Program-made: the position numbers and the translations under genes
Assembly: GCA_965207375.1 (NCBI GenBank)
Contig: OZ242274.1
Span: 1,056,001-1,120,000 of the forward strand
Length of the DNA stretch: 64,000 nucleotides
Reading direction: 5' to 3'
Source: Nitrosopumilaceae archaeon
GTDB taxonomy: Archaea > Thermoproteota > Nitrososphaeria > Nitrososphaerales > Nitrosopumilaceae
The notes under the pieces: model-generated
Told to the model about the DNA's origin: nothing
The model's input: the letters and a program-made list of their open reading frames with translations, nothing else
Database searches by the model: none
Shown: positions 1 through 64,000 of the stretch, in pieces
Layout: each line of letters opens with the position of its first letter
How positions within the stretch are numbered: position 1 is the stretch's first letter

Positions 1-800
1 CTGCCATGCTTTTTACGTATCTGTTCAAGTAAATCTATGACACTATCAGATCCAACGTCGTCATAAAAATCCAAGACTAGTCCGTCTTGACCGAGTGCGC
101 CTATTGCCTTTGTGGTAGCAGTCTTAAAGTTAGACTTTACAGTTTCATGTCCACCTATGGGACGAATCCCACGAGCAGAAAACGGCGAGTCGGCAAATCC
201 TACAGCATCCAAACAACATATGGCATAATCAGCAGATGCATGTGACGTAATTGCTTGTATGGTGTTTGACACGTATTTGTCAATTGTCTCCTTGTCAGGT
301 GTATTGTATGGTACGGATCTAGGCACTCTGATGGAATAACCCATGCCATACGCAAGTGCAAGAGCTCCTGATGCACTGTATTGTGTACCATAATTGTTCT
401 CAATGTGTACTCCAAGCAGTCTAGCAGTCCAGTTTGAGCGCTCAAAACCGCTGCACATTGGATCCTGGGCAAGAGATATTCTGACTGCCTCCTGTTGTAC
501 CTTTGAGAGCTTGCAGGGTCTTCCGGTACTCTTGCCGTCAAGTATCGCATCAGGTCCTTCTTTTTGCATCCTGTTGAGCCATCTTGAGATGCTGCCCTTA
601 CCTCGTCCTAGAATTTTACGTATAGATTCTAGATCTAGGCCCTGTCTGCGCAGCAGTGCTGCCTGTAGCCGCTCACGCGACTTGCCTGAGTGCTCTGCCT
701 TTAGGCGATGTTCCATCTCAGACGTAGTGGTACCTTTGAGAAACTCTATTCCTCTCTTTACCCCTGAGGATGGCTTCATAAAATATCGTCCTCCCAACAT
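1..800 (-). mobile_element. IS630-family transposase, runs off the left edge
   Basis: Manual minus-strand translation from ATG 800: HTH (SISRWLNR), GRPCKLS, NWTARLL winged helix, first DDE Asp region (CCLDAVGF); open to base 1. Confidence 0.85.
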
Positions 801-1319
801 GGGCAGTTAAATATGGCATTATCAAGTGTATCTTGATGTGCCTTTAGCTGTTGTATCATAATTGCTTCTAGGCACGTCAATCTTTTGTATCGCAAGTTCT
901 AATTTCATTGATCCCATACGTTACCAAATATGACAAAAATGCAACTAAGCAGGCACATTCCTGTCCAATTTGGCCCAAGATATGGGCATGCAGGCTCTTT
1001 TTTTCAGGAATTTGGGTTCCATTCTTTTTTCAAATTACTATGCGTAATTCAAGGCTGGCCGTACCAGTCTTTTTTTCGCGTCATCTCAAAGCATTCCAAA
1101 CCATTTGACTTCCTCAAAGAACAATTTAATCACATCAAGTATTTTTGTGGTGTCTGTGTTGGTCCACCAAAGTATCCATCCCACTCATCTCTTGAAAATA
1201 TCGGCACCTCTACATACCATCTTCTCCTGTCCTGCATCGTTACGTTTGGTGAGGACCCTGCTAGAATAGGACCGATCAAAACCGAATGCTTATGGGCGTA
1301 GGAGGTAGTATCAAGGACA

Positions 1320-1575
1320 TGAGTAAGATGCGTAGCCCACAAGAAAAGGCCAGACATCATTGTAGAGTTTTTAATACCTGCATATCTGCAGCCGAATTGT
1401 GCCGTAGATACAATGTGTCACATGCGACATTTCAGGATTGGAAGGACAAGTTCTTGCAGGGAGGCGAGCAGGCACTTGATAGCAGGGAGATGCGGCAAGA
1501 AATCAAGCTAGGGAAATAGAGAATCTCAAGAATCATAGGCGAGATAACAATAGCTAACGACATTTTAAAAAATTA
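1320..1575 (+). pseudogene. IS3-family OrfA (HTH) remnant, frameshifted
   Basis: AELCRRYNVSHATFQDWKDKFLQGG, then RIIGEITIANDILK after a stop; no OrfB follows. Confidence 0.7.
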
Positions 1576-1597
1576 AAAACAGAGAAAATTTTTATGA

Positions 1598-1723
1598 TTA
1601 ATTTTTTGTACTTCCTTCCAAAACACCAGAATCACCATGAATTCTATCTATGTGTCTTGAAAGATCGCCATTGTTTTCAAAAATAGAGTCGCAATAAGGA
1701 CATTTTGGATTGTCTTCAGACAT
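1598..1723 (-). CDS. 41-aa C2H2 zinc-finger microprotein (below ORF-track cutoff)
   Basis: MSEDNPKCPYCDSIFENNGDLSRHIDRIHGDSGVLEGSTKN; C-x2-C-x12-H-x4-H; TATA-like GATATAAC about 27 nt upstream. Confidence 0.75.
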   Translation of the reverse strand: MSEDNPKCPYCDSIFENNGDLSRHIDRIHGDSGVLEGSTKN

Positions 1724-1765
1724 GTGTTTGATACTTGTAATCCCTGTTATATCTTCTTACAGATC

Positions 1766-1864
1766 CAGCTAAACGAAATGTGGGTAAAATAGGCCAAAAT
1801 CTACCTCAAAATGCAGAGCGCAATAGGGGCAGGTTAAGAATTTGGGCCACATTTTGCTTAGCTG
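1766..1864 (+). mobile_element. 99-bp MITE derived from the ISH3-family element at 3781-6773
   Basis: Ends cagctaaacgaaatgtgg / ccacattttgcttagctg; body is about 67 bp of the ISH3 left end plus about 30 bp of its right end; no clear TSD. Confidence 0.85.
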
Positions 1865-1903
1865 ATAATACAGAACGTGGCCTCCTGCTCTACAAGACTC
1901 ACT

Positions 1904-2578
1904 ATGACGCGCAAATGAGACTCAATGATATACGCCATTGAACAAGGGATACACATAGACGATGTGGCCAAATCCTTTGGCGTATCAATACGAGTATTAT
2001 ACGAGTGGAAGACCAAATATGAACAACGTGGTCTTGAGGAGGCTCCCCGTACAGGAAGACCGTCGTTTCTTTCAGACAAGAAAACAAAATAATGCATGGA
2101 TAACATCTAAAAAAATAACGAGATACCAACTGCAAAAAGATAGTGAGAAGAGATCCACAAGATTCGTGGCATCAAGTATAACAAATCAGAAATACAAAGA
2201 ATGTTTGCCAAAAACGACCATACCTTCAAAAAAATTGTGCCCATTTATGTACGTGTAGCCACAAACGAGGAGGCAGATATTTGGCGTAAAAAGAATCTCC
2301 AAAGATTAAGAGATTAGAAACAGGGCCACAAACTTGTTGGCCTAGATGAGGCATCAGTTGAAATTAATTCAGATATGGATATTGCAAACGCGATACGAGA
2401 CTGTATGCCATATACAACGATACAAAGCAAAAAGTGCCTATAATTGGCGCCATGGTAGAAGACAGACGCGCTATGTTTAATACAAAACACAAATTTAACT
2501 CAACTACATTTATAGAATTTTTACGAGATATGCAACGAACCATTGGTCCCACAGTAATTGTGATGGATAAGGCGCGGG
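1904..2578 (+). pseudogene. IS630-family transposase pseudogene
   Basis: Fragments in several frames: DDVAKSFGVSIRVLYEW...PRTGRPS, LVGLDEA, IIGA...FNSTTFIEFL...VIVMDKA; truncated at an IS5-like end. Confidence 0.75.
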
Positions 2579-2861
2579 GGTTGTAACACAAAGTGTTACT
2601 GTAATTTAAAATGTATTCGTCTGTCTGGTACAAGTTGTGGACCTATAGAGACCGACGAATACGATATGTATCAGAATATGCTATAATTTAAGGTATAAGT
2701 TTTTAATTTTAAAAGGGTGTTTAATTTTTAAGTGGCAGATTTTGATTTTTTGTCTTTCATGTTCTGTGTTGCCTCCTATTGCTAAAGTGTGCATTGATGA
2801 TCGGTCTCCTTCTAGCGTGGTCCACACCAACCTTGTGCATAGTGATTTTAAAATCACTAGA

Positions 2862-3320
2862 CAGATGGCGGATTTGATTTGCAAAAGATATTATGTAAAA
2901 AGCTAAACATTACGTCATACATCAGAATAGACCATAATGCAGTTACGCGTTCAGACGGTGCCAATAGAGATCGTACTCTTGCAGCCATTGATCATCTAGG
3001 TGATGGCGTATCAGATCCTAAAAAATTTGCACAGCTGACAAAAGAAGAACGTGAGGCAAACAGGAAGGTCTGGAAAAAAAGGGTACAATATGGCAAAAGA
3101 TGGATAGTTGAGATAGTAATATCATCAATTAAGCGACTGTTTGGTGATTCGGTATCTGCTGTAACGTGGGAAAACATCATACAAGAGATTAATCTCAAGG
3201 TACACATCTACAACAAGATGTTACAGATGCAAAGAAGGGCAATAGCGTAAACATACGACTTGATTATTGGTGCACTATGTCCCCACTTGGAAATATGGAG
3301 GGGTTATAACACAAACTAGT
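2862..3320 (+). pseudogene. IS5-family transposase C-terminal fragment with right end
   Basis: DGGFD...WKKRVQYGKRWIVEIVISSIKRLFG (Y-x2-R-x3-E-x6-K); end gggttataacacaaactagt recurs inverted at 35572-35591. Confidence 0.75.
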
Positions 3321-3770
3321 ACGTACACATCTTCTAAATGCTTTACCTGACATGTTTACATTTTTGTTGTATCCTGGCATGCCTGCACACAACAACGATA
3401 CAGAGCGTGAGATACGCGATGCAATAATACCGCAGCGCAACATAAGACACAAACTGACTACGATACAAGGACGGGAGGTATTTTCAACAAATCTGACATT
3501 TGTCAGAACTGCCCACAAGCAAAAGATTTCTTCTGCTAGAGCATTATTAGAACACATTCTAGATTCTGATTGGAGCTTTGAGAATGTCAAAGATACTCCG
3601 TATTCGCTTACCAACTCTGATGGCTCTAGGTATTCTATATTTGAAGGACTAGACCCTCCCTATACAGTACGTCAGGATCAGGCAGCTGGCGTGGCTAGTG
3701 CATAGTTTCTACCTGACGCACACGGGACGGCGTCAACCCGTAGCCCTATATCGGCGACCTGAGTATGTAC
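3321..3770 (+). pseudogene. IS66-family transposase C-terminal fragment and probable right end
   Basis: MFTFLLYPGMPAHNNDTEREIR resembles the IS66 NNxAERxxR motif; ends cctgagtatgtac. Confidence 0.65.
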
Positions 3771-3806
3771 AGCTGACATACAGCTAAGCGAAATGTGGCC
3801 CAAATC

Positions 3807-4364
3807 CTACCCTGGTGGCGGCTTGGACTGACGTATCAACTCAAAATCCATTTGTACTTTGAAAACTAGCATGGTCATAATACTCTGACTTGCTGTATCA
3901 TCACAAAGAATAGCCCTGATAATTATCCACTCGTTGTACAGTATCAGCGAATAATAAAAACACAGCATTCTTGATACGTTATCTTTGATTCGTGTCTTGG
4001 CCCTGCATTGTTTCATCTTGCTGTATCCTGATTCTATTCCCCACCTACTTGCATATTCTGTAACATCGACAGTATCACAGTTGGTTGCAAAGCCAATGTA
4101 TTTTTCCTCGGCAACATCAGTATCCTTTGATCCTTTTCTTCTTTCTATTATCATTGTATACGGTACAGAATGACAGTCGTTTTGTAGGGTACACTCTGAT
4201 GTTACATCACGTTTTTTACGACTATACTCGTCTAGTGCAGATTTTACATTTGGTGTATTTCTGCAATGTATCAAAAAGGATACGTCGTTTTGAATCAGCA
4301 TTTGTATTGTATCTACTGAGAAAAACTCACGATCACACAATGCCAGACGAACTTTTACTCCCAA
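3807..4364 (-). pseudogene. ISH3 transposase C-terminal half
   Basis: LCDREFFS and Y-x2-RWGIE-x-GY motifs. Confidence 0.85.
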
Positions 4365-4551
4365 ATCCTACAGTGTTTTGAGGTAACAGATCGACTTTCT
4401 GAAGTTACTCTGGGATTTAGATGACCCATGAAACTGCATGCAAAACCCCGGTGCAGTTTACGTCAATGAACCAGTATACAACAGATTCAGATTACAGAAA
4501 TGATCATACAGTAACAAATTTTGTGTATCACACGGTATACATTTGATGGTA

Positions 4552-6042
4552 TCATGCAGCAACTGTGACTTTTGGCATGGGAATTTCTTTGATATTTCCA
4601 CGCAGATACTCCTTGACGAAATGATACGGATTTACATCGCGCCTTTCACATGTGGCAAATATGCTTTGACGTATCTCTGTGGTTTTTAGGCCTCTCTCTG
4701 AGCGACTACCGTAGAATATCTTCCTCATTATAGCAAATATGCGCATTGCCTGCTCGCTTGCATTGTTGTGGTACGGCACACCATCATATTTTAGAAATGT
4801 TAGCAAAGAGTTACCCTCGCGTTTTAGTCGCTTTACATATCTGAGACAATCTGTATCCTCATATGTTCCTGTAGCAAGTGCATTGATTCTTTTTTGCAGT
4901 TTAGTTATGCTGCGCTTTGGAATGTCCTGTACTGTGTCGTGTTTTTTGCCAAGCTTTATTGCAGATTTTAGTATCTTGTATAGTTCATCAAAGAATGTTT
5001 GAAATTCTTTTTTGTCATTTTTTTCAAGCGTTCTATACATGTCTCTGAAATAGTGTAGCAGGCATTTTTGAAGTATGTCTGCAACACTCCATCCAGGATG
5101 AGAGTCACCCATTAGTATGCCCTCAAAATCCTTTAGAAACGTCTCAGATACCATTTTGCTTCTAGATTGTGAGATGTGATATACTACCGTGTATATCGAA
5201 TGAAACACCCATGCCCAGCATAGTTTGCCGTTTAGATACCATCCTGTTTCGTCACCTCCTAGGATTTTTGCCTTGACAATCTCATCAAGAAGCGAATAAT
5301 ATACAGGTTCTAGGCATTTTGAGACGCGTGCATCAAGTTTTTCAAGTGTGGATATGGCAATATTTTTGCCGTAAAACATCTGCAAGAGTTTTTGTATTTT
5401 GCCATACGATATAGTCAGGTTTCTCATTGCAGAAATTCTTGCCATTATTGTGATGCTAAAATGCTCTTCTGGCATAAAGTCAATAGGTTTTGCATATTGC
5501 ATGCGTGCACATTTTTTGCAGTATCTGCCCACAATAGTCATGTTGACACCAGACCATTTGCCGTCTATTATCGATTCACCGTTTCTAGTGTATTTGCTTG
5601 ACGAATCTGCAAGCGGATTACCACATGATGGACAAAACTTGTGATCTACAATTACATCTGTGGTCTCATGGTCTTGTTGCGTATATTTTGGCTGCGTCTT
5701 TTGTTTTTTGATCTCTGGGTATCCCTTGTACTCTCTGGTGTTATAGCTACTGACATGACTGGATCTTGTTTTTTTCTTTTGCAGTTTTGCTATGAGTTTT
5801 TTTAGTTGAACGATTTCTTCTTTTAGCTGTTTGTTTTCTGTGATTACTTGTTTATTTTCTGCAATCACTTGTTTATTTTCTGCAATCACTTGTTTGCTTT
5901 CTACATCTTTTAGCTGATTGTCTTTTTGCAGATCTTTCATTTGTTTATCCATTTGATCAAATTTTTCAGTAAGAACCTCGAAAAGCTTGTTGACATCGGG
6001 ATTCTTCCAGTCTATTTCTTCAAGATCAAATCCCGGCATCAT
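4552..6042 (-). CDS. IS66-family transposase (coiled coil, Zn ribbon, DDE)
   Basis: CPSCG...CKKC, GDETGW, QKCLLHYFR, HNNASEQAMR motifs. Confidence 0.92.
   Translation of the reverse strand: MMPGFDLEEIDWKNPDVNKLFEVLTEKFDQMDKQMKDLQKDNQLKDVESKQVIAENKQVIAENKQVITENKQLKEEIVQLKKLIAKLQKKKTRSSHVSSYNTREYKGYPEIKKQKTQPKYTQQDHETTDVIVDHKFCPSCGNPLADSSSKYTRNGESIIDGKWSGVNMTIVGRYCKKCARMQYAKPIDFMPEEHFSITIMARISAMRNLTISYGKIQKLLQMFYGKNIAISTLEKLDARVSKCLEPVYYSLLDEIVKAKILGGDETGWYLNGKLCWAWVFHSIYTVVYHISQSRSKMVSETFLKDFEGILMGDSHPGWSVADILQKCLLHYFRDMYRTLEKNDKKEFQTFFDELYKILKSAIKLGKKHDTVQDIPKRSITKLQKRINALATGTYEDTDCLRYVKRLKREGNSLLTFLKYDGVPYHNNASEQAMRIFAIMRKIFYGSRSERGLKTTEIRQSIFATCERRDVNPYHFVKEYLRGNIKEIPMPKVTVAA
5828..5895. 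repeat. 21-bp tandem repeat (3 copies plus partial) encoding heptads KQVI(A/T)EN
   Basis: tgtttattttctgcaatcact twice plus one variant copy. Confidence 0.85.
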
Positions 6043-6143
6043 AATTTTATGCTGATGATAGTGATCCTTATGCTTTACTGCCTGACTATATAAGGAACTT
6101 CAGAGAGTCGGAATGTTACGTTTTGAGCAGAAAATTCACCGAT

Positions 6144-6689
6144 TTAGGCACGGAATCTAGGCATTTTGAGATGTATTGCAGCTAGAACTACTCTCATTGT
6201 ATCATCCACACAGTGAACCGTCATGTAACGCTCAAAATATGTCGTACCGTTTTTGTATTTAGAACTAGTCAGCTCCTCCCCATATATCCTGTCATAACGG
6301 CATATGAGGTGTAGGTCCATTGCAACTGTAAGCCCCTTCTTTGGAATCTTTCCCATTTTTTTGAGAATCTTAACCTGTCTTGCTATCTGTAATTGGAAAA
6401 CGTCCTGTACTGATTCCTCTGGTATGCCCTTGATTGCAGATGCATACCATCTGTCTGATGGCGTGTTGCTGTTTTTTTGTTTTACTGCATTTGCACATCC
6501 TCCTACGGAGGAGTCCATGATGGCAGCCCTCAACATTCCGGTGCTGAGATCATCAACTCCATATATCGTATTGTCACTGACTGACCAAGTAGTGCATGCA
6601 AGCATGTTTTTGGCACCAGATGCGGCATCTTGATATAATCGCGGATTGTTTAATAGTTCACGGCTCTGTTTGGTTTTTTGTTTAGTCAC
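6144..6689 (-). pseudogene. ISH3 transposase N-terminal half
   Basis: VAMDLHLICRYD, KNGTTYFERY; frameshift near 6160 and in-frame TAG just past the IS66 junction. Confidence 0.8.
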
Positions 6690-6988
6690 TGAAAATCATC
6701 TGGAGCCGCCCCTATTGATCTGTTTGCATTTTTGGTGGATTTTTGCCTATTTTGCCCACATTTCGCTTAGCTGACATATCAAAAAGGTTAAATTAACTCC
6801 TAATATGGAAATAATGTGATATTAGAGAAGGAATTTACTTTATGTGATATGCCTTTTCCAAAATACTTGTATGTCAGATTTGGCCTAAATCAGAATATTA
6901 TTTACTTTAATACTATTGACAAAGATTGTATATGTAATAATTTTTCAAATAAAAATTACGTTGAAAATTATTTTAGAGGGAATTTATT

Positions 6989-9900
6989 TTGAATAAGACA
7001 CATGTCGTTCTTTTATCGATAATTGTAGCAGTAGTTACAATGGCCGTATCAAGTCAGGAAGCAAACGCACAAACTGTTCATCTATCTACCAGTGCAACTA
7101 ATGGTACTAATCTTGATTCAATTCCGTTTAATGTTGTATTTAATGACCCTGCACATCAATTACAACATAGCCATATTGCTGTAGAGCGTGGCACCGCTAG
7201 ACAAGATAGTACTGCAAGTACCCCCATATCAAAGATGTCATTTTATATCGGCGCCTTTAACGAACGTGGCATTGGAATACTTGGTTCAGGTGATGGCCAG
7301 TTTTATTATCCGCGTGCAATAGCAGTAAACTCTACAGGTCACATCTATGTGGCAGATTCAAACAACAACCGTATTCAGATATTTGACCTTGCTGGCAATT
7401 ATGTATCACAGTTTGGTATTGGCGCCCCACATGGAATGGTAATGAACGACACCCACATCCACATAACAGACACCGCAAATCACCGAATCCAAATATTTGA
7501 CAACTCTGGAAATTACATCTCACAGTTTGGCAGTGGTCCAGGTAATGGCAATGGCACCTTTAATAGTCCTCAGGCAATAGCAATGAACTCTACTCGCATC
7601 TTGGTAGTAGACGCAGAAAATTATCGCATACAAGTCTTTGATCATTCTGGTAATTATGTCAGCCAGTTTGGCCAGCTAGGTACAGGTGACCATCAGTTTC
7701 TACGCCCCTCTGCAATAGCACTAAACTCTACACACAACATCTTTGTAGCAGACTTTCTCAGTGATAAGATAAAGATTTTTAATCAAACAGGTCATTATAT
7801 GGACTCGTTTGGTACAGGCATTGACGGTCCAAGTGCAGTTTTTGAGTATAACGATTTCATTTACGTGGCATCCCAAAACAATGGTAAGATAATAAAGTTT
7901 GATCAAAACTCAACCGGTACATATGTCGATGTAGGTCTTGGTGATGATATGAGATTACAGGGCATATTAGATAATCGTAAAAATCATGTTGCCCCATCTG
8001 CAATTTTCATTGATGAAAGTACTGATATAGTTTATGCGGCTGATGGGCAACGTCATCAAGTTTTCGTAGATCGTAAGGTATGGTCCTTTAATGTGAATCA
8101 AGGAACAGGTGAGATTAAAGTATGGATAAATACTAACAATCCCACTGGTGCCGATTCAAATCGCATATACCTTACAATTGACAAAACAGGACCAATCCCA
8201 ACAATTTCTAGCTCGATACAGGAAGCGACAAGTACCAAACCTATCCCCTTTAATGTAGAGTTTAACGAACCCATGACCGGCTTTGAAGCATCTGATATTG
8301 TGGCCAGTTCTGGTACAGTACAGAATTTTCGTTCTCCAATAGAATACTATGACACTGGTAGAACTCATCCTACCGATTTCATAAAGGGCCAAATAGCAGT
8401 AAATGCTACAGGCTACATTTATACAACAAATCCTAGCTGGGGAGTTGTTGAAGTTTATGACCCTTATGGCAATCATGTTTTAGACTTTAATCATCCAATA
8501 GTCACTGGCCTCAAAACCGGGTTTAATGATCCACAAGGCATTGCAATAAACGGTACCGGATACATATACGTAACAGATACAGCACACAGCTCCGTACACA
8601 TATTTGACCCATCAAACAAACATGTCTCATATTTTGGTACACATGGCACTACAGGTAGCAGCAGCCTCGGTGACTTTTCCAGACCAATTGCAATAGACAT
8701 AAACGCTACAGGACATGTATTTGTAGCAGATGCGTGGAATCACCGTGTCCAAATATTTGACCCATCAGGAAAATACTTGGATCATATTGGTGGTGACGGT
8801 CCAGGGAGTGGTGGTAAAGGTACAGGCGACGGCCAGTTTGACCGTACAGCAGACGTTGCAGTAAACTCTACAGGCTACATCTATGTCCTAGATGATAGAA
8901 ACGACCGTGTCCAAATATTTGATCCATCCGGTAATTATGTGGGTAAGTTTGATAGTGCAGGTGACAGTTCGTTTGACATACTAAGGTCAATAGCAATAGA
9001 CTCTGATGATAATGTCTATGTCACCGACATTGGTAACCTTGTTTCGCCTGAAACTCGAAATATAATACCTGATCCTACCTGTGAACCGGGAATACCTCCA
9101 GGCGGTACACTTGCAGATCATATTATCTGTACGGTACGCACTGCATATGAAAACGCTGGTATTCACAAATTTGGTCCATCAGGAAACTATCTTGGTGATC
9201 TTGATATTGTAGGTCAGGACAAGATTGCTGTACCATCAGGAATCTATTTTGATGATACAGACGACATTTACGTAACAGATGGCGGAAATAATCAAATCTA
9301 CATAGAGCGTGATGGATTCACTTTTGAAGTAGTAAACGCACCAAACGGTCATTTGGAAATCACCATACCTGCAAATTCCGTACATGATGCAGCAGGTAAC
9401 GGCAACACTGCATCTACTCATACAGTGAATGTCGCTATAACTCCAGAACCACCAACGAGTCTAATTGCAGAACCTAGAAACGAATCAGTCCAACTGTCAT
9501 GGACTGCACCTGCAAATACCTATGGAACTCCAATTACTGATTATATCATAGAACGTAATAACGGTAACAGTTGGATTACTGTTAGTGATGGTGTATCTAC
9601 TGATACAGTTACAACTGTAACTGGTTTAACAAACGGGGTCACCTACCAATTTCGGGTTCATGCCGTAAACAGTATAGGAACCAGTCTTTTATCTAATGTT
9701 GCTAGTGCCACTCCTAACGCTGCACCCACATCACCTGGAATCCCAACTGATCTAGCTGCAACAGCAGGTAACACACAGGTGGTATTAAGTTGGACTGCAC
9801 CAGATCCAAACAGGTCGCCACTTACTGATTATACCATACAATACAAACTAACTACAGCAAACTCTTGGACTACATTTAATGACGGTACAGTTAATCAAAC

Positions 9901-12652
9901 ATCTACAACAGTAACTGGTATAACAAACGGTGTACCATACCAGTTTAGAGTAAGTGCAACAAACGGTATAGGAACAGGCCTTGCATCTACTCCTCTTGAT
10001 TTTACCATACCTAGTACAATTGATACTGTAGCACCATCTGTGGTATTATCTACTGTATCATCTAGTCCTACATCTCTTTCATCTATACCATTTAGTATAA
10101 CATTTAGTGAGAATGTCACCGGATTTGAAGCATCAGATATTACAGTATCTTCTGGAACTGTAACGAAATTGGTTGGCTCTTTTACTGGCTTTTTTGGTGA
10201 ACTAGGCAGTAGAGACGGACAGTTTAACACCCCAAAGTCAATAGCAGTCAATAGTACCGGTCACATATTCGTACTAGAAAACCACAACAGCCGCATTCAG
10301 ATACTAGAGATAATTGACGGTGAGATACGTCATGCAGCCAATTTTGACATTACTCAATTTAATGATCCTCAAAGAATGGCAATGAACTCTACAGGCCACA
10401 TCTTTGTAACAGATGAAGGCAGTGATGGTGTCCATGTGATTGAACCATCTGGCAAGTATCTGACTACACTTGGCAGTACTAGAGGCTCTGGCGACGATCA
10501 GTTTGATAACCCAGTTGGAATTACAATAAACGGTACTGACCATATCTTTGTAGTAGATACTTTTAACGAACGTGTCAAGATACTTGATTCTTCTGGAAAA
10601 TACTTGGATCAGATTGATGATAATAGTACTGGGGACGGCAGGTTAGGTAGTGCAAGTGACATTGCAATAAACTCTACAGGTCACATCTTTGTAACAGACC
10701 CTGGGTTTGAAAGAGTTCAGATCTTCAATGCTCTAGGTCACTATGTCGGCACGTTTGGCAGTCAAGGCTCAGGTGATGGTCAATTCAATGATCCACTGGG
10801 AATAACAATAAACAGTGAAGACCAGATTTATGTGGTAGATCAGAGAAACAGCCGCGTTCAGATATTTGATAGTGCGGGAAACTATCAAAGTGAGTTTAAC
10901 GGTCCAGGTTCAGGTGATGATACGTTGAGATGGCCCACAGATATTGTGCTAGATTCTATGGGTGGCATTTATGTAACCAGTCTTACCAGTTATCAAATCT
11001 ATGTAGAACGTGACACGCACTCTTTTGAAGTACAAAATCCTGTCAATGGTAGACTTGCCGTCAGCATACCTGCAGGCTCGGTACATGATGCAGCAGGTAA
11101 CGGCAACACTGCATCAAATACGGTATCCCTGACGGTAACCGGTTCTTCTACTGTATTGCCAACTGTAACTGCACCTGGTGCACCAACTGGTCTGACTGCA
11201 ACTGTCACAAGTAACACCGCAGTCACATTATCCTGGACTGCACCAACAAATATTGGCGGCTCTGCAATTGCTAGTTATACTATACAACAAAGTATTGATG
11301 CCGGTACCACTTGGACTGCTTCTACTCCTTCAACATCTACTGGAACAACAGTTACAGTAACAGGACTCACAAACGACACACCATACAGCTTTAGAGTAAA
11401 TGCAACAAACACACAAGGAACAGGAGCAGCATCTGACGTTGTTATCGCAACACCTACTGCATCTGCACAACAGTCAACTGCACCTGGTGCACCAACCAAT
11501 CTTTTGACTACTGTAGGTGATGGTACAGTCTCATTATCTTGGACTGCTCCAACAAATACTGGAAACTCTGCCATCATCAGGTACAATATAGAACAAAGCA
11601 CAGATGGCACCACTTGGACTGCTTCGACTCCTGCTACAGCAACAGGATTGACACAGACTGTGACAGGTCTTACAAACGGTCAAGAATATCAATTTAGAGT
11701 CAGTGCCACAAATGACCAATTGACAGGTGGTTGGTCTGCAACTGTATCTGCCACACCAGCGACTGTACCAGATGCACCAATGTATCCTTCATTCTGGCTA
11801 ACAGATGATGCAACTGAAGTAAGAATATTCTGGGATGTACCTGCAAGTGACGGCGGCTCTGCAATTACAAACTATAAACCACAATACAAAATCGTATCCT
11901 CTCCTACTTGGATAGATGGTCCAACTGGACTAGCAATACCTGCAACTGTATCAGGTCTTACACCGAATCAGCATTATGAGTTTAGAGTATTTGCAGAAAA
12001 TGACATAGGAAGAAGTGACGCGTCTCAGATCACATCTATAATTCTAGTACCAAGACAGGCTACATCAGCACCTGGTGCACCAACAAACCTTTCAGCAGTA
12101 GCAGGTAATGGTATTGTTACATTATCATGGACTGCTCCAAGCACTGGTGGTTCAGCAACAGGCTACAAGGTACAGCAAAGTACTGATGGTTCCACTTGGA
12201 CTGCTTCTGCCTTTACTGTATCTGGAAATACTGCAACAGTAACGGGTCTAACAAATGATGTACAGTACAGTTTCCGAGTACTTGCAACAAACTCTGCTGG
12301 AGACAGTGTAGTATCTAATGTTGATACTGCAACACCTAGAACACAGCAAACCACAACTGTACCTGGAGCACCAACGTATCCTTCCTTCTGGCTAACAGAT
12401 GACGCAACTGAAGTCAGACTATACTGGGACGCACCAGCAGACAATGGTGGCTCTGCAATTACTGGATACAAGACACAATACAAAATCGTATCCTCTCCTA
12501 CTTGGATTGATGGTGAGACAGTAACATCAGTACCTGCAACTATATCAAACCTTACACCAGGACAGCATTATGAGTTTAGAGTATTTGCAGTAAACGTTGA
12601 AGGAGACAGTAAAGCATCTCCTGTTACATCTGGTACACTTACACCAAGATAA
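6989..12652 (+). CDS. Giant secreted/surface protein: signal peptide, three NHL beta-propeller regions, Ig-like domains and 7 fibronectin type III repeats
   Basis: Repeated GxGDGQFxxPxxIAVNSTGHIYVxDxxNxRIQIFD; FxExVTGFEASDI; LSWTAP...GLTNGxxYQFRVxAxN. Confidence 0.9.
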   Translation: MNKTHVVLLSIIVAVVTMAVSSQEANAQTVHLSTSATNGTNLDSIPFNVVFNDPAHQLQHSHIAVERGTARQDSTASTPISKMSFYIGAFNERGIGILGSGDGQFYYPRAIAVNSTGHIYVADSNNNRIQIFDLAGNYVSQFGIGAPHGMVMNDTHIHITDTANHRIQIFDNSGNYISQFGSGPGNGNGTFNSPQAIAMNSTRILVVDAENYRIQVFDHSGNYVSQFGQLGTGDHQFLRPSAIALNSTHNIFVADFLSDKIKIFNQTGHYMDSFGTGIDGPSAVFEYNDFIYVASQNNGKIIKFDQNSTGTYVDVGLGDDMRLQGILDNRKNHVAPSAIFIDESTDIVYAADGQRHQVFVDRKVWSFNVNQGTGEIKVWINTNNPTGADSNRIYLTIDKTGPIPTISSSIQEATSTKPIPFNVEFNEPMTGFEASDIVASSGTVQNFRSPIEYYDTGRTHPTDFIKGQIAVNATGYIYTTNPSWGVVEVYDPYGNHVLDFNHPIVTGLKTGFNDPQGIAINGTGYIYVTDTAHSSVHIFDPSNKHVSYFGTHGTTGSSSLGDFSRPIAIDINATGHVFVADAWNHRVQIFDPSGKYLDHIGGDGPGSGGKGTGDGQFDRTADVAVNSTGYIYVLDDRNDRVQIFDPSGNYVGKFDSAGDSSFDILRSIAIDSDDNVYVTDIGNLVSPETRNIIPDPTCEPGIPPGGTLADHIICTVRTAYENAGIHKFGPSGNYLGDLDIVGQDKIAVPSGIYFDDTDDIYVTDGGNNQIYIERDGFTFEVVNAPNGHLEITIPANSVHDAAGNGNTASTHTVNVAITPEPPTSLIAEPRNESVQLSWTAPANTYGTPITDYIIERNNGNSWITVSDGVSTDTVTTVTGLTNGVTYQFRVHAVNSIGTSLLSNVASATPNAAPTSPGIPTDLAATAGNTQVVLSWTAPDPNRSPLTDYTIQYKLTTANSWTTFNDGTVNQTSTTVTGITNGVPYQFRVSATNGIGTGLASTPLDFTIPSTIDTVAPSVVLSTVSSSPTSLSSIPFSITFSENVTGFEASDITVSSGTVTKLVGSFTGFFGELGSRDGQFNTPKSIAVNSTGHIFVLENHNSRIQILEIIDGEIRHAANFDITQFNDPQRMAMNSTGHIFVTDEGSDGVHVIEPSGKYLTTLGSTRGSGDDQFDNPVGITINGTDHIFVVDTFNERVKILDSSGKYLDQIDDNSTGDGRLGSASDIAINSTGHIFVTDPGFERVQIFNALGHYVGTFGSQGSGDGQFNDPLGITINSEDQIYVVDQRNSRVQIFDSAGNYQSEFNGPGSGDDTLRWPTDIVLDSMGGIYVTSLTSYQIYVERDTHSFEVQNPVNGRLAVSIPAGSVHDAAGNGNTASNTVSLTVTGSSTVLPTVTAPGAPTGLTATVTSNTAVTLSWTAPTNIGGSAIASYTIQQSIDAGTTWTASTPSTSTGTTVTVTGLTNDTPYSFRVNATNTQGTGAASDVVIATPTASAQQSTAPGAPTNLLTTVGDGTVSLSWTAPTNTGNSAIIRYNIEQSTDGTTWTASTPATATGLTQTVTGLTNGQEYQFRVSATNDQLTGGWSATVSATPATVPDAPMYPSFWLTDDATEVRIFWDVPASDGGSAITNYKPQYKIVSSPTWIDGPTGLAIPATVSGLTPNQHYEFRVFAENDIGRSDASQITSIILVPRQATSAPGAPTNLSAVAGNGIVTLSWTAPSTGGSATGYKVQQSTDGSTWTASAFTVSGNTATVTGLTNDVQYSFRVLATNSAGDSVVSNVDTATPRTQQTTTVPGAPTYPSFWLTDDATEVRLYWDAPADNGGSAITGYKTQYKIVSSPTWIDGETVTSVPATISNLTPGQHYEFRVFAVNVEGDSKASPVTSGTLTPR

Positions 12653-12772
12653 AATTTAATCGTGCATTGTATGCTTGATTGTAAGAATTCAATTATCCTA
12701 AAAAATTTGATCGTAAATAGTCAAAATTTAAGCACGACGTTAGCACTTGCAATTTCTCATATGCGAGTTAAT

Positions 12773-13168
12773 TCAGAATTCCTCTGTTACCTGATTTACG
12801 ATGTTTGTTGATGTGATAATGCCTATTATTTTGCCATTATCTGTGGCAGCAAGCTTTCTAATCTTTTTTGCCTTCATGATGTTTGCAGCCTTTATGATAT
12901 TTTCATTAGAGTCTATTGTGATAAGTGGCGATGAGGCTATTTTTTCTACAGGAGTCTCTAATGATTCGCAGTTGACTGCCACCTTTATTGCATAATCTCT
13001 GTCTGTAATTATACTTACAGGAGTTTCATTTTGTTTAACAAACACTGCGCCTATTCTTCCCTGCTCCATCATCTTTGCTATCTGTAGCAGTGTGGTGTCT
13101 GCTGGTACAGTTACTAGTCTTGTAGACATGACATCTCTTACCAAGATTTCATTTAGCGGCTTGCCCAT
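12773..13168 (-). CDS. CBS-domain pair protein
   Basis: VRDVMS, IITDRD, GIITSTN. Confidence 0.9.
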   Translation of the reverse strand: MGKPLNEILVRDVMSTRLVTVPADTTLLQIAKMMEQGRIGAVFVKQNETPVSIITDRDYAIKVAVNCESLETPVEKIASSPLITIDSNENIIKAANIMKAKKIRKLAATDNGKIIGIITSTNIVNQVTEEF

Positions 13169-13202
13169 GATTTATCAAACCGGTTCTTGGTAAAAAAGGG
13201 TT

Positions 13203-13568
13203 TTATTGGTTCCAGATGGGTTGCTCTTTTAGCCATTTGATTAGGCTGTAATACAGATGACTCTTTTGTACATTTATCACCCCTATCTCTAAATTTGTAG
13301 ATGATTTTACAGTTCTTGAAAAATCTACCTGTTTTGCAAAGATGACCTTGTCTATGTACGTTTCACCTAAAATCTCCTTTTTTGCAAGCTCCTCTGAATC
13401 TGTCATTGCAAAGCTTGCAAAAAGCACACCATCTGCCCAGTATGCAATACCTGATTCCAGAGTTGACATCATGCTTATCAGATCATCAAGTGTAAGCTTT
13501 ATCGTATCTCTGACATGCACCCTTGTGTATGGCTCGTAAATAAAATCAGTCAACTGTACAATTTTCAA
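13203..13568 (-). CDS. conserved hypothetical protein
   Basis: 121-aa ORF with normal composition, co-oriented with the CBS gene. Confidence 0.75.
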   Translation of the reverse strand: MKIVQLTDFIYEPYTRVHVRDTIKLTLDDLISMMSTLESGIAYWADGVLFASFAMTDSEELAKKEILGETYIDKVIFAKQVDFSRTVKSSTNLEIGVINVQKSHLYYSLIKWLKEQPIWNQ

Positions 13569-13646
13569 CCAGTCTTTATTTAATGCAATCTTTTGCGATC
13601 ACGATAAGCAGAAATCTATTTAACCAAAAGTTACGACAATTATACC

Positions 13647-14492
13647 ATGGTAAAGGATCACCAGGCAACAATCACACATATTAGATTGCTTAGGGAGGAT
13701 ATGATGATTATTCGAATTGTTCCTGATGAGGGAGTACCGCAATATATAACGGGTCAGTTTATGACTCTTGCCCTGCCAGTAGTTGCAGAAGGATACAAAA
13801 TTGTAAGACGGGCATATTCAATTGCATCTCATCCAGAAAACAGAAACTATTTTGAGTTTGTAATCCGGTGGGTGCGAAAACCGCTTCCCGGACGCGTCAC
13901 TACAATGCTGTTTTATGCAAGCGAGGGCGACAAGATAGGCTTTGGAATGCCTACCGGCAATGCACTAACAATTGATGACACCCTGCCAACCGGCAAACCT
14001 GATAGACGCCGTATTGTATGTGTAGGCGGCGGTACCGGAATTGCACCCTTTGTTGCATTTGCAAAACATCTTAGGGCAGTCGGAGACACTAGAGAAATCA
14101 TCGTATTTCATGGTGCAAGCTATGTTGATGAGCTAAGCTATAAAGAGGAATTTACCGATCTAGAGAATCTTAGCAAAAAGGAGGGCAAAGACAGATGGAA
14201 CTTTACATATCGTGCTGCCATTAGTAGACCAAAGGAGTGGTTTAATCGTACATGGACAGGCCATACCGGGCGGGTTGAATCATTTTTCAAGCCAAAAGGA
14301 AAGGGCAAACCATCTCCATTAGAGGAGCTAGTAGGCGAGGAGGTCACCCCAGAAAACACAATGATTTACATCTGTGGATACCAGGGTACAATTGACGGGG
14401 TAATTGACTTTGTCAAGGACAAGGGATTCGTTACGCTACATGACAAAAAGCCTGATGGCAGCTATGCAGTAAAATACGAGTCATACGGCTAG
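13647..14492 (+). CDS. ferredoxin-NADP+ reductase-like FAD/NAD(P)-binding oxidoreductase
   Basis: RRAYSIAS, GGGTGIAPF, YICG motifs. Confidence 0.9.
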   Translation: MVKDHQATITHIRLLREDMMIIRIVPDEGVPQYITGQFMTLALPVVAEGYKIVRRAYSIASHPENRNYFEFVIRWVRKPLPGRVTTMLFYASEGDKIGFGMPTGNALTIDDTLPTGKPDRRRIVCVGGGTGIAPFVAFAKHLRAVGDTREIIVFHGASYVDELSYKEEFTDLENLSKKEGKDRWNFTYRAAISRPKEWFNRTWTGHTGRVESFFKPKGKGKPSPLEELVGEEVTPENTMIYICGYQGTIDGVIDFVKDKGFVTLHDKKPDGSYAVKYESYG

Positions 14493-14506
14493 ATAATTTA
14501 CAAAAA

Positions 14507-14671
14507 TCAACCCTGTTTTCTTAGGATAAACTGCATTAGTACCTCCTTGGAATACTCTATACCGTGTTCCTCATCTGTATGTCTTCCAAATTCTGCAATG
14601 ACGGTCTCAGTTTCACCCTCAGATACAAACTCACATTCAAATCCATAGTCTGCACAGCGCAACTTGGGCAT
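14507..14671 (-). CDS. small metal-binding protein (DUF1059-like), 54 aa
   Basis: MPKLRCADYGFECEFVSEGE...HTDEEHG; C-x6-C...H-x4-H; not in ORF track. Confidence 0.8.
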   Translation of the reverse strand: MPKLRCADYGFECEFVSEGETETVIAEFGRHTDEEHGIEYSKEVLMQFILRKQG

Positions 14672-14740
14672 GATTTTACGTTTAACTGTCCCAATATAAA
14701 CATCGGGTTAAATTTTTGATAGATCCAGCAAAATCACAAA

Positions 14741-15994
14741 TTAAGATTCTTTTTCAGATTTTTCTGGCACAGTTACAATATTTTCTACAACTGATTTTGT
14801 CAGCTGCTCTATAACCTTGATCTTTTCTTTGTCAATGTCTCCTAGCTGCTCTAGTGCCTTTTTTAATTCCTGCTGGCGCAGCTCGTCTACTTTGGCAAAT
14901 ACGTCTTTTGCCTTTGATACTGTATGTATCCTATTCATGGTGGCCTCTACTATGGGAACCTCCTTTACAATTGCCTTTTGTACTGCGGGGATTTTTGATT
15001 CAGATTCTCGCTGTATCTCGATGTACTGTTCCTCTATCTGGTCTCGGAACATTAGCTTTACTCCAGGACTCAATGAGACATCTTCTGCTACTGCTCTAGG
15101 ATCTGAAATGTCTATTATCATGGTTCCTGTTTTCTTTGCATCCATCTGCCTTTTTATCTGACTGTGTTGTAGTATGAAATAGTCTGCCGTAGTTGCCACA
15201 AAGACAATGTCAAATTTATCAAAACACGCAATTGCCTCCCCAAAGTCAACAGGTTCACCCTTTAGGATTTTTGAAAATCCATGCGCCCTTTGGATCTGCA
15301 TGCTTGCTATGTCAAATCCTATCTTCTTTCGATTCAATGCCTTTGCAACCCTTGCTGCAGTCTCGCCGGTACCTAATAGCAGAACCTTCTTTTTTGCATC
15401 AATTCCTGCGTTCTCATCTGCAATCTTTACTGCAATGTCTCCAATCGACCTTACATAATCACCCATTCCAGTCTCGTCTCTTATTTTGGATGATATTCTA
15501 ATTATTGTATCAAACAGCTTGTTTAACACGCTGCCAGAGTGACCTGCAGCCTTTGCGTTTGCAATTGATTCTTTGATCTGGTCTAGAATCTCTCTTTTTC
15601 CTACAACTACTGATTGCAGACCTGTTGCTAGTTTGAGCAAATTCTCATAAATTTGTCTGTCTGTGTATACCTCCATGTTCTGATCAAAGTGGTCCACCTC
15701 CCACTCTGAAAGCTCTGTATTTTCTGCCCATACTTTTTTTACTTCGTTAATTGTCAGTGCTGCGCCTTCTGGTCTTCTTGCATCTGGTACATCACCTACA
15801 TCTAAATTGGCAACTAGAAACACCTCTACTCTACTTGCAGTTTGTACAACTACGCACTCTGTCACATCGGATATTTTTTTAAATTCCCTACAAATTATAT
15901 TGATATCTTTGAACTGGTACTTTTCTAACTTGTGCATTGGAACGTTTCTAAATGTAAAACGTGCATTCATTATCTTGAAATTATTTCCAGTCAT
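14741..15994 (-). CDS. glutamyl-tRNA reductase-like protein (HemA paralog lacking the catalytic Cys)
   Basis: HemA layout (QTASRVE, ATGLQSVVVG..EILDQIK, GTGE, IDISDPRAV), but TCNR is replaced by TASR. Confidence 0.8.
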   Translation of the reverse strand: MTGNNFKIMNARFTFRNVPMHKLEKYQFKDINIICREFKKISDVTECVVVQTASRVEVFLVANLDVGDVPDARRPEGAALTINEVKKVWAENTELSEWEVDHFDQNMEVYTDRQIYENLLKLATGLQSVVVGKREILDQIKESIANAKAAGHSGSVLNKLFDTIIRISSKIRDETGMGDYVRSIGDIAVKIADENAGIDAKKKVLLLGTGETAARVAKALNRKKIGFDIASMQIQRAHGFSKILKGEPVDFGEAIACFDKFDIVFVATTADYFILQHSQIKRQMDAKKTGTMIIDISDPRAVAEDVSLSPGVKLMFRDQIEEQYIEIQRESESKIPAVQKAIVKEVPIVEATMNRIHTVSKAKDVFAKVDELRQQELKKALEQLGDIDKEKIKVIEQLTKSVVENIVTVPEKSEKES

Positions 15995-16003
15995 CTATGT
16001 CCC

Positions 16004-16702
16004 CTATCTTATCTTGTCTCTTCCGCCCTTTGCAGTCCTAAAAACATTCATTCCAACATAATAATTCTCATATAATGAATCCATTTTGTCAAGATCTTCT
16101 TGTGCCTTTTTGATTTCCTTTTCAGTAGATTCTGGATCCGCCCTTAATCTGTCAAGGGCCTCTTCTAACTCGTCTCTGTATGTATTTATTCCTATTTCGT
16201 AATTTGAAATTCCTCCGTATTCGGGACTGAGCATGTGTTGCGGTTTGTAATCTGGAATCTGATCCGTTGGAATCTCTACCCTTTTAGTAATTTCATCTTC
16301 CTCCTCCTTTGTCAAAATAGGTCTAGGCGGAATCAATCCTTCCTTTGTCAGCCAAAATTCAGGCTCCTCCATCTCTCGTCTAAAAATCTGTTCTCCTGCA
16401 CGCTTGTTGGTAAATTTACTGTCTGCTGTAGCAGCTGAGGCCTCTTTTGCTGCTGCCTCGTATTCTTCTTGGGCCTTTGCATCTGCTGCCGCCTTTGCCT
16501 CTGCGGCCTTTTGTGCAGCTTTTTTAGCTTGTGCCTCGGCTAGTGCTGCAACCTCTGCTGCGGTCCACTTTTGCTCAGCCGATTTTGCCTCGGGTTCTGT
16601 ACCCTCTATACTGTCAACCTTTTTGGCATCAGACACTGAAATTATCTCAAATGAGTTAAATTTTAAGGTTTTATGTTTGATTTTCTTGGCAAAGTCTTGC
16701 AA
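16004..16702 (-). CDS. hypothetical protein with Ala/Lys/Glu-rich helical segment
   Basis: 232-aa ORF ending 9 bp before the hemA-like start. Confidence 0.75.
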   Translation of the reverse strand: MQDFAKKIKHKTLKFNSFEIISVSDAKKVDSIEGTEPEAKSAEQKWTAAEVAALAEAQAKKAAQKAAEAKAAADAKAQEEYEAAAKEASAATADSKFTNKRAGEQIFRREMEEPEFWLTKEGLIPPRPILTKEEEDEITKRVEIPTDQIPDYKPQHMLSPEYGGISNYEIGINTYRDELEEALDRLRADPESTEKEIKKAQEDLDKMDSLYENYYVGMNVFRTAKGGRDKIR

Positions 16703-16769
16703 ATTTTACCTTTCTCAAATTTCCAAACCTATAGTTAATATTTAACGTAAATTGCGTGTATATAACATC

Positions 16770-16964
16770 ATGGAACAAGGCACCGTAAAATGGTTCAATC
16801 GAACTAAAGGCTTTGGTTTTATCGAAAGAGGAGAAGGACAAGAAGATCTGTTTGTTCACAAATCAAATGTTGATGGATTTCTCAGAGACGGCGATAAAGT
16901 AGAGTTTGAAGTTGGAGATGGACCAAAAGGACCAAGCGCTGTTAACGTCAAGAAAACAGAGTAA
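16770..16964 (+). CDS. cspA: cold-shock domain protein
   Basis: [18 protein letters not shown]...LFVH (RNP1/RNP2). Confidence 0.95.
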
Positions 16965-17041
16965 AAACAATATCTAATTTAAGCATCATCAGTATCTTAA
17001 ATTATGACTCTTTTCTTTAATTAAAAATTTTACAAGCAATG

Positions 17042-17530
17042 GTAACTGTTTCGCTTTTTGAAGCTCTCTTAGATGGTCATGCGCAACATCCCCCATCATC
17101 CAATTTGACATTCCTCAGGATATGATATACAGAAATGAAATAATGCTATCTGGGGCTGTAGGAATTTCTTAGAATGTCATAAAATATAGTATCTTGAATC
17201 TTACTGGTTGCTAGTATGGTAAATAGTATGGAATTGGCCTCCATGCCTGCAGCATAACTGTTCCCTCCTCCATCGTGTCGTATTGGTACTATCAATTCGT
17301 CAAGGAATATCTGCGTGGCACTAAAAGAAATTTCCATGCCAAAAGTCACAGTTGCTGCATAAATTATCAAATGTATACCGTGTGATACACAAAATTTGAT
17401 ACTGTGTGATCATTTCTGTAATCTGCATCTGTTCTGTACTGATTCATTGTCGCAAACTGCACACGTATTTTGCATGCAGTTTCATGGATCATTTAAAAAC
17501 CAAAGTAACTTCAGAAAGTCGATCTGTTAC
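17042..17530. mobile_element. Composite of two back-to-back IS66 right-end remnants
   Basis: 17290-17530 is the reverse complement of about 4383-4625; 17042-17290 is the reverse complement of about 34645-34891; both outer ends read GTAAC. Confidence 0.85.
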
Positions 17531-17650
17531 ATTTTTTACACATGCAACTTTTACACTTGTACAAAGAACTATTGTATCAAGTTACTGTATCACGTTTGAA
17601 AAACCTATTTCTTGTAAACAATTAAAAAACGACTAGTAAACTAAAACCTA

Positions 17651-17983
17651 TTGCAAATTTTTCATAAAAATACCTGCATTACATGCAAAAGAGCAATATC
17701 AGAATTAGAAAGAATGAAAAAGGATCTAATTGTGCGCGATTTCTTTAAAGATCCCTTTTCAGAAAGCGAGCTTGAAAATATAATAGCCAAGGCAAAAATC
17801 AATCCACAGCAAATGTTGCGAAAAAGAGACAAGATGTATAGGGAATTGAATTTGGAAAATTCCAAAAAAACTGATTCACAATTAATTAAATTGATGATAA
17901 AACATCCGGGACTGATAAAGCGACCTATAATTGTCTCTGAAGATAAAATTATAGTTGGCAAGGCAGACCTAGAAAATCTTTAG
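17651..17983 (+). CDS. ArsC/Spx family protein
   Basis: TCITCKRA, HPGLIKRPII. Confidence 0.88.
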   Translation: MQIFHKNTCITCKRAISELERMKKDLIVRDFFKDPFSESELENIIAKAKINPQQMLRKRDKMYRELNLENSKKTDSQLIKLMIKHPGLIKRPIIVSEDKIIVGKADLENL

Positions 17984-18222
17984 GAATTTTCTTGGCAGTA
18001 AATTCGAATCGCCTCTAAATGGGAACAGTTTGCTTTGAGCCCTTTTTTATGATGCATCTTGTAAAAGTTTTTGAATCCTAGGCAATCACACGAATCATGT
18101 GTGGTCATGTATGATTTTTGAGGATCACTTGAGGATTTTACCTGATACAAATCCTCATCTATTTTTACCACTCCTCCATTTTGTACTAATTTTTTGGCTT
18201 TGCGTATGGTACTAGCACTCAA
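17980..18222 (-). CDS. SWIM-type zinc-finger small protein
   Basis: CDC-x-GF...CSH; VKSSSD. Confidence 0.75.
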   Translation of the reverse strand: MSASTIRKAKKLVQNGGVVKIDEDLYQVKSSSDPQKSYMTTHDSCDCLGFKNFYKMHHKKGLKANCSHLEAIRIYCQENS

Positions 18223-18322
18223 TGACTGTATTATCCTAAAACCCCTTAATTTTTCTATAGTTTAATGTCAATCACACATCGGGGCCCTACAAATATTATA
18301 ACCGATTGTTGCATTAAAATTT

Positions 18323-19378
18323 GTGGGATACAGGCGCTTTATTTCTACACGACTAGCAACAATGTTTGGGGTCTTACTTGTGACGTTGCTTATCACCACA
18401 CTTTTGGTAGGATCCAACATGGACACTATACTAAAACAGGGAGTTACAATTCAGGTAAGAACAGAAATTACAGAAAATCCTACAATTGCACAAAGCTTTG
18501 CAAATGCCAAAGAATTTGAGGCATATGTCCAAGAACAAATAGATCAAAGAACAAAGGCACTAGGACTAGACGAGCCTTGGTACTCGCCACAAAGGGTGGG
18601 GTTGACAATGTACAAAATTCTGCTTTTAGATTTTGGTCATGCCACATTTTTGACAAGTGATTCAGGCTCCTCTGATGTTAGAGACATTTTATATGAAAAA
18701 CTACCAAGAACTATTTTGTTATTTACCACTGCCACGATAATTATTTCACTGATTGGAATTTTTTTAGGAGCTCTTTCTGGAAGCAAGCCTGGCTCTAGCA
18801 TTGATAAAATTACATCTACGTTTGCAATAATTAGTTCTAGTTTTCCCGTATGGTGGATAGGCTTGTTAATGATATTTTTATTTGCATTTACATACCAAAT
18901 ATTTCCTGCAAGGGCAACGCCTTCAATACCTGCTGATGATCCAAATTATATCGTATCGCTGTTATACCATATGGCTTTACCCCTCATTACAATTGTCATG
19001 ATAGGATTTGGATCATGGGCGTATTTGGTCAGAAACTTTATGGTCGGAATCATGCAGGAGGATTTCATATCTGCAAAAAAAACAATAGGGATTGGTAAAA
19101 AAAAGATAATCTACACACATGCATTAAAAAATGCAGCACCTCCAATTGTTACAATTTTGGCACTCAGTCTGTCAGGCTCTCTTGGAGGTGCTATAATTAC
19201 AGAAGCAGTTTTTGACTGGCCCGGCATGGGTAGACTGTACTTTGAGGCAATCTCTGTGATGGATTTGCCAGTAATTATAGGTGCGACATATGTACTGACG
19301 GTATTTTTCCTAGCCAGTATTTTTATTGCTGACATTCTTTATGGCTATCTAGATCCACGTGTGAGGACCAAAAGTTGA
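18323..19378 (+). CDS. peptide/nickel ABC transporter permease (DppB/OppB)
   Basis: HALKNA, ITEAVFDWPGMG, YGYLDPR. Confidence 0.92.
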   Translation: MGYRRFISTRLATMFGVLLVTLLITTLLVGSNMDTILKQGVTIQVRTEITENPTIAQSFANAKEFEAYVQEQIDQRTKALGLDEPWYSPQRVGLTMYKILLLDFGHATFLTSDSGSSDVRDILYEKLPRTILLFTTATIIISLIGIFLGALSGSKPGSSIDKITSTFAIISSSFPVWWIGLLMIFLFAFTYQIFPARATPSIPADDPNYIVSLLYHMALPLITIVMIGFGSWAYLVRNFMVGIMQEDFISAKKTIGIGKKKIIYTHALKNAAPPIVTILALSLSGSLGGAIITEAVFDWPGMGRLYFEAISVMDLPVIIGATYVLTVFFLASIFIADILYGYLDPRVRTKS

Positions 19379-20736
19379 GCATCACACCTGATCAAATAAA
19401 AAAGGAATTTATCCGAAACAAAATAGGAATTGCAGGAATCAGCATTTTGTCAGTTCTTATAGCAATGTCGGCTATAACTATAATTGTAATTCCGGGTGAG
19501 ACCTTTGAGCAGTGGAATAATCCTAGTAAATGGATATCGTATCCTAAAACTGCAATGCCTTCATGGGTAAATGCATTTCAAATAGAAAAAATTCCAGAAC
19601 ACAAAATCATTGACGCCTATGATTTGGGAGAGCAAAACACCGGCTCAATCTTTGTCAAAACAATACGGCACTCTGTTGATTTTGACTATGATCAGTTTCC
19701 AAATGATTTTATTTACAATCTCAACCTACAATATGTCTCTAGCCCACTGATAGAAATAGATGTAATAAGACCAGATGGCCAAAGTCTCAAGATAATACAA
19801 ACGTCGCTTCCACATACTGTAAATCATTCACAACATGATGAGAGAATATTTTCCACAGATTCGGCAATTAAAAAAAACATATTTTTACAATCTGACCAAT
19901 TTGAGTTTGATATAGGCAAGCTGCCATCAGAGGAGATTGTTTTTTCAAAAATAACAGATCATGCGGTTTTAAAGGGACATTATGTTTTTGTCATTACCAT
20001 ATACAACGATGCAGAGGTTACAGTGGATAAATCACAATTAATTTTGGGCGGCAAGACATTTGGACTAATGGGTACTGATGAGTTACGCCGGGATTTGGCA
20101 ATAGGACTGCTTTGGGGAACACCTTTGGCGCTGTTTATAGGAATTGCAGTATCTGTAGGCTCTGTAGTAATGGGATTAATTTACGGAGTTTATGCCGGAT
20201 TTAAGGGCAAAAAAACAGATGAAACTATGATGAGATTCAACGATGTCATATACGCGCTACCTGCACTGCCATTTTTGATAATTCTAGCAGTTACCATAAG
20301 TAACAGCATATTTGTCATGATTGGATTTTTGATGATATTTGGATGGGTTGGAATAGCCAAGGTTTCAAGAAGTATGGCACTACAGATTAAAACGCGAGGA
20401 TATGTGGATGCGGCAAAAATCATGGGTCAAAAAAACTCAAAAATCATCTTCAACCACATACTGCCACAACTGCTCCCATATGCGTTTGCAAGTATCGCAA
20501 TTTCTGTTCCTGCAGCAATTACTACAGAGGCAGGTTTGAGCTTTTTGGGTTTGGGAGACCCGTCATTTCCAACCTGGGGCCAAATATTACACGATGCAAG
20601 CACATACGGAGCTGCCTCCCAAGGACTGTGGTGGTGGATAATGCCTCCTGGCATAATGATTGCAATTACGGGCCTAGCATTTGTATTTATAGGAAATGCC
20701 TTAGATACGGTTGCAAATCCCAGACTCAGGCGATAA
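19375..20736 (+). CDS. peptide/nickel ABC transporter permease (DppC/OppC)
   Basis: MGTDELRRD, EAGLSFLGLG..PTWG, GNALD..NPR. Confidence 0.92.
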   Translation: MSITPDQIKKEFIRNKIGIAGISILSVLIAMSAITIIVIPGETFEQWNNPSKWISYPKTAMPSWVNAFQIEKIPEHKIIDAYDLGEQNTGSIFVKTIRHSVDFDYDQFPNDFIYNLNLQYVSSPLIEIDVIRPDGQSLKIIQTSLPHTVNHSQHDERIFSTDSAIKKNIFLQSDQFEFDIGKLPSEEIVFSKITDHAVLKGHYVFVITIYNDAEVTVDKSQLILGGKTFGLMGTDELRRDLAIGLLWGTPLALFIGIAVSVGSVVMGLIYGVYAGFKGKKTDETMMRFNDVIYALPALPFLIILAVTISNSIFVMIGFLMIFGWVGIAKVSRSMALQIKTRGYVDAAKIMGQKNSKIIFNHILPQLLPYAFASIAISVPAAITTEAGLSFLGLGDPSFPTWGQILHDASTYGAASQGLWWWIMPPGIMIAITGLAFVFIGNALDTVANPRLRR

Positions 20737-20737
20737 C

Positions 20738-21052
20738 TTAGAGACTAAAATCACGCAATATCTGTATTGTAGAATCGGTTAGTTTGATGGTATATGTGGC
20801 AGCATTGGGATCTTGATCCTTTATCTGTGCTAAAACTTCAACAAAATCTGTCTTTTCCTGTTCTACTGCACCTGCCTCATGAGCACACAGAGTAAACGCC
20901 TTGAGGTTTAGGTTATTTTTTAGCAAGTATGAAATGAATTTTTTGTAATTATCTGGACTGTTCCAATCAATTTCATTATCCTCGCATATTGCTATCCATA
21001 CATCTATGCTATTTTGAAATATGACCCTTTTACGTAAGGCTTCTAAAGACAT
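20738..21052 (-). CDS. hypothetical protein
   Basis: 104-aa ORF directly downstream of 21055-21375. Confidence 0.7.
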   Translation of the reverse strand: MSLEALRKRVIFQNSIDVWIAICEDNEIDWNSPDNYKKFISYLLKNNLNLKAFTLCAHEAGAVEQEKTDFVEVLAQIKDQDPNAATYTIKLTDSTIQILRDFSL

Positions 21053-21054
21053 GA

Positions 21055-21375
21055 TTAAAAGTCTGCACGCTGCATTTTAGAACCGCAGCGTGGACATGAA
21101 CCGCCCTTGTGCTTCCAATTGCATGAAAGGCAGACATATTTTATAGAATTTCCTCCACCTTGACCCATGCCAAAGAATCCTCCTCCAGAGCCAGAATCCG
21201 AACCTCCATAACCTCTCATTCTACTCATGTAACGTCTTCTCAAGAAAAGGGGAAACATGATAAAGATGGCCAAGGCAGCTCCTAGTCCATATGGAAACGG
21301 AAGTATCATTTGTAATCCAATGCTGACGGCAAGTGATGCGCCCAGAAAAATCAGATAATTTTTGTAATTAATCAA
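21055..21375 (-). CDS. small membrane protein with C-terminal Zn ribbon
   Basis: Two TM segments, Gly-rich linker, CLSC...CPRC. Confidence 0.75.
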   Translation of the reverse strand: MINYKNYLIFLGASLAVSIGLQMILPFPYGLGAALAIFIMFPLFLRRRYMSRMRGYGGSDSGSGGGFFGMGQGGGNSIKYVCLSCNWKHKGGSCPRCGSKMQRADF

Positions 21376-21602
21376 AGCAATTTATTTTACTGTAAAAACC
21401 TTATAAAGCTTGTTGATTTTTTTGCATTCGCCTTTGCTAATTCCCAATAACAATTTACTGCTCAAGAATGTAGCAGAATGTGTTTATGCCGAGTCGTTTT
21501 TATCAAATGCCTGTTGTATAAAATCTTTTGATATATTATACTGGTTTTGTAATGATTCAGTCGTACTATTACAGGCGTAACTTTTACCAAACTAGTCTCA
21601 AA

Positions 21603-22007
21603 TCAACTATCTACAAAAATTACCGGAATTGAATCACCGTTACTATCCCATGCAAAAATATCCTCATTTTCATAAGGGGATTTTACTATAACTGAGACTA
21701 GCCCATAGAAATTGTGCAGGTCTGTAACTGATGGTTCAGCAGAACCTTGAGGGTGGGAATGAATCGTGCCTACATAACTGCTATCAAAAGGCAAAAACGA
21801 GTTTGGAAATCCTGCAAACGTTGTTCCTGTTTCTGCAAATGGGGGAATGACTAAATTCTCAACTAGTATGTTGCCATTTTTTGATTTTCCCTTGAGAATT
21901 AAAATTGCTTCATTTGGGTGATTCATTTTGCAATATGATAGTATCCCGTCACGAGTTTTAGGAAGAAACGACACCTTGCGTTCAAATTTTTTTGATTTAA
22001 AAATCAT
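21603..22007 (-). CDS. JAMM/MPN (Mov34) metalloprotease
   Basis: HPNE...HSHP-x5-PS-x2-D. Confidence 0.9.
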   Translation of the reverse strand: MIFKSKKFERKVSFLPKTRDGILSYCKMNHPNEAILILKGKSKNGNILVENLVIPPFAETGTTFAGFPNSFLPFDSSYVGTIHSHPQGSAEPSVTDLHNFYGLVSVIVKSPYENEDIFAWDSNGDSIPVIFVDS

Positions 22008-22032
22008 AATATTGGCATATGATTATACAATA

Positions 22033-23307
22033 TTACTCTTTTAGGACATAGCGGACGGTGCCTGTATTGTTAAGGGCAGACTCTATATCTGAAATGTATC
22101 CAGATCTGTTTGAGGACAATGCATCTATTTCATTTTGCAGTTCGACAATTCTAGATTTGGAGAATTTTATGTCATCTTTTGCTTTAGCATGATATTTTTC
22201 ATAATTTTCCAATGCAGACATGTCTAGTTGAGCAAGTTGTTCTTTGAGAGTATTTTGTTTGGTTAGAAACGACTCAATTGAGGCAACAAAGCCGTCAAGT
22301 TTTGAGATTATATCATCAATGTATCCGATAGTTTTTTCTGGTTCTTTAACTGACATGTGTCCTAAAGAAATTGCCTTTTTTACATTTTCAAGAATTGTAA
22401 CTAGTTCGGATTTATTTTGGGATAAAAATACGTCAAACGGCGAGGAAAGGAATTTTTCAACTAGAATTTTTTGTTCCTTGTCTAGCGCGGAGCCGTACTC
22501 ATACTTGGATATTGGCCTTGAAATCAAGATGGTTTGGTTGTTTATGTCGTGTTCGATATCTGATTTTTTTGACTCTAACATGTCAAGCTCATTTTGAATA
22601 CCTTGGAATTTTTTGTAATTGTCAGATTCCTTGAACCGTACAATTTGTTTCTCAAGTGATGATGCCTCTTGGGATAATTTTTCAATGTTTTGGTTTGTAG
22701 ATGATATTTTTCCAGTCTTGCTTTGAATTGTGTCTTTTTCCTTTTCAAGTTTGGACAGCAAAAGTGTGATTTTTGCATAGTTTTCTTCAAATGTGGCATA
22801 TCTATTTAACAATCGTTTTAGATGTGAATCATCTTCTGCGTATTTTGCCAAAATGTCTTTTAGTTTTCCTGCATATTTTTTTGCAAAAATGTGGATTACG
22901 TTGGTCTGCTTGCCAAGTATGTCTCCTATTTTCGTCAAGGTCTGCGAAGATTGACGATGAAATACCTTTACATCCTCTACCGAATTTAGTTCTGGAAAAC
23001 TCCGTTCAGATTCTTTGTGTATTGTTGCTAGCACCTGTTTTTTTCCACGTTTCACAATTGTTGCAATATTGACATCAATGTCGTCAGTTTTTAGCGGATC
23101 TTTTTCTAACTGTATTGCAATTTTAAGAAGATCTGCAATATGATGAGTTATGGGCGGCCACAGCTTTTTTGCCTGTATAATCAACTGCTCTGACTGTTCC
23201 TTTTTAATAGAATCTGTTATGCTCCGAACCTCGGTTAGGCCTAGTTCTGTAAAAGTAACCTCCTCAACCCCTTTGATCTCTTTTTTCTTACCCCATCCAA
23301 AGACCAT
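22033..23307 (-). CDS. coiled-coil hypothetical protein
   Basis: 424 aa, heptad-rich, N-terminus MVFGWGKKK. Confidence 0.8.
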   Translation of the reverse strand: MVFGWGKKKEIKGVEEVTFTELGLTEVRSITDSIKKEQSEQLIIQAKKLWPPITHHIADLLKIAIQLEKDPLKTDDIDVNIATIVKRGKKQVLATIHKESERSFPELNSVEDVKVFHRQSSQTLTKIGDILGKQTNVIHIFAKKYAGKLKDILAKYAEDDSHLKRLLNRYATFEENYAKITLLLSKLEKEKDTIQSKTGKISSTNQNIEKLSQEASSLEKQIVRFKESDNYKKFQGIQNELDMLESKKSDIEHDINNQTILISRPISKYEYGSALDKEQKILVEKFLSSPFDVFLSQNKSELVTILENVKKAISLGHMSVKEPEKTIGYIDDIISKLDGFVASIESFLTKQNTLKEQLAQLDMSALENYEKYHAKAKDDIKFSKSRIVELQNEIDALSSNRSGYISDIESALNNTGTVRYVLKE

Positions 23308-23385
23308 TTTCTTGATTATGGTTATAGGGGATTAAATGTGTTAGACATCTGTAAAATTTAATACTTGTAAAATACCAAAAAATCT

Positions 23386-23835
23386 ATGAGAAAATCATTT
23401 TATTCTGGATCGGTAAAAAAATCCATCATAGTCAATGTCAGCAGAGAAAAGGTTTGGAAAAACATGAGCAATATTGTAGGATTGCCAAAATGGGCAGCCA
23501 ATGTCAAAAGTTGTAGATTTTGTACAACGGCAAAACATGGAGTAGGGGCAGTACGCCAGCTTACCTTTGTTGATGGAAACAAGATAGAGGAGCACATCAT
23601 ATCGTGGAACAACGGAGAATCTTTTTCATACGTTGCAGTCTCTGGCCTGCCATTGCGAGCATATGTTGCAACAATAACTCTAGATGTGCAAAAAAAGAAT
23701 CAGACGATAATTACCTGGCAGTCATATCTTAACAGTAAAAAAATGACACAAAAAGAGTTTGCAGAATTTTTGGCATTTATGGGCGTCTTTTATCAGATCT
23801 CTTTGGAAAACCTCAAAGCGCTGCTAGAAAAATAA
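23386..23835 (+). CDS. SRPBCC/polyketide cyclase family protein
   Basis: REKVW...LPKW...GVGAVRQL...LENLKALLE. Confidence 0.85.
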   Translation: MRKSFYSGSVKKSIIVNVSREKVWKNMSNIVGLPKWAANVKSCRFCTTAKHGVGAVRQLTFVDGNKIEEHIISWNNGESFSYVAVSGLPLRAYVATITLDVQKKNQTIITWQSYLNSKKMTQKEFAEFLAFMGVFYQISLENLKALLEK

Positions 23836-23873
23836 CTCTTAAAATGTAAATACTGTAATTTATACATCAAGGT

Positions 23874-24212
23874 ATGAGTGACATGCGATTTACATTAATT
23901 GGTGTAGGTTTGATTTTTGTAGGATTTGTATCATTGGGAGTATTTGGTCCTGCATTTGTCACTGTTACCATAGAATCACAACAATTTGGAGACTGTTATG
24001 AATATTTTGAGGACAGACCCCCTGTTAAGACAAGCTGTGATTCTGAACTATTTGACAAGGTCTTATTTTTTGGGCTAGTAATAGGACTAGTTGCATCAGG
24101 TATAGTCTCTTTGATAAAGGGAGTAAAAGGAGGATGGGATCAACAAGTAAATCCACAAGACATGGTGGGACCGGGCAAGACTGACAATGACAGTACAGAA
24201 TCTGAGAAATGA
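23874..24212 (+). CDS. small two-TM membrane protein
   Basis: Two hydrophobic helices around a Cys-bounded loop. Confidence 0.75.
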   Translation: MSDMRFTLIGVGLIFVGFVSLGVFGPAFVTVTIESQQFGDCYEYFEDRPPVKTSCDSELFDKVLFFGLVIGLVASGIVSLIKGVKGGWDQQVNPQDMVGPGKTDNDSTESEK

Positions 24213-24213
24213 C

Positions 24214-24297
24214 CTACTTTGATTTTTTTATGATTCTTTTAAACTCTTCAGGATCGTCTTGCTCAAGTCGTTGAATGTATACTTCTTCGTAAGGCAT
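24214..24297 (-). CDS. possible 27-aa microprotein
   Basis: MPYEEVYIQRLEQDDPEEFKRIIKKSK; TTAAAT box about 27 nt upstream. Confidence 0.4.
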   Translation of the reverse strand: MPYEEVYIQRLEQDDPEEFKRIIKKSK

Positions 24298-24437
24298 AGC
24301 AGTGTTTGCTTACAAAATTGATATTTAAGATAAAGTATCGTTTACAGATTTTGCAAAATTGACTCTTTTTTGCCTAAAACTCGTGTGATTTTACAATCTC
24401 AGTCTATGTAGTAAATTTATCTGTGATTTTAGTTATT

Positions 24438-24671
24438 TTAGACATCTTTTTTGACCAAAGTAACAGTAGAGCGTATTTTTTTTAATTTTTGAATTTCCCA
24501 CGCAATAATGCCTCGCAAATGCTCTAGATGATCCCCTTCTACTTTTACCATAATGTCATGTGCACCAAAGGTTCCAAATACATCTTTGACCTGTTCTATT
24601 GCTTTGATTTGCTCAATTAAATCAGCCTCTGCACCTAATTCACAATTAATCAAAACGTAACCAATAGTCAT
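24438..24671 (-). CDS. Lrp/AsnC ligand-binding-domain-only protein
   Basis: YVLINCELG...GTFGAHDIMVKV...IRSTVTL. Confidence 0.88.
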   Translation of the reverse strand: MTIGYVLINCELGAEADLIEQIKAIEQVKDVFGTFGAHDIMVKVEGDHLEHLRGIIAWEIQKLKKIRSTVTLVKKDV

Positions 24672-24765
24672 GTTACATTATGACAAAAATTATGGTATTT
24701 CAAAGTTAGGATAAAACATTAGGCTATCCTAAAACGGTTAAATCAAACTATACAATATTGCAATT

Positions 24766-25404
24766 ATGGATAACAAAGATGAACGAATTTATCCACTAGG
24801 ATACGAACCGCAGCAATCTGTAAAAAAAGAGGATCCAAACATCCGAAATCAATTATTGGATGTAATTTTCAAATCGGTGCCAAGCGAGTTTGTTGATACG
24901 GATATCTTTGCAGTGATGGCAAAGCGTCGCTCCACGCGAAAGTTCAAAGATGATCCCGTTGAGGCATCAAAGGTAGATAAAATTATTGCCGCAGCAGATA
25001 CGGCTCCTACTGCTGGCAACTTTCAGGGATTTGAGATTTTTTATGTCAGGGATCCTAAAAAGAAGGAAGCCTTAATTGAGGCCTGCAACAATCAAAAGTA
25101 CGTAAATGCTCCAATAGTTTTGGTATTTTGTAAAAATCCAAAAAGGGTAAAATTCAAATTTCCAGATGACATTCTCAAGAAATTTGCAATTCAAGATGCA
25201 ACTTTGGCTGCAGGATATTCTCAACTAGCAGCACAGGCGTTAGGCCTGAGTTCTATATGGATTGGGATGTTAGATGAGAAAAAGGTGATGAATATTATTG
25301 GAACTAATTTGATACCATCATCAATTTTGTGTATCGGCTATCCAGAAAAACAAAAGTATCCAAAACCTCGAAGAAATCTCAAAGATTTGGTGCATGTGTC
25401 ATAG
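24766..25404 (+). CDS. nitroreductase family protein
   Basis: RRSTRKF, APTAGNFQ, ALGLSSIWIG, IGYP. Confidence 0.92.
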   Translation: MDNKDERIYPLGYEPQQSVKKEDPNIRNQLLDVIFKSVPSEFVDTDIFAVMAKRRSTRKFKDDPVEASKVDKIIAAADTAPTAGNFQGFEIFYVRDPKKKEALIEACNNQKYVNAPIVLVFCKNPKRVKFKFPDDILKKFAIQDATLAAGYSQLAAQALGLSSIWIGMLDEKKVMNIIGTNLIPSSILCIGYPEKQKYPKPRRNLKDLVHVS

Positions 25405-25427
25405 GTATGGTATTTTAAGCCAAACAA

Positions 25428-25790
25428 TTGAGCAAAAATATGACAGAATTAAAGTTGCAAGGTTCAGGCGGATATGTGATGGCAGATCTGACTGAGCAAC
25501 AGGCAAAAAAAGCAGATTTGGGCGTGGGAAAATTATTTCTTGCACCAATAGGCAAACTTGAACCAGACAAAATGTTCAAGCATTATTGCAACATCTGCGA
25601 AAAGGAATTTCCAAATCCTCCACGGATTCGCATTGAAGAAAGCACCAATGAAACAGTTGCAGACAATCTGGTACTAGTTGAAAGAGGTCAGTACACGTGT
25701 GAATCCTGTGATGGTATAATTGGAGAATACAGGGTATTTCAAAAACAAGACGAATCAGCAGATGCAGGTCAAGCAAAACCTGGCAATTAG
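25428..25790 (+). CDS. hypothetical Zn-binding protein
   Basis: CNIC...CESC. Confidence 0.75.
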   Translation: MSKNMTELKLQGSGGYVMADLTEQQAKKADLGVGKLFLAPIGKLEPDKMFKHYCNICEKEFPNPPRIRIEESTNETVADNLVLVERGQYTCESCDGIIGEYRVFQKQDESADAGQAKPGN

Positions 25791-25851
25791 ACCTAGTGCT
25801 ATTTTGAGTGCAGATAATGACACTTTTTTTTGGCAATTATCGTAATATCTA

Positions 25852-25933
25852 CGCCAGGTAAGGGATTTGAACCCCTGCACGCTTGCGCGTAGCCGTTTTC
25901 GAGACGGCCGCCTTACCGCTTGGCTAACCTGGC
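25852..25933 (-). tRNA. tRNA-Ser(CGA)
   Basis: GCCAGGT acceptor stem, anticodon arm gccgt-ctCGAaa-acggc, long variable arm, GTTCAAATCCC T-arm. Confidence 0.93.
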
Positions 25934-26009
25934 AATGAGAATATCAAACAGTCCTTAATATAGAAAATGACCACAAGTAAAATACGGGAACAATGAGAGG
26001 TTAATCAAA

Positions 26010-27032
26010 TTGGGATTAGATCTAAAACCACTAGTAATCAGAGACAAAACCAAACTAGAATCATTTACAACAAAGATAGTTGCAATTGATGCATACAATG
26101 CAATCTATCAATTCCTATCTATAATAAGAGGACCTGATGGTATGCATCTATCTGATTCAAAGGGGCGGGTTACAAGTCACCTTAGTGGACTGTTGTACCG
26201 AAACATTAATTTTTTATCATTGGGAATAAAGCCTGTTTATGTCTTTGATGGCAAGTCACCGTCGTTAAAATCTGCAGAAATTGAAAGAAGGCGCCAAATC
26301 AAAAAAGATGCTACAGTAAAATATGAAAAGGCAATTGCCCAAGGAAATATGGATGATGCAAGAAAATATGCACAGCAGACTACTGCAATGAAGGATGGAA
26401 TGGTACAAGATTCAAAAAAACTATTAAGCTTTTTTGGAATACCATACATTGATGCACCCTCAGAAGGTGAAGCTACTGCAGCACATCTGACAAATACGGG
26501 ACATGCATTTGCATCTGCTAGCCAAGATTTTGATTCGATTTTGTTTGGTGCCAAAAGATTGGTTAGAAATTTTACAAACAGTGGAAAACGAAAAATTCCA
26601 AACAGAAACTCGTATGTAGAAGTTGAGCCAGAAATTATTGAAACTCAAAAGTGTCTAGATGCATTAAAACTTACTCGGCAAGAATTAGTCGATGTGGGCA
26701 TACTGATTGGAACTGATTTTAATCCTGATGGATTTGAACGCATAGGACCAAAAACTGCACTTAAACTGATAAGAGAACACAAAAGATTAGAGGATATTTC
26801 ATCAATTCAGGAAAAATTATCCGAAATTGATTATGAGCAAATTAGGAAAATATTCCTAGAACCCGAAATTGGAGATCTCAAAGAGATCACATTTGGGGAG
26901 ATAGATTATGAAGGAATTGCAGATTATTTGGTAAAGCAAAGAGAGTTTTCTGCAGATAGGATATCTTCATCCTTGAACAGATTAAAAAAAGCACTGGAAA
27001 AAAAGAGTCAAACCTTAGAACAGTGGTTTTGA
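26010..27032 (+). CDS. fen: flap endonuclease 1
   Basis: [36 protein letters not shown]-terminal PIP box QTLEQWF. Confidence 0.97.
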
Positions 27033-27221
27033 TAAAAATGTGTATTTTTCTCTAATAGTTTTCTTACTCTCTTTTTTTAAACTGCTGTCTGCCTTTTCTT
27101 AACGAAATTTGCAATTAAATCAGGACATCAATTCAGAGTTTGCATGGTTTATCAAATATCTGCTAATCCGATACATTTTACTTTAGATTGGTTTTTTTAC
27201 AGAGACTATACCAAACATATT

Positions 27222-28838
27222 ATGATGGGTGCAATTCTTGCGGTTTTCCTTGTGCTCCTTGTCCCGCTTTTTCTAATTCCTGCTACAGCACAAGATGTCC
27301 TTATAGCAAGTGTAGAATCTAATCCTGAAGGTACCGATGCAGGATACGAGTGGATCACACTGTTTAATTCAGGTGAAAAATATATCGATCTGTCAGGATG
27401 GCGTGTTGTTACTGAAGACGGTGATGATTATTTATTACATCAGAGAATTCCTGCATGTGACAGTCTCACGGTTATTTTTCCAACACAATTTATTGACAAC
27501 AAAGATGCGATACTTGAACTCTTTGATGCTAGTGGTACCAAAATAGATGTCACCCCATCTATATCTGACACTAAAAATGATGATTCCATTTGGAGTGTTT
27601 CTACACCGCAATGCGGCAATGAGATTTCATATCTTGCTCCAAAACCTGTTTTGCCACAGTCCTCTGCTATACCCGGAGACATACTTGAAGTCACATTTGT
27701 GGATCTGGGCCGTGCAGGCGAATCCATATTGCTTATAGCGCCTGGAGATACTGCCATGCTTATAGACGGTGGTCTTGCAAGCTCTCATGACCGGTTAATG
27801 CGTATCCTAAATGATAACCATGTAGATTCTATAGATATCATGGTAGCCACACATGCAGACCAGGATCATATAAGCGGTCTTACATCTGTAATACAAAATC
27901 CAAACGTCGATGTAAAACGCGTACTGTTATCACATGTAGGTGCCACCACCAAGACCTATGAAAAATTTCAAAGCTCCATTGTTTCCTTACAAATCCCATC
28001 TGAAATCGTTTATGCAGGCCATACCATAAAACTGACAGATTCGCTTACGGCACGGGTAATATCGCCTCCATCTCAGGGGATATCTGACAGCTCAAGCCTG
28101 CGAAACACTAACTCGCTTATAATCCATATAGAATATGGTGCAGTCTCATTTCTTTTTACTGGAGATGCAACTGCAAAGACAGAACAATGGATTGTACGTA
28201 ATGTATCTGGACTTGACATTGATATAATGAGCGGTCCACATCATGGTTCGCGCCATTCTAGTACTGTGTCCTTTATTGATCATGTAACCCCGCAGCTTGT
28301 TGTATTTTCTGCTGATGTTGACAACAGATATGGACATCCACACCCTGACGTCATATCAAAATACGATAACAGAAGAATTGTCAACTATCAGACAGGTACA
28401 GACGGCTCAGTTGAGATAAGAACCAACGGTGTCGAATGTTCGCTAATATTGATTGGTGAAAAACCAATACCATGTTATGATGGGATCGCAACAGTTGGCT
28501 CTTCTGACATGACACCTGAAAATGCCAAGATACCATCAACTCCCAAAACCACACAGACCTTCAGTATTCCCAAATGGATCAAAGAAACTGCCCAACTGTG
28601 GCACCAAGGTCACATTACTGATCAACAGTTCATAGATGGAATTCAGTATTTGATACAACACAAGGTAATAATTGTCCAGTTACCTCAAGACAATACTTTT
28701 ACATCATCAGATAAGATCCCAGAATGGATCAAGACCAATGCCAAATTGTGGACAGACGGACATATCTCTGATGAGGTATTTATGCGCGGCATTGAGTTTC
28801 TCATAAAACACGGAATAATTCAAGTTACTTTTGCATGA
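27222..28838 (+). CDS. secreted lamin-tail-domain plus ComEC/Rec2-type metallo-beta-lactamase nuclease with two C-terminal IPxWIK repeats
   Basis: Signal peptide; NPEGTD..EWITLFN...DLSGW; THADQDH, TGDA, HHGS, YGHPH; start moved from 27144 to the MMGAIL ATG. Confidence 0.8.
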   Translation: MMGAILAVFLVLLVPLFLIPATAQDVLIASVESNPEGTDAGYEWITLFNSGEKYIDLSGWRVVTEDGDDYLLHQRIPACDSLTVIFPTQFIDNKDAILELFDASGTKIDVTPSISDTKNDDSIWSVSTPQCGNEISYLAPKPVLPQSSAIPGDILEVTFVDLGRAGESILLIAPGDTAMLIDGGLASSHDRLMRILNDNHVDSIDIMVATHADQDHISGLTSVIQNPNVDVKRVLLSHVGATTKTYEKFQSSIVSLQIPSEIVYAGHTIKLTDSLTARVISPPSQGISDSSSLRNTNSLIIHIEYGAVSFLFTGDATAKTEQWIVRNVSGLDIDIMSGPHHGSRHSSTVSFIDHVTPQLVVFSADVDNRYGHPHPDVISKYDNRRIVNYQTGTDGSVEIRTNGVECSLILIGEKPIPCYDGIATVGSSDMTPENAKIPSTPKTTQTFSIPKWIKETAQLWHQGHITDQQFIDGIQYLIQHKVIIVQLPQDNTFTSSDKIPEWIKTNAKLWTDGHISDEVFMRGIEFLIKHGIIQVTFA

Positions 28839-29050
28839 TGGCATGTGAGATAATTTGACAGATGTGTCTTTTGAGATAATTGAAATGACATGTACATTTA
28901 TTACAGTTTTTTTATGCTAGATTATTGCGTTTTAACTGCACACTATTCAATTTTGATGAGGAAAAACTGTGTAATGTGCCTGTAAGATAAACTATTGACT
29001 TGCAAATTAAGATGAATAGGTTATATAATGTCATGACTTAAAATCACAAA

Positions 29051-29437
29051 TTGAGCTCTTTTTCGGTATCAAAATCTAGGCTGGTTTTGGAAATTAAAGG
29101 AAAATCAAGAATCCAAATAGAACTAAAACGTCATTTGGCACCAAAGACTGTGGGGATTTTACTGCGTTGTCTTCCATTAGATGGCAATGCCCACTTTTTA
29201 GGAAAAGGTATCATTTACTTTGAATCTGCAATTGATTCTGGAATTGAGCGGGCCCGTTCTGATTTTAAAAAGGGAGATATTGCGTTTTCTCCTGCACAGG
29301 CAAGCCTGTGCTTTTTTACACATGATGTGTCATTGGGAAAAAAACTATCACTTATCGGCAAGATAACCTCTAATGTTGATGAGCTAAACTGTGTAAAATC
29401 TGGAGATGTGCTAAGTCTTTATCAGGAAACAGGTTGA
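29051..29437 (+). CDS. cyclophilin-like fold protein
   Basis: HLAPKTV, GDIAFSP...LCFF. Confidence 0.75.
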   Translation: MSSFSVSKSRLVLEIKGKSRIQIELKRHLAPKTVGILLRCLPLDGNAHFLGKGIIYFESAIDSGIERARSDFKKGDIAFSPAQASLCFFTHDVSLGKKLSLIGKITSNVDELNCVKSGDVLSLYQETG

Positions 29438-29724
29438 TATATGCGATGTCCGCTATTTCCGCCAACAATTTTTACTAGGCCACTTTTTGTTGCCTGTTTA
29501 AGAAATGCATTTGCTGCAGAAATTTTAACCCCTGTCTGTCTTGCAAGCTCTTGAACCGTAATGACTTTGGAATTTTTTAAGATTTTAGCTGCCTGCTCCT
29601 CTTTGAGAATCACGGTAATCTCTGCTTTAGGCGATCCGCCCCCTTCACCCTTGTCTTTTTTGCCTTTTGATTTTGCTTTGTTAGGTTTGTCCTTTGATGC
29701 TGCGGGTTTGTTTTTTGCTACCAC
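29422..29724 (-). CDS. rps25e: 30S ribosomal protein S25e
   Basis: Lys-rich N-terminus, KVITVQELARQTGVKISAA winged helix, IY C-terminus. Confidence 0.8.
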   Translation of the reverse strand: MVAKNKPAASKDKPNKAKSKGKKDKGEGGGSPKAEITVILKEEQAAKILKNSKVITVQELARQTGVKISAANAFLKQATKSGLVKIVGGNSGHRIYQPVS

Positions 29725-29812
29725 GTCCTGTTTGAAAATCCGTCCCGTTATAAACTATAAGAACAAATCCATGTTTTTTCAAACATAAATAATATCTATA
29801 TGATGACAAATT

Positions 29813-30025
29813 ATGGGAATCGTATCAAAGGGTGCCAAATGCAATGTTGAAGGCTGTGACGATGATGGTGCTCGTTCATTAAATACTGCCAAGGTAGAAG
29901 CCGCTAATTTGAGAGTAAATTCTACTGGCAAGAAGACTGTCTTGTGTAAGATTCATTACAAAGAATACAAAAAAGAATCCAAAGAAGATCGTGAACTTGA
30001 ACGTGCACGATTTGATAAATTCTAA
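29813..30025 (+). CDS. small Zn-binding hypothetical protein
   Basis: CNVEGC...LCKIHYKEYKK. Confidence 0.75.
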   Translation: MGIVSKGAKCNVEGCDDDGARSLNTAKVEAANLRVNSTGKKTVLCKIHYKEYKKESKEDRELERARFDKF

Positions 30026-31098
30026 CCCCTCATTTTCTTGATGTTTTTGAAATAATCGTCACTTAGTTTGTCATAATATGTGTCAAGCTTTTTGTATAGT
30101 CTTTTTTGATTTCGCCTCTTTTGGTTGCTTAAAACGTACAGTGCAAGAATTGGAAATGCAATAGTTGCGTCTGCATATACTGTGACGTTGTCTTTGTGTG
30201 CATCTTGTATTTTGCCCCAGCTTTTGCCTTCTTGCAATGTTGCACCTGAAAGGCCGCCTGTATCTGGCCTTGCATCGGTAATCTGTATGATGTAATCCTG
30301 ACCTCCGTCATTTTTACGTAAAATTTGATCAAGCAATGGACCTGTCTGTTGTGCTGTATTCTTTGGAACCCCACCTCCAAGCTCTATGATTCCTGATTTT
30401 TTTGAATTGTACACGATTGCGCCCTGCTCTAGAATCTCCCTTACAAAATCCAAACTGTATACCTTGTTTTGAAGTCTGTGTACTGCTAGATTCAATGCAA
30501 GCGATGAGTCCTTTAAGGTGGATATGTAAATTGGGACATCGTGTTTGTATGCAGATGCCACAAAACTTTTTTCTGGATATTTTGATTTGTCAGTGCTCAT
30601 TTTCCCTAAAAAGTTGCAAAACTGTGCAGTTGTAAACGGTCTATCTGTAAATTTATCCTTGTACAAATTTTGTATAATTTGATCCTCTGCCTCTAGTGTT
30701 TCATAAAATTTTATGTAAACATCTCTAATTCTTACGATTTCATTTTCGTATAGTTTGGCATCATCAACATCAAAATGCCCCTGTTTTACGGGAAGTCCCC
30801 AAGCAAAATGATCTTCATGATACACATTTGCACCAGTTGTGATAATCCAGTCTACAAAACCCCTTTCTATTAGAGTCTTAAATATTCCTCCAAATCCTAC
30901 TGGAGTCATAGCCCCTGAGACCGTAAGACATATGGTTGCATCCTCTTTGATCATTTTTGCATAAAGTTTTGCAGCCTCTCCTAGTTGTCTTGCGTTGAAT
31001 CCGGATCCAGAAAACACCTCGATAAGATCCTCGATATTCATTTTGGGATCAAGTTCTATGTGCGGGATGTTTTTGCCCTCAAATCTGTGATGATCCAT
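30022..31098 (-). CDS. dys: deoxyhypusine synthase family protein
   Basis: ITTGAN, GGGVPKN, DTGGLSGATLQEGKSWGK, DATIAFP. Confidence 0.9.
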   Translation of the reverse strand: MDHHRFEGKNIPHIELDPKMNIEDLIEVFSGSGFNARQLGEAAKLYAKMIKEDATICLTVSGAMTPVGFGGIFKTLIERGFVDWIITTGANVYHEDHFAWGLPVKQGHFDVDDAKLYENEIVRIRDVYIKFYETLEAEDQIIQNLYKDKFTDRPFTTAQFCNFLGKMSTDKSKYPEKSFVASAYKHDVPIYISTLKDSSLALNLAVHRLQNKVYSLDFVREILEQGAIVYNSKKSGIIELGGGVPKNTAQQTGPLLDQILRKNDGGQDYIIQITDARPDTGGLSGATLQEGKSWGKIQDAHKDNVTVYADATIAFPILALYVLSNQKRRNQKRLYKKLDTYYDKLSDDYFKNIKKMRG

Positions 31099-31175
31099 GC
31101 ACTTTTGGATTATTTTCGGCTACATAATAATTCCTATGTGTAAAATCCAAAATACTAGACACATCTATAATTATT

Positions 31176-31514
31176 ATGAAGTTCGTTGATGTTTCTTGTC
31201 AGGACAGAACAGACAGCAAACCGGATCAAACTATAATCGTATTTGAAAATGCTAGCTTTGCTCAACAGGATTTTACAGTTAACAAAGTTGAGCTGTGTTT
31301 GTACCGTGAAAAAACCGATGCTAATTTAGGGATTTATTCACTGATTACATCAGTTGTTCATACAGACAAGGGCTGCATCGAAATGACATATGATGAAGGG
31401 TTTCGTGGCACAGACTCACTCAAAAGTGCGGCTCAGTTTTTATCCTCCACCCTAGGTGTGTCCGGAGTGGTACTTCGCTCCATCATTGCCCTCAATGATC
31501 TGATAAAGACATAG
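31176..31514 (+). CDS. hypothetical protein
   Basis: 112-aa ORF with TATA-like box upstream. Confidence 0.7.
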   Translation: MKFVDVSCQDRTDSKPDQTIIVFENASFAQQDFTVNKVELCLYREKTDANLGIYSLITSVVHTDKGCIEMTYDEGFRGTDSLKSAAQFLSSTLGVSGVVLRSIIALNDLIKT

Positions 31515-31549
31515 TGTTACAACCCTTTCTAAAGTTTGAATGGTGGAGC

Positions 31550-31663
31550 TAGGATTTGGGCCACATGTCGCTTAACCTGTGGATAAAATAGGCTAAAATC
31601 TGACCCAAAATGCAAAGAGATCAATATGGGTGGGGTAGGATTTGGGCCACATGTCGCTTAGCT
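31550..31663 (+). mobile_element. degenerate ISH3-MITE copy with a duplicated right end
   Basis: taggatttgggccacatgtcgctta occurs twice, flanking left-end-like aaaataggctaaaatc...aaaatgcaaa. Confidence 0.75.
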
Positions 31664-31704
31664 ATTTACATAACATTTAATTCCAAAATTTTTTGTGTGT
31701 AACT

Positions 31705-33561
31705 ATGCGAATCTTACAGCTCCATTGCGACAGCATTGACTATACTCCTACAAAAAAAGAGATTACAGATGCAGAACATGTCAAAAACCCCGAATCTGTA
31801 CATCTCAAAGAGCTCGTAGTCGCATTTGTTGCAATAGAGGATGGTGATGATTCATCTGTGGCACAAAATGCAATGGCTCAAATCAAATTGTATATGAAAC
31901 AAATTGGCTGTAAGAAACTATTATTGTATCCGTATGCTCATCTTAGCTCCAATCTGGCATCACCTTCTACTGCCTTGTCGTTGATTTTGGAGATAGAGTC
32001 TGCCGCATCTGATCTTGAGGTGTACCACTCACCATTTGGCTGGACAAAATCTTATAGTATCAAAGTAAAGGGGCATCCTTTGGCAGAAAGCTTCAAGGTA
32101 ATAACTCGTGACGGTAAGGACGTAGATGACTCGTCTAATGCACTCAAGGGCGAATCTAAAATAAAGTCATATTGGAATATTTTATCTCCTGATGGAACAC
32201 TGACCTTGATTGAAGACTATGATTTTGCAAATCATCCTAAATTGGAAATTCTATCAAAATACGAATCTGATAAAAAACGCAATGTGGATGAGCCTCCACC
32301 ACATGTTGCATTGATGAAAAAAATGGCAATTGCAGATTATGAACCTGCTTCTGATTCTGGCAACATGAGATTTTATCCAAATGGACGACTGATCAAATCT
32401 TTGATTGAACAATACGTGACAAACCGCATCAAAGCATATGGTGGATATGAGGTGGAGACTCCTATAATGTATGATTCACATCATCCAAGCATGAAAAGTT
32501 ACTTTAATCGATTTCCTGCAAGACAGTACAGTATAGATTCTGAGGGAAAACAACTCTTTTTGCGTTTTGCTGCATGCTTTGGACAATTTCTCATGGCACA
32601 TGACTTTCAAATGTCGTACAAGAATCTGCCTTATCGGCTGTACGAGCTTACCAGGTACAGCTTTCGACGAGAGCAATCAGGCGAACTAGTGGGATTGCGG
32701 CGATTGCGTGCCTTTACAATGCCTGACTGTCATGCGTTTTGTGCAGATATGGACCAGGCATTAGATGAACTTAAAACTCGTTTTGATCTTTCAAAAAGTG
32801 TAATTTCTGAGTTGGGCATCAAAGAAGACAATTATGAGATGGCAATTAGGTTTACTGAGGATTTTTACAATGAAAACAAGTCTTTGATTTTAGAGCTTGT
32901 AAAAAAACACGGAAAACCTGTCCTAGTTGAAATGTGGAAGGAAAAATTCTTTTATTTTGTTTTAAAATGGGAGTTTAATTACATTGATAATCTTGGAAAG
33001 GCATCTGCTCTTTCTACTGATCAAATAGATATAGAAAACGGTAGTCGTTACGGAATAGACTTTGTTGATGAAAACAACATACGCAAACATCCTTTGATTT
33101 TACACAACTCGCCAAGTGGGGCAGTAGAACGTGTAATTTATGCACTGCTAGAAAATGCTGCCAAAGATGCCAAAAAAGGCATAAAGCCGCAGCTGCCCTT
33201 GTGGCTGTCTCCGACCCAGGTTAGAATAATACCACTAAAAGAAGAGTTTGCAGAATTTAGCAAAAATTTGGCAGACAAAATATCTGCAAACAATATACGG
33301 GTTGATATTGATGATAGAAACGAATCTATTGCAAAACGTGTCCGCGAGGCAGAAAAGGAATGGATTCATTACATTTTAGTCATTGGAGAAAAAGAGATCG
33401 ATTCTGCAATTCTTAACATGAGGGACAGACAAACAGGAGACCTGCGCCAGCTATCTCTTGAGGATCTTGTAGGTGAAATTAAACAAAAAACAAGGGACAA
33501 GCCCTTTTCAACTCTCAATCTTCCACAGTATCTATCTCGGCGCCCACAAATCATGGTATGA
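31705..33561 (+). CDS. thrS: threonine--tRNA ligase (archaeal type with N-terminal editing domain)
   Basis: LLYPYAHLS, PFGWTK, FRREQSGEL.GL.RLRAFTMPDCH, LWLSPTQVR. Confidence 0.97.
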   Translation: MRILQLHCDSIDYTPTKKEITDAEHVKNPESVHLKELVVAFVAIEDGDDSSVAQNAMAQIKLYMKQIGCKKLLLYPYAHLSSNLASPSTALSLILEIESAASDLEVYHSPFGWTKSYSIKVKGHPLAESFKVITRDGKDVDDSSNALKGESKIKSYWNILSPDGTLTLIEDYDFANHPKLEILSKYESDKKRNVDEPPPHVALMKKMAIADYEPASDSGNMRFYPNGRLIKSLIEQYVTNRIKAYGGYEVETPIMYDSHHPSMKSYFNRFPARQYSIDSEGKQLFLRFAACFGQFLMAHDFQMSYKNLPYRLYELTRYSFRREQSGELVGLRRLRAFTMPDCHAFCADMDQALDELKTRFDLSKSVISELGIKEDNYEMAIRFTEDFYNENKSLILELVKKHGKPVLVEMWKEKFFYFVLKWEFNYIDNLGKASALSTDQIDIENGSRYGIDFVDENNIRKHPLILHNSPSGAVERVIYALLENAAKDAKKGIKPQLPLWLSPTQVRIIPLKEEFAEFSKNLADKISANNIRVDIDDRNESIAKRVREAEKEWIHYILVIGEKEIDSAILNMRDRQTGDLRQLSLEDLVGEIKQKTRDKPFSTLNLPQYLSRRPQIMV

Positions 33562-33567
33562 TGTGAG

Positions 33568-34437
33568 ATGAGTTTTTCAGAACTATACATGAGTCGCAAT
33601 CCTCTAATTACTGCATCCTGCGAGGGGGAACCTGTTGCTACTGTTTTTGGAATCCCATTTGATTCTACGCATTCATACAAGCCAGGATGCCGTTTTGGTC
33701 CAGATGCAATACGTGAGGCCTTTAACAATATCGAGATATTTCATCCACAACTACAAGTTGATCTTGAAACCGTAAATATTGAGGATCTTGGAAATATCAC
33801 CCACACTGTTGCCTCATCTGAAATGATTGAGATGGCAACAAAGGTAACCCAAGAACTAGCTCAAAAAAACTATCAGCTTTTTGTTTTGGGAGGAGAACAC
33901 TCTGTCACGTATGGCACATACATGGGCTTTCCAAAGCAAACAGGTTATATTGTATTTGATGCACATTATGATTTACGAGATCAGTATGCAGGCACAAAAC
34001 TGAGTCATGCATCGTATTTGAGAAGAATTGTAGAGCAACGAGGTGCAGACAATATCATTCATGTGGGTGCACGTGCATTTGTAAAAGAAGAACTTGCATT
34101 TTTAACACAACACAAAATCAAAACCATCTCTGATAAGGATATTCGCAACGGCAAAGGGCCACAACTAGTACGTGATGCAATTTCTGTTTTTGATAGAACC
34201 TATGCAAGCTTTGATTTGGATGTTTTAGATCCTGCATTTGCCCCAGGGGTTGGAAATCCCGAATCTGAAGGAATCACATCTCGGGAATTATTTGACATGA
34301 TTCGTTTTATGGCAGATGCCAAACTAGTAGGAATTGACATTGTGGAATTAAATCCCACATATGATACAGGAGCTACTGCAGTGTTGGCTGCCAAGATAAT
34401 ATCTACAATCATTGCAATGAATCTCTCAAAGATTTAG
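33568..34437 (+). CDS. speB: agmatinase (ureohydrolase)
   Basis: GGEHS, DAHYD, SFDLDVLDPAFAPG. Confidence 0.93.
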   Translation: MSFSELYMSRNPLITASCEGEPVATVFGIPFDSTHSYKPGCRFGPDAIREAFNNIEIFHPQLQVDLETVNIEDLGNITHTVASSEMIEMATKVTQELAQKNYQLFVLGGEHSVTYGTYMGFPKQTGYIVFDAHYDLRDQYAGTKLSHASYLRRIVEQRGADNIIHVGARAFVKEELAFLTQHKIKTISDKDIRNGKGPQLVRDAISVFDRTYASFDLDVLDPAFAPGVGNPESEGITSRELFDMIRFMADAKLVGIDIVELNPTYDTGATAVLAAKIISTIIAMNLSKI

Positions 34438-34458
34438 TTGTGTGGTTTTTGATAGTTG

Positions 34459-34596
34459 GTAATTGACAAATCTTGCCAAAATTTACACTTGCCACGATTT
34501 ACAATATGTGCTGACTTGTGTTTTATCAAATACTGGCAAAAAATGTTAGACAGTGATATTGTGTTTAATTTGTAGCCTCTATTTTCTTCAAGGTGT
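34459..34596 (-). pseudogene. 3' remnant of a third copy of the variable surface-protein gene
   Basis: Encodes ...TLKKIEATN-stop plus the roughly 100-bp 3' flank shared with 35810-35912 and 52542-52642. Confidence 0.85.
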
Positions 34597-34644
34597 AAGT
34601 AGAGCCTGACAACAACTGAGTGGAGAGAATGAACCTGCGTTTTG

Positions 34645-34891
34645 TATCAATACGGAACGATGGAGGCGGGAATCACTCTGCTGCAGGCATGATGCCAATT
34701 CTATACTGTTTACCATACTGGCAACTAGCAAGATTCAAGATACTGTCTTTTATGACATTCTAAGAAATTCCTACAGCCCCAGATAGCATTATTTCATTTC
34801 TGTATATCATATCCTGAGGAATACCAAATTGCAATTATAGTGGATGTTGTGCATGACCATCTGAGAGATCTTCAAAAAGCGAAACAGTTAC
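34645..34891 (+). mobile_element. IS66 right-end remnant (different IS66 from 4383-6119)
   Basis: Encodes GGGNHSAAG/ANSILFTILAT-like TnpC tail; ends cttcaaaaagcgaaacagttac; inverted copy at 17042-17290. Confidence 0.75.
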
Positions 34892-35000
34892 ATTTTTTAA
34901 ACTGCATGATTTCTACTTGAATAATTTGTCATAAAAATCGTCTTTAGACCTGTTGGTGCATTTTGGGGATCTTAGAATAATTTGATCTGAGAACCATTTA

Positions 35001-35246
35001 TCATAATTTTTTTAAAAAATCTTCTTTTTTGATTTCTGCAAGAGATAAAATGCCAAAAATAGTCCCAACCTTCACCTCTTTGTGTAATGGAACTATTGTG
35101 ACTATTTTTCTATCTTTTAGAAATCTATGCAAAACAATATGACTTCCTCTCTGACGTGAGACTTGAAAATCAAAGTTGTCAACAAGAATTTTAACTATCT
35201 TATTTCCTTCAAGTCTAGGGAATTTCAACGCTTGACATCCCAACAA
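35001..35246 (-). CDS. hicA: HicA-family mRNA interferase toxin (likely start TTG 35228)
   Basis: RQRGSHIVL...IVPLHKEVKVGTIFGIL. Confidence 0.88.
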   Translation of the reverse strand: MLGCQALKFPRLEGNKIVKILVDNFDFQVSRQRGSHIVLHRFLKDRKIVTIVPLHKEVKVGTIFGILSLAEIKKEDFLKKL

Positions 35247-35424
35247 TATCTATATTCTGTATGGTATTTTTTACATCTGGCATTTCTTCAAGATAAAGAT
35301 TAACTGCTTCTTTGATATTTGTTAATGCTTCTTCTATTGTGGTGCCTTGTGTGGTCACCCCTGTAGATGCTTCCTTTATCACGTACGTGTCGCCTTCCCT
35401 CCAAAATATTGTCTGTAATTTCAT
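35215..35424 (-). CDS. hicB: HicB-family antitoxin
   Basis: TQGTTIEEALTNIKEAVNLYLE. Confidence 0.88.
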   Translation of the reverse strand: MKLQTIFWREGDTYVIKEASTGVTTQGTTIEEALTNIKEAVNLYLEEMPDVKNTIQNIDIVGMSSVEIP

Positions 35425-35466
35425 GTCTTAATTGCAAGTCAAATGATTTTAATCTTTTTGGTTTGA

Positions 35467-35567
35467 CAGCTAAGCGAAATGTAATCCAAACTCTTACACT
35501 GACCATATTGTTCTGTTTACATTTCAGAGTAGATTTTGGCCTATTTTGCCCACATTTCGCTTAGCTG
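35467..35567 (-). mobile_element. 101-bp ISH3-derived MITE with 5-bp TSD
   Basis: TIRs cagctaagcgaaatgt / acatttcgcttagctg; TTTGA at 35462-35466 and 35568-35572. Confidence 0.92.
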
Positions 35568-35571
35568 TTTG

Positions 35572-35591
35572 ACTAGTTTGTGTTATAACCC
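35572..35591. repeat. isolated IS5-like terminal repeat
   Basis: Exact reverse complement of 3301-3320 (gggttataacacaaactagt). Confidence 0.7.
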
Positions 35592-35912
35592 TGCCTAGAA
35601 TTTTTCAAAATTTGCAGTTTTCAGGCCAGATTCCATCTGGGAGAGATCAACATGATGATACAATAGACAAAGTTTGACCTTTCAGATCCAAATAGCAGGA
35701 CTGCCCTACTCATCTCAGATTGAACATAAGAGATGGGCAAACAGTCCTGACACGATACGAAACAAGGAGACATAATCTTCGGCAACGCCTTGTACCTGAG
35801 AGGTGGTTCGTAATTGACAAATCTTGTCAAAATTTCTATTTGATTATGCAAGTTCCAAGCCTTTTGTGTTTTATGACACAATAACAGAAAATGTTAGACA
35901 GTGATATTGTGT

Positions 35913-37922
35913 TTAATTTGCAGTCTCTATTTTCTTCAAGGTGTCAGCTATTTGTTGCCATAATGGATTAGAATATTTTTGAGTGTTGTTTTGAGCCTCT
36001 GCTGCAGTCATAGGATTATCATGTTCTGTAATGTTAAATGCTGCCAAGACTCTATTCCATAAATCAGCTTGTTCTTTTACAGCTTCAATTAAAGTTGCAT
36101 TTATCGTGTATGGTGATTCTGGTACTGGTTCTACTGTAGGTGTTGGTTCTACTGGTTCAACCTGTGGTGTATCTTGAGCAATATTTGATGTGTGATTAAT
36201 CTGTGGTACGTGTATTTCCTGTGGCTCTTGTGGTGGTGTATTTTGTGTTGCATTTTGCTGTTGCTGCTGTTGTTGCTGCTGCTGCTGTTGTTGTTGCTGT
36301 GCAATTGCAGCCTCACGCTCTTGTAAGATATTTGCAATCTTGACCCATAATGGACTAGAGTATTTCTTTGTATTTGCCTGAGCCTCTGCTGCAGTAAGTG
36401 GATTATCATGTTGTATCACTCCAAATGCTGCAAGTGCTCTATTCCATCTGTCAACGTGTTGGTGACCGTGATGTACTTGACTTGCAAGGTACTTTATATC
36501 CTCAATTAGTTCTGGATCAGCTGTAGGTATTAGTATAGATTCTGGTACAATGTATGGTGTATCTTGTGCAATATTTGATGTATGATTAATCTGTGGTACA
36601 TGTATTTCCTGTGGTGAATCTTGAGGTTGCTGTGCGGCTGCATCCCTTGCAGCCTCTAATTTCTTTAATTCTTCATATACCAAATTCCAAAATGGCACGT
36701 TGCTGTATTTTTCTACATTGGCTAGAGCCTCTTCTGCAGTCATAGGATTAGAGTGTTCTATTTCTCCAAATGCTGCCAAGACCCTATTCCATAAATCAAC
36801 GTGTTCTGCACCAAGCTGCGTTTGTGTTGCCATTATCTTTGCACCGTCTATTACTGATGGATCAATTTCATCATACGGATTTTCTGGTATTGGAACGCCA
36901 GTTTTGATGGGGGTTAGGTCACCGCCAATATCATTGTCAGTTATATCAATTGTTATGCTAGAAGACCCAACTATTGTATAAGATGAGTGTGGGCGTATCG
37001 TAAACGTAACACTGCCGTCATTTTCGTTTGCATTATCATTGTTGGTAAATATACCGTAGGCTCTTGTATCTGGAGTTGTTATGTAATTACCTGGTGGTGT
37101 CAAAGAGTCAATGAAATCTCCAGTCTGTGAAATGGTGATATGTACTGCTATGTCCTGACTTGCATCCCACAATGCATTTACTGTTGTGCCTTCAACCACT
37201 GATGGATCCTGCGTATTCCACCTCAAATTACTTATTGTAGGTCCTGTAGGCTGTACAGTGGTAGTAGCACCAAACGAAGCCTCCCAATAATGTTGGCTGC
37301 TTTGTATTATATCTGATGGAGTGTGTGAATGTATCCAGTCATAGAGGTATGGGTTATCTACAGTGCGTTCTACTATTGGTGAAACCTGGACAAGTAGTGA
37401 TTCACCATTTACAACATTTCCTGCGTATGTAGTCCATGAGGCAGTACCTGTATTTGACCCTTCATTGATGGTTATCTTTTTGAAGAGCCAAGGATTGTTG
37501 CCTCTAAATGTTTCAGTGTCGCTGCCAGTGCCACCTACTGTGGCCATATTGAAATTATCACATCTATTTGCTGTACCGTGTGGCTTGGAACTGTGAGATA
37601 ATTGACAGTCATCAATTTGTACCCAAAATTCTATTTTCTCTCCTGTTTTGAGGCTCTCATCTAGAGTTACAGTTACTGTGAAGGGTTGGCCATGAGCTGT
37701 ATTACTGGTTGTGACTTGGGCCTTGTTTATCTTGCCATCATCTCTATAAAATTGAGGGGACATTGTAACGGATGAATCCTCTTGGTGACAGAATTGGTTA
37801 GTCAGTGATTTGGATCTAATGTCCCAACATAACTCATGTTCGGAGAATGCCTCTGGTGTTTGAACACCAAACAATAATGATACTGAAACTGCCATAATAA
37901 CTGCAAAGTATAATGTTTTCAC
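35913..37922 (-). CDS. secreted variable surface protein, copy 1 (hypervariable N-domain, Calx-beta-like domain, 3 helical repeats, Q/P-rich linkers)
   Basis: Signal peptide; NDNANENDGSVTFTI...ITDND; three WNRxLAAF...NP(M/L)TAxEA...KY..P.W repeats; paralog at 52643-54778. Confidence 0.85.
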   Translation of the reverse strand: MKTLYFAVIMAVSVSLLFGVQTPEAFSEHELCWDIRSKSLTNQFCHQEDSSVTMSPQFYRDDGKINKAQVTTSNTAHGQPFTVTVTLDESLKTGEKIEFWVQIDDCQLSHSSKPHGTANRCDNFNMATVGGTGSDTETFRGNNPWLFKKITINEGSNTGTASWTTYAGNVVNGESLLVQVSPIVERTVDNPYLYDWIHSHTPSDIIQSSQHYWEASFGATTTVQPTGPTISNLRWNTQDPSVVEGTTVNALWDASQDIAVHITISQTGDFIDSLTPPGNYITTPDTRAYGIFTNNDNANENDGSVTFTIRPHSSYTIVGSSSITIDITDNDIGGDLTPIKTGVPIPENPYDEIDPSVIDGAKIMATQTQLGAEHVDLWNRVLAAFGEIEHSNPMTAEEALANVEKYSNVPFWNLVYEELKKLEAARDAAAQQPQDSPQEIHVPQINHTSNIAQDTPYIVPESILIPTADPELIEDIKYLASQVHHGHQHVDRWNRALAAFGVIQHDNPLTAAEAQANTKKYSSPLWVKIANILQEREAAIAQQQQQQQQQQQQQQQNATQNTPPQEPQEIHVPQINHTSNIAQDTPQVEPVEPTPTVEPVPESPYTINATLIEAVKEQADLWNRVLAAFNITEHDNPMTAAEAQNNTQKYSNPLWQQIADTLKKIETAN

Positions 37923-37931
37923 AAAATTAAC

Positions 37932-37950
37932 GGGGGGGGGGTTCTAAAAA
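37932..37950 (-). promoter_or_regulatory. TATA-like box TTTTTAGA followed by a C10 homopolymer, 9 nt before the GTG start
   Basis: Plus strand G10 at 37932-37941 then ttctaaaaa; box begins about 28 nt before the start codon. Confidence 0.6.
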
Positions 37951-38038
37951 TGTTGCGATTTGAACCAAGAGGTAAAATGAATCCATAATTGCCATCTGAG
38001 ACATGATTCATAATTAGATCTGGGCACGGATTTTTGCT

Positions 38039-38146
38039 CTTGTTAGGCGTGATTTTCTAATTACGACTCACCTCTTAGAGGAAACAGGAATATCCGTATG
38101 GACCCTAAACTTGTTAGGCGTGATTTTCTAATTACGACTCACCTCT
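38039..38146. repeat. two identical 37-bp direct repeats separated by a 34-bp unique spacer (CRISPR-like mini-array; no cas genes in window)
   Basis: cttgttaggcgtgattttctaattacgactcacctct at 38039-38075 and 38110-38146. Confidence 0.85.
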
Positions 38147-38404
38147 CTGGATTATTTTGACTGCATTTTACCTATACGTACAAACATCAAAAAATGTCTG
38201 TATCTGTTACCTTTGCTTTGAATTTATGGTAATTTTAGGCATCAAATTACCTTTTTAAAAATAGAACAAAAATCTAGGATGATGTTAACTGTTACAAATG
38301 TTTCATGTATCTAGATGAACAGTTATGCCTGTATGATTTTAGATGATCTGAGAAAACCACAGATCAGGCACAACATACAAAAACCAGATAATCGTTTCAC
38401 ATAT

Positions 38405-40000
38405 GTGCAGACAAAATTTATTTTTGTGACAGGCGGTGTTATGTCTGGCCTTGGAAAGGGTGTAACTACTTCCTCTATTGCCAAACTATTGCAACTGACC
38501 AATCAAAAAGTATCTTGTATCAAGATAGATCCATACCTAAACTATGATGCAGGTACGATGAATCCTGTAGCTCATGGGGAGGTCTTTGTCACAGAGGATG
38601 GAGGAGAATGTGATATGGATATTGGAAACTATGAGCGATTTCTAAATCAAAATATTCCAAAATCCCACAATATAACAACTGCCCAGGTTTATTCTAGTGT
38701 TATTGAGGCAGAAAGAAAGGGACAATATCTAGGTGCATGTGTTCAAATCATTCCCCATGTAACTGATGAAATTAAAAAAAGAATAAAGTTGGTTGCAGAA
38801 TCTGAAGAATTGGATATTCTAGTTGTAGAATGCGGCGGAACCGTAGGCGACATTGAAAGTCTACCATTTTTGGAGGCGTTAAGACAGATGAGAGTAGAGG
38901 CTGGATCAGAAAATGTATTGTTTGTACATGTTACACTAGCCCCATCACTAGAGGTGGTAGGGGAGCAAAAAACCAAACCCACACAGCACAGCGTTCAAGA
39001 ATTGCGCAGAATCGGTATTCAACCAGACCTGCTTGCAGTAAGATGTACACAACCGTTGGAGGAAAAGACAAAACAAAAGATTGCATTATTTACCAATGTG
39101 GGAACCAAAGACGTGTTTTCATGTCATGATGTAAAATCAATATTTATGGTTCCACAGATTCTATATGAGCAGGGAATCATTGATACTATATTCAAAAAAT
39201 TTGACAAAGTAGGATTGGTAAACACTGCAAAAAGCTGGGACAAATGGAGTGTCATAGTTCATAACATGACAAATCATGCAGGCAAGGTAAACATAGCAAT
39301 GGTTGGAAAATATGTAACACTAGCAGACAGCTATGTAAGTGTAAATCATGCACTCAAACATGCGGGAGCAAAAATTGGAAAATCGATTTTGATAGACTGG
39401 ATTGATTCTGAAGAGTTGGGAAATACCAGCAAACTGCAAAACTATGATGGAATTTTGGTGCCTGGAGGGTTTGGTACTAGGGGCGCTGAGGGAATCATTC
39501 AGGCAGCAAATCTTGCAAGAGAGAAAAATATTGCATATCTTGGAATTTGTTTTGGATTTCAGCTGGCAGCAGTTGCGTTTGGCCGCAATGTTTGCAATTA
39601 CAAAGAAGCAAACTCTACTGAAATCAATCCCGACACCGAAAATCCAATTATTGATCTGCTGCCAGAGCAAAAAAAGATCTCTGATATAGGGGGCTCACTG
39701 AGACTAGGAGCAAACGACATTCATATACAGGATAACACACTTGCAAGACGCATCTACAATTCAGATATTATTTCAAAAAGGCACCGTCACAGATATGAAA
39801 TAAACAAAGACTATATCCGTGAATTTGCAGACAAGGGATTAATTTTTACCGGACAAAGTGATAATGGTAAAAGAATGGAGATCTTGGAAATTCCAGATCA
39901 TAAATTTTTCCTAGGTGTGCAGTATCACCCAGAATTTAGCAGCAGGCCCGGTTTTCCTGAGGAATCTTTTGAGGCCTTTGTGAGTGCTGCAGCAGGCTAG
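38405..40000 (+). CDS. pyrG: CTP synthase
   Basis: [37 protein letters not shown]; GTG 38405 preferred to 38315. Confidence 0.97.
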
Positions 40001-40419
40001 CAGTATTGCTTTAACCTCTTGATAGAATCGTCAATTTTTGGCAGATCAGACTTAAAATCAGAATTGCCCTCTAAGAGTCTAGTATAATATACGTCAGCAT
40101 CATCTACTGCCTTTATGATGTCTGCCTTGTAGCAAATCATTGCCTTTTCAATAATTTCTGTATCCTTTTCTAATTCTGATAATGTGGATGTATCTGTCAG
40201 ACTTGTACGTAGTCTGTTTGCAATGGGTTTGAGTTTGGGTGTATTTTTTGTGGCTTCTGATTGCAAAATAGAGCCAAACATCGCACCTGTATCTGCAATT
40301 TCTGGACTGTCTGAAATTCGGTGCAATCGCCTGTTATAGTGATTTAATGCACGCATTATAATCTCAAACCCTCCCTCGTTTTTGATAAAAATAGAACCAA
40401 GCCATGTTTTTTCTGCCAA
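39997..40419 (-). CDS. hypothetical protein
   Basis: 140-aa helical ORF in an operon-like run. Confidence 0.75.
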   Translation of the reverse strand: MAEKTWLGSIFIKNEGGFEIIMRALNHYNRRLHRISDSPEIADTGAMFGSILQSEATKNTPKLKPIANRLRTSLTDTSTLSELEKDTEIIEKAMICYKADIIKAVDDADVYYTRLLEGNSDFKSDLPKIDDSIKRLKQYC

Positions 40420-40446
40420 TATGACAATGGTATGTTGCTGTAGTAT

Positions 40447-41448
40447 TTATTCCAACTTGCAAATCTCATAAATTTTTTGCCGTGCATCGCGAATTGAGAT
40501 CTTCTTTTTTACATACCCTTTTTCTAAAAGATGACTCAGTGCCAATCTGACGGTTCTCTCAGGTAACAACGTTTTATTTGCAAGCTCCTTTTGAGTCATC
40601 TCGCCTTCGTACTCTAGCGTCTTTAAGAGCAATTTTGAGCTAGGTGGCATGCTTAATAGCTCCTTTGCAAGATTTACCTTTTTTGCAAGTGCAGAAATTG
40701 CAGTAGAATCTTGTTTTAATCTGATTATTTTGGCAGCAGGAGAGAATCTAGAACACTCTACTAGTTTTTTTACGTTATACCTGATAATGCCGTCTAAAAC
40801 AACCTCACAGTGCATTCTTGCAGAAATATCATCAATCTCGATGGTACTATCATTGGATACTATAAGGGGTCTGCGTGTAACATCAAGCGAATTGACAGAA
40901 ATAATTCCAAATACTGGAGATTCTTGAAAAATCACGGGTCCTCCTGCAGACATTGAATATGCCGATGAGCCTATGGGGGTGGAAATAATTATTCCGTCAC
41001 TGTTGTCATGCCAGACCTCCTGTCCGTTTACACGCAGGGTGTGCTCCATCAACATTGCACTTTTAGATGAAAAAACTGCAACATCATTTAAAATGGTGTA
41101 GGTATTTTTCCCGTCTATTTTCACACCAAGCCTTGGAACCTCCTCGACTTCGTATTTCTTCCTCTTTAGTTTAGATACATATGATACAAACTCTTTGTAA
41201 TCAATTTGTGCCAAAAATCCACTAGCTTCGCCCTCGCTGATTCCAATTACTGGAGTTGTGGCATCACGTGTGTGGTGAAAGTAATTTCGTACTCCCTTAT
41301 CTCCCCCTAAAACCAAAATACAATCTGCTGATTTTGCCTTGGATTTTGGGCCTATGGTAAAATTACCAATGTCTGCATCATCTAAAATTTTCTTAATTTT
41401 TTTAATCGATGATTCAGATACGTCTGTACTGTATATTCCAATCTGCAC
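40447..41448 (-). CDS. NAD kinase-family protein fused to a C-terminal winged HTH
   Basis: LGGD, LND, DGIIISTPIGSSAYSMSAGGP; C-terminal MTQKELA...TVRLAL..L.EKGYV. Confidence 0.85.
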   Translation of the reverse strand: MQIGIYSTDVSESSIKKIKKILDDADIGNFTIGPKSKAKSADCILVLGGDKGVRNYFHHTRDATTPVIGISEGEASGFLAQIDYKEFVSYVSKLKRKKYEVEEVPRLGVKIDGKNTYTILNDVAVFSSKSAMLMEHTLRVNGQEVWHDNSDGIIISTPIGSSAYSMSAGGPVIFQESPVFGIISVNSLDVTRRPLIVSNDSTIEIDDISARMHCEVVLDGIIRYNVKKLVECSRFSPAAKIIRLKQDSTAISALAKKVNLAKELLSMPPSSKLLLKTLEYEGEMTQKELANKTLLPERTVRLALSHLLEKGYVKKKISIRDARQKIYEICKLE

Positions 41449-41485
41449 ATGGAAATATCAAAATTGTATAATAAAAGCCTACAAA

Positions 41486-42358
41486 CTAGACCTGCTTGAA
41501 ATCAAGCATGTTATAAAAATACGATGCATTAGTAGAAACTGCACCCTTTTCTGGAATTTTTTGCAATCCTATCTGTTTAGTTTCTAATGCAGCCTGTACA
41601 GAACCACCTGCAAAGCACAATGCCCACAATGAATCTCTTTCTTTTAGTATAGTACAGGTAAATATGGCACCAAATATGTCTCCGATTCCTGTCGTATCAT
41701 AAACCTCTTTGTTTGGAATCTTCAAAGAGTACATCCTGTTACCGTCTAGCATCGATATTTGGGTTTTGTTGGTACAAAGCACGTATTTTACACCTAGTTT
41801 TTGTAATTTTTTCATACCCTCAATATCTGATCTGCCTACAAGTTTTTCCATCTCTTCGACATTTGCCTTGATTGCAGTTACGCCCAAAAGATCAATATCT
41901 GTTTTTTCTAAAAATATTCTTGACTCTGCATCTACCCTTCTCAAAAATCCTTGGGGATCCAAAAACACAAACTTTGAATTGCCTTTGATTTTATCAAAGG
42001 TCTCAGAAGATATCTCATCCATAACCGGATTAACAATTACTCCATCTGATTTTGATTCCGTATATGAAATGGGTTCGCACCTGTTTGCAATGTACAGCTG
42101 GCGCTCTGTCCCGTCTATGTTGATTTTAAATTGTGTGGTGGGAATACTTGCTAGTGAATCATCATGCTGAATTTTGTGTGCATCTAAATAGTCAGCACTT
42201 GAAAAATCATCTCCGAATTTTGTATGTAAATTTACATCAAACTTGAATTTTCTAGCCGCATGACTACAATAGCATGCAGAGCCTCCTACCTGTTGATATT
42301 TGGAATCGCCAATGTGTATGTCATCAATTGTACAGTGCGCATAAATGTCCAGCTTCAT
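41486..42358 (-). CDS. PfkB/ribokinase-family kinase
   Basis: GGSACY, LDPQG, DTTGIGDIF. Confidence 0.88.
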   Translation of the reverse strand: MKLDIYAHCTIDDIHIGDSKYQQVGGSACYCSHAARKFKFDVNLHTKFGDDFSSADYLDAHKIQHDDSLASIPTTQFKINIDGTERQLYIANRCEPISYTESKSDGVIVNPVMDEISSETFDKIKGNSKFVFLDPQGFLRRVDAESRIFLEKTDIDLLGVTAIKANVEEMEKLVGRSDIEGMKKLQKLGVKYVLCTNKTQISMLDGNRMYSLKIPNKEVYDTTGIGDIFGAIFTCTILKERDSLWALCFAGGSVQAALETKQIGLQKIPEKGAVSTNASYFYNMLDFKQV

Positions 42359-42377
42359 TTGCTACAAATGATCCATC

Positions 42378-42485
42378 TCAAGATTTAGGGGTTTGCTTTT
42401 TCTTACAGCTTGCACACAATATTTGCCCCTTTCCTGTAATCAACTCGACATTGGAACTAAGACACATGTGACACAGTCCTTTCAT
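42378..42485 (-). CDS. 35-aa CxxC...CxxC zinc-ribbon microprotein
   Basis: MKGLCHMCLSSNVELITGKGQILCASCKKKQTPKS; ends 19 bp before the pfkB-like gene. Confidence 0.65.
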   Translation of the reverse strand: MKGLCHMCLSSNVELITGKGQILCASCKKKQTPKS

Positions 42486-42596
42486 GCTGTTATTTTATAC
42501 GATGATCTTCCATTAAAGAATAGAGGACAAAACGTCTAGTTTGGACTATAAGATATAAACTGCAAGATTATAAGTAGGAAAAAACCATGCCTACCT

Positions 42597-42884
42597 ATGC
42601 CATTAAAACGTGCTAGTAGGGGGCGCACAAAGGGAGGAAAAGGTTCAACAGGCGTTGTACAATGCTCCAACTGCGGTCAGACCGTTCCCAAGGACAAGGC
42701 AAAAAAGGTCACATCTAGATTAAACTTGGTAGAGCACACACTAGCAAAGGAGCTTCGCGCACAGGGCGCATATATTGCATCTCCCAAGGTACTTAACTGG
42801 TATTGTATTTCATGTGCTATTCATTTTAAGATTCTAAAAATTAGATCCGCAGATAATAGACGAAAGCGTGGCAGGCTGCGATAA
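42597..42884 (+). CDS. rps26e: 30S ribosomal protein S26e
   Basis: KRASRGR, CSNCG..VPKDKA, YCISCAIH. Confidence 0.96.
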   Translation: MPLKRASRGRTKGGKGSTGVVQCSNCGQTVPKDKAKKVTSRLNLVEHTLAKELRAQGAYIASPKVLNWYCISCAIHFKILKIRSADNRRKRGRLR

Positions 42885-42885
42885 T

Positions 42886-43458
42886 TCAGTCTAACTTTTT
42901 GATAATAGTAACAATTCTTTGAATCAGGGTAATGCCTGCAATTATTATTACAATTATGACTGCAATTTCCATCATTGCAGGAATCATTCCAATTATTGCA
43001 ATTACTAACAACCTTTCTGCCCTTTCGCCAATTCCAATTCCTTGTAATTTTATATTCAGAGCATCTGCCTTTGAGCGAGCATAACTTACCAACAAAGACA
43101 GTGTGATTGCAAGTACAACTAGATGTGGTTCTGCATGACCTCCAACAAGAATTCCCAAAAAGATTGCAACCTCTGCAATCTTGTCAAACATTGAATCCAA
43201 AAATGAGCCCTTGGCCGATGTTTTTTTGGTGACCCTTGCAACCTGTCCATCAACAATATCAAAAAATCCTGAAATCAAAAGCAAAACCCCTCCTAAAATT
43301 AATGCATACTCAAAACCTATGCCGTAAACAATTGCAGAAATAAATGCAAATGCCAACCCGATTGTTGTCCAAAAATTTGGAGACATTCCTGTACCTGCAA
43401 AGATACGTCCTATGCCTTCTAGTGTTGGTTTGAGACGTTCTCTTAGGTTGTTTAGCAT
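42886..43458 (-). CDS. pgsA: CDP-alcohol phosphatidyltransferase (archaetidylinositol-phosphate synthase-like)
   Basis: D-x2-DG-x2-AR...G-x2-LD-x3-D; SYAR, GERAER. Confidence 0.9.
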   Translation of the reverse strand: MLNNLRERLKPTLEGIGRIFAGTGMSPNFWTTIGLAFAFISAIVYGIGFEYALILGGVLLLISGFFDIVDGQVARVTKKTSAKGSFLDSMFDKIAEVAIFLGILVGGHAEPHLVVLAITLSLLVSYARSKADALNIKLQGIGIGERAERLLVIAIIGMIPAMMEIAVIIVIIIAGITLIQRIVTIIKKLD

Positions 43459-43723
43459 GGGATTTTACAAGTTTTGATGTATATATAAAATAGATCCGGC
43501 ATTTGTTCTGTTGGATTGTGTATATTGATTTGCCAAATGATGATGCAAGCCTCTTTACAATGAGACTTTCATTCGTACCCATACATAGGACAAGAGAATA
43601 GCTTTGCTGTGACAATACACTCCATTATAGAAACATCAGAAATTAGATTCAAAAATGCAATTCTTGATAAATGAATCTCACAGACGATTGATTTAATACC
43701 TTTTTAATCCATAATATTACAAT

Positions 43724-43967
43724 TTGGGAATATATGCACAATATCTTGAACAGTTAACCACCTTTGATGAGATCACCGAAGAAAGAAAGAAAATACTCTC
43801 AAAGATTTCTGAGATCAGGGGTAGAGATGTTCTCACATTTGCATCTGACATATCCAAAGGAAAGTCTCCAATAACAATCGAATACTCCGATCTTCTTCCG
43901 GTCCAAGATCAACTAGAAAACTTGTCCGGAAATGCAATCGATATAATACTTGAAACACCGGGAGGTA
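43724..43967 (+). pseudogene. N-terminal fragment of a ClpP-like/SDH_sah serine peptidase truncated by IS630
   Basis: IDIILETPGG immediately before the IS end; no continuation after the element. Confidence 0.65.
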
Positions 43968-45404
43968 TAGCGATGCGCAAAAGTTCCTACCCAGCGATTC
44001 TACACAGGACTACGCCAGCACATACAAAATAATGAGAAATCACGCCTGATTTTTTCCAAACTGTACAAAAAAAATACACAAGGTAAGAAAATATCTGCAA
44101 GAACAGTAAAAGATCAGATCGATTTAATCCAAACATGAAAGAGGCCAAGCTCTTATCTGATATACGCAGAACCGAAAAGGAAGGACGTCGTGCCCGAAGA
44201 TTAAGTATGTTAATCGTACTTGCAAATATGGATTACATAGTCACAGCAGCTGCTGTCACATATAGATGCAACAGAAAAACAGTATCACTGTGGCGTGACA
44301 GAAGAATTCAATACGGAAACAACATAAGTAAAATACTCGAGGCACTTTCAGACAGACCTAGGTCAGGCAGACCTACAAAGATAAGCAAAAAACATCTAGA
44401 CAAAGCCAAATCATGGTGTGACATACGCACATTTACGCCAATAGAGATGCAAAATTATCTTGAAAAAATTTCAGGAGTCAAGTTGAGTCTATCACAGACA
44501 AGACGATACATCAAAAAGTGGGGACACTCTTGCAAAAAAACATCTCCCCTGCACATCAAAAGAGCATCACCTGAATCTGTAGCAAAATGGTATACAAGCA
44601 GCATGGGCAAAGTGAGATACTATGCAAAGCAAGGATATGCAATAGCTACCATGGATGAGTCCCACTTTAAGGACGCAGTGCTTTCTACAAAATACTGGGC
44701 AAAGAGAGGCCTTTGCATATTCATGCCATGGTCAGGCGGACACCACAGATTCTCAATGCTGTGTACTATAACTGATAATGGCAAGCACTTTTTCAATCAT
44801 ACAGACAAAGTAAACACTGACAGCTTTTTAGAGCACATTGAAAAAGTATACCAAAAGGTGGGCAAGATGGTATTGTTTTTGGATGAGGCACCCTGGCATG
44901 CATCTATTGGTGCACAAGAATTTTTCGAAAAACGAGACATTGTATTGATATGGTATCCTGTGGGTCATCCGTATCTTAATCCCGTAGAGGAGATCTGGAG
45001 TGTACTCAAGCGTACAATTGATTACTCTATACGATACTCAGACATCAAGACACATTTGACAGCAGTATACGGATTTATCAAAAAATATGAGTTTGATTAT
45101 GATTTAAAAAAACATTGGAAGAGAAAACCTCCTGCTGGTATAATGCGACCCTTTGTGCGCTCTGACACAAAACACAATGATAGGATCCAGGCATTACAGG
45201 TAAGCAGTAAGCCAAGAAATCGTAACTGAACTATACATGTATTGATGGTTTGTACAATTGTTGTATGTATTTACAAAATGATACCGTGTGGAATCATCAT
45301 GCTGTCTTTGCTTAATCTTGGTGTATTGTGTAAGTTGTGTAAGATTTTATTCCTGCGTCTAGTTTGCTGATTTTGTGCTGGGTACGAACTTTTGCGCATC
45401 GCTA
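43968..45404 (+). mobile_element. IS630-family element, intact
   Basis: TIRs tagcgatgcgcaaaagttcctacccagc / gctgggtacgaacttttgcgcatcgcta, flanked by TA on both sides. Confidence 0.92.
44135..45229 (+). CDS. IS630 transposase
   Basis: RSGRPTK, MDESHF, LDEAPWH, PYLNPVEEIW. Confidence 0.93.
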   Translation: MKEAKLLSDIRRTEKEGRRARRLSMLIVLANMDYIVTAAAVTYRCNRKTVSLWRDRRIQYGNNISKILEALSDRPRSGRPTKISKKHLDKAKSWCDIRTFTPIEMQNYLEKISGVKLSLSQTRRYIKKWGHSCKKTSPLHIKRASPESVAKWYTSSMGKVRYYAKQGYAIATMDESHFKDAVLSTKYWAKRGLCIFMPWSGGHHRFSMLCTITDNGKHFFNHTDKVNTDSFLEHIEKVYQKVGKMVLFLDEAPWHASIGAQEFFEKRDIVLIWYPVGHPYLNPVEEIWSVLKRTIDYSIRYSDIKTHLTAVYGFIKKYEFDYDLKKHWKRKPPAGIMRPFVRSDTKHNDRIQALQVSSKPRNRN

Positions 45405-46210
45405 TATGTCTTTTTTATGGTTTCTTTTTTCAGGCTTTTTGTAAATGATGCAACCTCTGTCTCTATTTTTGCCTGTGGTGTTTTTTCAATTAATTTTAAA
45501 AGTGCACTACCAACTATTACTGCGTCAGCTCCTGCTCGAACATATTTTTTTACATCTAGAGGAGTTGAGACTCCAAATCCGACTCCTACCGGAATCTTTC
45601 CACCTGTCTGCCTTTTGACATTCTTTATTGCCTGTATGGTATAATTTTTGATTCCTGTATTTGTCCCTGTTGTGCCATACACTGCCACAAGATACAAAAA
45701 TCCTGATGTCACCTTTGCAATTTTTCGTATTCTAGCGCTATCTGTATTTGGCGAAATTAGAAAAATCGTATCTGCATTGTCTTTTGCAGCCTTGAGATAT
45801 TGGGCCGACTCTTCAATTGACATGTCTGGCAAAATGAATCCGTCAATTCCTGCCTTTTTTGCCATGCTGATAAATTTACTATATCCCTTGTGATACAGTA
45901 TGTTTGTATATGTCATTAAAACTAGGGGGATATCTGTCTGCTTTCTGATTTTTTTAACAATTTCAAAAAACCTCCCAGTCGTAACTCCTCTTTTTAGTGA
46001 TATAGTACCTGCATTTTGAATAACCGGCCCGTCTGCCAAGGGATCTGAGAAAGGAAATCCCAACTCAATAATATCTGCTCCTCCTCTGATAAGACCATTG
46101 ACTGCTGACATTGTGACCCTCTCATTTGGAAATCCTACCATGGTATAGCAAATCAGAGCTCTTTGGTGCCTTGATTCTAATTCCTTGAATTTTTCTTCAA
46201 TTTTTGACAT
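45359..46210 (-). CDS. trpA: tryptophan synthase alpha subunit (C-terminus reads into the IS630 end)
   Basis: [30 protein letters not shown]. Confidence 0.95.
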
Positions 46211-47381
46211 TATCCAAGTACTCCTGTACTACCTCCACGTCCTTGTCCCCTCTGCCAGATAATGTAACCACTATTGACTCTGATTTTTTTGATTTTTTTG
46301 CAACATTGATTGCCTCTGCAATTGCATGTGATGATTCCAATGCAGGAATGATGCCTTCAGTTTGTGTCAATTTTAAAAACGCATCAACTACTTGCTTGTC
46401 TGTGGCACTGTGATATTTTACACGATTAATCTCCTTTAGATGCGCATGTTCAGGACCCACCCCTGGATAATCAAGTCCTGCTGAAATACTGTGCGTCTCC
46501 TTTATCTGACCTTGTTCATCCTGTAGCAGATAAGTCATCATTCCATGTAAAACCCCTCTGCTTCCTGCAGACAGCGTGGCTGAGTGATACTGTGTATTGA
46601 GTCCTTGACCTGCTGCCTCTACACCGATGATGTCTGCATCTGTATCTATCATTGGATAAAACGTACCTATCGCATTTGATCCTCCACCAACACATGCAAT
46701 TACGGTGTCTGGCACTGTTGAAATTGCTTTCATTTGCTGTTTGATCTCTTGGCCTATTATTGCCTGAAAATCTCGTACCATGACAGGATACGGATGCGGT
46801 CCTACGGCAGAACCTAGTAGATAGTATGTGGATTTTACGTTTGTAATCCAGTCTCTTATTGCCTCATTGATTGCATCCTTTAACGTCTGGGAACCTGCTT
46901 TTACGGGATGAACCTTTGAACCAAGCAGATTCATTCTAAACACGTTGAGTTTTTGCCGTATGGTGTCTTTGTAGCCCATGTATACCTCTGCCTTCATTCC
47001 AAGTGCTGCACACGCCATGGCAGTTGCCACTCCATGTTGGCCTGCCCCTGTTTCTGCAATGATTCTTTTTTTCTTCATTCTTTTGGCCAAAAGTGCCTGA
47101 CCTAGGGTATTGTTGATTTTGTGTGCCCCACCATGAAGCAAGTCTTCTCGCTTTAGGTATATTTTTGCCCCACCTATTTTCTCTGTCAGGTTTTTGGCAT
47201 AATACAAAGGCGTGGGTCTTCCTGCATATTCTCTAAGATAATGAGTCAACTCACTTTTGAATTCTTTGTCGTTTTTAATTTTAAGATAATTTTCCTCTAG
47301 TTCCTTGATTGCAGGTACTAGTGTTTCTGGTATGTATCTTCCACCAAACTCTCCAAACCTTCCATCCTTGGGATATCTCAA
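46197..47381 (-). CDS. trpB: tryptophan synthase beta subunit
   Basis: [37 protein letters not shown]. Confidence 0.97.
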
Positions 47382-48154
47382 TACGAATTCACCAATTTCC
47401 TCACATGCTCTTTGATATTATCGCTTTTCATTACGCTAGAGCCTACCAGAAATGCGTCTGCCCCGCATTTTTTCAGATATTGAATGTCTTTGGGCGTGTT
47501 TATGCCGCTTTCTGAGAGTATGGGTATAGTCTTTTCAAACCCGTCTAGTATGTGCCGTGTGGTGTTTAGATCTATTTTTAGCGTGTCTAGATCCCGATTG
47601 TTGATTCCAACCAAATCTGCATCCGTTTTTAACGCATTTTCTAATTCTATTCTTGTATGGGCCTCTACTAGTATTTTGAGTCCCTTTTTGTGACCGTATC
47701 GTATCAGCTCATCGATTCCGTCTAAATATCCCTTGTCAAATAACGACTGGATTAATAAAATATAGTCTGCTCCAATTTTTTGGCCTGCATCTATTTGTAT
47801 TTTATCAATTATGATATCCTTCATTAGCAATGGGACATTTACTGCATCTCTTACCTTGATAAAGTATTGAGGTGATCCACTGAAAAGATATGGCTGTGTC
47901 AAAACAGACAGTGCCTTTGAGCCTCCAGATACCATCTGCCTTGCAATTAGTGCGGGATCTGATGCCGTCCTGATTTTGCCTAGCGACGGAGATGCAAATT
48001 TTATCTCAGTAATTAGTGTGGCATGCGGATTTGTCCTGATGATACCTGTAAGATCTTGGGTAGATTTTTTCATATTTGCAGATACCTCGTATACTCCGTC
48101 ATCTATTGCAGCCTGAGAATTGTTAACTAGTTTTTTGAGAATATTTTCTGTCAA
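47378..48154 (-). CDS. trpC: indole-3-glycerol phosphate synthase
   Basis: [25 protein letters not shown]. Confidence 0.96.
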
Positions 48155-49194
48155 TCTGTCACCTCTTTTAATTTTTTGAGATCTCCTGTATCTCGAACAA
48201 ACTCCTCTAATAGCCTGTATGCACGTCCGCTCTTTATTGTGTGTAGTGCAGTCTGTACTGCCTCCTTGAAATCATCTTCAACATTTGCTACAATCAACCC
48301 GCCTGCTGCATTGAGGGCCGTAGTTTCAATCATTGCCTGGTTGGCAGTGTTGTTTAGTACTGTAACAAATGATTTTATCGCATCCTGTTTTGTTTTAATT
48401 TGAATCTGACTCATTGATGACTTGTGCAATCCTACCGTTTCAGGATCCACAGAATCGGTCAAAATTTTACCGTCTTTTAGAATTGCTATTTTGTTTGCAG
48501 CACTAGTTGAGAATTCATCCATTCCATCATCTGATATGACCGTCATTATGTTTTGTGCCCCCTTTTGTCCTAGTATTGTAGGCAGTCTGCACAAAAAATC
48601 AGCCGAGGATACGCCGACTAGTTGGTTTTTTACCCCTGCTGGATTACACAGCGGACCTAATAGATTAAACGCCGTTCTTTTTGCAATCTGCTTTCTTGCA
48701 AAAGACACATGTTTCATTGCAGGGTGAAATTTTTGTGCAAACATAAAACAAATTCTATGTTTCTCTAGGATTTGTGCAATTGACGCAGGCCCCTGATTCA
48801 GATCATATCCAAAATATTCAAAAATATCTGCACTGCCTGATACTCCTGAACTTGAACGATTACCGTGCTTTGCAACAGTTCCGCCTGCTGCAGCAACTAC
48901 AAATGATGCCGTGGTAGATACATTAAATGTTTGAAGTCTGTCTCCTCCGGTACCGCACATGTCAATTATGGTGCTGTGATTTTTAGGCTCAATTTTGAGT
49001 GAATATTCTTGCATTTTGTCTAGCATTGCCAATAGTTCATCGTCAGTTTCCCCCTTTGTTGCAAGCTTTGACAAAAATTGGATATTTTCGTCATCACTTG
49101 TTTTTCCAGATAAAATCTCTGTCATGATTTGATTCATTTGATTATAGCTCAGACTGGTTTTTTCCTGTAGCATTGAGATCATATCTGATATCAT
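48151..49194 (-). CDS. trpD: anthranilate phosphoribosyltransferase
   Basis: DMCGTGGD..TFNVST, KHGNRS. Confidence 0.96.
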   Translation of the reverse strand: MISDMISMLQEKTSLSYNQMNQIMTEILSGKTSDDENIQFLSKLATKGETDDELLAMLDKMQEYSLKIEPKNHSTIIDMCGTGGDRLQTFNVSTTASFVVAAAGGTVAKHGNRSSSGVSGSADIFEYFGYDLNQGPASIAQILEKHRICFMFAQKFHPAMKHVSFARKQIAKRTAFNLLGPLCNPAGVKNQLVGVSSADFLCRLPTILGQKGAQNIMTVISDDGMDEFSTSAANKIAILKDGKILTDSVDPETVGLHKSSMSQIQIKTKQDAIKSFVTVLNNTANQAMIETTALNAAGGLIVANVEDDFKEAVQTALHTIKSGRAYRLLEEFVRDTGDLKKLKEVTD

Positions 49195-49778
49195 TGTTTT
49201 ACCTCCTCTATGAAATTGCTCAGGATTTTTTTGCCCTCTTGCGTCATAATTGATTCGGGATGAAACTGAACTCCCTCTATGAGATAGTTTCGGTGTCGTA
49301 TTGCCATGATTTCACCGTCATCTTCTGCAGTTGCAGTTACCTCCAAAATGTTTGGAATTACAGTCTTGTCTCCAACTAGTGAGTGATACCTTGTGGCTCT
49401 AAATGGATTCTTTACTCCTTTGAATAATTTTGAATTTTTGTGACGTACGGGACTGGTTTTTCCATGTCTTACACATCCTGCATTTGTGACCTTGCCTCCA
49501 AATGCGTGTATGATGCCCTGATGTCCTAGACACACTCCGAGTATTGGTTTTGTCGGCCCCATCTCTCTGATAACCTCACTACATACTCCAAAATATTTTT
49601 TATCTTCAGGTGTTCCGGGACCCGGTGAAATTATTATTGCATCATAATTTTTTACCTTGATATCTGTTAATGTTATTTTGTCGTTTCTTATGACATCTGA
49701 ATCCACTCCCAACTCACCTAGGTACTGTGCTATATTGTATACAAATGAGTCATAATTGTCAATGATTAAAAATCTCAT
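49191..49778 (-). CDS. trpG: anthranilate synthase component II
   Basis: IDNYDSF, SPGPG, GVCLGHQ, QFHPES. Confidence 0.96.
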   Translation of the reverse strand: MRFLIIDNYDSFVYNIAQYLGELGVDSDVIRNDKITLTDIKVKNYDAIIISPGPGTPEDKKYFGVCSEVIREMGPTKPILGVCLGHQGIIHAFGGKVTNAGCVRHGKTSPVRHKNSKLFKGVKNPFRATRYHSLVGDKTVIPNILEVTATAEDDGEIMAIRHRNYLIEGVQFHPESIMTQEGKKILSNFIEEVKQ

Positions 49779-51124
49779 GATGTCTCCTTTAATGACTGAA
49801 TCATTGCATCTGCCTTGTGTTGTGTCTCTTTGAACTCGCTTTCTGGAACCGAATCTGAAACAATGCCTGCCCCAGACTGGACAAATCCAGAATTTCCATC
49901 AATGAATATGCTTCTTATGGCTATTGCAAAATCACAGCATCCATTAAACGAAAAATATCCTACAGCCCCCGCATATGTGCCCCTTGCCTCTGATTCTAAC
50001 TCATCTATTATTTGCATGGCTCGAACCTTTGGAGCTCCTGATACAGTACCTGCCGGAAAAACTGCCTTGAATGCATCAAACATGTCCTTTTTGGAATCTA
50101 GTGTTCCAACAACGTGTGTAACTATGTGCTGAACATGACTGAATCGTTTGATTTTCATCAATTCCTCAGGATGTACAGTTCCGTATCTGCAAACTCTTCC
50201 AATGTCATTTCTTCCCAAATCTACAAGCATTGTGTGCTCTGCTAATTCCTTTTGGTCCGACAGCAGCTCGGCTGCTAGCTCTTGGTTTGTTTGCTCATCG
50301 TCTGTAACCTTTTTGGTTCCTGCAATTGGAAATGTTTCAACCTTGTTTTGCGTAACTCTTACTAGCATCTCAGGTGATGCTCCAATTATTGTTTTGGTGT
50401 TGTGTTTTAGATGATACATGTAAGGTGAAGGATTTAGACTTCTCAAGGTTTTATACAGTGTTAGATTGTCCCCATTTGCCTCAAAGTTGAATTTTCTAGA
50501 CAATACGACTTGAAAAATATCTCCATCGTGTATGTATTGTTTTGCCTTTTTGACAATAGTTGAAAATTTTTGTTCATCTGCGTTTGGAACAATCTCTGAT
50601 GCTCTAAACTCTTTGAATTCTCCTTGTGATATTTTGAACTGCTCAAATCTGTTTTGATCATAATAAAAATAAAATAATTTCTCATGTAAATTATCATACA
50701 ACAATCCATCGTCATAAATCCCAAATTCCATTAATGGTTCTATTGTATCATGTGAATCTGCAATGTCCTCTACTAGTCTAATGGCATCATAGTTTACAAC
50801 TCCTACTGCCCCACCTAGATATCTGTATGATTGTTCGTCGTTATTTCCCAACAGTTTTTTTAGCTCAGAAAATGGATCACTTGTTTTTACCGTCTTGATT
50901 TTACCTTCTTTGGAGATTATCTTGACTTTGTCAGAGTATCCCTTTAGAATTATTTTGGGATCAAATCCCATTACTGAGGTTTCTGCAAGCTTTTCTGGCC
51001 CTGTTAGTGATTCGAACAAAAACGAATGTGAATAGTTGCGAGAGATTTTATTGTAAATTTGAAACTGGTTTTCAGATAACTCTAGAGGTATTATTTTTGG
51101 TTGGGAATTTCCAAAGGTATCCAC
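49775..51124 (-). CDS. trpE: anthranilate synthase component I
   Basis: GDIFQVVLS, NPSPYM, EHTMLVDLGRND, PAGTVSGAPK. Confidence 0.96.
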   Translation of the reverse strand: MDTFGNSQPKIIPLELSENQFQIYNKISRNYSHSFLFESLTGPEKLAETSVMGFDPKIILKGYSDKVKIISKEGKIKTVKTSDPFSELKKLLGNNDEQSYRYLGGAVGVVNYDAIRLVEDIADSHDTIEPLMEFGIYDDGLLYDNLHEKLFYFYYDQNRFEQFKISQGEFKEFRASEIVPNADEQKFSTIVKKAKQYIHDGDIFQVVLSRKFNFEANGDNLTLYKTLRSLNPSPYMYHLKHNTKTIIGASPEMLVRVTQNKVETFPIAGTKKVTDDEQTNQELAAELLSDQKELAEHTMLVDLGRNDIGRVCRYGTVHPEELMKIKRFSHVQHIVTHVVGTLDSKKDMFDAFKAVFPAGTVSGAPKVRAMQIIDELESEARGTYAGAVGYFSFNGCCDFAIAIRSIFIDGNSGFVQSGAGIVSDSVPESEFKETQHKADAMIQSLKETS

Positions 51125-51198
51125 CCATAAACAAAATTACAGTCAAATATTATTTAAGTTGTAGAGTTTTTTACCTCGATATTCTGCCTAGATTACGT

Positions 51199-51216
51199 TA
51201 CCGTACCGGTACGGTA
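51199..51216. promoter_or_regulatory. perfect 18-bp palindrome between divergent trpE and a Zn-finger ORF
   Basis: taccgtaccggtacggta, next to TTTATA at about 51219. Confidence 0.55.
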
Positions 51217-51247
51217 CCTTTATATCATATTTGATCGCATGTATATC

Positions 51248-51409
51248 ATGCAGGTATTATCTATTTACAGGCCAACGTTGAGCAAATCCTCTGCTCATAG
51301 GGTAGGGTGTCATGTATGTGGAAAGGGATTAGAGGACGGCTTTTCTGTAACTGCTAAAACAATTCGCAATGATATTGTATTATTTTGTGATGCACACTAC
51401 AAAATCTAG
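51248..51409 (+). CDS. 53-aa zinc-finger microprotein (alternative start 51239)
   Basis: MQVLSIYRPT...GCHVCGK...LFCDAHYKI; CxxC...CxxH; TATA upstream. Confidence 0.7.
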   Translation: MQVLSIYRPTLSKSSAHRVGCHVCGKGLEDGFSVTAKTIRNDIVLFCDAHYKI

Positions 51410-51468
51410 TCTACGTCTTACTAATCACAAACAACTAGGATTATAATTGTAAAATATCTAAAATCTTT

Positions 51469-52539
51469 ATGGATGATCTTTATAGATTTTTACCAGAGGA
51501 GTTGGAAGATATAGTAATCCGATTGGGCCAGAAGCGATTCAGGGCTGATCAAATCTTACTTCCGTTATACTACAAATATCCCCAAAAAATTGACGACATA
51601 AGGCAGCTATCTAAAATATTTCGTCAATTGCTAAATGAAAAAAAATACACAATCGGTTCTACTACTGAGATACACCGTGTGGTAAGCGATGATGGCTGCA
51701 CTACAAAATTATTGCTAAATTTACCAGATGGTACTCCTGTTGAATCTGTACTTATGCAGTATGGGCCAACAAAAATACTTGGACATCCACGATCTACTGT
51801 ATGTGTGTCTACGCAGGTGGGCTGTGCAATGGGATGTGTTTTTTGTGCCACAGGACAGATGGGTTTTAAAAGACAGATGAGGGCAGAAGAAATTGTAGGT
51901 CAGGTAATTCACTTTTCCAAAATGCTAAAAGAAAAAGATCAACATATTACAAATATTGTCTTTATGGGAATGGGTGAGCCGCTTGCAAACTATGATGAAA
52001 CCATACGTGCGATTAGAATTCTAACCCATCCTAGGGGTTTTGGATTGGGACAGAGGCACATTACAGTTTCTACCATCGGAATCATTTCTGGAATTGACAG
52101 ACTTGCACAAGAGAATCTGCAAATAGGCCTTGCTATTTCTTTGCATGCTCCAAACGATAAACTACGCAGAAAATTAATTCCCACTGCAGGACCTACCTCT
52201 GTTGCCGATATTATTGCAGCAGGACGCAGATATTTTATGAAAACTGGTAGACGTGTTACTTTTGAATATGCCTTGATTTCAGGAATAAATGATACTGTTG
52301 AAGTGGCACATGAATTGGCCAGACTTTTACAAGGTAACGGCTCACATGTCAATTTGATTCCAATTAATGCAACAGATGGTGATTTTAACAGACCTGCAAG
52401 AAAGCAGGTCTTGGAATTTGAGAAAATTTTACTTCTTGCAGGCATAAATTGTACCGTTCGGGTTGAAAAGGGTGCAGAAATTGCTGCTGCCTGTGGTCAG
52501 CTGCGTACTGATGTTGTAAATAACCAAACTGTACATTAG
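51469..52539 (+). CDS. rlmN: radical SAM RNA methyltransferase, RlmN family
   Basis: QVGCAMGCVFCATG, FMGMGEPL, ISLHAPN, AACGQL. Confidence 0.92.
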   Translation: MDDLYRFLPEELEDIVIRLGQKRFRADQILLPLYYKYPQKIDDIRQLSKIFRQLLNEKKYTIGSTTEIHRVVSDDGCTTKLLLNLPDGTPVESVLMQYGPTKILGHPRSTVCVSTQVGCAMGCVFCATGQMGFKRQMRAEEIVGQVIHFSKMLKEKDQHITNIVFMGMGEPLANYDETIRAIRILTHPRGFGLGQRHITVSTIGIISGIDRLAQENLQIGLAISLHAPNDKLRRKLIPTAGPTSVADIIAAGRRYFMKTGRRVTFEYALISGINDTVEVAHELARLLQGNGSHVNLIPINATDGDFNRPARKQVLEFEKILLLAGINCTVRVEKGAEIAAACGQLRTDVVNNQTVH

Positions 52540-52642
52540 AGTTAATTGGCAAATTCTGCCAAAATTTACTTAAGATTTGCAACATGTGCTGACTTGTGTT
52601 TTATCAAATACTGGCAACAAATGTTAGACCGTTAAGCCGTGT

Positions 52643-54778
52643 TTAATTTGTAGCCTCTATTTTCTTTAAGGTGTCAGCTATTTGTTGCCATAGTGGATTA
52701 GAATATTTTTGGGTATTGTTTTGGGCTTCGGCTGCAGTCATAGGATTATCATGTTCTGTAATGTTAAATGCTGCCAAGACTCTATTCCATAAATCAGCTT
52801 GTTCTTTTACAACTTCAATTAAAGTTGCATTTATCGTGTATGTTGGTTCAGGTACTGGTTCTACTATAGGTGTTGGTTCTACTATAGGTGTTGGTTCTAC
52901 TATAGGTGTTGGTTCTACTATAGGTGTTGGTTCTACTATAGGTGTTGGTTCTACTATAGGTGTTGGTTCTACTATAGGTGTTGGTTCTACCTGTGATGTA
53001 TCTTGAGCAACGGCTGATGTTTGGTTAACCTGTGGTACGTGTATTTCCTGTGGCTCTTGCTGTGGTGTATTTTGTGTTGCATTTTGCTGCTGCTGCTGTT
53101 GTTCAATTGCAGCCTCACGCTCTTGTAAGATATTTGCAATCTTGACCCATAATGGACTAGAATATTTCTTTGTATTTGCCTGTGCCTCTGCTGCAGTAAG
53201 TGGATTATCATGTTGTATCACTCCAAATGCTGCAAGTGCTCTATTCCATCTGTCAACATGTTGGTGACCGTGATGTACTTGACTTGCAAGGTACTTTATG
53301 TCCTCAATTAGTTCTGGGTCAGCTGTAGGTATTGGTATAGATTCTGGTACAATTATCGGTGTATCTTGTGCGATATTTGATGTGTGGTTAATTTGTGGTA
53401 CGTGTATTTCCTGTGGTTGCTGTGGTGAATCTTGAGGTTGCTGTGCGGCTGCATCCCTTGCAGCCTCTAATTTAGCCAGTTCTTGAGCAACTAAACCCCA
53501 AAATGCATTATTGTATTTTTTTACATTGGCCAGAGCCTCTGCTGCAGTCATAGGATTGTCATGTTGTATTTCTCCAAATGCTGCCAAGACCCTATTCCAT
53601 CTGTCAACGTGTTCTGCACCAAGATGAGTTTGTTGTGCCATTATCTTTGCACCGTCTATTACTGATGGATCAATTTCATCATACGGATTTTCTGGTATTG
53701 GAACACCGGTTGTGAGTCTGGGTTGTCCGTCACCGCCACCATCATCATCCTGTATTAAGATTACAGCACGCGATGGGTCACCTATAGTATATCCATTACC
53801 TGGAAGTAACGTAAATGTGACGCTTCCATCTGCTTCATCTGTGGAATCATCTAATGTAGCTAGACTGACAGTCCGGGCGTTTGATGTTAATATAATTGAC
53901 CTATCGTTCAGTTCAAAATTAAGCCGAGCATATTCTCCTACTTGGGAAGTTCGATAATTTACTGTTACAGGATTTATTGATGTGGCTGGAGGTGATATAG
54001 TTATTTCTGCTATAACGGTAGCACCTTCAATCACTGATACAGGATTAATTGTGGAAGGTAGAATTGTCACTACATTAGCTGTTCCAATCTGTGTCTCCCA
54101 AAAATGTTGGCTAGCATACCTTGCATCAGACGGATTATTTGGATGTATCCACTCATGGAGGTATGGGCTATCTACAGTGCGTTCTACTATAGGTGAAACC
54201 ATGACAAGTAGTGATTCGGGACTGCCACCATAATTGGCTACATTTGTAGACCATGAGGCACTACCTGTATTTGACCCTGCATTGATGGTTATCTTTTTGT
54301 AGGTGACAGGAAGGTAGGTGGGGTTGGTTCCTAAATCCCTGTCGGCCGTGCTACTGTAGGTTGCAAATGTTTCAGTGTCGCTGCTAGTGCCGCCGAGGGT
54401 GGCATGAGTGGTACTACTACATAGGTTTGCTGCACTTGACCTGACAGAAGCGTGAGATGCATGACAGTCATTAAGCTGTGCATAAAATTCTATTTTCTCT
54501 CCTGTTTTGAGGTGCTCATCTAGAGTTACAGTTACTGTGATGGGTTGACCAGAAGCGGGATTGTTTAGTGTGACTAGGGCTCTGTTTATCTCATTGTCAT
54601 CTGTATAAAATTGAGGGGCCATTGTAACGGATGGCACAATTGGGTGACAGGCAGTGTGGAAATTCGTTTCGCCGTTTATGCGGCAAAGCACATGGTCAGA
54701 AAATGCCTCTGGTGTTTGAACACCGAGCAATAATGATATAGAAACTGCCATAATAACTGCAAAGTATAATGTTTTCAC
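52643..54778 (-). CDS. secreted variable surface protein, copy 2
   Basis: Paralog of 35913-37922; TLDDSTDEADGSVTFTL...IQDDD Calx-beta-like motif; 7x VEPTPI. Confidence 0.85.
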   Translation of the reverse strand: MKTLYFAVIMAVSISLLLGVQTPEAFSDHVLCRINGETNFHTACHPIVPSVTMAPQFYTDDNEINRALVTLNNPASGQPITVTVTLDEHLKTGEKIEFYAQLNDCHASHASVRSSAANLCSSTTHATLGGTSSDTETFATYSSTADRDLGTNPTYLPVTYKKITINAGSNTGSASWSTNVANYGGSPESLLVMVSPIVERTVDSPYLHEWIHPNNPSDARYASQHFWETQIGTANVVTILPSTINPVSVIEGATVIAEITISPPATSINPVTVNYRTSQVGEYARLNFELNDRSIILTSNARTVSLATLDDSTDEADGSVTFTLLPGNGYTIGDPSRAVILIQDDDGGGDGQPRLTTGVPIPENPYDEIDPSVIDGAKIMAQQTHLGAEHVDRWNRVLAAFGEIQHDNPMTAAEALANVKKYNNAFWGLVAQELAKLEAARDAAAQQPQDSPQQPQEIHVPQINHTSNIAQDTPIIVPESIPIPTADPELIEDIKYLASQVHHGHQHVDRWNRALAAFGVIQHDNPLTAAEAQANTKKYSSPLWVKIANILQEREAAIEQQQQQQNATQNTPQQEPQEIHVPQVNQTSAVAQDTSQVEPTPIVEPTPIVEPTPIVEPTPIVEPTPIVEPTPIVEPTPIVEPVPEPTYTINATLIEVVKEQADLWNRVLAAFNITEHDNPMTAAEAQNNTQKYSNPLWQQIADTLKKIEATN
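52856..52990. repeat. 18-bp perfect tandem repeat, 7.5 copies (VEPTPI)
   Basis: Unit tggttctactataggtgt. Confidence 0.95.
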
Positions 54779-54787
54779 AAAATTAAC

Positions 54788-54805
54788 GGGGGGGGGTTCT
54801 AAAAA
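54788..54805 (-). promoter_or_regulatory. TATA-like box followed by a C9 homopolymer before the GTG start of copy 2
   Basis: Plus strand G9 at 54788-54796, same context as 37932-37950. Confidence 0.6.
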
Positions 54806-54897
54806 TGTTGCGATTTGAGCAAGTGTACCAGATCAGATCAAGCTCAAATCCGCACCTAATACAATAAATTGATTATTCATTATATTCCTACATAAAA

Positions 54898-56574
54898 TTA
54901 ATCTAATCTTGGCACGGTGATTGCTCCTTGTGCTGCAGATCCTACAAGTGATGCGTATTTTGCCAAAGCACCCAAAGTGTAATTTGGCTCAGGACGCCTC
55001 CATTGCTGCTTTCGCTTTGTCATCTCCTTCTCAGATACGTGAAGATCGATACCTGATGTTTTGATATCTATTGTGATTTTGTCATCATTTTTGATCAACG
55101 CAATTGGTCCTCCAACATATGCCTCTGGTGCAACATGACCTACCATAAAACCTCTAGTACCTCCTGAAAATCTCCCGTCTGTCACCATTGCAACCTTTTT
55201 GCCTAGGCCCTGACCTACAAGTGCTGCAGTAGTTGCAAGCATTTCTCGCATTCCTGGTCCGCCCCTTGGTCCCTCATATCTGATTACGACCACTTGACCT
55301 TCATCGATTTGACCCTTTGATACTGCCTCAAATGCATGTTCCTCCTTGTCATATACTCGTGCTCTTCCTGTAAACTGAGTCATCTCAACTCCTGCTGTTT
55401 TGATTACTGCCCCCTCTGGCGCAAGTGTTCCCTTGAGAATAACTGCTGTGCCTGTAGGATGTAACGGGTTATCTACAGGTCTAATAATTGACTGTTCAGG
55501 CTCTGGTATGTTTGCCGAATCTAGATTCTGTTGTATTGTCTTACCTGTTACCGTAATGCAGTCTCCATTTAGTAGTCCATTGTCTGCCAATTTTTTTAAA
55601 ACAAACGGTATACCTCCTATTTTATCAAGACTATTCATGACATAGCTTCCGCCTGGCTTCATATCTGCAATATGTGGAGTCTTTTTCCTGATTGCCTCAA
55701 AATCTTCATATGTTAGTTTGATTCTAGCCTCATTTGCCATTGATAGTAGGTGTAAAATTCCATTAGTTGAGCCACCTACTGCATTTAGCACCGTAATTGC
55801 ATTTTCAAATGCCTCCCAGGTCATAATGTCCCTTGGTCTGATATTTTGCTCAACTAGTTTTGCACATGCAGCACCTGTATCATATACCATTTTTTGGCGG
55901 CGTTTGTCTTCTGCAGGAGGACTAGCACTTCCAGGCAATGCCAATCCTATTGCTTCTGAAATTGATGCCATTGTATTTGCCGTAAACATACCTCCACAGG
56001 AGCCTGAGTTGGGACATGCAGTATTTTCGATATCTTTGAGCATCTCAAACGAGATCTGACCTGCATCATATGCTCCTACTGCCTCATACACGTCTACTAT
56101 TGTAAGCTCCTGTCCATCTAAAATACCTGGCATTATTGTTCCTCCGTACACAAAAACTGAAGGCAAGTTCAATCTAGCCATTGCCATCATGGTTCCAGGT
56201 AGGCTTTTATCGCATCCTGCTATTCCCACCAATGCATCATACTGATGTGCCCTCATCATTAATTCAATAGAGTCTGCAATTATCTCTCTTGAAACCAAAG
56301 ATGACTTCATCCCCTCGTGACCCATTGCAATTCCATCACTTACTGCAATTGTGGAAAATATTCTTGGTGTTGCCCCATTGTCGGTAACGCCTTTTTTTGC
56401 ATTTTCTGCAAGTGCTGGCAATAATATGTTGCAAGGTGTTGCCTCATTTCCGGTATGACAGACGCCTATCATTGATTTACTAAGATCATCATCATCTAGG
56501 CCCATGGCCTTGTACATTGCCCTGTGTGGTGCACGGGCAGTACCTTCTACCACATTTTTACTTGAAATTTCCAT
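54898..56574 (-). CDS. ilvD: dihydroxy-acid dehydratase
   Basis: [43 protein letters not shown]. Confidence 0.97.
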
Positions 56575-56615
56575 AACTAGTTAATCGCACATCTGTAATT
56601 TAATCTTGTTTTAGA

Positions 56616-57215
56616 TTATCGTATGTCTAGTATTATGTTGTCTAATTCCTGGAGTTGTTCTTGTACCTCTTCTGGTGTTTCTGAACCATATGAGATCAAT
56701 ATCCTGTCATCATCTTGTACCACATATTTCAAAATATCTGATACCTGTTCTCCGTTAATGAAAAACTTTAGTGAAAACGTATCATCTGTACAAAATTCTC
56801 TTCCGTCTGGGAAAATATAGCACTCATCTGTGACCTTGATTCCCATAGAATCAAACATGTATTCCAATTCTACTCCTATTGCATGTCTGTGAATTGTATC
56901 TCCATTTTGTCCTTCAAAGTGAATCCATGGTGTTTTTACCTGATACGCAGGTAGCGAGAAATCAAACTCTGTTCCAAATATTTTGACAAGCATTGCAGCA
57001 TGTATGTGTTCGCTGCCTAGTGGACCTGCATTTTCTGGTCCCCCCGGTGCATCTACTGTCAATGTTGTAAATTCATATGATGCATAGGCAATAATTGAGA
57101 TAACTACTGCACCTACTGCAGCTGCGATAAGCTTGTTTTTGTAACTTTGCTTTTGTTGCCGCGCTGCATATTTTTCACGTCTTTCTTCACGATCACGCTG
57201 ATGTTTTTTGCCCAT
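56616..57215 (-). CDS. membrane-anchored His-motif hypothetical protein
   Basis: Basic N-terminus, one TM, HIHA...IHFE...IHRH, DRILISYG. Confidence 0.75.
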   Translation of the reverse strand: MGKKHQRDREERREKYAARQQKQSYKNKLIAAAVGAVVISIIAYASYEFTTLTVDAPGGPENAGPLGSEHIHAAMLVKIFGTEFDFSLPAYQVKTPWIHFEGQNGDTIHRHAIGVELEYMFDSMGIKVTDECYIFPDGREFCTDDTFSLKFFINGEQVSDILKYVVQDDDRILISYGSETPEEVQEQLQELDNIILDIR

Positions 57216-57539
57216 GAATGCAAAAATTTTGAAAAATTACCCTAATTAATGATTCGATAAGTTAACTCCAAGTCATCTATAACCTCAATCCTTTTTGTTC
57301 GCGTATTCCAAATTATATCAGACATCAAATTGTACTAGAGCATTCTGACTCAGAATCTTTTACAGATACGCCATACTGATAAATTCTAGATCGTATCCTA
57401 CACCGACCAACAGTGACACTTTGGAAGAATGTTGTATGGGCAATCATGATTCAGATCTAGGCATCAAAACACCATTCATGTGACAAAGACGGTATTTTTA
57501 ATAGCAGCGTTGAAATAAAATAACTGTCTTTGATATTTT

Positions 57540-57944
57540 ATGGATTGCATCTTTTGTGATATTTTAGATGGCAGACGCGCAGGCCACTTTGTATATGAGG
57601 ATGAAAAACACATTGCCTTTTTAGACAAGTATCCAATCGATCACGGTCACACCTTGGTAATACCGCGAAACCATCATGAACGAATTACCCAAATGAAGGC
57701 ACAAGATGTAGGCAATCTTTTCTCGCAAATTCCCAAAATTGCAAATGCGATAATTGCAGCTACGGGAGCTGTTGCATTTAGTCTGGGACAAAACAACGGC
57801 CGTGAGGCAAAACAAATTGTCCCACATGTACACGTTCATATCATTCCACGATACAAAGATCAAGAGACGGTGTGGACAAAAAGAAAGATTGCCCCAGACT
57901 CTGAACTCTTAGAATTGGCAAATAAAATAAAATCCCACATGTAA
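57540..57944 (+). CDS. HIT family hydrolase
   Basis: CIFC, GHTLVIP, HVHVHIIPR. Confidence 0.94.
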   Translation: MDCIFCDILDGRRAGHFVYEDEKHIAFLDKYPIDHGHTLVIPRNHHERITQMKAQDVGNLFSQIPKIANAIIAATGAVAFSLGQNNGREAKQIVPHVHVHIIPRYKDQETVWTKRKIAPDSELLELANKIKSHM

Positions 57945-57945
57945 A

Positions 57946-59229
57946 TTAAGACCTGCTGTGGCCCGGATTGTATCTTAGAATGGCTCCAATTTTTCCTAAA
58001 CTAGACAGCATTGAGCCGTGTTCTGCACTGCCTGATATTACCTCAATTTTGGTTCCAGTCTTTGCAGACAACAACGCAAGATAATCTATAATGTCTTGCT
58101 CCTTTATTTCTGAATCCATTGTATTGCATTTTGAACATGATGCATTTGCAAACTCTGTTTTTTTTGGAATTACCTGCGGCCTCTCTATAATTGCCTCCTC
58201 GATATTTTGACACCTCTTACATTTGGACTCTATTCTGTGCAAATTTGTATCATCTGTAACTAGTATTGTCTCTACTACATTGTTTTTTAGCAGGTCAATT
58301 ACCTCATACAGTCCATATGCTCCCAATCCTGAATTTGAATTTATATGTCTGAATAACTGCTCTACAATCTTTTTTTCCTCGACCATTCTAAAATCTGATA
58401 AAATATCGCCGGATTTGACAAATGCCTCCCTTATTCCTTCTGCTCCGGCATATGATGAATCAATCGTTGAAATAATCATGTCTTGCAGTCGATATTCCAG
58501 ATAATTTCCATTAATGAAATCTTCTTTTGTGGGGCCTGGCCCTGACACTATTAATCCCTTAATTTTGTAAATATCTATAAAATATTCTCTAGTAGTTGTT
58601 GCAATTCGATTAAAATAATATGTCAGCTCCATCTCGCGCAACTTTTGGAATCTTTTTGCAGATTGGCCTCCCTGCCTATGCTTTCCTGCCACTCCTGATG
58701 AGGTACGTGTGAGCACCTCGATCTTGTCCCCGTGTAACAGTCCCCATCCTGCGTCTTTTGCATCAATTGCTAAAAACCCAATCAAATTGTCGTCTTTTAG
58801 CATGTCCTTTAGAATATCTACATGAAAATGATCATCACATCTGTACAGGTATTGTTTCAAATCTTTTGGAGGTTCAATCTCCCATACCTTTACCACTTCA
58901 CTGCCTAGCGGTCCGCCCCCCACAGGCGGCAATGCCCCACAAAACATGACTAGTCCGCGCTCTGGCGTCTTTTTGTAAAGCTTTAGTCTTTGTACTACCT
59001 TTCCCAAGGAATCTACAACGTGGCTTCTGGTAAGATCTGATTTGATATTATCTGCGGTCCCTTGTTCTTGTTGCAGTGTTCCAACTATTTCATGAAGCTG
59101 TTTTCCTTTTGGTATGTATACGCTGATTAGCTCAGTACCTCTACCTGATTTTTGGGACAACTCATCAAGTGTTTTTCTAATCTTGTAGAGCTGAACAGAA
59201 TCTTGTTTTTCTATTTTGATTTTGCCCAT
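57946..59229 (-). CDS. prf1: peptide chain release factor aRF1
   Basis: GTELIS, NIKS, YRCD, GGQSAKRF, IGAILRY. Confidence 0.97.
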   Translation of the reverse strand: MGKIKIEKQDSVQLYKIRKTLDELSQKSGRGTELISVYIPKGKQLHEIVGTLQQEQGTADNIKSDLTRSHVVDSLGKVVQRLKLYKKTPERGLVMFCGALPPVGGGPLGSEVVKVWEIEPPKDLKQYLYRCDDHFHVDILKDMLKDDNLIGFLAIDAKDAGWGLLHGDKIEVLTRTSSGVAGKHRQGGQSAKRFQKLREMELTYYFNRIATTTREYFIDIYKIKGLIVSGPGPTKEDFINGNYLEYRLQDMIISTIDSSYAGAEGIREAFVKSGDILSDFRMVEEKKIVEQLFRHINSNSGLGAYGLYEVIDLLKNNVVETILVTDDTNLHRIESKCKRCQNIEEAIIERPQVIPKKTEFANASCSKCNTMDSEIKEQDIIDYLALLSAKTGTKIEVISGSAEHGSMLSSLGKIGAILRYNPGHSRS

Positions 59230-59271
59230 GTGAGAATCTCTCTATTTTATGCATATTAAGTTTGGTTGAAA

Positions 59272-59928
59272 TTACAACCCGTCAATTGTTTTGACAAAAA
59301 CTTCTAGTGGCTGATTGCCTCTTATTTTAACAATTTTTTCATCATTGAAAATTAAAAACGATGGCGTGGCATCTATTCCAATATCTTGGCCTGCTTTGTA
59401 CATGTCTAGTATCATCTGTCGATATGTTTGCTTATCCATGCATTTGTTAAACTCGTTTGCATTCAAATCAACTGCAATTGCAAATTTTGTCAATGAATCC
59501 CTTGTAACCCATCCTGTCCTTTCTCCACCCCAGTTATTGTACAGCTCATCATGATACCTCCAATATTTTCCTTGATCCTTTGCACAGTAAGATGCTTCTG
59601 CAGCAAGAACCGAATCTGGACCATTTAGGGCAAAATCCTTGAAGATTAGATTTACCCTGCCGGTATCTATGTAATCGGTTTTTAGCGCCTTCATAGTTGT
59701 TTGGTGAAATCTATAACAAAACGTACATTGATAGTCTCCATACTCTACAATAGTGATTGGTGCAGATGCCTCCCCCTCCACAGGCGAACCTCCTGCTTTG
59801 AGATTTTTCACGGTAAGTTTTGTAGAATCAAACCGAGTTGGATTGATCTGATCGTTGAACCCTACTAGAAACACCCCAACTACAATTCCTACAATTACAG
59901 GTATTGCCACTAGCATTGCCTTGTTCAC
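59272..59928 (-). CDS. DsbA/thioredoxin-like membrane-anchored protein
   Basis: EYGDYQCTFC, ATPSF; GTG 59928 preferred to 59991. Confidence 0.88.
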   Translation of the reverse strand: MNKAMLVAIPVIVGIVVGVFLVGFNDQINPTRFDSTKLTVKNLKAGGSPVEGEASAPITIVEYGDYQCTFCYRFHQTTMKALKTDYIDTGRVNLIFKDFALNGPDSVLAAEASYCAKDQGKYWRYHDELYNNWGGERTGWVTRDSLTKFAIAVDLNANEFNKCMDKQTYRQMILDMYKAGQDIGIDATPSFLIFNDEKIVKIRGNQPLEVFVKTIDGL

Positions 59929-60000
59929 AAAATACAAACAACCTCTTTGTCTGTAAATAGCTTGGGCTGCATTAATCCAAACCTGATTCAAACCTTAATG

Positions 60001-60639
60001 CTAACTTGCCGCTATGGTACACAGCGCCGAATTTTTTGCAGATACTTCTGCAACAAAGGGATCATCTGCAGATGTAATTATGACCACGTCATTTTCCTCA
60101 GGATTCATTGACATTAGACTGTCTAGTGTTTTTTTGTCTACTAGTACCTCTTCCTCACCCGGAAAAGAAAACCGGCCACTCTTATAGACTAGTGTTAGTG
60201 CAATTGTCGCACCGTACAATATTGCAAAATCCCTTTGCTCTAGTCCTGCCCTGATTGCCTTGGCTTGGTTTTTTATCAGTATTGCATGATTATACCTGCC
60301 GCTAAAAATGGTGGATTTTTTGATAGTACATTCATCTGGTATAGCATCAATTATCTCCTTTGCAAATTTTTTACCCTTTTCAGTAAGGTAGGTGCCTGCT
60401 CTTGCCGAATCTATTATCTTTTGTTCCTTCATGTGTAAAATCAGAGTTTTTACTGCACCTTCCCCGATATGTAACTGTCTACATAGAGTATTGCGACTTG
60501 TAAATCTGTCTTTGTACAACAATTGCAATGCCTTGAAAACATGCGGCATGCTAAATGTCAAAATTTTACTAGAGCCCTTTCATGATACGATATTTTGTAA
60601 GATCTGAATTTCCTTTTTCAGATCCCATTTTAGCCTCAT
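60001..60639 (-). pseudogene. winged-HTH protein (DUF4443-like) with in-frame TGA at 60580-60582, or a shorter gene from TTG 60561
   Basis: SRNTLCRQLHIGEGAVKTL...GTYLTEKG; frame continues upstream as MRLKWDLKKEIQILQNIVS*KGSSKILTF. Confidence 0.55.
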
Positions 60640-60702
60640 CTAATATTTAAATTGGACAAATCATCCTAGTGTTTAAATATATTCGATATGGTCTAGCACT
60701 AT

Positions 60703-60918
60703 ATGTCCCAATCTCGACTCTTACACCTATCACAAAACAAGATCTCTGTACTGTCAATTGTTGCACTAGCCGTAATATTTGGCATGGGCCTTTTTGTAGT
60801 AGGATTTGACAATGGACAAATCATCCAAGCAGCATTTGCTGAATCTGGAATTGATCCGCTAATAATCCATGAACTAACTCATGACATGAGACATGCAGCA
60901 GGCTTTCCCTGTCACTAG
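60703..60918 (+). CDS. cbtB: cobalt transporter subunit CbtB-like
   Basis: One TM; C-terminal HELTHDMRHAAGFPCH. Confidence 0.9.
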   Translation: MSQSRLLHLSQNKISVLSIVALAVIFGMGLFVVGFDNGQIIQAAFAESGIDPLIIHELTHDMRHAAGFPCH

Positions 60919-60924
60919 TCTCTC

Positions 60925-61653
60925 ATGAAAACACTACTTTTTATCTTAATTGTCCTAGTTTCTGGTGCGCTTGCAGGCCTGCTTCATGGAGGCGTTAATC
61001 TTGGTTTAGTTGAACCATATCTAGATACTGCAATTGGGATTGAAAATCAAATGTTGTTTGCATCAGGTGAGCAAGAAGACAATGAAGAGTTTTGGAATTC
61101 TTACTATTCGTATAGATTGTGGCAAAAGGGTGGTCAAATACTAGCAGGTGTAATTTTAGGCGTTGCAATGGGATCGTTATTTGGCATTGTTTTTGCACTG
61201 TCTAGAAATGTATTGCCCGGAGAACATAATATCAAAAAGGCAGTTATTTTGGCAGCAATCATGTGGCTGGTGATCTTTTTTATTCCATTTTTAAAATATC
61301 CTGCTAATCCTCCTACAATAGGTGAAGCTCAAACACTTGAACTGAGAACGACACTGTATGTTTCATTTGTAGCAATTTCTGGAGCAGGTGCTGTGGGATT
61401 TTACCAAATAGCAAAACTTGTACACAAACATCAAAAATATGTGGCAATTGGAGGCTATGCTGGATTGATGATTGTAGCATTTGTGTTACTGCCTAGCAAT
61501 CCTGATGATGTGACTGTCTCAGCAGATTTAGTTGACGGTTTCCGGCTAGTATCAGTATTGGGTGTTTCAACGTTTTGGCTTTCTGTATCATTGCTTCTTG
61601 GTGCGTTTTGGCAAAAATTCAAGCCTGATGAATCTGTTTCCACCCAACTTTAG
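60925..61653 (+). CDS. cbtA: cobalt transporter subunit CbtA-like
   Basis: EPYLDTAIGIE, PFLKYPANPPTIG, multiple TMs; follows cbtB. Confidence 0.88.
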   Translation: MKTLLFILIVLVSGALAGLLHGGVNLGLVEPYLDTAIGIENQMLFASGEQEDNEEFWNSYYSYRLWQKGGQILAGVILGVAMGSLFGIVFALSRNVLPGEHNIKKAVILAAIMWLVIFFIPFLKYPANPPTIGEAQTLELRTTLYVSFVAISGAGAVGFYQIAKLVHKHQKYVAIGGYAGLMIVAFVLLPSNPDDVTVSADLVDGFRLVSVLGVSTFWLSVSLLLGAFWQKFKPDESVSTQL

Positions 61654-61720
61654 TGATATTCTCATACTCTAGAATGAGAATAATACCCACGCGTTTAAAT
61701 AACTCTTCATACTATGTGCT

Positions 61721-62053
61721 TTGAAAATGACAAAAAGGCACACATTACCTCAGTTAAAAAAATATGATGTCAATCAAAAGGTAATCGAAGCACTTGCTGA
61801 TGCCGAATCTAGGGCAATACTGTTTTCAGTCATTAAAAAAGGAAAAACTGCTGCTGAATTATCTGAAAAACTAAGAATTCCCCTAAGTTCTGTATACAAA
61901 AAACTATCTGAATTAGAAGAGCTGACCTTGATTCAGATTGAAAAATTGTTATCTGATAAGGGACGCAAATTCAAGGTGTACCGCAGCCGAATCCGCAAGG
62001 CAGAAATATCCATAAAAAAGCCAGAACCCGTATTGAGCCTAATTCCGAACTGA
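61721..62053 (+). CDS. ArsR-like winged-HTH regulator
   Basis: ALADAESRAIL...TAAELS..L.IPLSSVYKKL..L. Confidence 0.85.
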   Translation: MKMTKRHTLPQLKKYDVNQKVIEALADAESRAILFSVIKKGKTAAELSEKLRIPLSSVYKKLSELEELTLIQIEKLLSDKGRKFKVYRSRIRKAEISIKKPEPVLSLIPN

Positions 62054-62055
62054 TC

Positions 62056-62388
62056 ATGTCCAAAGCAAATATAATTCAGCTAAGTGAATTTGACATTACT
62101 CAAAAAATTATAGAGTCCTTGACTAATGTATGCACACGAGCCGTTTTGTTCTCTGTCAAAGAACAGTCAAAGGATGCGACACAAATTGCAAGCGAATTGA
62201 AAATTTCAATTTCAACTGTATACAAAACCCTTTCACATTTAGAGGATCTAGCACTAGTTGAAATTGAAAAATTTACAATAACTGATGAGGGCAAAAAAAT
62301 CAAACAGTACCGCAGCCGAATAGGCAAGGTGGAGATTACCCTAAAGGACATGGATCCCATCCTCAATCTTTATCCAAACAAAGAATAG
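62056..62388 (+). CDS. ArsR-like winged-HTH regulator (tandem paralog)
   Basis: Same layout as the upstream gene; shares gtaccgcagccgaat (YRSRI). Confidence 0.85.
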   Translation: MSKANIIQLSEFDITQKIIESLTNVCTRAVLFSVKEQSKDATQIASELKISISTVYKTLSHLEDLALVEIEKFTITDEGKKIKQYRSRIGKVEITLKDMDPILNLYPNKE

Positions 62389-62459
62389 CCATTCTGAATC
62401 TTTAGAACGAGAATATAGAATTATACTACCGTTTAAATAATTAGCTTAAACTAATCCCA

Positions 62460-63566
62460 ATGTTTGGCATGAAACAAAATATGCAAATTACAATATTGGT
62501 TCTAGTTACTGCAACTACATTTACAGGTGTTGCAATATTGCCAGGTGTTGCAGCACAGGATGCATCTGTTCCTAGTTGGATTAAAAACACTGCAAAATTC
62601 TGGTCTACAGGAGACATATCTGATACTGAATTTCTCAACGCCATAAAATATCTTGTTGAAAACCAGATAATTCAGATAGATGAGGGCAGCTCAGATGCGC
62701 AATTAGACGTTGACGAATTGACAATTGGATTCATTCCTGTTGAAAAAGCAGACGAGCTAACTCCAAAAGCCAAAGCATTAGAGCTATTTCTTGAAGAAAG
62801 ACTTGGCATAGATGTAAAAATTGTCATTCCAACAAACTATGAGACAATAATTGAGGGAATGAGATTTGGACACATTGATGCTGCATTTATGGATACAGGT
62901 CCTGCATGGATAACGCACCAAAGAACCGGTGCACAGGCAGTTTTGGCAGAGGTAGTTGCAGGCAAAATCAATTATCAGGCAACTGTTTGGACTAGCGCAG
63001 ACAATGACTCGATTCATACTATTGAGGACACCCTAGGAAAGCGCGTTGCTTTTACTAGTATTACCGGTTCTTCTGGATTTGTACGACCCATGGGGACCTT
63101 GGTTACAAGTGGCGCAATAGATATTTCAGGTAGCGACATTGTTGCCTTGGAGGCAGCACTTGCTGATTCCTTTGATGAATATACCTTTGCTGGCGGCTAC
63201 AAGGCTGCCTTGCAATTGTTACTAAATGACAACGTAGATGTTGCATTTGGCTCTGATATCGCACCGCAAAAATACCTGCAATTATCTGATCAGCAAAAAC
63301 TTAGACCGGTAACGACTATAGGCCCTGTTCCGTCCCATGTGTTCATGGTTGCTCCAGAGGTATCTGATGGTACAAAGCAGGCACTAGTTGATGCACTAGT
63401 CCAACTCAATTATGATAAACACAACGAAATTCTTCAAAATCTGTATGGTGCAGAGGCATTACTTCCAACTACTACTGCACTGCACATTGGTGAATTTGGT
63501 ACCTTCATTGACGCACTGACTGGCCTTGATCAAAAAATACTTGATAAATACAACAAAAGCAAATAA
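62460..63566 (+). CDS. phnD: phosphonate/phosphite/phosphate ABC substrate-binding protein with an N-terminal VPSWIK domain
   Basis: IGFIP.E, NYETIIEGMRFG, VAFTSITGSSGFVRP. Confidence 0.85.
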   Translation: MFGMKQNMQITILVLVTATTFTGVAILPGVAAQDASVPSWIKNTAKFWSTGDISDTEFLNAIKYLVENQIIQIDEGSSDAQLDVDELTIGFIPVEKADELTPKAKALELFLEERLGIDVKIVIPTNYETIIEGMRFGHIDAAFMDTGPAWITHQRTGAQAVLAEVVAGKINYQATVWTSADNDSIHTIEDTLGKRVAFTSITGSSGFVRPMGTLVTSGAIDISGSDIVALEAALADSFDEYTFAGGYKAALQLLLNDNVDVAFGSDIAPQKYLQLSDQQKLRPVTTIGPVPSHVFMVAPEVSDGTKQALVDALVQLNYDKHNEILQNLYGAEALLPTTTALHIGEFGTFIDALTGLDQKILDKYNKSK

Positions 63567-63597
63567 AAAGCAAGAGTCAATATTGACAATACAACAA

Positions 63598-64000
63598 ATG
63601 TCCTCTGATTCTTTTTCTCTAATAAACACCACAACTATAATTCAAATGAATGATGTCTGGACATCTTATGACTCTAAAAATTATGCATTAAAAAGTATCA
63701 AAATGTCAATAGATAGGGGCACCAATTATGCAATTGTTGGTGTCTCAGGCTCTGGAAAATCTACACTTGTAAAATTACTCAACGGTATGATGAAACCAAG
63801 CAAGGGAATAATCAAGGTAGACTATCAGACCCCTGACATTGCTAGTCCACAATTTCGTAAATTAATGCACAAAATAGGTTATATTCCTCAAAATCTGGGT
63901 CTTGTAAAAAATTTAACGGTCAAAGAAAATATTTTGATTGGTTCCCTTCCGAGACTGGGAAAGGTCCAATCATTTTTCAAATCATTTCCCAAAGATGAAC
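63598..64000 (+). CDS. phnC: phosphonate ABC ATPase, runs off the right edge
   Basis: Manual translation: GVSGSGKSTL Walker A, IGYIPQNLGLVKNLTVKENILIG. Confidence 0.85.
   Translation, partial: MSSDSFSLINTTTIIQMNDVWTSYDSKNYALKSIKMSIDRGTNYAIVGVSGSGKSTLVKLLNGMMKPSKGIIKVDYQTPDIASPQFRKLMHKIGYIPQNLGLVKNLTVKENILIGSLPRLGKVQSFFKSFPKDE

Follow-up and report, generated by a model that had tools for sequence, protein, structure and literature searches.

Phase and antigenic variation driven by simple DNA repeats is a cornerstone of bacterial interaction with host and phage. In Neisseria, the Opa proteins are beta-barrel proteins of the outer membrane encoded by about ten dispersed, full-length loci. Each locus has its own promoter and switches independently through a 5' simple repeat, a pentanucleotide, and the hypervariable loops recombine among the loci. 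In the vlp genes of Mycoplasma hyorhinis (poly-A) and the Neisseria genes opc and porA (poly-C/G), a homopolymer lies in the promoter spacer, between the -35 and -10 elements of a sigma-70 promoter, and its length sets expression. The vlp genes form a multigene family, and their products are variable surface proteins whose C-termini are repetitive. We found no archaeal example of simple-repeat phase or antigenic variation in the literature searched, and a passage of a 2025 review sets archaeal distributions as future work (PMC11868660).

We analysed a 64,000-nucleotide stretch of DNA from a Nitrosopumilaceae archaeon (the window), in which an original prediction had singled out two related surface-protein genes, here called paralogs A and B. 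The two belong to a family of nine intact copies dispersed over the 2.16-Mb archaeal chromosome (contig C1). We propose, with a probability of about 0.6, that the nine genes form an Opa/Vlp-like contingency-locus repertoire of secreted proteins with candidate phase switching.

Two mosaic genes in the window

The proteins of paralogs A and B are 64% identical (470/729, BLASTP). Their DNA identity is 75/81 (93%) in the signal peptide, 420/573 (73%) in the head, 159/336 (47%) in the middle module and 885/963 (92%) in the C-terminal half (Table 1). Both copies are thus mosaics with near-identical signal peptides and C-terminal halves, as originally predicted. In 20-codon windows, the synonymous difference between A and B is 0.00 in framework segments and 0.5–0.78 in the loops and the middle module. 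Because it swings in this way between segments, the mosaic is real in the DNA and cannot be put down to constraint on the protein alone. The conserved segments do use nearly the same codons: four DNA motifs quoted as examples each occur once per copy, on the minus strand. The two Cys-bounded loops of the head were also found as quoted, and their four Cys are invariant across all nine paralogs. The most divergent part is the Calx-beta-like module rather than the loops.

Table 1. Features of paralogs A and B and of their promoter blocks (window positions).
Feature	Position	Strand	Remarks
Paralog A	52643..54778	minus	711 aa ORF
A, signal peptide	54698-54778	minus	
A, head	54080-54697	minus	
A, middle module, Calx-beta fold	53717-54079	minus	predicted structure
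A, C-terminal half	52646-53716	minus	three four-helix repeats and Q/P-rich linkers; predicted structure
A, promoter block	54779..54817	minus	
A, spacer	54779-54787	minus	GTTAATTTT
A, poly-C tract	54788-54796	minus (G on + strand)	tract of 9
A, TATA-like box	54798-54805	minus	TTTTTAGA
A, conserved upstream	to 54817	minus	CAAATCGCAACA
Paralog B	35913..37922	minus	669 aa ORF
B, signal peptide	37842-37922	minus	
B, head	37266-37841	minus	
B, middle module, Calx-beta fold	36909-37265	minus	
B, C-terminal half	35916-36908	minus	
B, promoter block	37923..37962	minus	
B, spacer	37923-37931	minus	
B, poly-C tract	37932-37941	minus	tract of 10
B, TATA-like box	37943-37950	minus	
B, conserved upstream block	to 37962	minus	

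Every copy has the same layout: a signal peptide, an orphan beta-sandwich head, a copy-unique module of Calx-beta fold that ends in an acidic D-x-D-D-G-G-D stretch, and three four-helix C-terminal repeats. Neither the A nor the B protein has a Pfam or NCBIfam match, and the predicted structure consists of two beta-sandwiches and helical repeats. The Calx-beta assignment of the middle module stands at the level of fold: the model (pLDDT 76–86) has NCX1 CBD12 as its top Foldseek match (E 2.1e-9) and superposes on CBD1 (2dpk) with a TM score of 0.69 (rmsd 3.7, 21% identity over 122 columns). It does not stand at the level of sequence profile, where neither protein matched PF03160 at E<=1. Confidence in the head model is low (pLDDT 61, under 50 in the loops). 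Judged by strand order alone, loops 60–68, 114–126 and 152–160 should sit at the sandwich end farthest from the Calx-beta module, and the term "antibody-like" fits only loosely, as a beta-sandwich with variable loops. The C-terminal repeat gave no Foldseek match at E<=0.001, a generic four-helix match in VIA-align (best Z 5.7), a best E of 0.25 in a PDB profile search and no usable match in the ESM Atlas, where the best score for the head was 0.77.

Nine full-length copies on one chromosome

A genome search for paralogs bore out the idea of a dispersed gene family beyond A and B: the head occurs in 9 of 10,288 ORFs and the C-terminal repeat in 20 of 10,288. Each of the nine genes is a complete transcription unit with its own conserved promoter and a Sec-type signal peptide. 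Judging from this signal peptide, the nine members are probably secreted and cell-surface-associated; the C-terminus has neither a membrane anchor nor a known anchoring motif.

Conserved frameworks with variable loops bear a general likeness to cassette-type antigenic variation of the Vls or pilE/pilS style and to diversity-generating retroelements. That likeness is the only point in favour of such an origin, which we consider highly improbable. Searching with all nine head-plus-middle regions, tblastn found no head cassettes outside the nine genes; the only outside matches were the Calx-like modules of three other full-length genes and one remnant, which is 5'-truncated and lacks head residues 1–218. 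Each copy, moreover, has its own promoter. A cassette system is ruled out by the lack of promoterless silent head cassettes outside the nine genes. The assembly has 40 RVT_1 matches, none of them on the archaeal contig, in line with the earlier judgement that a retroelement is not indicated. The proposed likeness to bacterial systems fails for Vls-type silent cassettes and is strengthened by the poly-C tracts at the 5' end of every copy.

Exchange of short tracts among the copies

Several copies have loop variants in common, in changing combinations. At alignment columns 25–60 the copies group as {A,C}, {B,G,I}, {D,E,F} and {H}, and at columns 133–144 as {A,C,D,E,F}, {B,I}, {G} and {H}. Across the nine copies, the PHI statistic was matched in 0/1000 permutations for the head and 0/1000 for the C-terminal half; the middle module was not significant (152/1000). 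In 24 of 36 copy pairs, a shared tract was matched by 0/2000 permutations. Synonymous divergence is far from uniform across framework and loops, with pS per segment ranging from 0.06 to 0.65.

Could point mutation under positive selection, without recombination, account for the loops? Some of them do have pN/pS of about 1.0–1.25. We regard such an origin as very unlikely: identical loop variants recur in different copies in differing combinations, PHI signals recombination and synonymous divergence follows the same segments. The pooled, crude dN/dS is 0.63 in strands and 0.77 in non-strands; overall, the crude values run from about 0.6 to 1.25, are mostly below 1 and reach about 1.0–1.25 only in some loops. 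These values are pairwise Nei-Gojobori counts only, since recombination invalidates the single tree that a per-site dN/dS would need. Of the two processes invoked by the original prediction, segmental exchange is borne out by PHI and by the partner-switching tracts, and diversifying selection with dN/dS above 1 is not.

Taken together, these patterns strongly indicate that the copies exchange short DNA tracts by gene conversion, which homogenises the signal peptide and the C-terminal half and reshuffles a small pool of head loop variants.

Poly-C tracts ahead of the start codons

The original prediction stopped short of a feature that is new here, the poly-C tracts at the 5' ends of the genes. 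In all nine copies, a conserved TATA-like box is followed by a poly-C tract of 9–12, then 8–10 bases, then GTG or TTG. The copies are homologous from about 45 nt ahead of the start codon, and the flanks farther out are unrelated. The TATA box, the transcription start and leaderless status were all assigned from consensus and spacing alone: TATA-like 8-mers peak 21–24 nt before the start in 1188 non-family genes (10, 18, 9, 8; background 2.07), and the boxes of the family copies sit at 18–21. The TATA-to-start spacing of the copies is 19–21 nt as assembled.

Homopolymers of at least 9 are error-prone on several platforms, and assembled lengths can be miscalled. The length differences among copies might then be sequencing or assembly errors, all true lengths being identical. 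We think this improbable, though less so than mutation without recombination. The tracts as such are real, with 19 of them on C1 and others at the same position in an independently assembled MAG (lengths 10 and 13). Their existence and placement would stand even if lengths were miscalled. Unitig contigs of four sequencing runs (Logan) end inside the repeated family regions, and no listed unitig lies at the A or B tracts.

The archaeal contig carries 19 G/C runs at least 9 long where 1.19 would be expected, a 16-fold over-representation. Of these, 16 are found at the 5' ends of C-repeat superfamily genes, and one further run stands 1 nt upstream of the ATG that opens a 5793-aa ORF; 4 of the 20 C-repeat ORFs have no tract. 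In sister subfamilies, which have the C-terminal repeats in common with the nine copies, the tract lies inside the 5' coding region. One sister gene (C1:1663139) has C11 and is in frame (MKTLHFTVTPPPVNY...); another (C1:1705335), near-identical at its 5' end otherwise, has C10 and has lost the frame. Thus, as in contingency loci, a long homopolymer lies in the promoter or 5' coding region (9/9 copies and the sister genes), and tracts are over-represented and clustered on secreted-protein genes.

A more conservative account is that the nine genes are ordinary lineage-specific paralogs under concerted evolution, with homogenised ends, old divergence in the middle and poly-C as a fixed promoter element that does not switch. 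The mostly low dN/dS agrees with concerted evolution. Ten promoter tracts can be compared, those of the nine copies and of a subfamily-2 gene with the same promoter block, and 7 of the 10 are C10, a uniformity that would suit a fixed element just as well. The tract is also kept as a promoter feature in distant homologs (see below), where it could reflect a binding or structural function. However, four copies with identical tract flanks differ in tract length alone (C9, C10, C10, C11), and a fixed promoter element fails to explain both the coding tracts of the sister subfamilies, where 1 nt makes or breaks the frame, and the clustering of long runs on one secreted-protein superfamily. We consider it unlikely overall, yet the most serious of the alternatives.

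Homologs in other genomes

Homologs in a Thaumarchaeota MAG (GC 0.61–0.64), found by a second scan of genome contigs, with the reference protein P0036 (31% identical to the head), keep the TATA-polyC-ATG layout. The first reads TTTAAAAA-CA-C13-TGTGCC-ATG, with a spacing of 21 nt, and the second TTTAAGTA-CG-C10-ACCACCAACC-ATG, with a spacing of 22 nt; the upstream region of a third (L038) is too full of N and G/C runs to be read. A weak homolog in genome G021 has no poly-C tract. A poly-C census of four same-genus genomes carries no weight either way: in the one sampled, G003, GC is 0.52–0.71 in seven 5-kb regions, and long C runs are therefore expected.

The head domain is an orphan that very few other sequences carry. 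JGI metagenome contigs gave no exact match to the promoter-plus-tract word and no relative of the C-repeat alignment, and the head alignment gave 87 pattern stretches in genome contigs, none confirmed. A profile search of protein representatives returned 2460 matches, mostly giant Calx-beta proteins; among the 150 listed, the best stretch starts in the head in three (P0004, P0041, P0144), and the 610-position profile is a poor gauge of head spread, as it took in columns where P0005 and P0036 overhang the head into the Calx-beta and C-repeat parts. In the bacterial MAG proteins P0007, P0009 and P0016, Calx-beta repeats are interleaved with the same helical module as in the family, HV(D/N)RW..LAA.G...MTAAEA...Y..P.W.

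Discussion

How might the tracts act? The mRNAs are probably leaderless, and the TATA-to-start spacing would therefore decide where, with respect to the start codon, transcription begins. Through slipped-strand mispairing, the tract would add 1 nt to this spacing or take 1 nt away, and every copy could thereby be raised, lowered or silenced on its own; in the sister subfamilies, the in-coding tract would switch expression by frameshift. Cells would then display a stochastic, combinatorial repertoire of exposed proteins, with perhaps a virus or an animal host as the selective agent. We advance the full scheme tentatively, at a little short of even odds: archaeal contingency loci in which poly-C slippage at leaderless mRNAs toggles about 16 secreted-protein genes while gene conversion reshuffles the exposed loops.

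If true, no earlier repertoire of phase and antigenic variation based on simple repeats would have been described in Archaea, and this one would belong to a host-associated lineage of ammonia-oxidisers. The TATA-polyC-start layout across a secreted-protein superfamily makes a concrete, testable case and suggests a mechanism specific to archaeal leaderless transcription. Eukaryote-like contigs were co-assembled with the archaeal chromosome, a hint at an animal-associated symbiont. If the chromosome does come from such a symbiont, the repertoire would point to bet-hedging at the archaeon-host or archaeon-virus interface.

Among known proteins, the Calx-beta (PF03160) repeat proteins of uncultured bacteria and archaea have the predicted fold of the middle module in common with the family. 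Here, however, the module is below Pfam detection, single in each protein rather than in an array, and joined to the orphan head domain. The promoter-spacer homopolymers of vlp and of opc/porA differ in that the archaeal tract follows a TATA-like box and precedes the start codon of an mRNA that is probably leaderless, and in that we propose an effect on the register between transcription start and start codon. Unlike the vlp products, the proteins are not lipoproteins.

The likeness to Opa is one of analogy and not of homology: no Pfam or NCBIfam family matched, and the predicted structure has two beta-sandwiches and helical repeats in place of the outer-membrane beta-barrel. The archaeal proteins are built of a beta-sandwich, a Calx-beta module and helical repeats, the repeat is a homopolymer and, in the nine-copy family, the tract lies in the promoter and not in the coding region. 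Yet the nine genes resemble the Opa loci in being several full-length loci with their own promoters and with recombining hypervariable segments, and the closest parallel to Opa is the sister subfamily, whose tract lies in the signal-peptide coding sequence.

Copies A and B are mosaic members of a nine-gene family

Two genes in the window, copies A and B, encode proteins that are 64% identical. The original observation was that near-identical signal peptides and C-terminal halves enclose a diverged middle. DNA identity followed this pattern: 75/81 positions in the signal peptide, 420/573 over the ~200 codons after it (the head), 159/336 over the ~120 codons after the head and 885/963 in the C-terminal half. 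Each of the four DNA words quoted as shared is found once per copy, in both genes. In 20-codon windows, the synonymous difference ranged from 0.00 to 0.78, with the low values in conserved framework stretches and the high ones in loops and middle module. Thus, the frameworks are conserved at the DNA level, beyond the protein level, and the observation made on the two copies was confirmed. The neighboring genes in the window are housekeeping genes (threonyl-tRNA synthetase, an arginase-family enzyme, CTP synthase, NAD kinase, tryptophan synthase, a radical-SAM RlmN-like enzyme and dihydroxy-acid dehydratase). A transposase gene lies between A and B and adjoins the tryptophan operon; at this gene, a joint across 45029-45299 in public-run contigs leaves out 269 nt.

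Three parts of copy A served as phmmer queries against the complete set of 10,288 ORFs of at least 60 aa. The head was present in 9 ORFs, all intact (669-728 aa) and all on C1, the archaeal contig, and the C-terminal repeats were present in 20. The family is thus dispersed, as predicted, and extends beyond the window to nine intact head-bearing copies (A-I). Each has a Sec-type signal peptide, read by eye as MKTLYFAVIMAVSISLLLGVQTPEAFS. The head (~200 aa) is a beta-sandwich in the predicted model, with four invariant Cys that bound two loops, and the middle module is predicted to adopt a Calx-beta fold. Three C-repeats of ~75 aa follow, each a four-helix unit with a confident fold (pLDDT 91.2). 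No convincing structural relative was found for this unit, Pfam and NCBIfam named no part of the A and B proteins, and the C-terminus has no hydrophobic anchor. Another C-repeat protein carries three Bact_surface_Ig-like domains, which fits the idea that the C-repeat is a common module of exported proteins with differing heads.

The linkers between the C-repeats consist of poly-Q, PQ-rich segments and EPxPx units. They are in-frame and of low complexity in all nine paralogs, with a longest Q run of 6 to 42 residues and 0 to 7 EPxPx units (seven in copy A). These linkers are a second class of slippage-prone repeats, which would alter the length of the stalk and not the reading frame.

Coordinates of features in the window and on contig C1
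Feature	Location	Strand	Remarks
Copy B	window 35913-37922	minus	669 aa ORF
Copy A	window 52643-54778	minus	711 aa ORF
Low-complexity linkers, copies A and B	window 52646-53716, 35916-36908		
DDE_3 / HTH_32 / HTH_33 transposase	window 44135-45229	+	IS630-like by domain content
5'-truncated remnant of a tenth family member	about C1:1254055-1254702 (outside window)		tblastn
Nine of the 19 G/C runs of at least 9	C1, upstream of the nine family genes		
One run of 19	C1, before gene 313754-315811		promoter layout as in the nine copies
Two runs of 19	C1, genes 1663139 and 1705335		within 5' coding region
Four runs of 19	C1, genes 1435212, 1761000, 1969816 and broken gene at 2021174		23 nt before annotated ATG
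One run of 19	C1, 5793-aa ORF		1 nt before ATG
Remaining two runs of 19	C1		without gene assignment
5793-aa ORF	C1:1778011-1795404		

The copies exchange sequence by gene conversion

A nine-way alignment revealed that the copies change partners along the gene. The first Cys-pair loop occurs in four versions, {A,C}, {B,G,I}, {D,E,F} and {H}, the last of which is also found in P0005, a protein from the ENA. Columns 73-84 group {B,F,H} versus {C,D,E,G}, columns 133-144 group {A,C,D,E,F} versus {B,I}, and the first C-terminal repeat groups {A,C,F,G,H} versus {B,D,E,I}. No two of the nine copies have the same middle module (mean pS 0.66, saturated). We ran our own implementation of the PHI test on the nine copies with 1000 permutations. 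None of the 1000 was as low as observed for the head or for the C-terminal half, and the middle module was not significant (152/1000). Permutation of polymorphic sites in a GENECONV-like test gave 24 of 36 pairs with a shared tract reached by 0/2000 permutations and 35/36 below 0.05 uncorrected, values that are inflated because rates vary along the gene; partner switching is the stronger evidence of exchange. The segmental gene conversion that had been proposed is thus upheld by the PHI results and partner switching: this is a nine-copy mosaic family whose members exchange sequence by gene conversion.

Diversifying selection had been proposed as well. Defining the framework independently as the strands of the predicted model, we obtained a pooled dN/dS of 0.63 in strands and 0.77 outside them. 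Single segments reached 1.01 (first Cys loop), 1.21 (loop 60-68) and 1.25 (loop 152-160), and one short strand with few changes gave 2.03. The dS is indeed non-uniform (pS 0.06-0.65 per segment), but given the pooled ratios diversifying selection is unproven: the pattern is one of relaxed or mixed selection with strongly non-uniform coalescence, and no proof of positive selection.

A Vls-like archive of silent cassettes was not found either. Searching with the nine head-plus-middle regions (tblastn), we obtained two kinds of match outside the nine genes: Calx-like modules in three further full-length genes, and one remnant. In the remnant, the middle module survives together with the last part of the head and some of the C-repeat sequence; it lacks residues 1-218 and the promoter block and has no G/C run of at least 7. 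The view that no reverse transcriptase is at hand and that a DGR is not indicated held for the whole of C1, which has none of the 40 RVT_1 matches in the assembly.

All 40 lie on the other contigs, C2-C4, together with Ty3-like integrase/RNase H and PiggyBac-type ORFs. C2-C4 (2.14 Mb together) contain (CA)n-type dinucleotide microsatellites, and ORFs of at least 150 aa cover 10-18% of them. C1 (2.157 Mb, GC 0.382) carries a full-length archaeal SSU rRNA (1445 bits) and is covered to 78% by such ORFs; genomes of relatives in the same taxonomic family measure about 1-2 Mb. Because of their low ORF coverage, microsatellites, RVT_1 matches and transposon ORFs, we treated C2-C4 as co-assembled eukaryote-like DNA and C1 as the archaeal chromosome. 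This suggests that C2-C4 are DNA of a host, assembled together with that of its symbiont. Of the 4.30-Mb assembly, about 2.14 Mb is eukaryotic in appearance, and the marker-based contamination figure of 0.06% is blind to it. Another genome labelled as the same genus, G003, has a GC content of 0.52-0.71 in seven 5-kb regions (L023-L029) versus 0.38 for C1, a very large difference within one genus.

Poly-C tracts precede the family genes

Upstream of the nine genes, homology starts only ~45 nt before the start codon, with the shared layout CAAATCG-CAACATTTTTAGAA-(C)n-GTTAATTTT-GTG. The tract length n is 9 in A, 10 in B, C, D, E, F and H, 11 in G and 12 in I. In A, B, E and G the flanks are identical and the tract has three lengths, so tract lengths differ among otherwise identical promoters. 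C1 contains 19 G/C runs of at least 9, versus 1.19 predicted from base composition. The 5' ends of the C-repeat superfamily, which includes sister subfamilies without the head, hold 16/19, and the sense strand is C in 16/16. Two homologs in another thaumarchaeal MAG (GC 0.61-0.64) read GTTTAAAAACA-C13-TGTGCC-ATG and TGTTTAAGTACG-C10-ACCACCAACC-ATG. They differ from the family copies in sequence, GC content and tract length, yet both keep a TATA-like word, a poly-C tract and 21-22 nt in total before the start. The poly-C tracts are real, over-represented and family-specific, and their position is conserved in evolution.

Genes 1663139 and 1705335 are the clearest case of a frame made versus broken by tract length. 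Their 5' sequences are almost identical. With C11, the frame of 1663139 (ATG-AAG-ACA...) stays open through T-P-P-P into the signal peptide; with C10, that of 1705335 meets a stop after 18 codons. A third subfamily has an upstream GTG/ATG (MKALSLVF...) 22 nt beyond a TTTAATTA word; only a tract of C8 or C11 would join it to the mature protein, and the assembled tracts are C9 and C10. Here (C1 near 1437272, 1761000, 1969816 and 2021174) the tract sits inside a ~67-nt segment flanked by a 21-nt direct repeat, AGTTTTCATGGyATCTGCCGC, that repeats the first part of the signal-peptide coding sequence. The segment looks like an insertion or duplication that made the switch. The 5793-aa ORF has an N-terminal hydrophobic segment and 11 G on the sense strand before its ATG; it is a possible additional giant surface protein under tract control.

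In archaea, the transcription start site lies about 25 bp from the TATA center. We surveyed TATA-like 8-mers upstream of 1188 non-family C1 genes and found a peak 21-24 nt before the start codon (10, 18, 9 and 8, over a background of 2.07 per position); on this basis, many mRNAs of this genome are probably leaderless. The family spacings, on which two counts, one of them scripted, agree, are 19 nt in A, F and H, 20 nt in B, D, E and gene 313754, and 21 nt in G, I and, if the aligned TTG is used, C. They fall on the short edge of the 21-24 nt window, so that the gain or loss of one or two C would be enough to bring a copy into the usual register or take it out. If the tracts slip at high frequency and the family mRNAs are leaderless, tract length would gate the expression of what are probably surface-exposed proteins. 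With its poly-C tracts, the family is a credible candidate for a repertoire of contingency loci in an archaeon.

Distribution and comparison with known systems

The distribution of the family is narrow. In a search of 5.8 billion proteins, the head was covered only by paralogs from the same genome and by P0005 (46% identity), the remaining matches being to the Calx-like part only. Among 60 relatives, the sole match was weak (G021, 29% identity). The C-repeat occurs in four outside proteins (P0032, P0034, P0035 and P0036); P0036 has a recognizable head (31% identity) that keeps the second Cys pair, and its relatives are in the public Thaumarchaeota MAG that supplied the two homologs above. In P0007, P0009 and P0016, large proteins labelled as from bacterial MAGs, a diverged C-repeat (HVNRW.RAL..LG...MTAAEA...Y..PVW) alternates with Calx-beta repeats. 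The module is thus common to Archaea and Bacteria, possibly within one habitat.

We found no archaeal simple-repeat phase-variable surface family in the literature searched, its absence from print being unproven. A statistical survey of 18 archaeal genomes (PMC2831843) deals mainly with poly-A/T tracts, and a passage of PMC11868660 names archaeal distributions as future work. Fold and sequence rule out membership in the Neisseria opa, M. hyorhinis vlp or opc/porA families. The likeness would be one of mechanism only, and in that sense the Neisseria opa loci, the M. hyorhinis vlp genes and the opc/porA promoter tracts appear to be the closest analogies.

Follow-up and report, generated by a model that had tools for sequence, protein, structure and literature searches.

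Candidate contingency loci in an archaeon: poly-C tracts between TATA box and start codon in a secreted, adhesin-like protein family of a Nitrosopumilaceae genome

Two runs of cytosine that fill the spacer between TATA box and start codon of two paralogous genes in an ammonia-oxidising archaeon of the Nitrosopumilaceae are, with moderate probability in our judgement, part of a set of archaeal contingency loci in a lineage-specific family of secreted, adhesin-like proteins. Both runs lie in a stretch of 64,000 nucleotides (positions 1,056,001 to 1,120,000 of OZ242274.1), analysed as a whole and here called the window, on contig C1 (2.16 Mb, 38% GC) of the four-contig assembly G000. The recurrence of such tracts throughout the family and across genera, together with the presence of in-frame and out-of-frame copies inside coding regions, favours a mutable switch as far as sequence patterns can indicate one.

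Random switching of genes between on and off through slippage at repeats is characteristic of bacteria adapted to a host. Our search of the full-text literature returned no account of slipped-repeat switching at an archaeal promoter. In the passages concerned, a 2025 review names archaea just as a future extension of the field (PMC11868660), and a preprint says that archaeal contingency loci have been studied, citing a 1987 survey of simple repeats (10.1101/2025.10.21.683753). A study that looked for homopolymers in coding genes across 18 archaeal genomes reports, in the part that bears on run length, a significant excess of 8-9-base poly(A)/poly(T) only in Candidatus Methanoregula (PMC2831843).

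Poly-C tracts separate TATA box and start codon in two paralogues

The window contains two genes, A and B, whose 5' regions have the same layout on the coding strand, tcaaatcgcaaca-TTTTTAGA-a-Cn-gttaatttt-GTG, and whose products begin with the same signal-peptide-like N-terminus, MKTLYFAVIMAVS (Table 1). A preliminary description of this DNA had placed a run of ten and a run of nine G (C on the coding strand) between the TATA-like box and the GTG of two paralogues, and both are present as claimed. It had also held that the copies share their upstream block and differ only in tract length. Our alignment agrees: tract length excepted, the two loci are identical from 22 nt 5' of the tract, through the GTG, to about 45 nt into the ORF, and beyond the conserved upstream block they are unrelated. 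The tracts had further been named the longest G/C runs noticed in the window, where they are in fact the sole G/C runs longer than 6. A two-colour sequencing artefact was considered for both tracts and rejected, as each is internal to a 2.16-Mb contig.

Just 5' of the gene A promoter we also noted a 37-nt repeat (starting CTCTTGTTAGGCGTG) at 38037-38073 and 38108-38144 of the window, 71 nt apart. About 18 dispersed copies with at most 6 mismatches occur on both strands of C1, and a stretch resembling this repeat also lies 5' of the paralogue at position 1343634.

Table 1. Features of the two window loci, and tracts at homologous loci in other genomes
Feature	Positions in window	Strand	Remarks
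Gene A, 669 aa, GTG start	35913..37922	-	
Segment gttaatttt between tract and GTG, paralogue A	37923..37931	-	9 nt
Poly-C tract, paralogue A (C10 on coding strand; G10 on +)	37932..37941	-	fills the spacer between TATA box and start codon
TATA box TTTTTAGA, paralogue A	37943..37950	-	first T 28 nt 5' of the G of GTG; PWM score (own-genome matrix) 10.6
BRE-like and conserved upstream part (tcaaatcGCAACA), paralogue A	37951..37963	-	paralogue homology stops here
Gene B, 711 aa, GTG start	52643..54778	-	64% identity to A
Segment gttaatttt between tract and GTG, paralogue B	54779..54787	-	9 nt
Poly-C tract, paralogue B (C9 on coding strand; G9 on +)	54788..54796	-	
TATA box TTTTTAGA, paralogue B	54798..54805	-	first T 27 nt 5' of GTG
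BRE-like and conserved upstream part, paralogue B	54806..54818	-	
Homologous locus L047			TTTAAAAA-ca-C13-tgtgcc-ATG; TATA-to-start distance 29
Homologous locus L048			TTTAAGTA-cg-C10-10 nt-ATG; TATA-to-start distance 30
Homologous locus L049			TTTAAATG-7 nt-G12-tca-TTG; TATA-to-start distance 30
Homologous locus L052			G15; distance 36; gene with further frame breaks
Homologous loci L088 and L090 (G101, duplicated loci)			TTTATAAC-10 nt-C10-a-ATG; distance 29; both C10
Homologous loci L101 (G10) and L102 (G7)			within the sequence that encodes the signal peptide; both out of frame by reading of the printed sequence
Homologous locus L089 (G117)			G9 beside a TATA-like box; second tract, G10, inside the 5' coding part

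Long G/C runs on the chromosome are concentrated at the 5' ends of one gene family

On C1, runs of G or C of length 5, 6, 7 and 8 numbered 591, 82, 16 and 2, and those of length 9, 10, 11 and 12 numbered 4, 10, 4 and 1, giving the distribution a second mode at length 10; A/T runs decayed smoothly with length. Geometric extrapolation, made for contig C1 only, predicts 0.56 G/C runs of at least 9, against 19 observed (Poisson P ~8e-23), a statistic that overstates independence because the tract copies are paralogues related by descent and hence not independent events. One family of secreted proteins has 16 of these 19 runs at the 5' ends of its genes, and in G000 the family tract is always C on the coding strand. 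What had first been noticed in two paralogues thus extends to 16 family genes with C9-C12 at the 5' end. The three long runs outside the family (1480665, 1795394 and 1916464) have no clear promoter context. One of them, a G11 on the minus strand at 1795394-1795404, ends 1 nt 5' of the ATG of a non-family ORF of 833 aa, which may be a further switchable gene.

We treated C1 as the archaeal chromosome because ORFs of at least 200 aa cover 71% of its bases, as against 7-14% of those of C2-C4. These three contigs (0.43-0.93 Mb, 37% GC) carry microsatellite-like repeats and zero family genes, and probably represent DNA of a eukaryotic host that was binned together with the archaeal chromosome; the source archaeon is itself probably host-associated. 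Family genes between 0.23 and 1.44 Mb of C1 are on the minus strand and those from 1.66 to 2.02 Mb, as well as at 0.07 Mb, on the plus strand, with one exception at 478305. A replication-linked account of this strand pattern was set aside, the GC skew of C1 being too weak to explain the strands.

By tblastn the family occupies 24 places in the genome. Fifteen are full-length genes, all with C9-C12: nine in subfamily F1 (A and B included), three in F2 and three in F3. A fourth F3 copy is broken, accounting for two tblastn places, and has C10; a gene of 188 aa with the family promoter has C7. Three ORFs (783, 526 and 217 aa) share the C-terminal helical module alone, have other 5' ends, and show G/C runs of at most 3 there; the remaining three places are short fragments.

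Pfam and NCBIfam searches of the window proteins matched zero families; one weak TraO-like match fell on a Q-rich stretch and was disregarded. Alignment and an AlphaFold model (mean pLDDT 62, moderate confidence) give the order of the protein as a signal peptide, two beta-sandwich domains and three helical modules of about 60 aa (...HVDRWNRxLAAFG...NPLTAAEA...), with poly-Q and PT-rich linkers. The best Foldseek matches were the Calx-beta domains of NCX1 (E 1.8e-9, low TM-scores), and a relative carries a Pfam Bact_surface_Ig-like domain (E 3.5e-16). On these models the products look like extracellular beta-sandwich proteins. As for the multigene surface or host-interaction targets that are typical of contingency loci, we found signal peptides, beta-sandwiches, the Bact_surface_Ig-like relative, and a helical module shared with putatively sponge-associated bacterial metagenome-assembled genomes (MAGs).

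Promoter geometry is consistent with leaderless transcription

A position weight matrix (PWM) built from the genome's own upstream regions has GCAAGATTTTTTAATC as its consensus. Scored with it, the family promoter (GCAACATTTTTAGAAC) reaches 10.6 and agrees with the consensus at 12 of 16 positions, so that what had been described as a TATA-like box is a good match to the BRE/TATA element of its own genome. For 68 ORFs with a strong BRE/TATA match within 70 nt of the first ATG, we measured how far the first T of the TATA box lies from the start codon. Distances of 27, 28, 29, 30, 31, 32 and 33 occurred 2, 3, 6, 8, 6, 7 and 2 times, respectively, so that 27 of the 68 ORFs fall in a peak at 29-32; one of the three at 28 is the family gene 315821. 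Judged by its spacing, this peak is the signature of leaderless transcripts, and the TATA-to-start distances on C1 agree for this genome with the premise of the preliminary description that many archaeal mRNAs are leaderless. In the parts of the published work that treat these points, all 11 of 11 Thaumarchaeota fall in the leaderless class of GeneMarkS-2, in which the promoter box precedes the gene start by about 26 nt (PMC6028130), and haloarchaea have a fixed distance from BRE/TATA to transcription start and mostly leaderless transcripts (PMC2151090).

Within the family, the TATA-to-start distance is 25 in the C7 gene and 27-29 in all others, at the lower edge of the genome's 29-32 peak. 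The combination of this spacing with a PWM score of 10.6 is that of promoters of archaeal leaderless genes, and we infer leaderless transcription of the family genes from it. The arrangement is distinct from the bacterial class of -35/-10 spacers: the elements are archaeal BRE/TATA, and the tract stands between TATA box and start codon. Because the tract fills this spacer, its length sets the TATA-to-start distance; and because the distance fits leaderless transcription, transcription would start at a different place with respect to the start codon for every base slipped. As the family lies at the short end of the working range of distances, one base should matter. C10 might simply be the working spacing for the family promoter.

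The mechanism that we propose would operate as follows. TBP and TFB would fix the transcription start at a set distance from the TATA box, such that each C gained or lost during replication would place that start one base farther from the GTG or one base closer to it. The 5' end of the mRNA would then fall before the start codon, coincide with it or lie within it, and translation of the paralogue would be switched or graded. In tracts located within genes, the same slippage would shift the reading frame. With many paralogues switching independently, a population would show a stochastic mix of surface or secreted variants.

Tracts occur in promoters and inside coding regions

The long runs of the family have three placements: the TATA-to-start spacer, and two different positions within 5' coding sequence. 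As in contingency loci, where a repeat long enough to slip lies in a promoter or a 5' coding region, 16 genes have C9-C12 in the spacer or no further than 20 codons into the coding sequence. The promoter type comprises 10 of these genes, plus the C7 gene, with lengths of 7, 9, 10 (seven copies), 11 and 12. The seven copies with exactly C10, among the 11 of promoter type, include 1281883, in which 15 of 111 flanking positions differ.

That so many promoter copies are exactly C10 despite diverged flanks would be expected if the tract were instead a static cis-element, that is, a fixed promoter part of about 10 bp kept by selection and inherited by duplication, without stochastic switching. Such an element could be a stiff G:C spacer setting a low basal strength, a means of excluding archaeal histones, or a site for a family-specific regulator. 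Indels 3' of the tract also look compensated, in that an 8-nt segment goes with an extra T in the TATA run or with C12 and the distance stays at 28-29. The predominance of C10 is equally compatible with a constraint on length, with low mutability, and with a balance between mutation and selection. Two further observations count against the switch reading: the duplicated loci L088 and L090 of G101 both have C10, and the three ORFs that share the helical module alone lack a long run at their 5' ends. We nevertheless consider a static element unlikely, since it leaves unexplained the tracts that F2 and F3 carry inside coding sequence, both in frame and out of frame, and the acquisition of a tract anew at a different site.

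Six family genes have a tract in the 5' coding region, one in frame and five out of frame. Two of them, the F2 genes at 1663227 and 1705307, have another promoter and carry the run after codon 8: the C11 copy opens an ORF of 745 aa, the C10 copy meets a stop after 18 aa, and a full-length product results only at n=11 or 14. Their closest paralogue, the F2 gene at 315821, has the promoter tract and just CCCC at the intragenic site, and a long run has therefore been lost at one place and gained at another.

In F3, a GTG or ATG start (MKALSLVFMVSAA...) lies about 60 nt 5' of the run, with a TATA box of its own 30 nt away that scores 10.4-11.8 in three of the four copies and 4.9 in the fourth. The upstream start is joined to the body of 700-800 aa only at n=8 or 11; the four copies have C9, C9, C9 and C10 and are thus all out of frame. 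A downstream ATG could allow some translation, so that we describe these copies as presumptively off.

Tract lengths differ between paralogues, and mismatch-repair sensors were not detected

We detected no match to MutS_V or NucS_C in this 99.95% complete genome, and the control genomes did match. It follows that no known mismatch-repair sensor would correct slipped runs, and the tracts are predicted to be hypermutable. Campylobacter, for comparison, is not known to have MutSL.

Between paralogues, tract lengths differ (7, 9, 10, 11 and 12). The pair with the closest flanks, 256034 (C7) and 1358096 (C10), shares about 110 nt at 92-97% identity, which is too short a stretch to decide the matter. 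Logan contigs from four sequencing runs that contain this DNA (X1-X4; three samples from two studies) listed no indel at either window tract, a result that carries no information on heterogeneity, as the 5' regions, repeated about 10-fold, break the contigs and few pieces bridge the tracts; contig depth in these repeated regions was ~1000, versus ~100. Scanning metagenome contigs with a protein pattern and with the exact promoter-plus-C7 pattern gave zero matches. In protein clusters, the genome's own proteins fell in one-member clusters, and no second assembly of the same species was found there.

Indels in homopolymers are the dominant consensus error of long-read assemblies, and the difference between 10 and 9 as well as the out-of-frame states could stem from such errors, the tracts themselves being real, uniform in true length and in frame. 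The independent repetition of G10 at locus A comes from one short contig (141 nt) of a single run, X1, which may be the source sample. This account would require five of the six intragenic tracts to be wrong all at once; moreover, lengths of 7, 9, 10, 11 and 12 stand in otherwise well-assembled single-copy contexts of a 2.16-Mb contig, and independent assemblies of other genera have the same spread of 10-15. We judge consensus error to be distinctly improbable as the explanation.

Runs of at least nine identical bases also promote transcriptional slippage in bacteria and endosymbionts. Slippage by RNA polymerase could allow the out-of-frame intragenic copies to be read partly in frame with no switching at the DNA level, and the F2 and F3 tracts inside genes would indeed be transcribed. 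The promoter-type tracts, both window tracts among them, precede the predicted transcription start and would be absent from the mRNA, and the paralogues differ in tract length in the DNA itself; we give transcriptional realignment very little weight.

The tract layout recurs in other genera and other gene families

We found no family member in the 40 nearest relatives, four genomes of the same genus included. In a sample of the taxonomic family, 6 of 401 genomes (the source among them) and 3 of 27 genera contain it, and a scan of species representatives returned homologues in two thaumarchaeal MAGs. The homologues of two other Nitrosopumilaceae genera differ in base composition (45-65% GC) and have unrelated flanks, and a tract of C/G10-15 is found at the same place (Table 1). 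C in some lineages and G in others, offsets from the TATA box of 2-10 nt, and lengths of 10-15 fit a requirement for any long run better than the binding site that a static element could represent. Runs at L046, L055 and L056 stood beside Ns or at contig ends, where a two-colour artefact is possible, and were left uncounted.

The isolate codes of the homologue MAGs suggest that they derive from sponge metagenomes (compare the MAGs discussed in the relevant part of PMC8163846). The helical module (...DRWNRVLAAFG...) was also seen at 29-38% identity in bacterial MAGs of Binatia, Acidimicrobiia and unclassified affiliation (L051, L053, L054, L055, L056), a distribution that suggests a module common across phyla in one habitat.

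A search with a pattern of nine C found many long runs in the same-genus genomes G001, G003 and G004, about 11 in G005 (a fourth genus), 7 in G010, and zero matches in G007. In G005, 7 of 10 fetched tracts stood in the context TTTTATAAGCAAT(C/T)-G10..13-6 to 7 nt-ATG, at distances of 30-33. These belong to seven paralogues (L112, L114-L116, L118-L120) of an unrelated secreted family with the N-terminus MQKSMLVAAFLLPLLVLIPVSAYAQ, in which G10-G13 lies between a TTTTATAA box and the ATG; the other three were at or inside the starts of other signal-peptide-like ORFs. Taken together with the family homologues, the tract placement in G005 indicates that the layout is found repeatedly within Nitrosopumilaceae, in more than one gene family and genus. 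The seven tracts of G010 had no clear pattern, and 20 sampled tracts of G004 were heterogeneous, several appearing intragenic.

Along the chromosome, contig C2 of G004 holds about 45 tracts (C/G runs of 9-13) in a block-wise strand pattern. At one locus of this genome (L139), a C11 located 23 nt after the ATG puts the downstream ORF out of frame; a motif had led us to consider the 95-aa fragment there as a DNA methyltransferase, an assignment we dropped on zero Pfam matches.

A broader reading is that this constitutes an archaea-specific form of phase variation, in which a homopolymer in the spacer sets the register between a start positioned by TBP/TFB and a leaderless start codon, one slipped base determining whether the start codon at the 5' end of the mRNA is intact, and that symbiotic Nitrosopumilaceae use it, along with frameshift tracts, lineage-wide to vary secreted host-interaction proteins, the system having arisen repeatedly in separate gene families and genera. 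We offer this only tentatively, as a possibility that falls short of being probable.

Comparison with bacterial phase-variable systems

Promoter spacers are phase-variable in several bacteria: the C-stretch of fim2/fim3 in Bordetella pertussis, the poly-C of opc and the poly-G of porA in Neisseria meningitidis, and the poly-A of vlp in Mycoplasma hyorhinis. One-base changes there alter the spacing of promoter elements and so grade or switch transcription, and several of these systems are multigene families. The archaeal tracts resemble them in being homopolymers inside the core promoter of genes for surface proteins. In the bacterial systems, however, the run separates the -35 element (or an activator site) from the -10 element of a sigma-70 promoter, whereas the archaeal run separates BRE/TATA from the start of a probably leaderless mRNA. 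The consequence also differs: loss of polymerase binding in the one, and in the other a predicted displacement of the mRNA 5' end with respect to the start codon. We therefore regard the archaeal tracts as analogous to the bacterial promoter-spacer class rather than as members of it.

With Campylobacter, Neisseria and Haemophilus the archaeal genome shares runs in the 5' coding part of surface-related genes, with on and off frames in one genome; it differs in that its tracts are mostly in promoters instead of coding sequence, and in that switching is a prediction. As outlined in the corresponding part of PMC11868660, the poly-G phasome of Campylobacter jejuni likewise combines an AT-rich genome with bimodal G/C-run lengths and a mode at 9-11. 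The G-repeat in the mRNA leader of Helicobacter pylori tlpB, which is regulated by the sRNA RepG (PMC8295292), is similar in being a variable homopolymeric G run 5' of a start codon; that run is transcribed, serves as an sRNA target and grades expression after transcription, whereas the archaeal run is predicted to lie 5' of the transcription start.

If the switch is real, the same logic of bet-hedging has evolved in archaea, on a promoter of eukaryote-like type and through a mechanism that depends on leaderless mRNAs. The switch would then also be a candidate explanation for the stable association of sponge-associated Thaumarchaeota with their hosts. In the section of PMC8163846 that addresses this, MAGs of sponge-associated Thaumarchaeota are described as poor in eukaryote-like repeat proteins, and 'alternative mechanisms' are proposed.

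Coding repeats of the family also diverge in copy number

Apart from the 5' tracts, the paralogues diverge in repeats within the coding sequence (window positions 52840-53010 and 36140-36200; alignment columns 846-990): poly-Q stretches range from about 6 to more than 40 residues, and an EPTPIV-like unit is present in 1-8 copies. Contigs of the four sequencing runs contain several skips of 90-131 nt in the repeat part of gene B, which may come from alleles or from paralogues.
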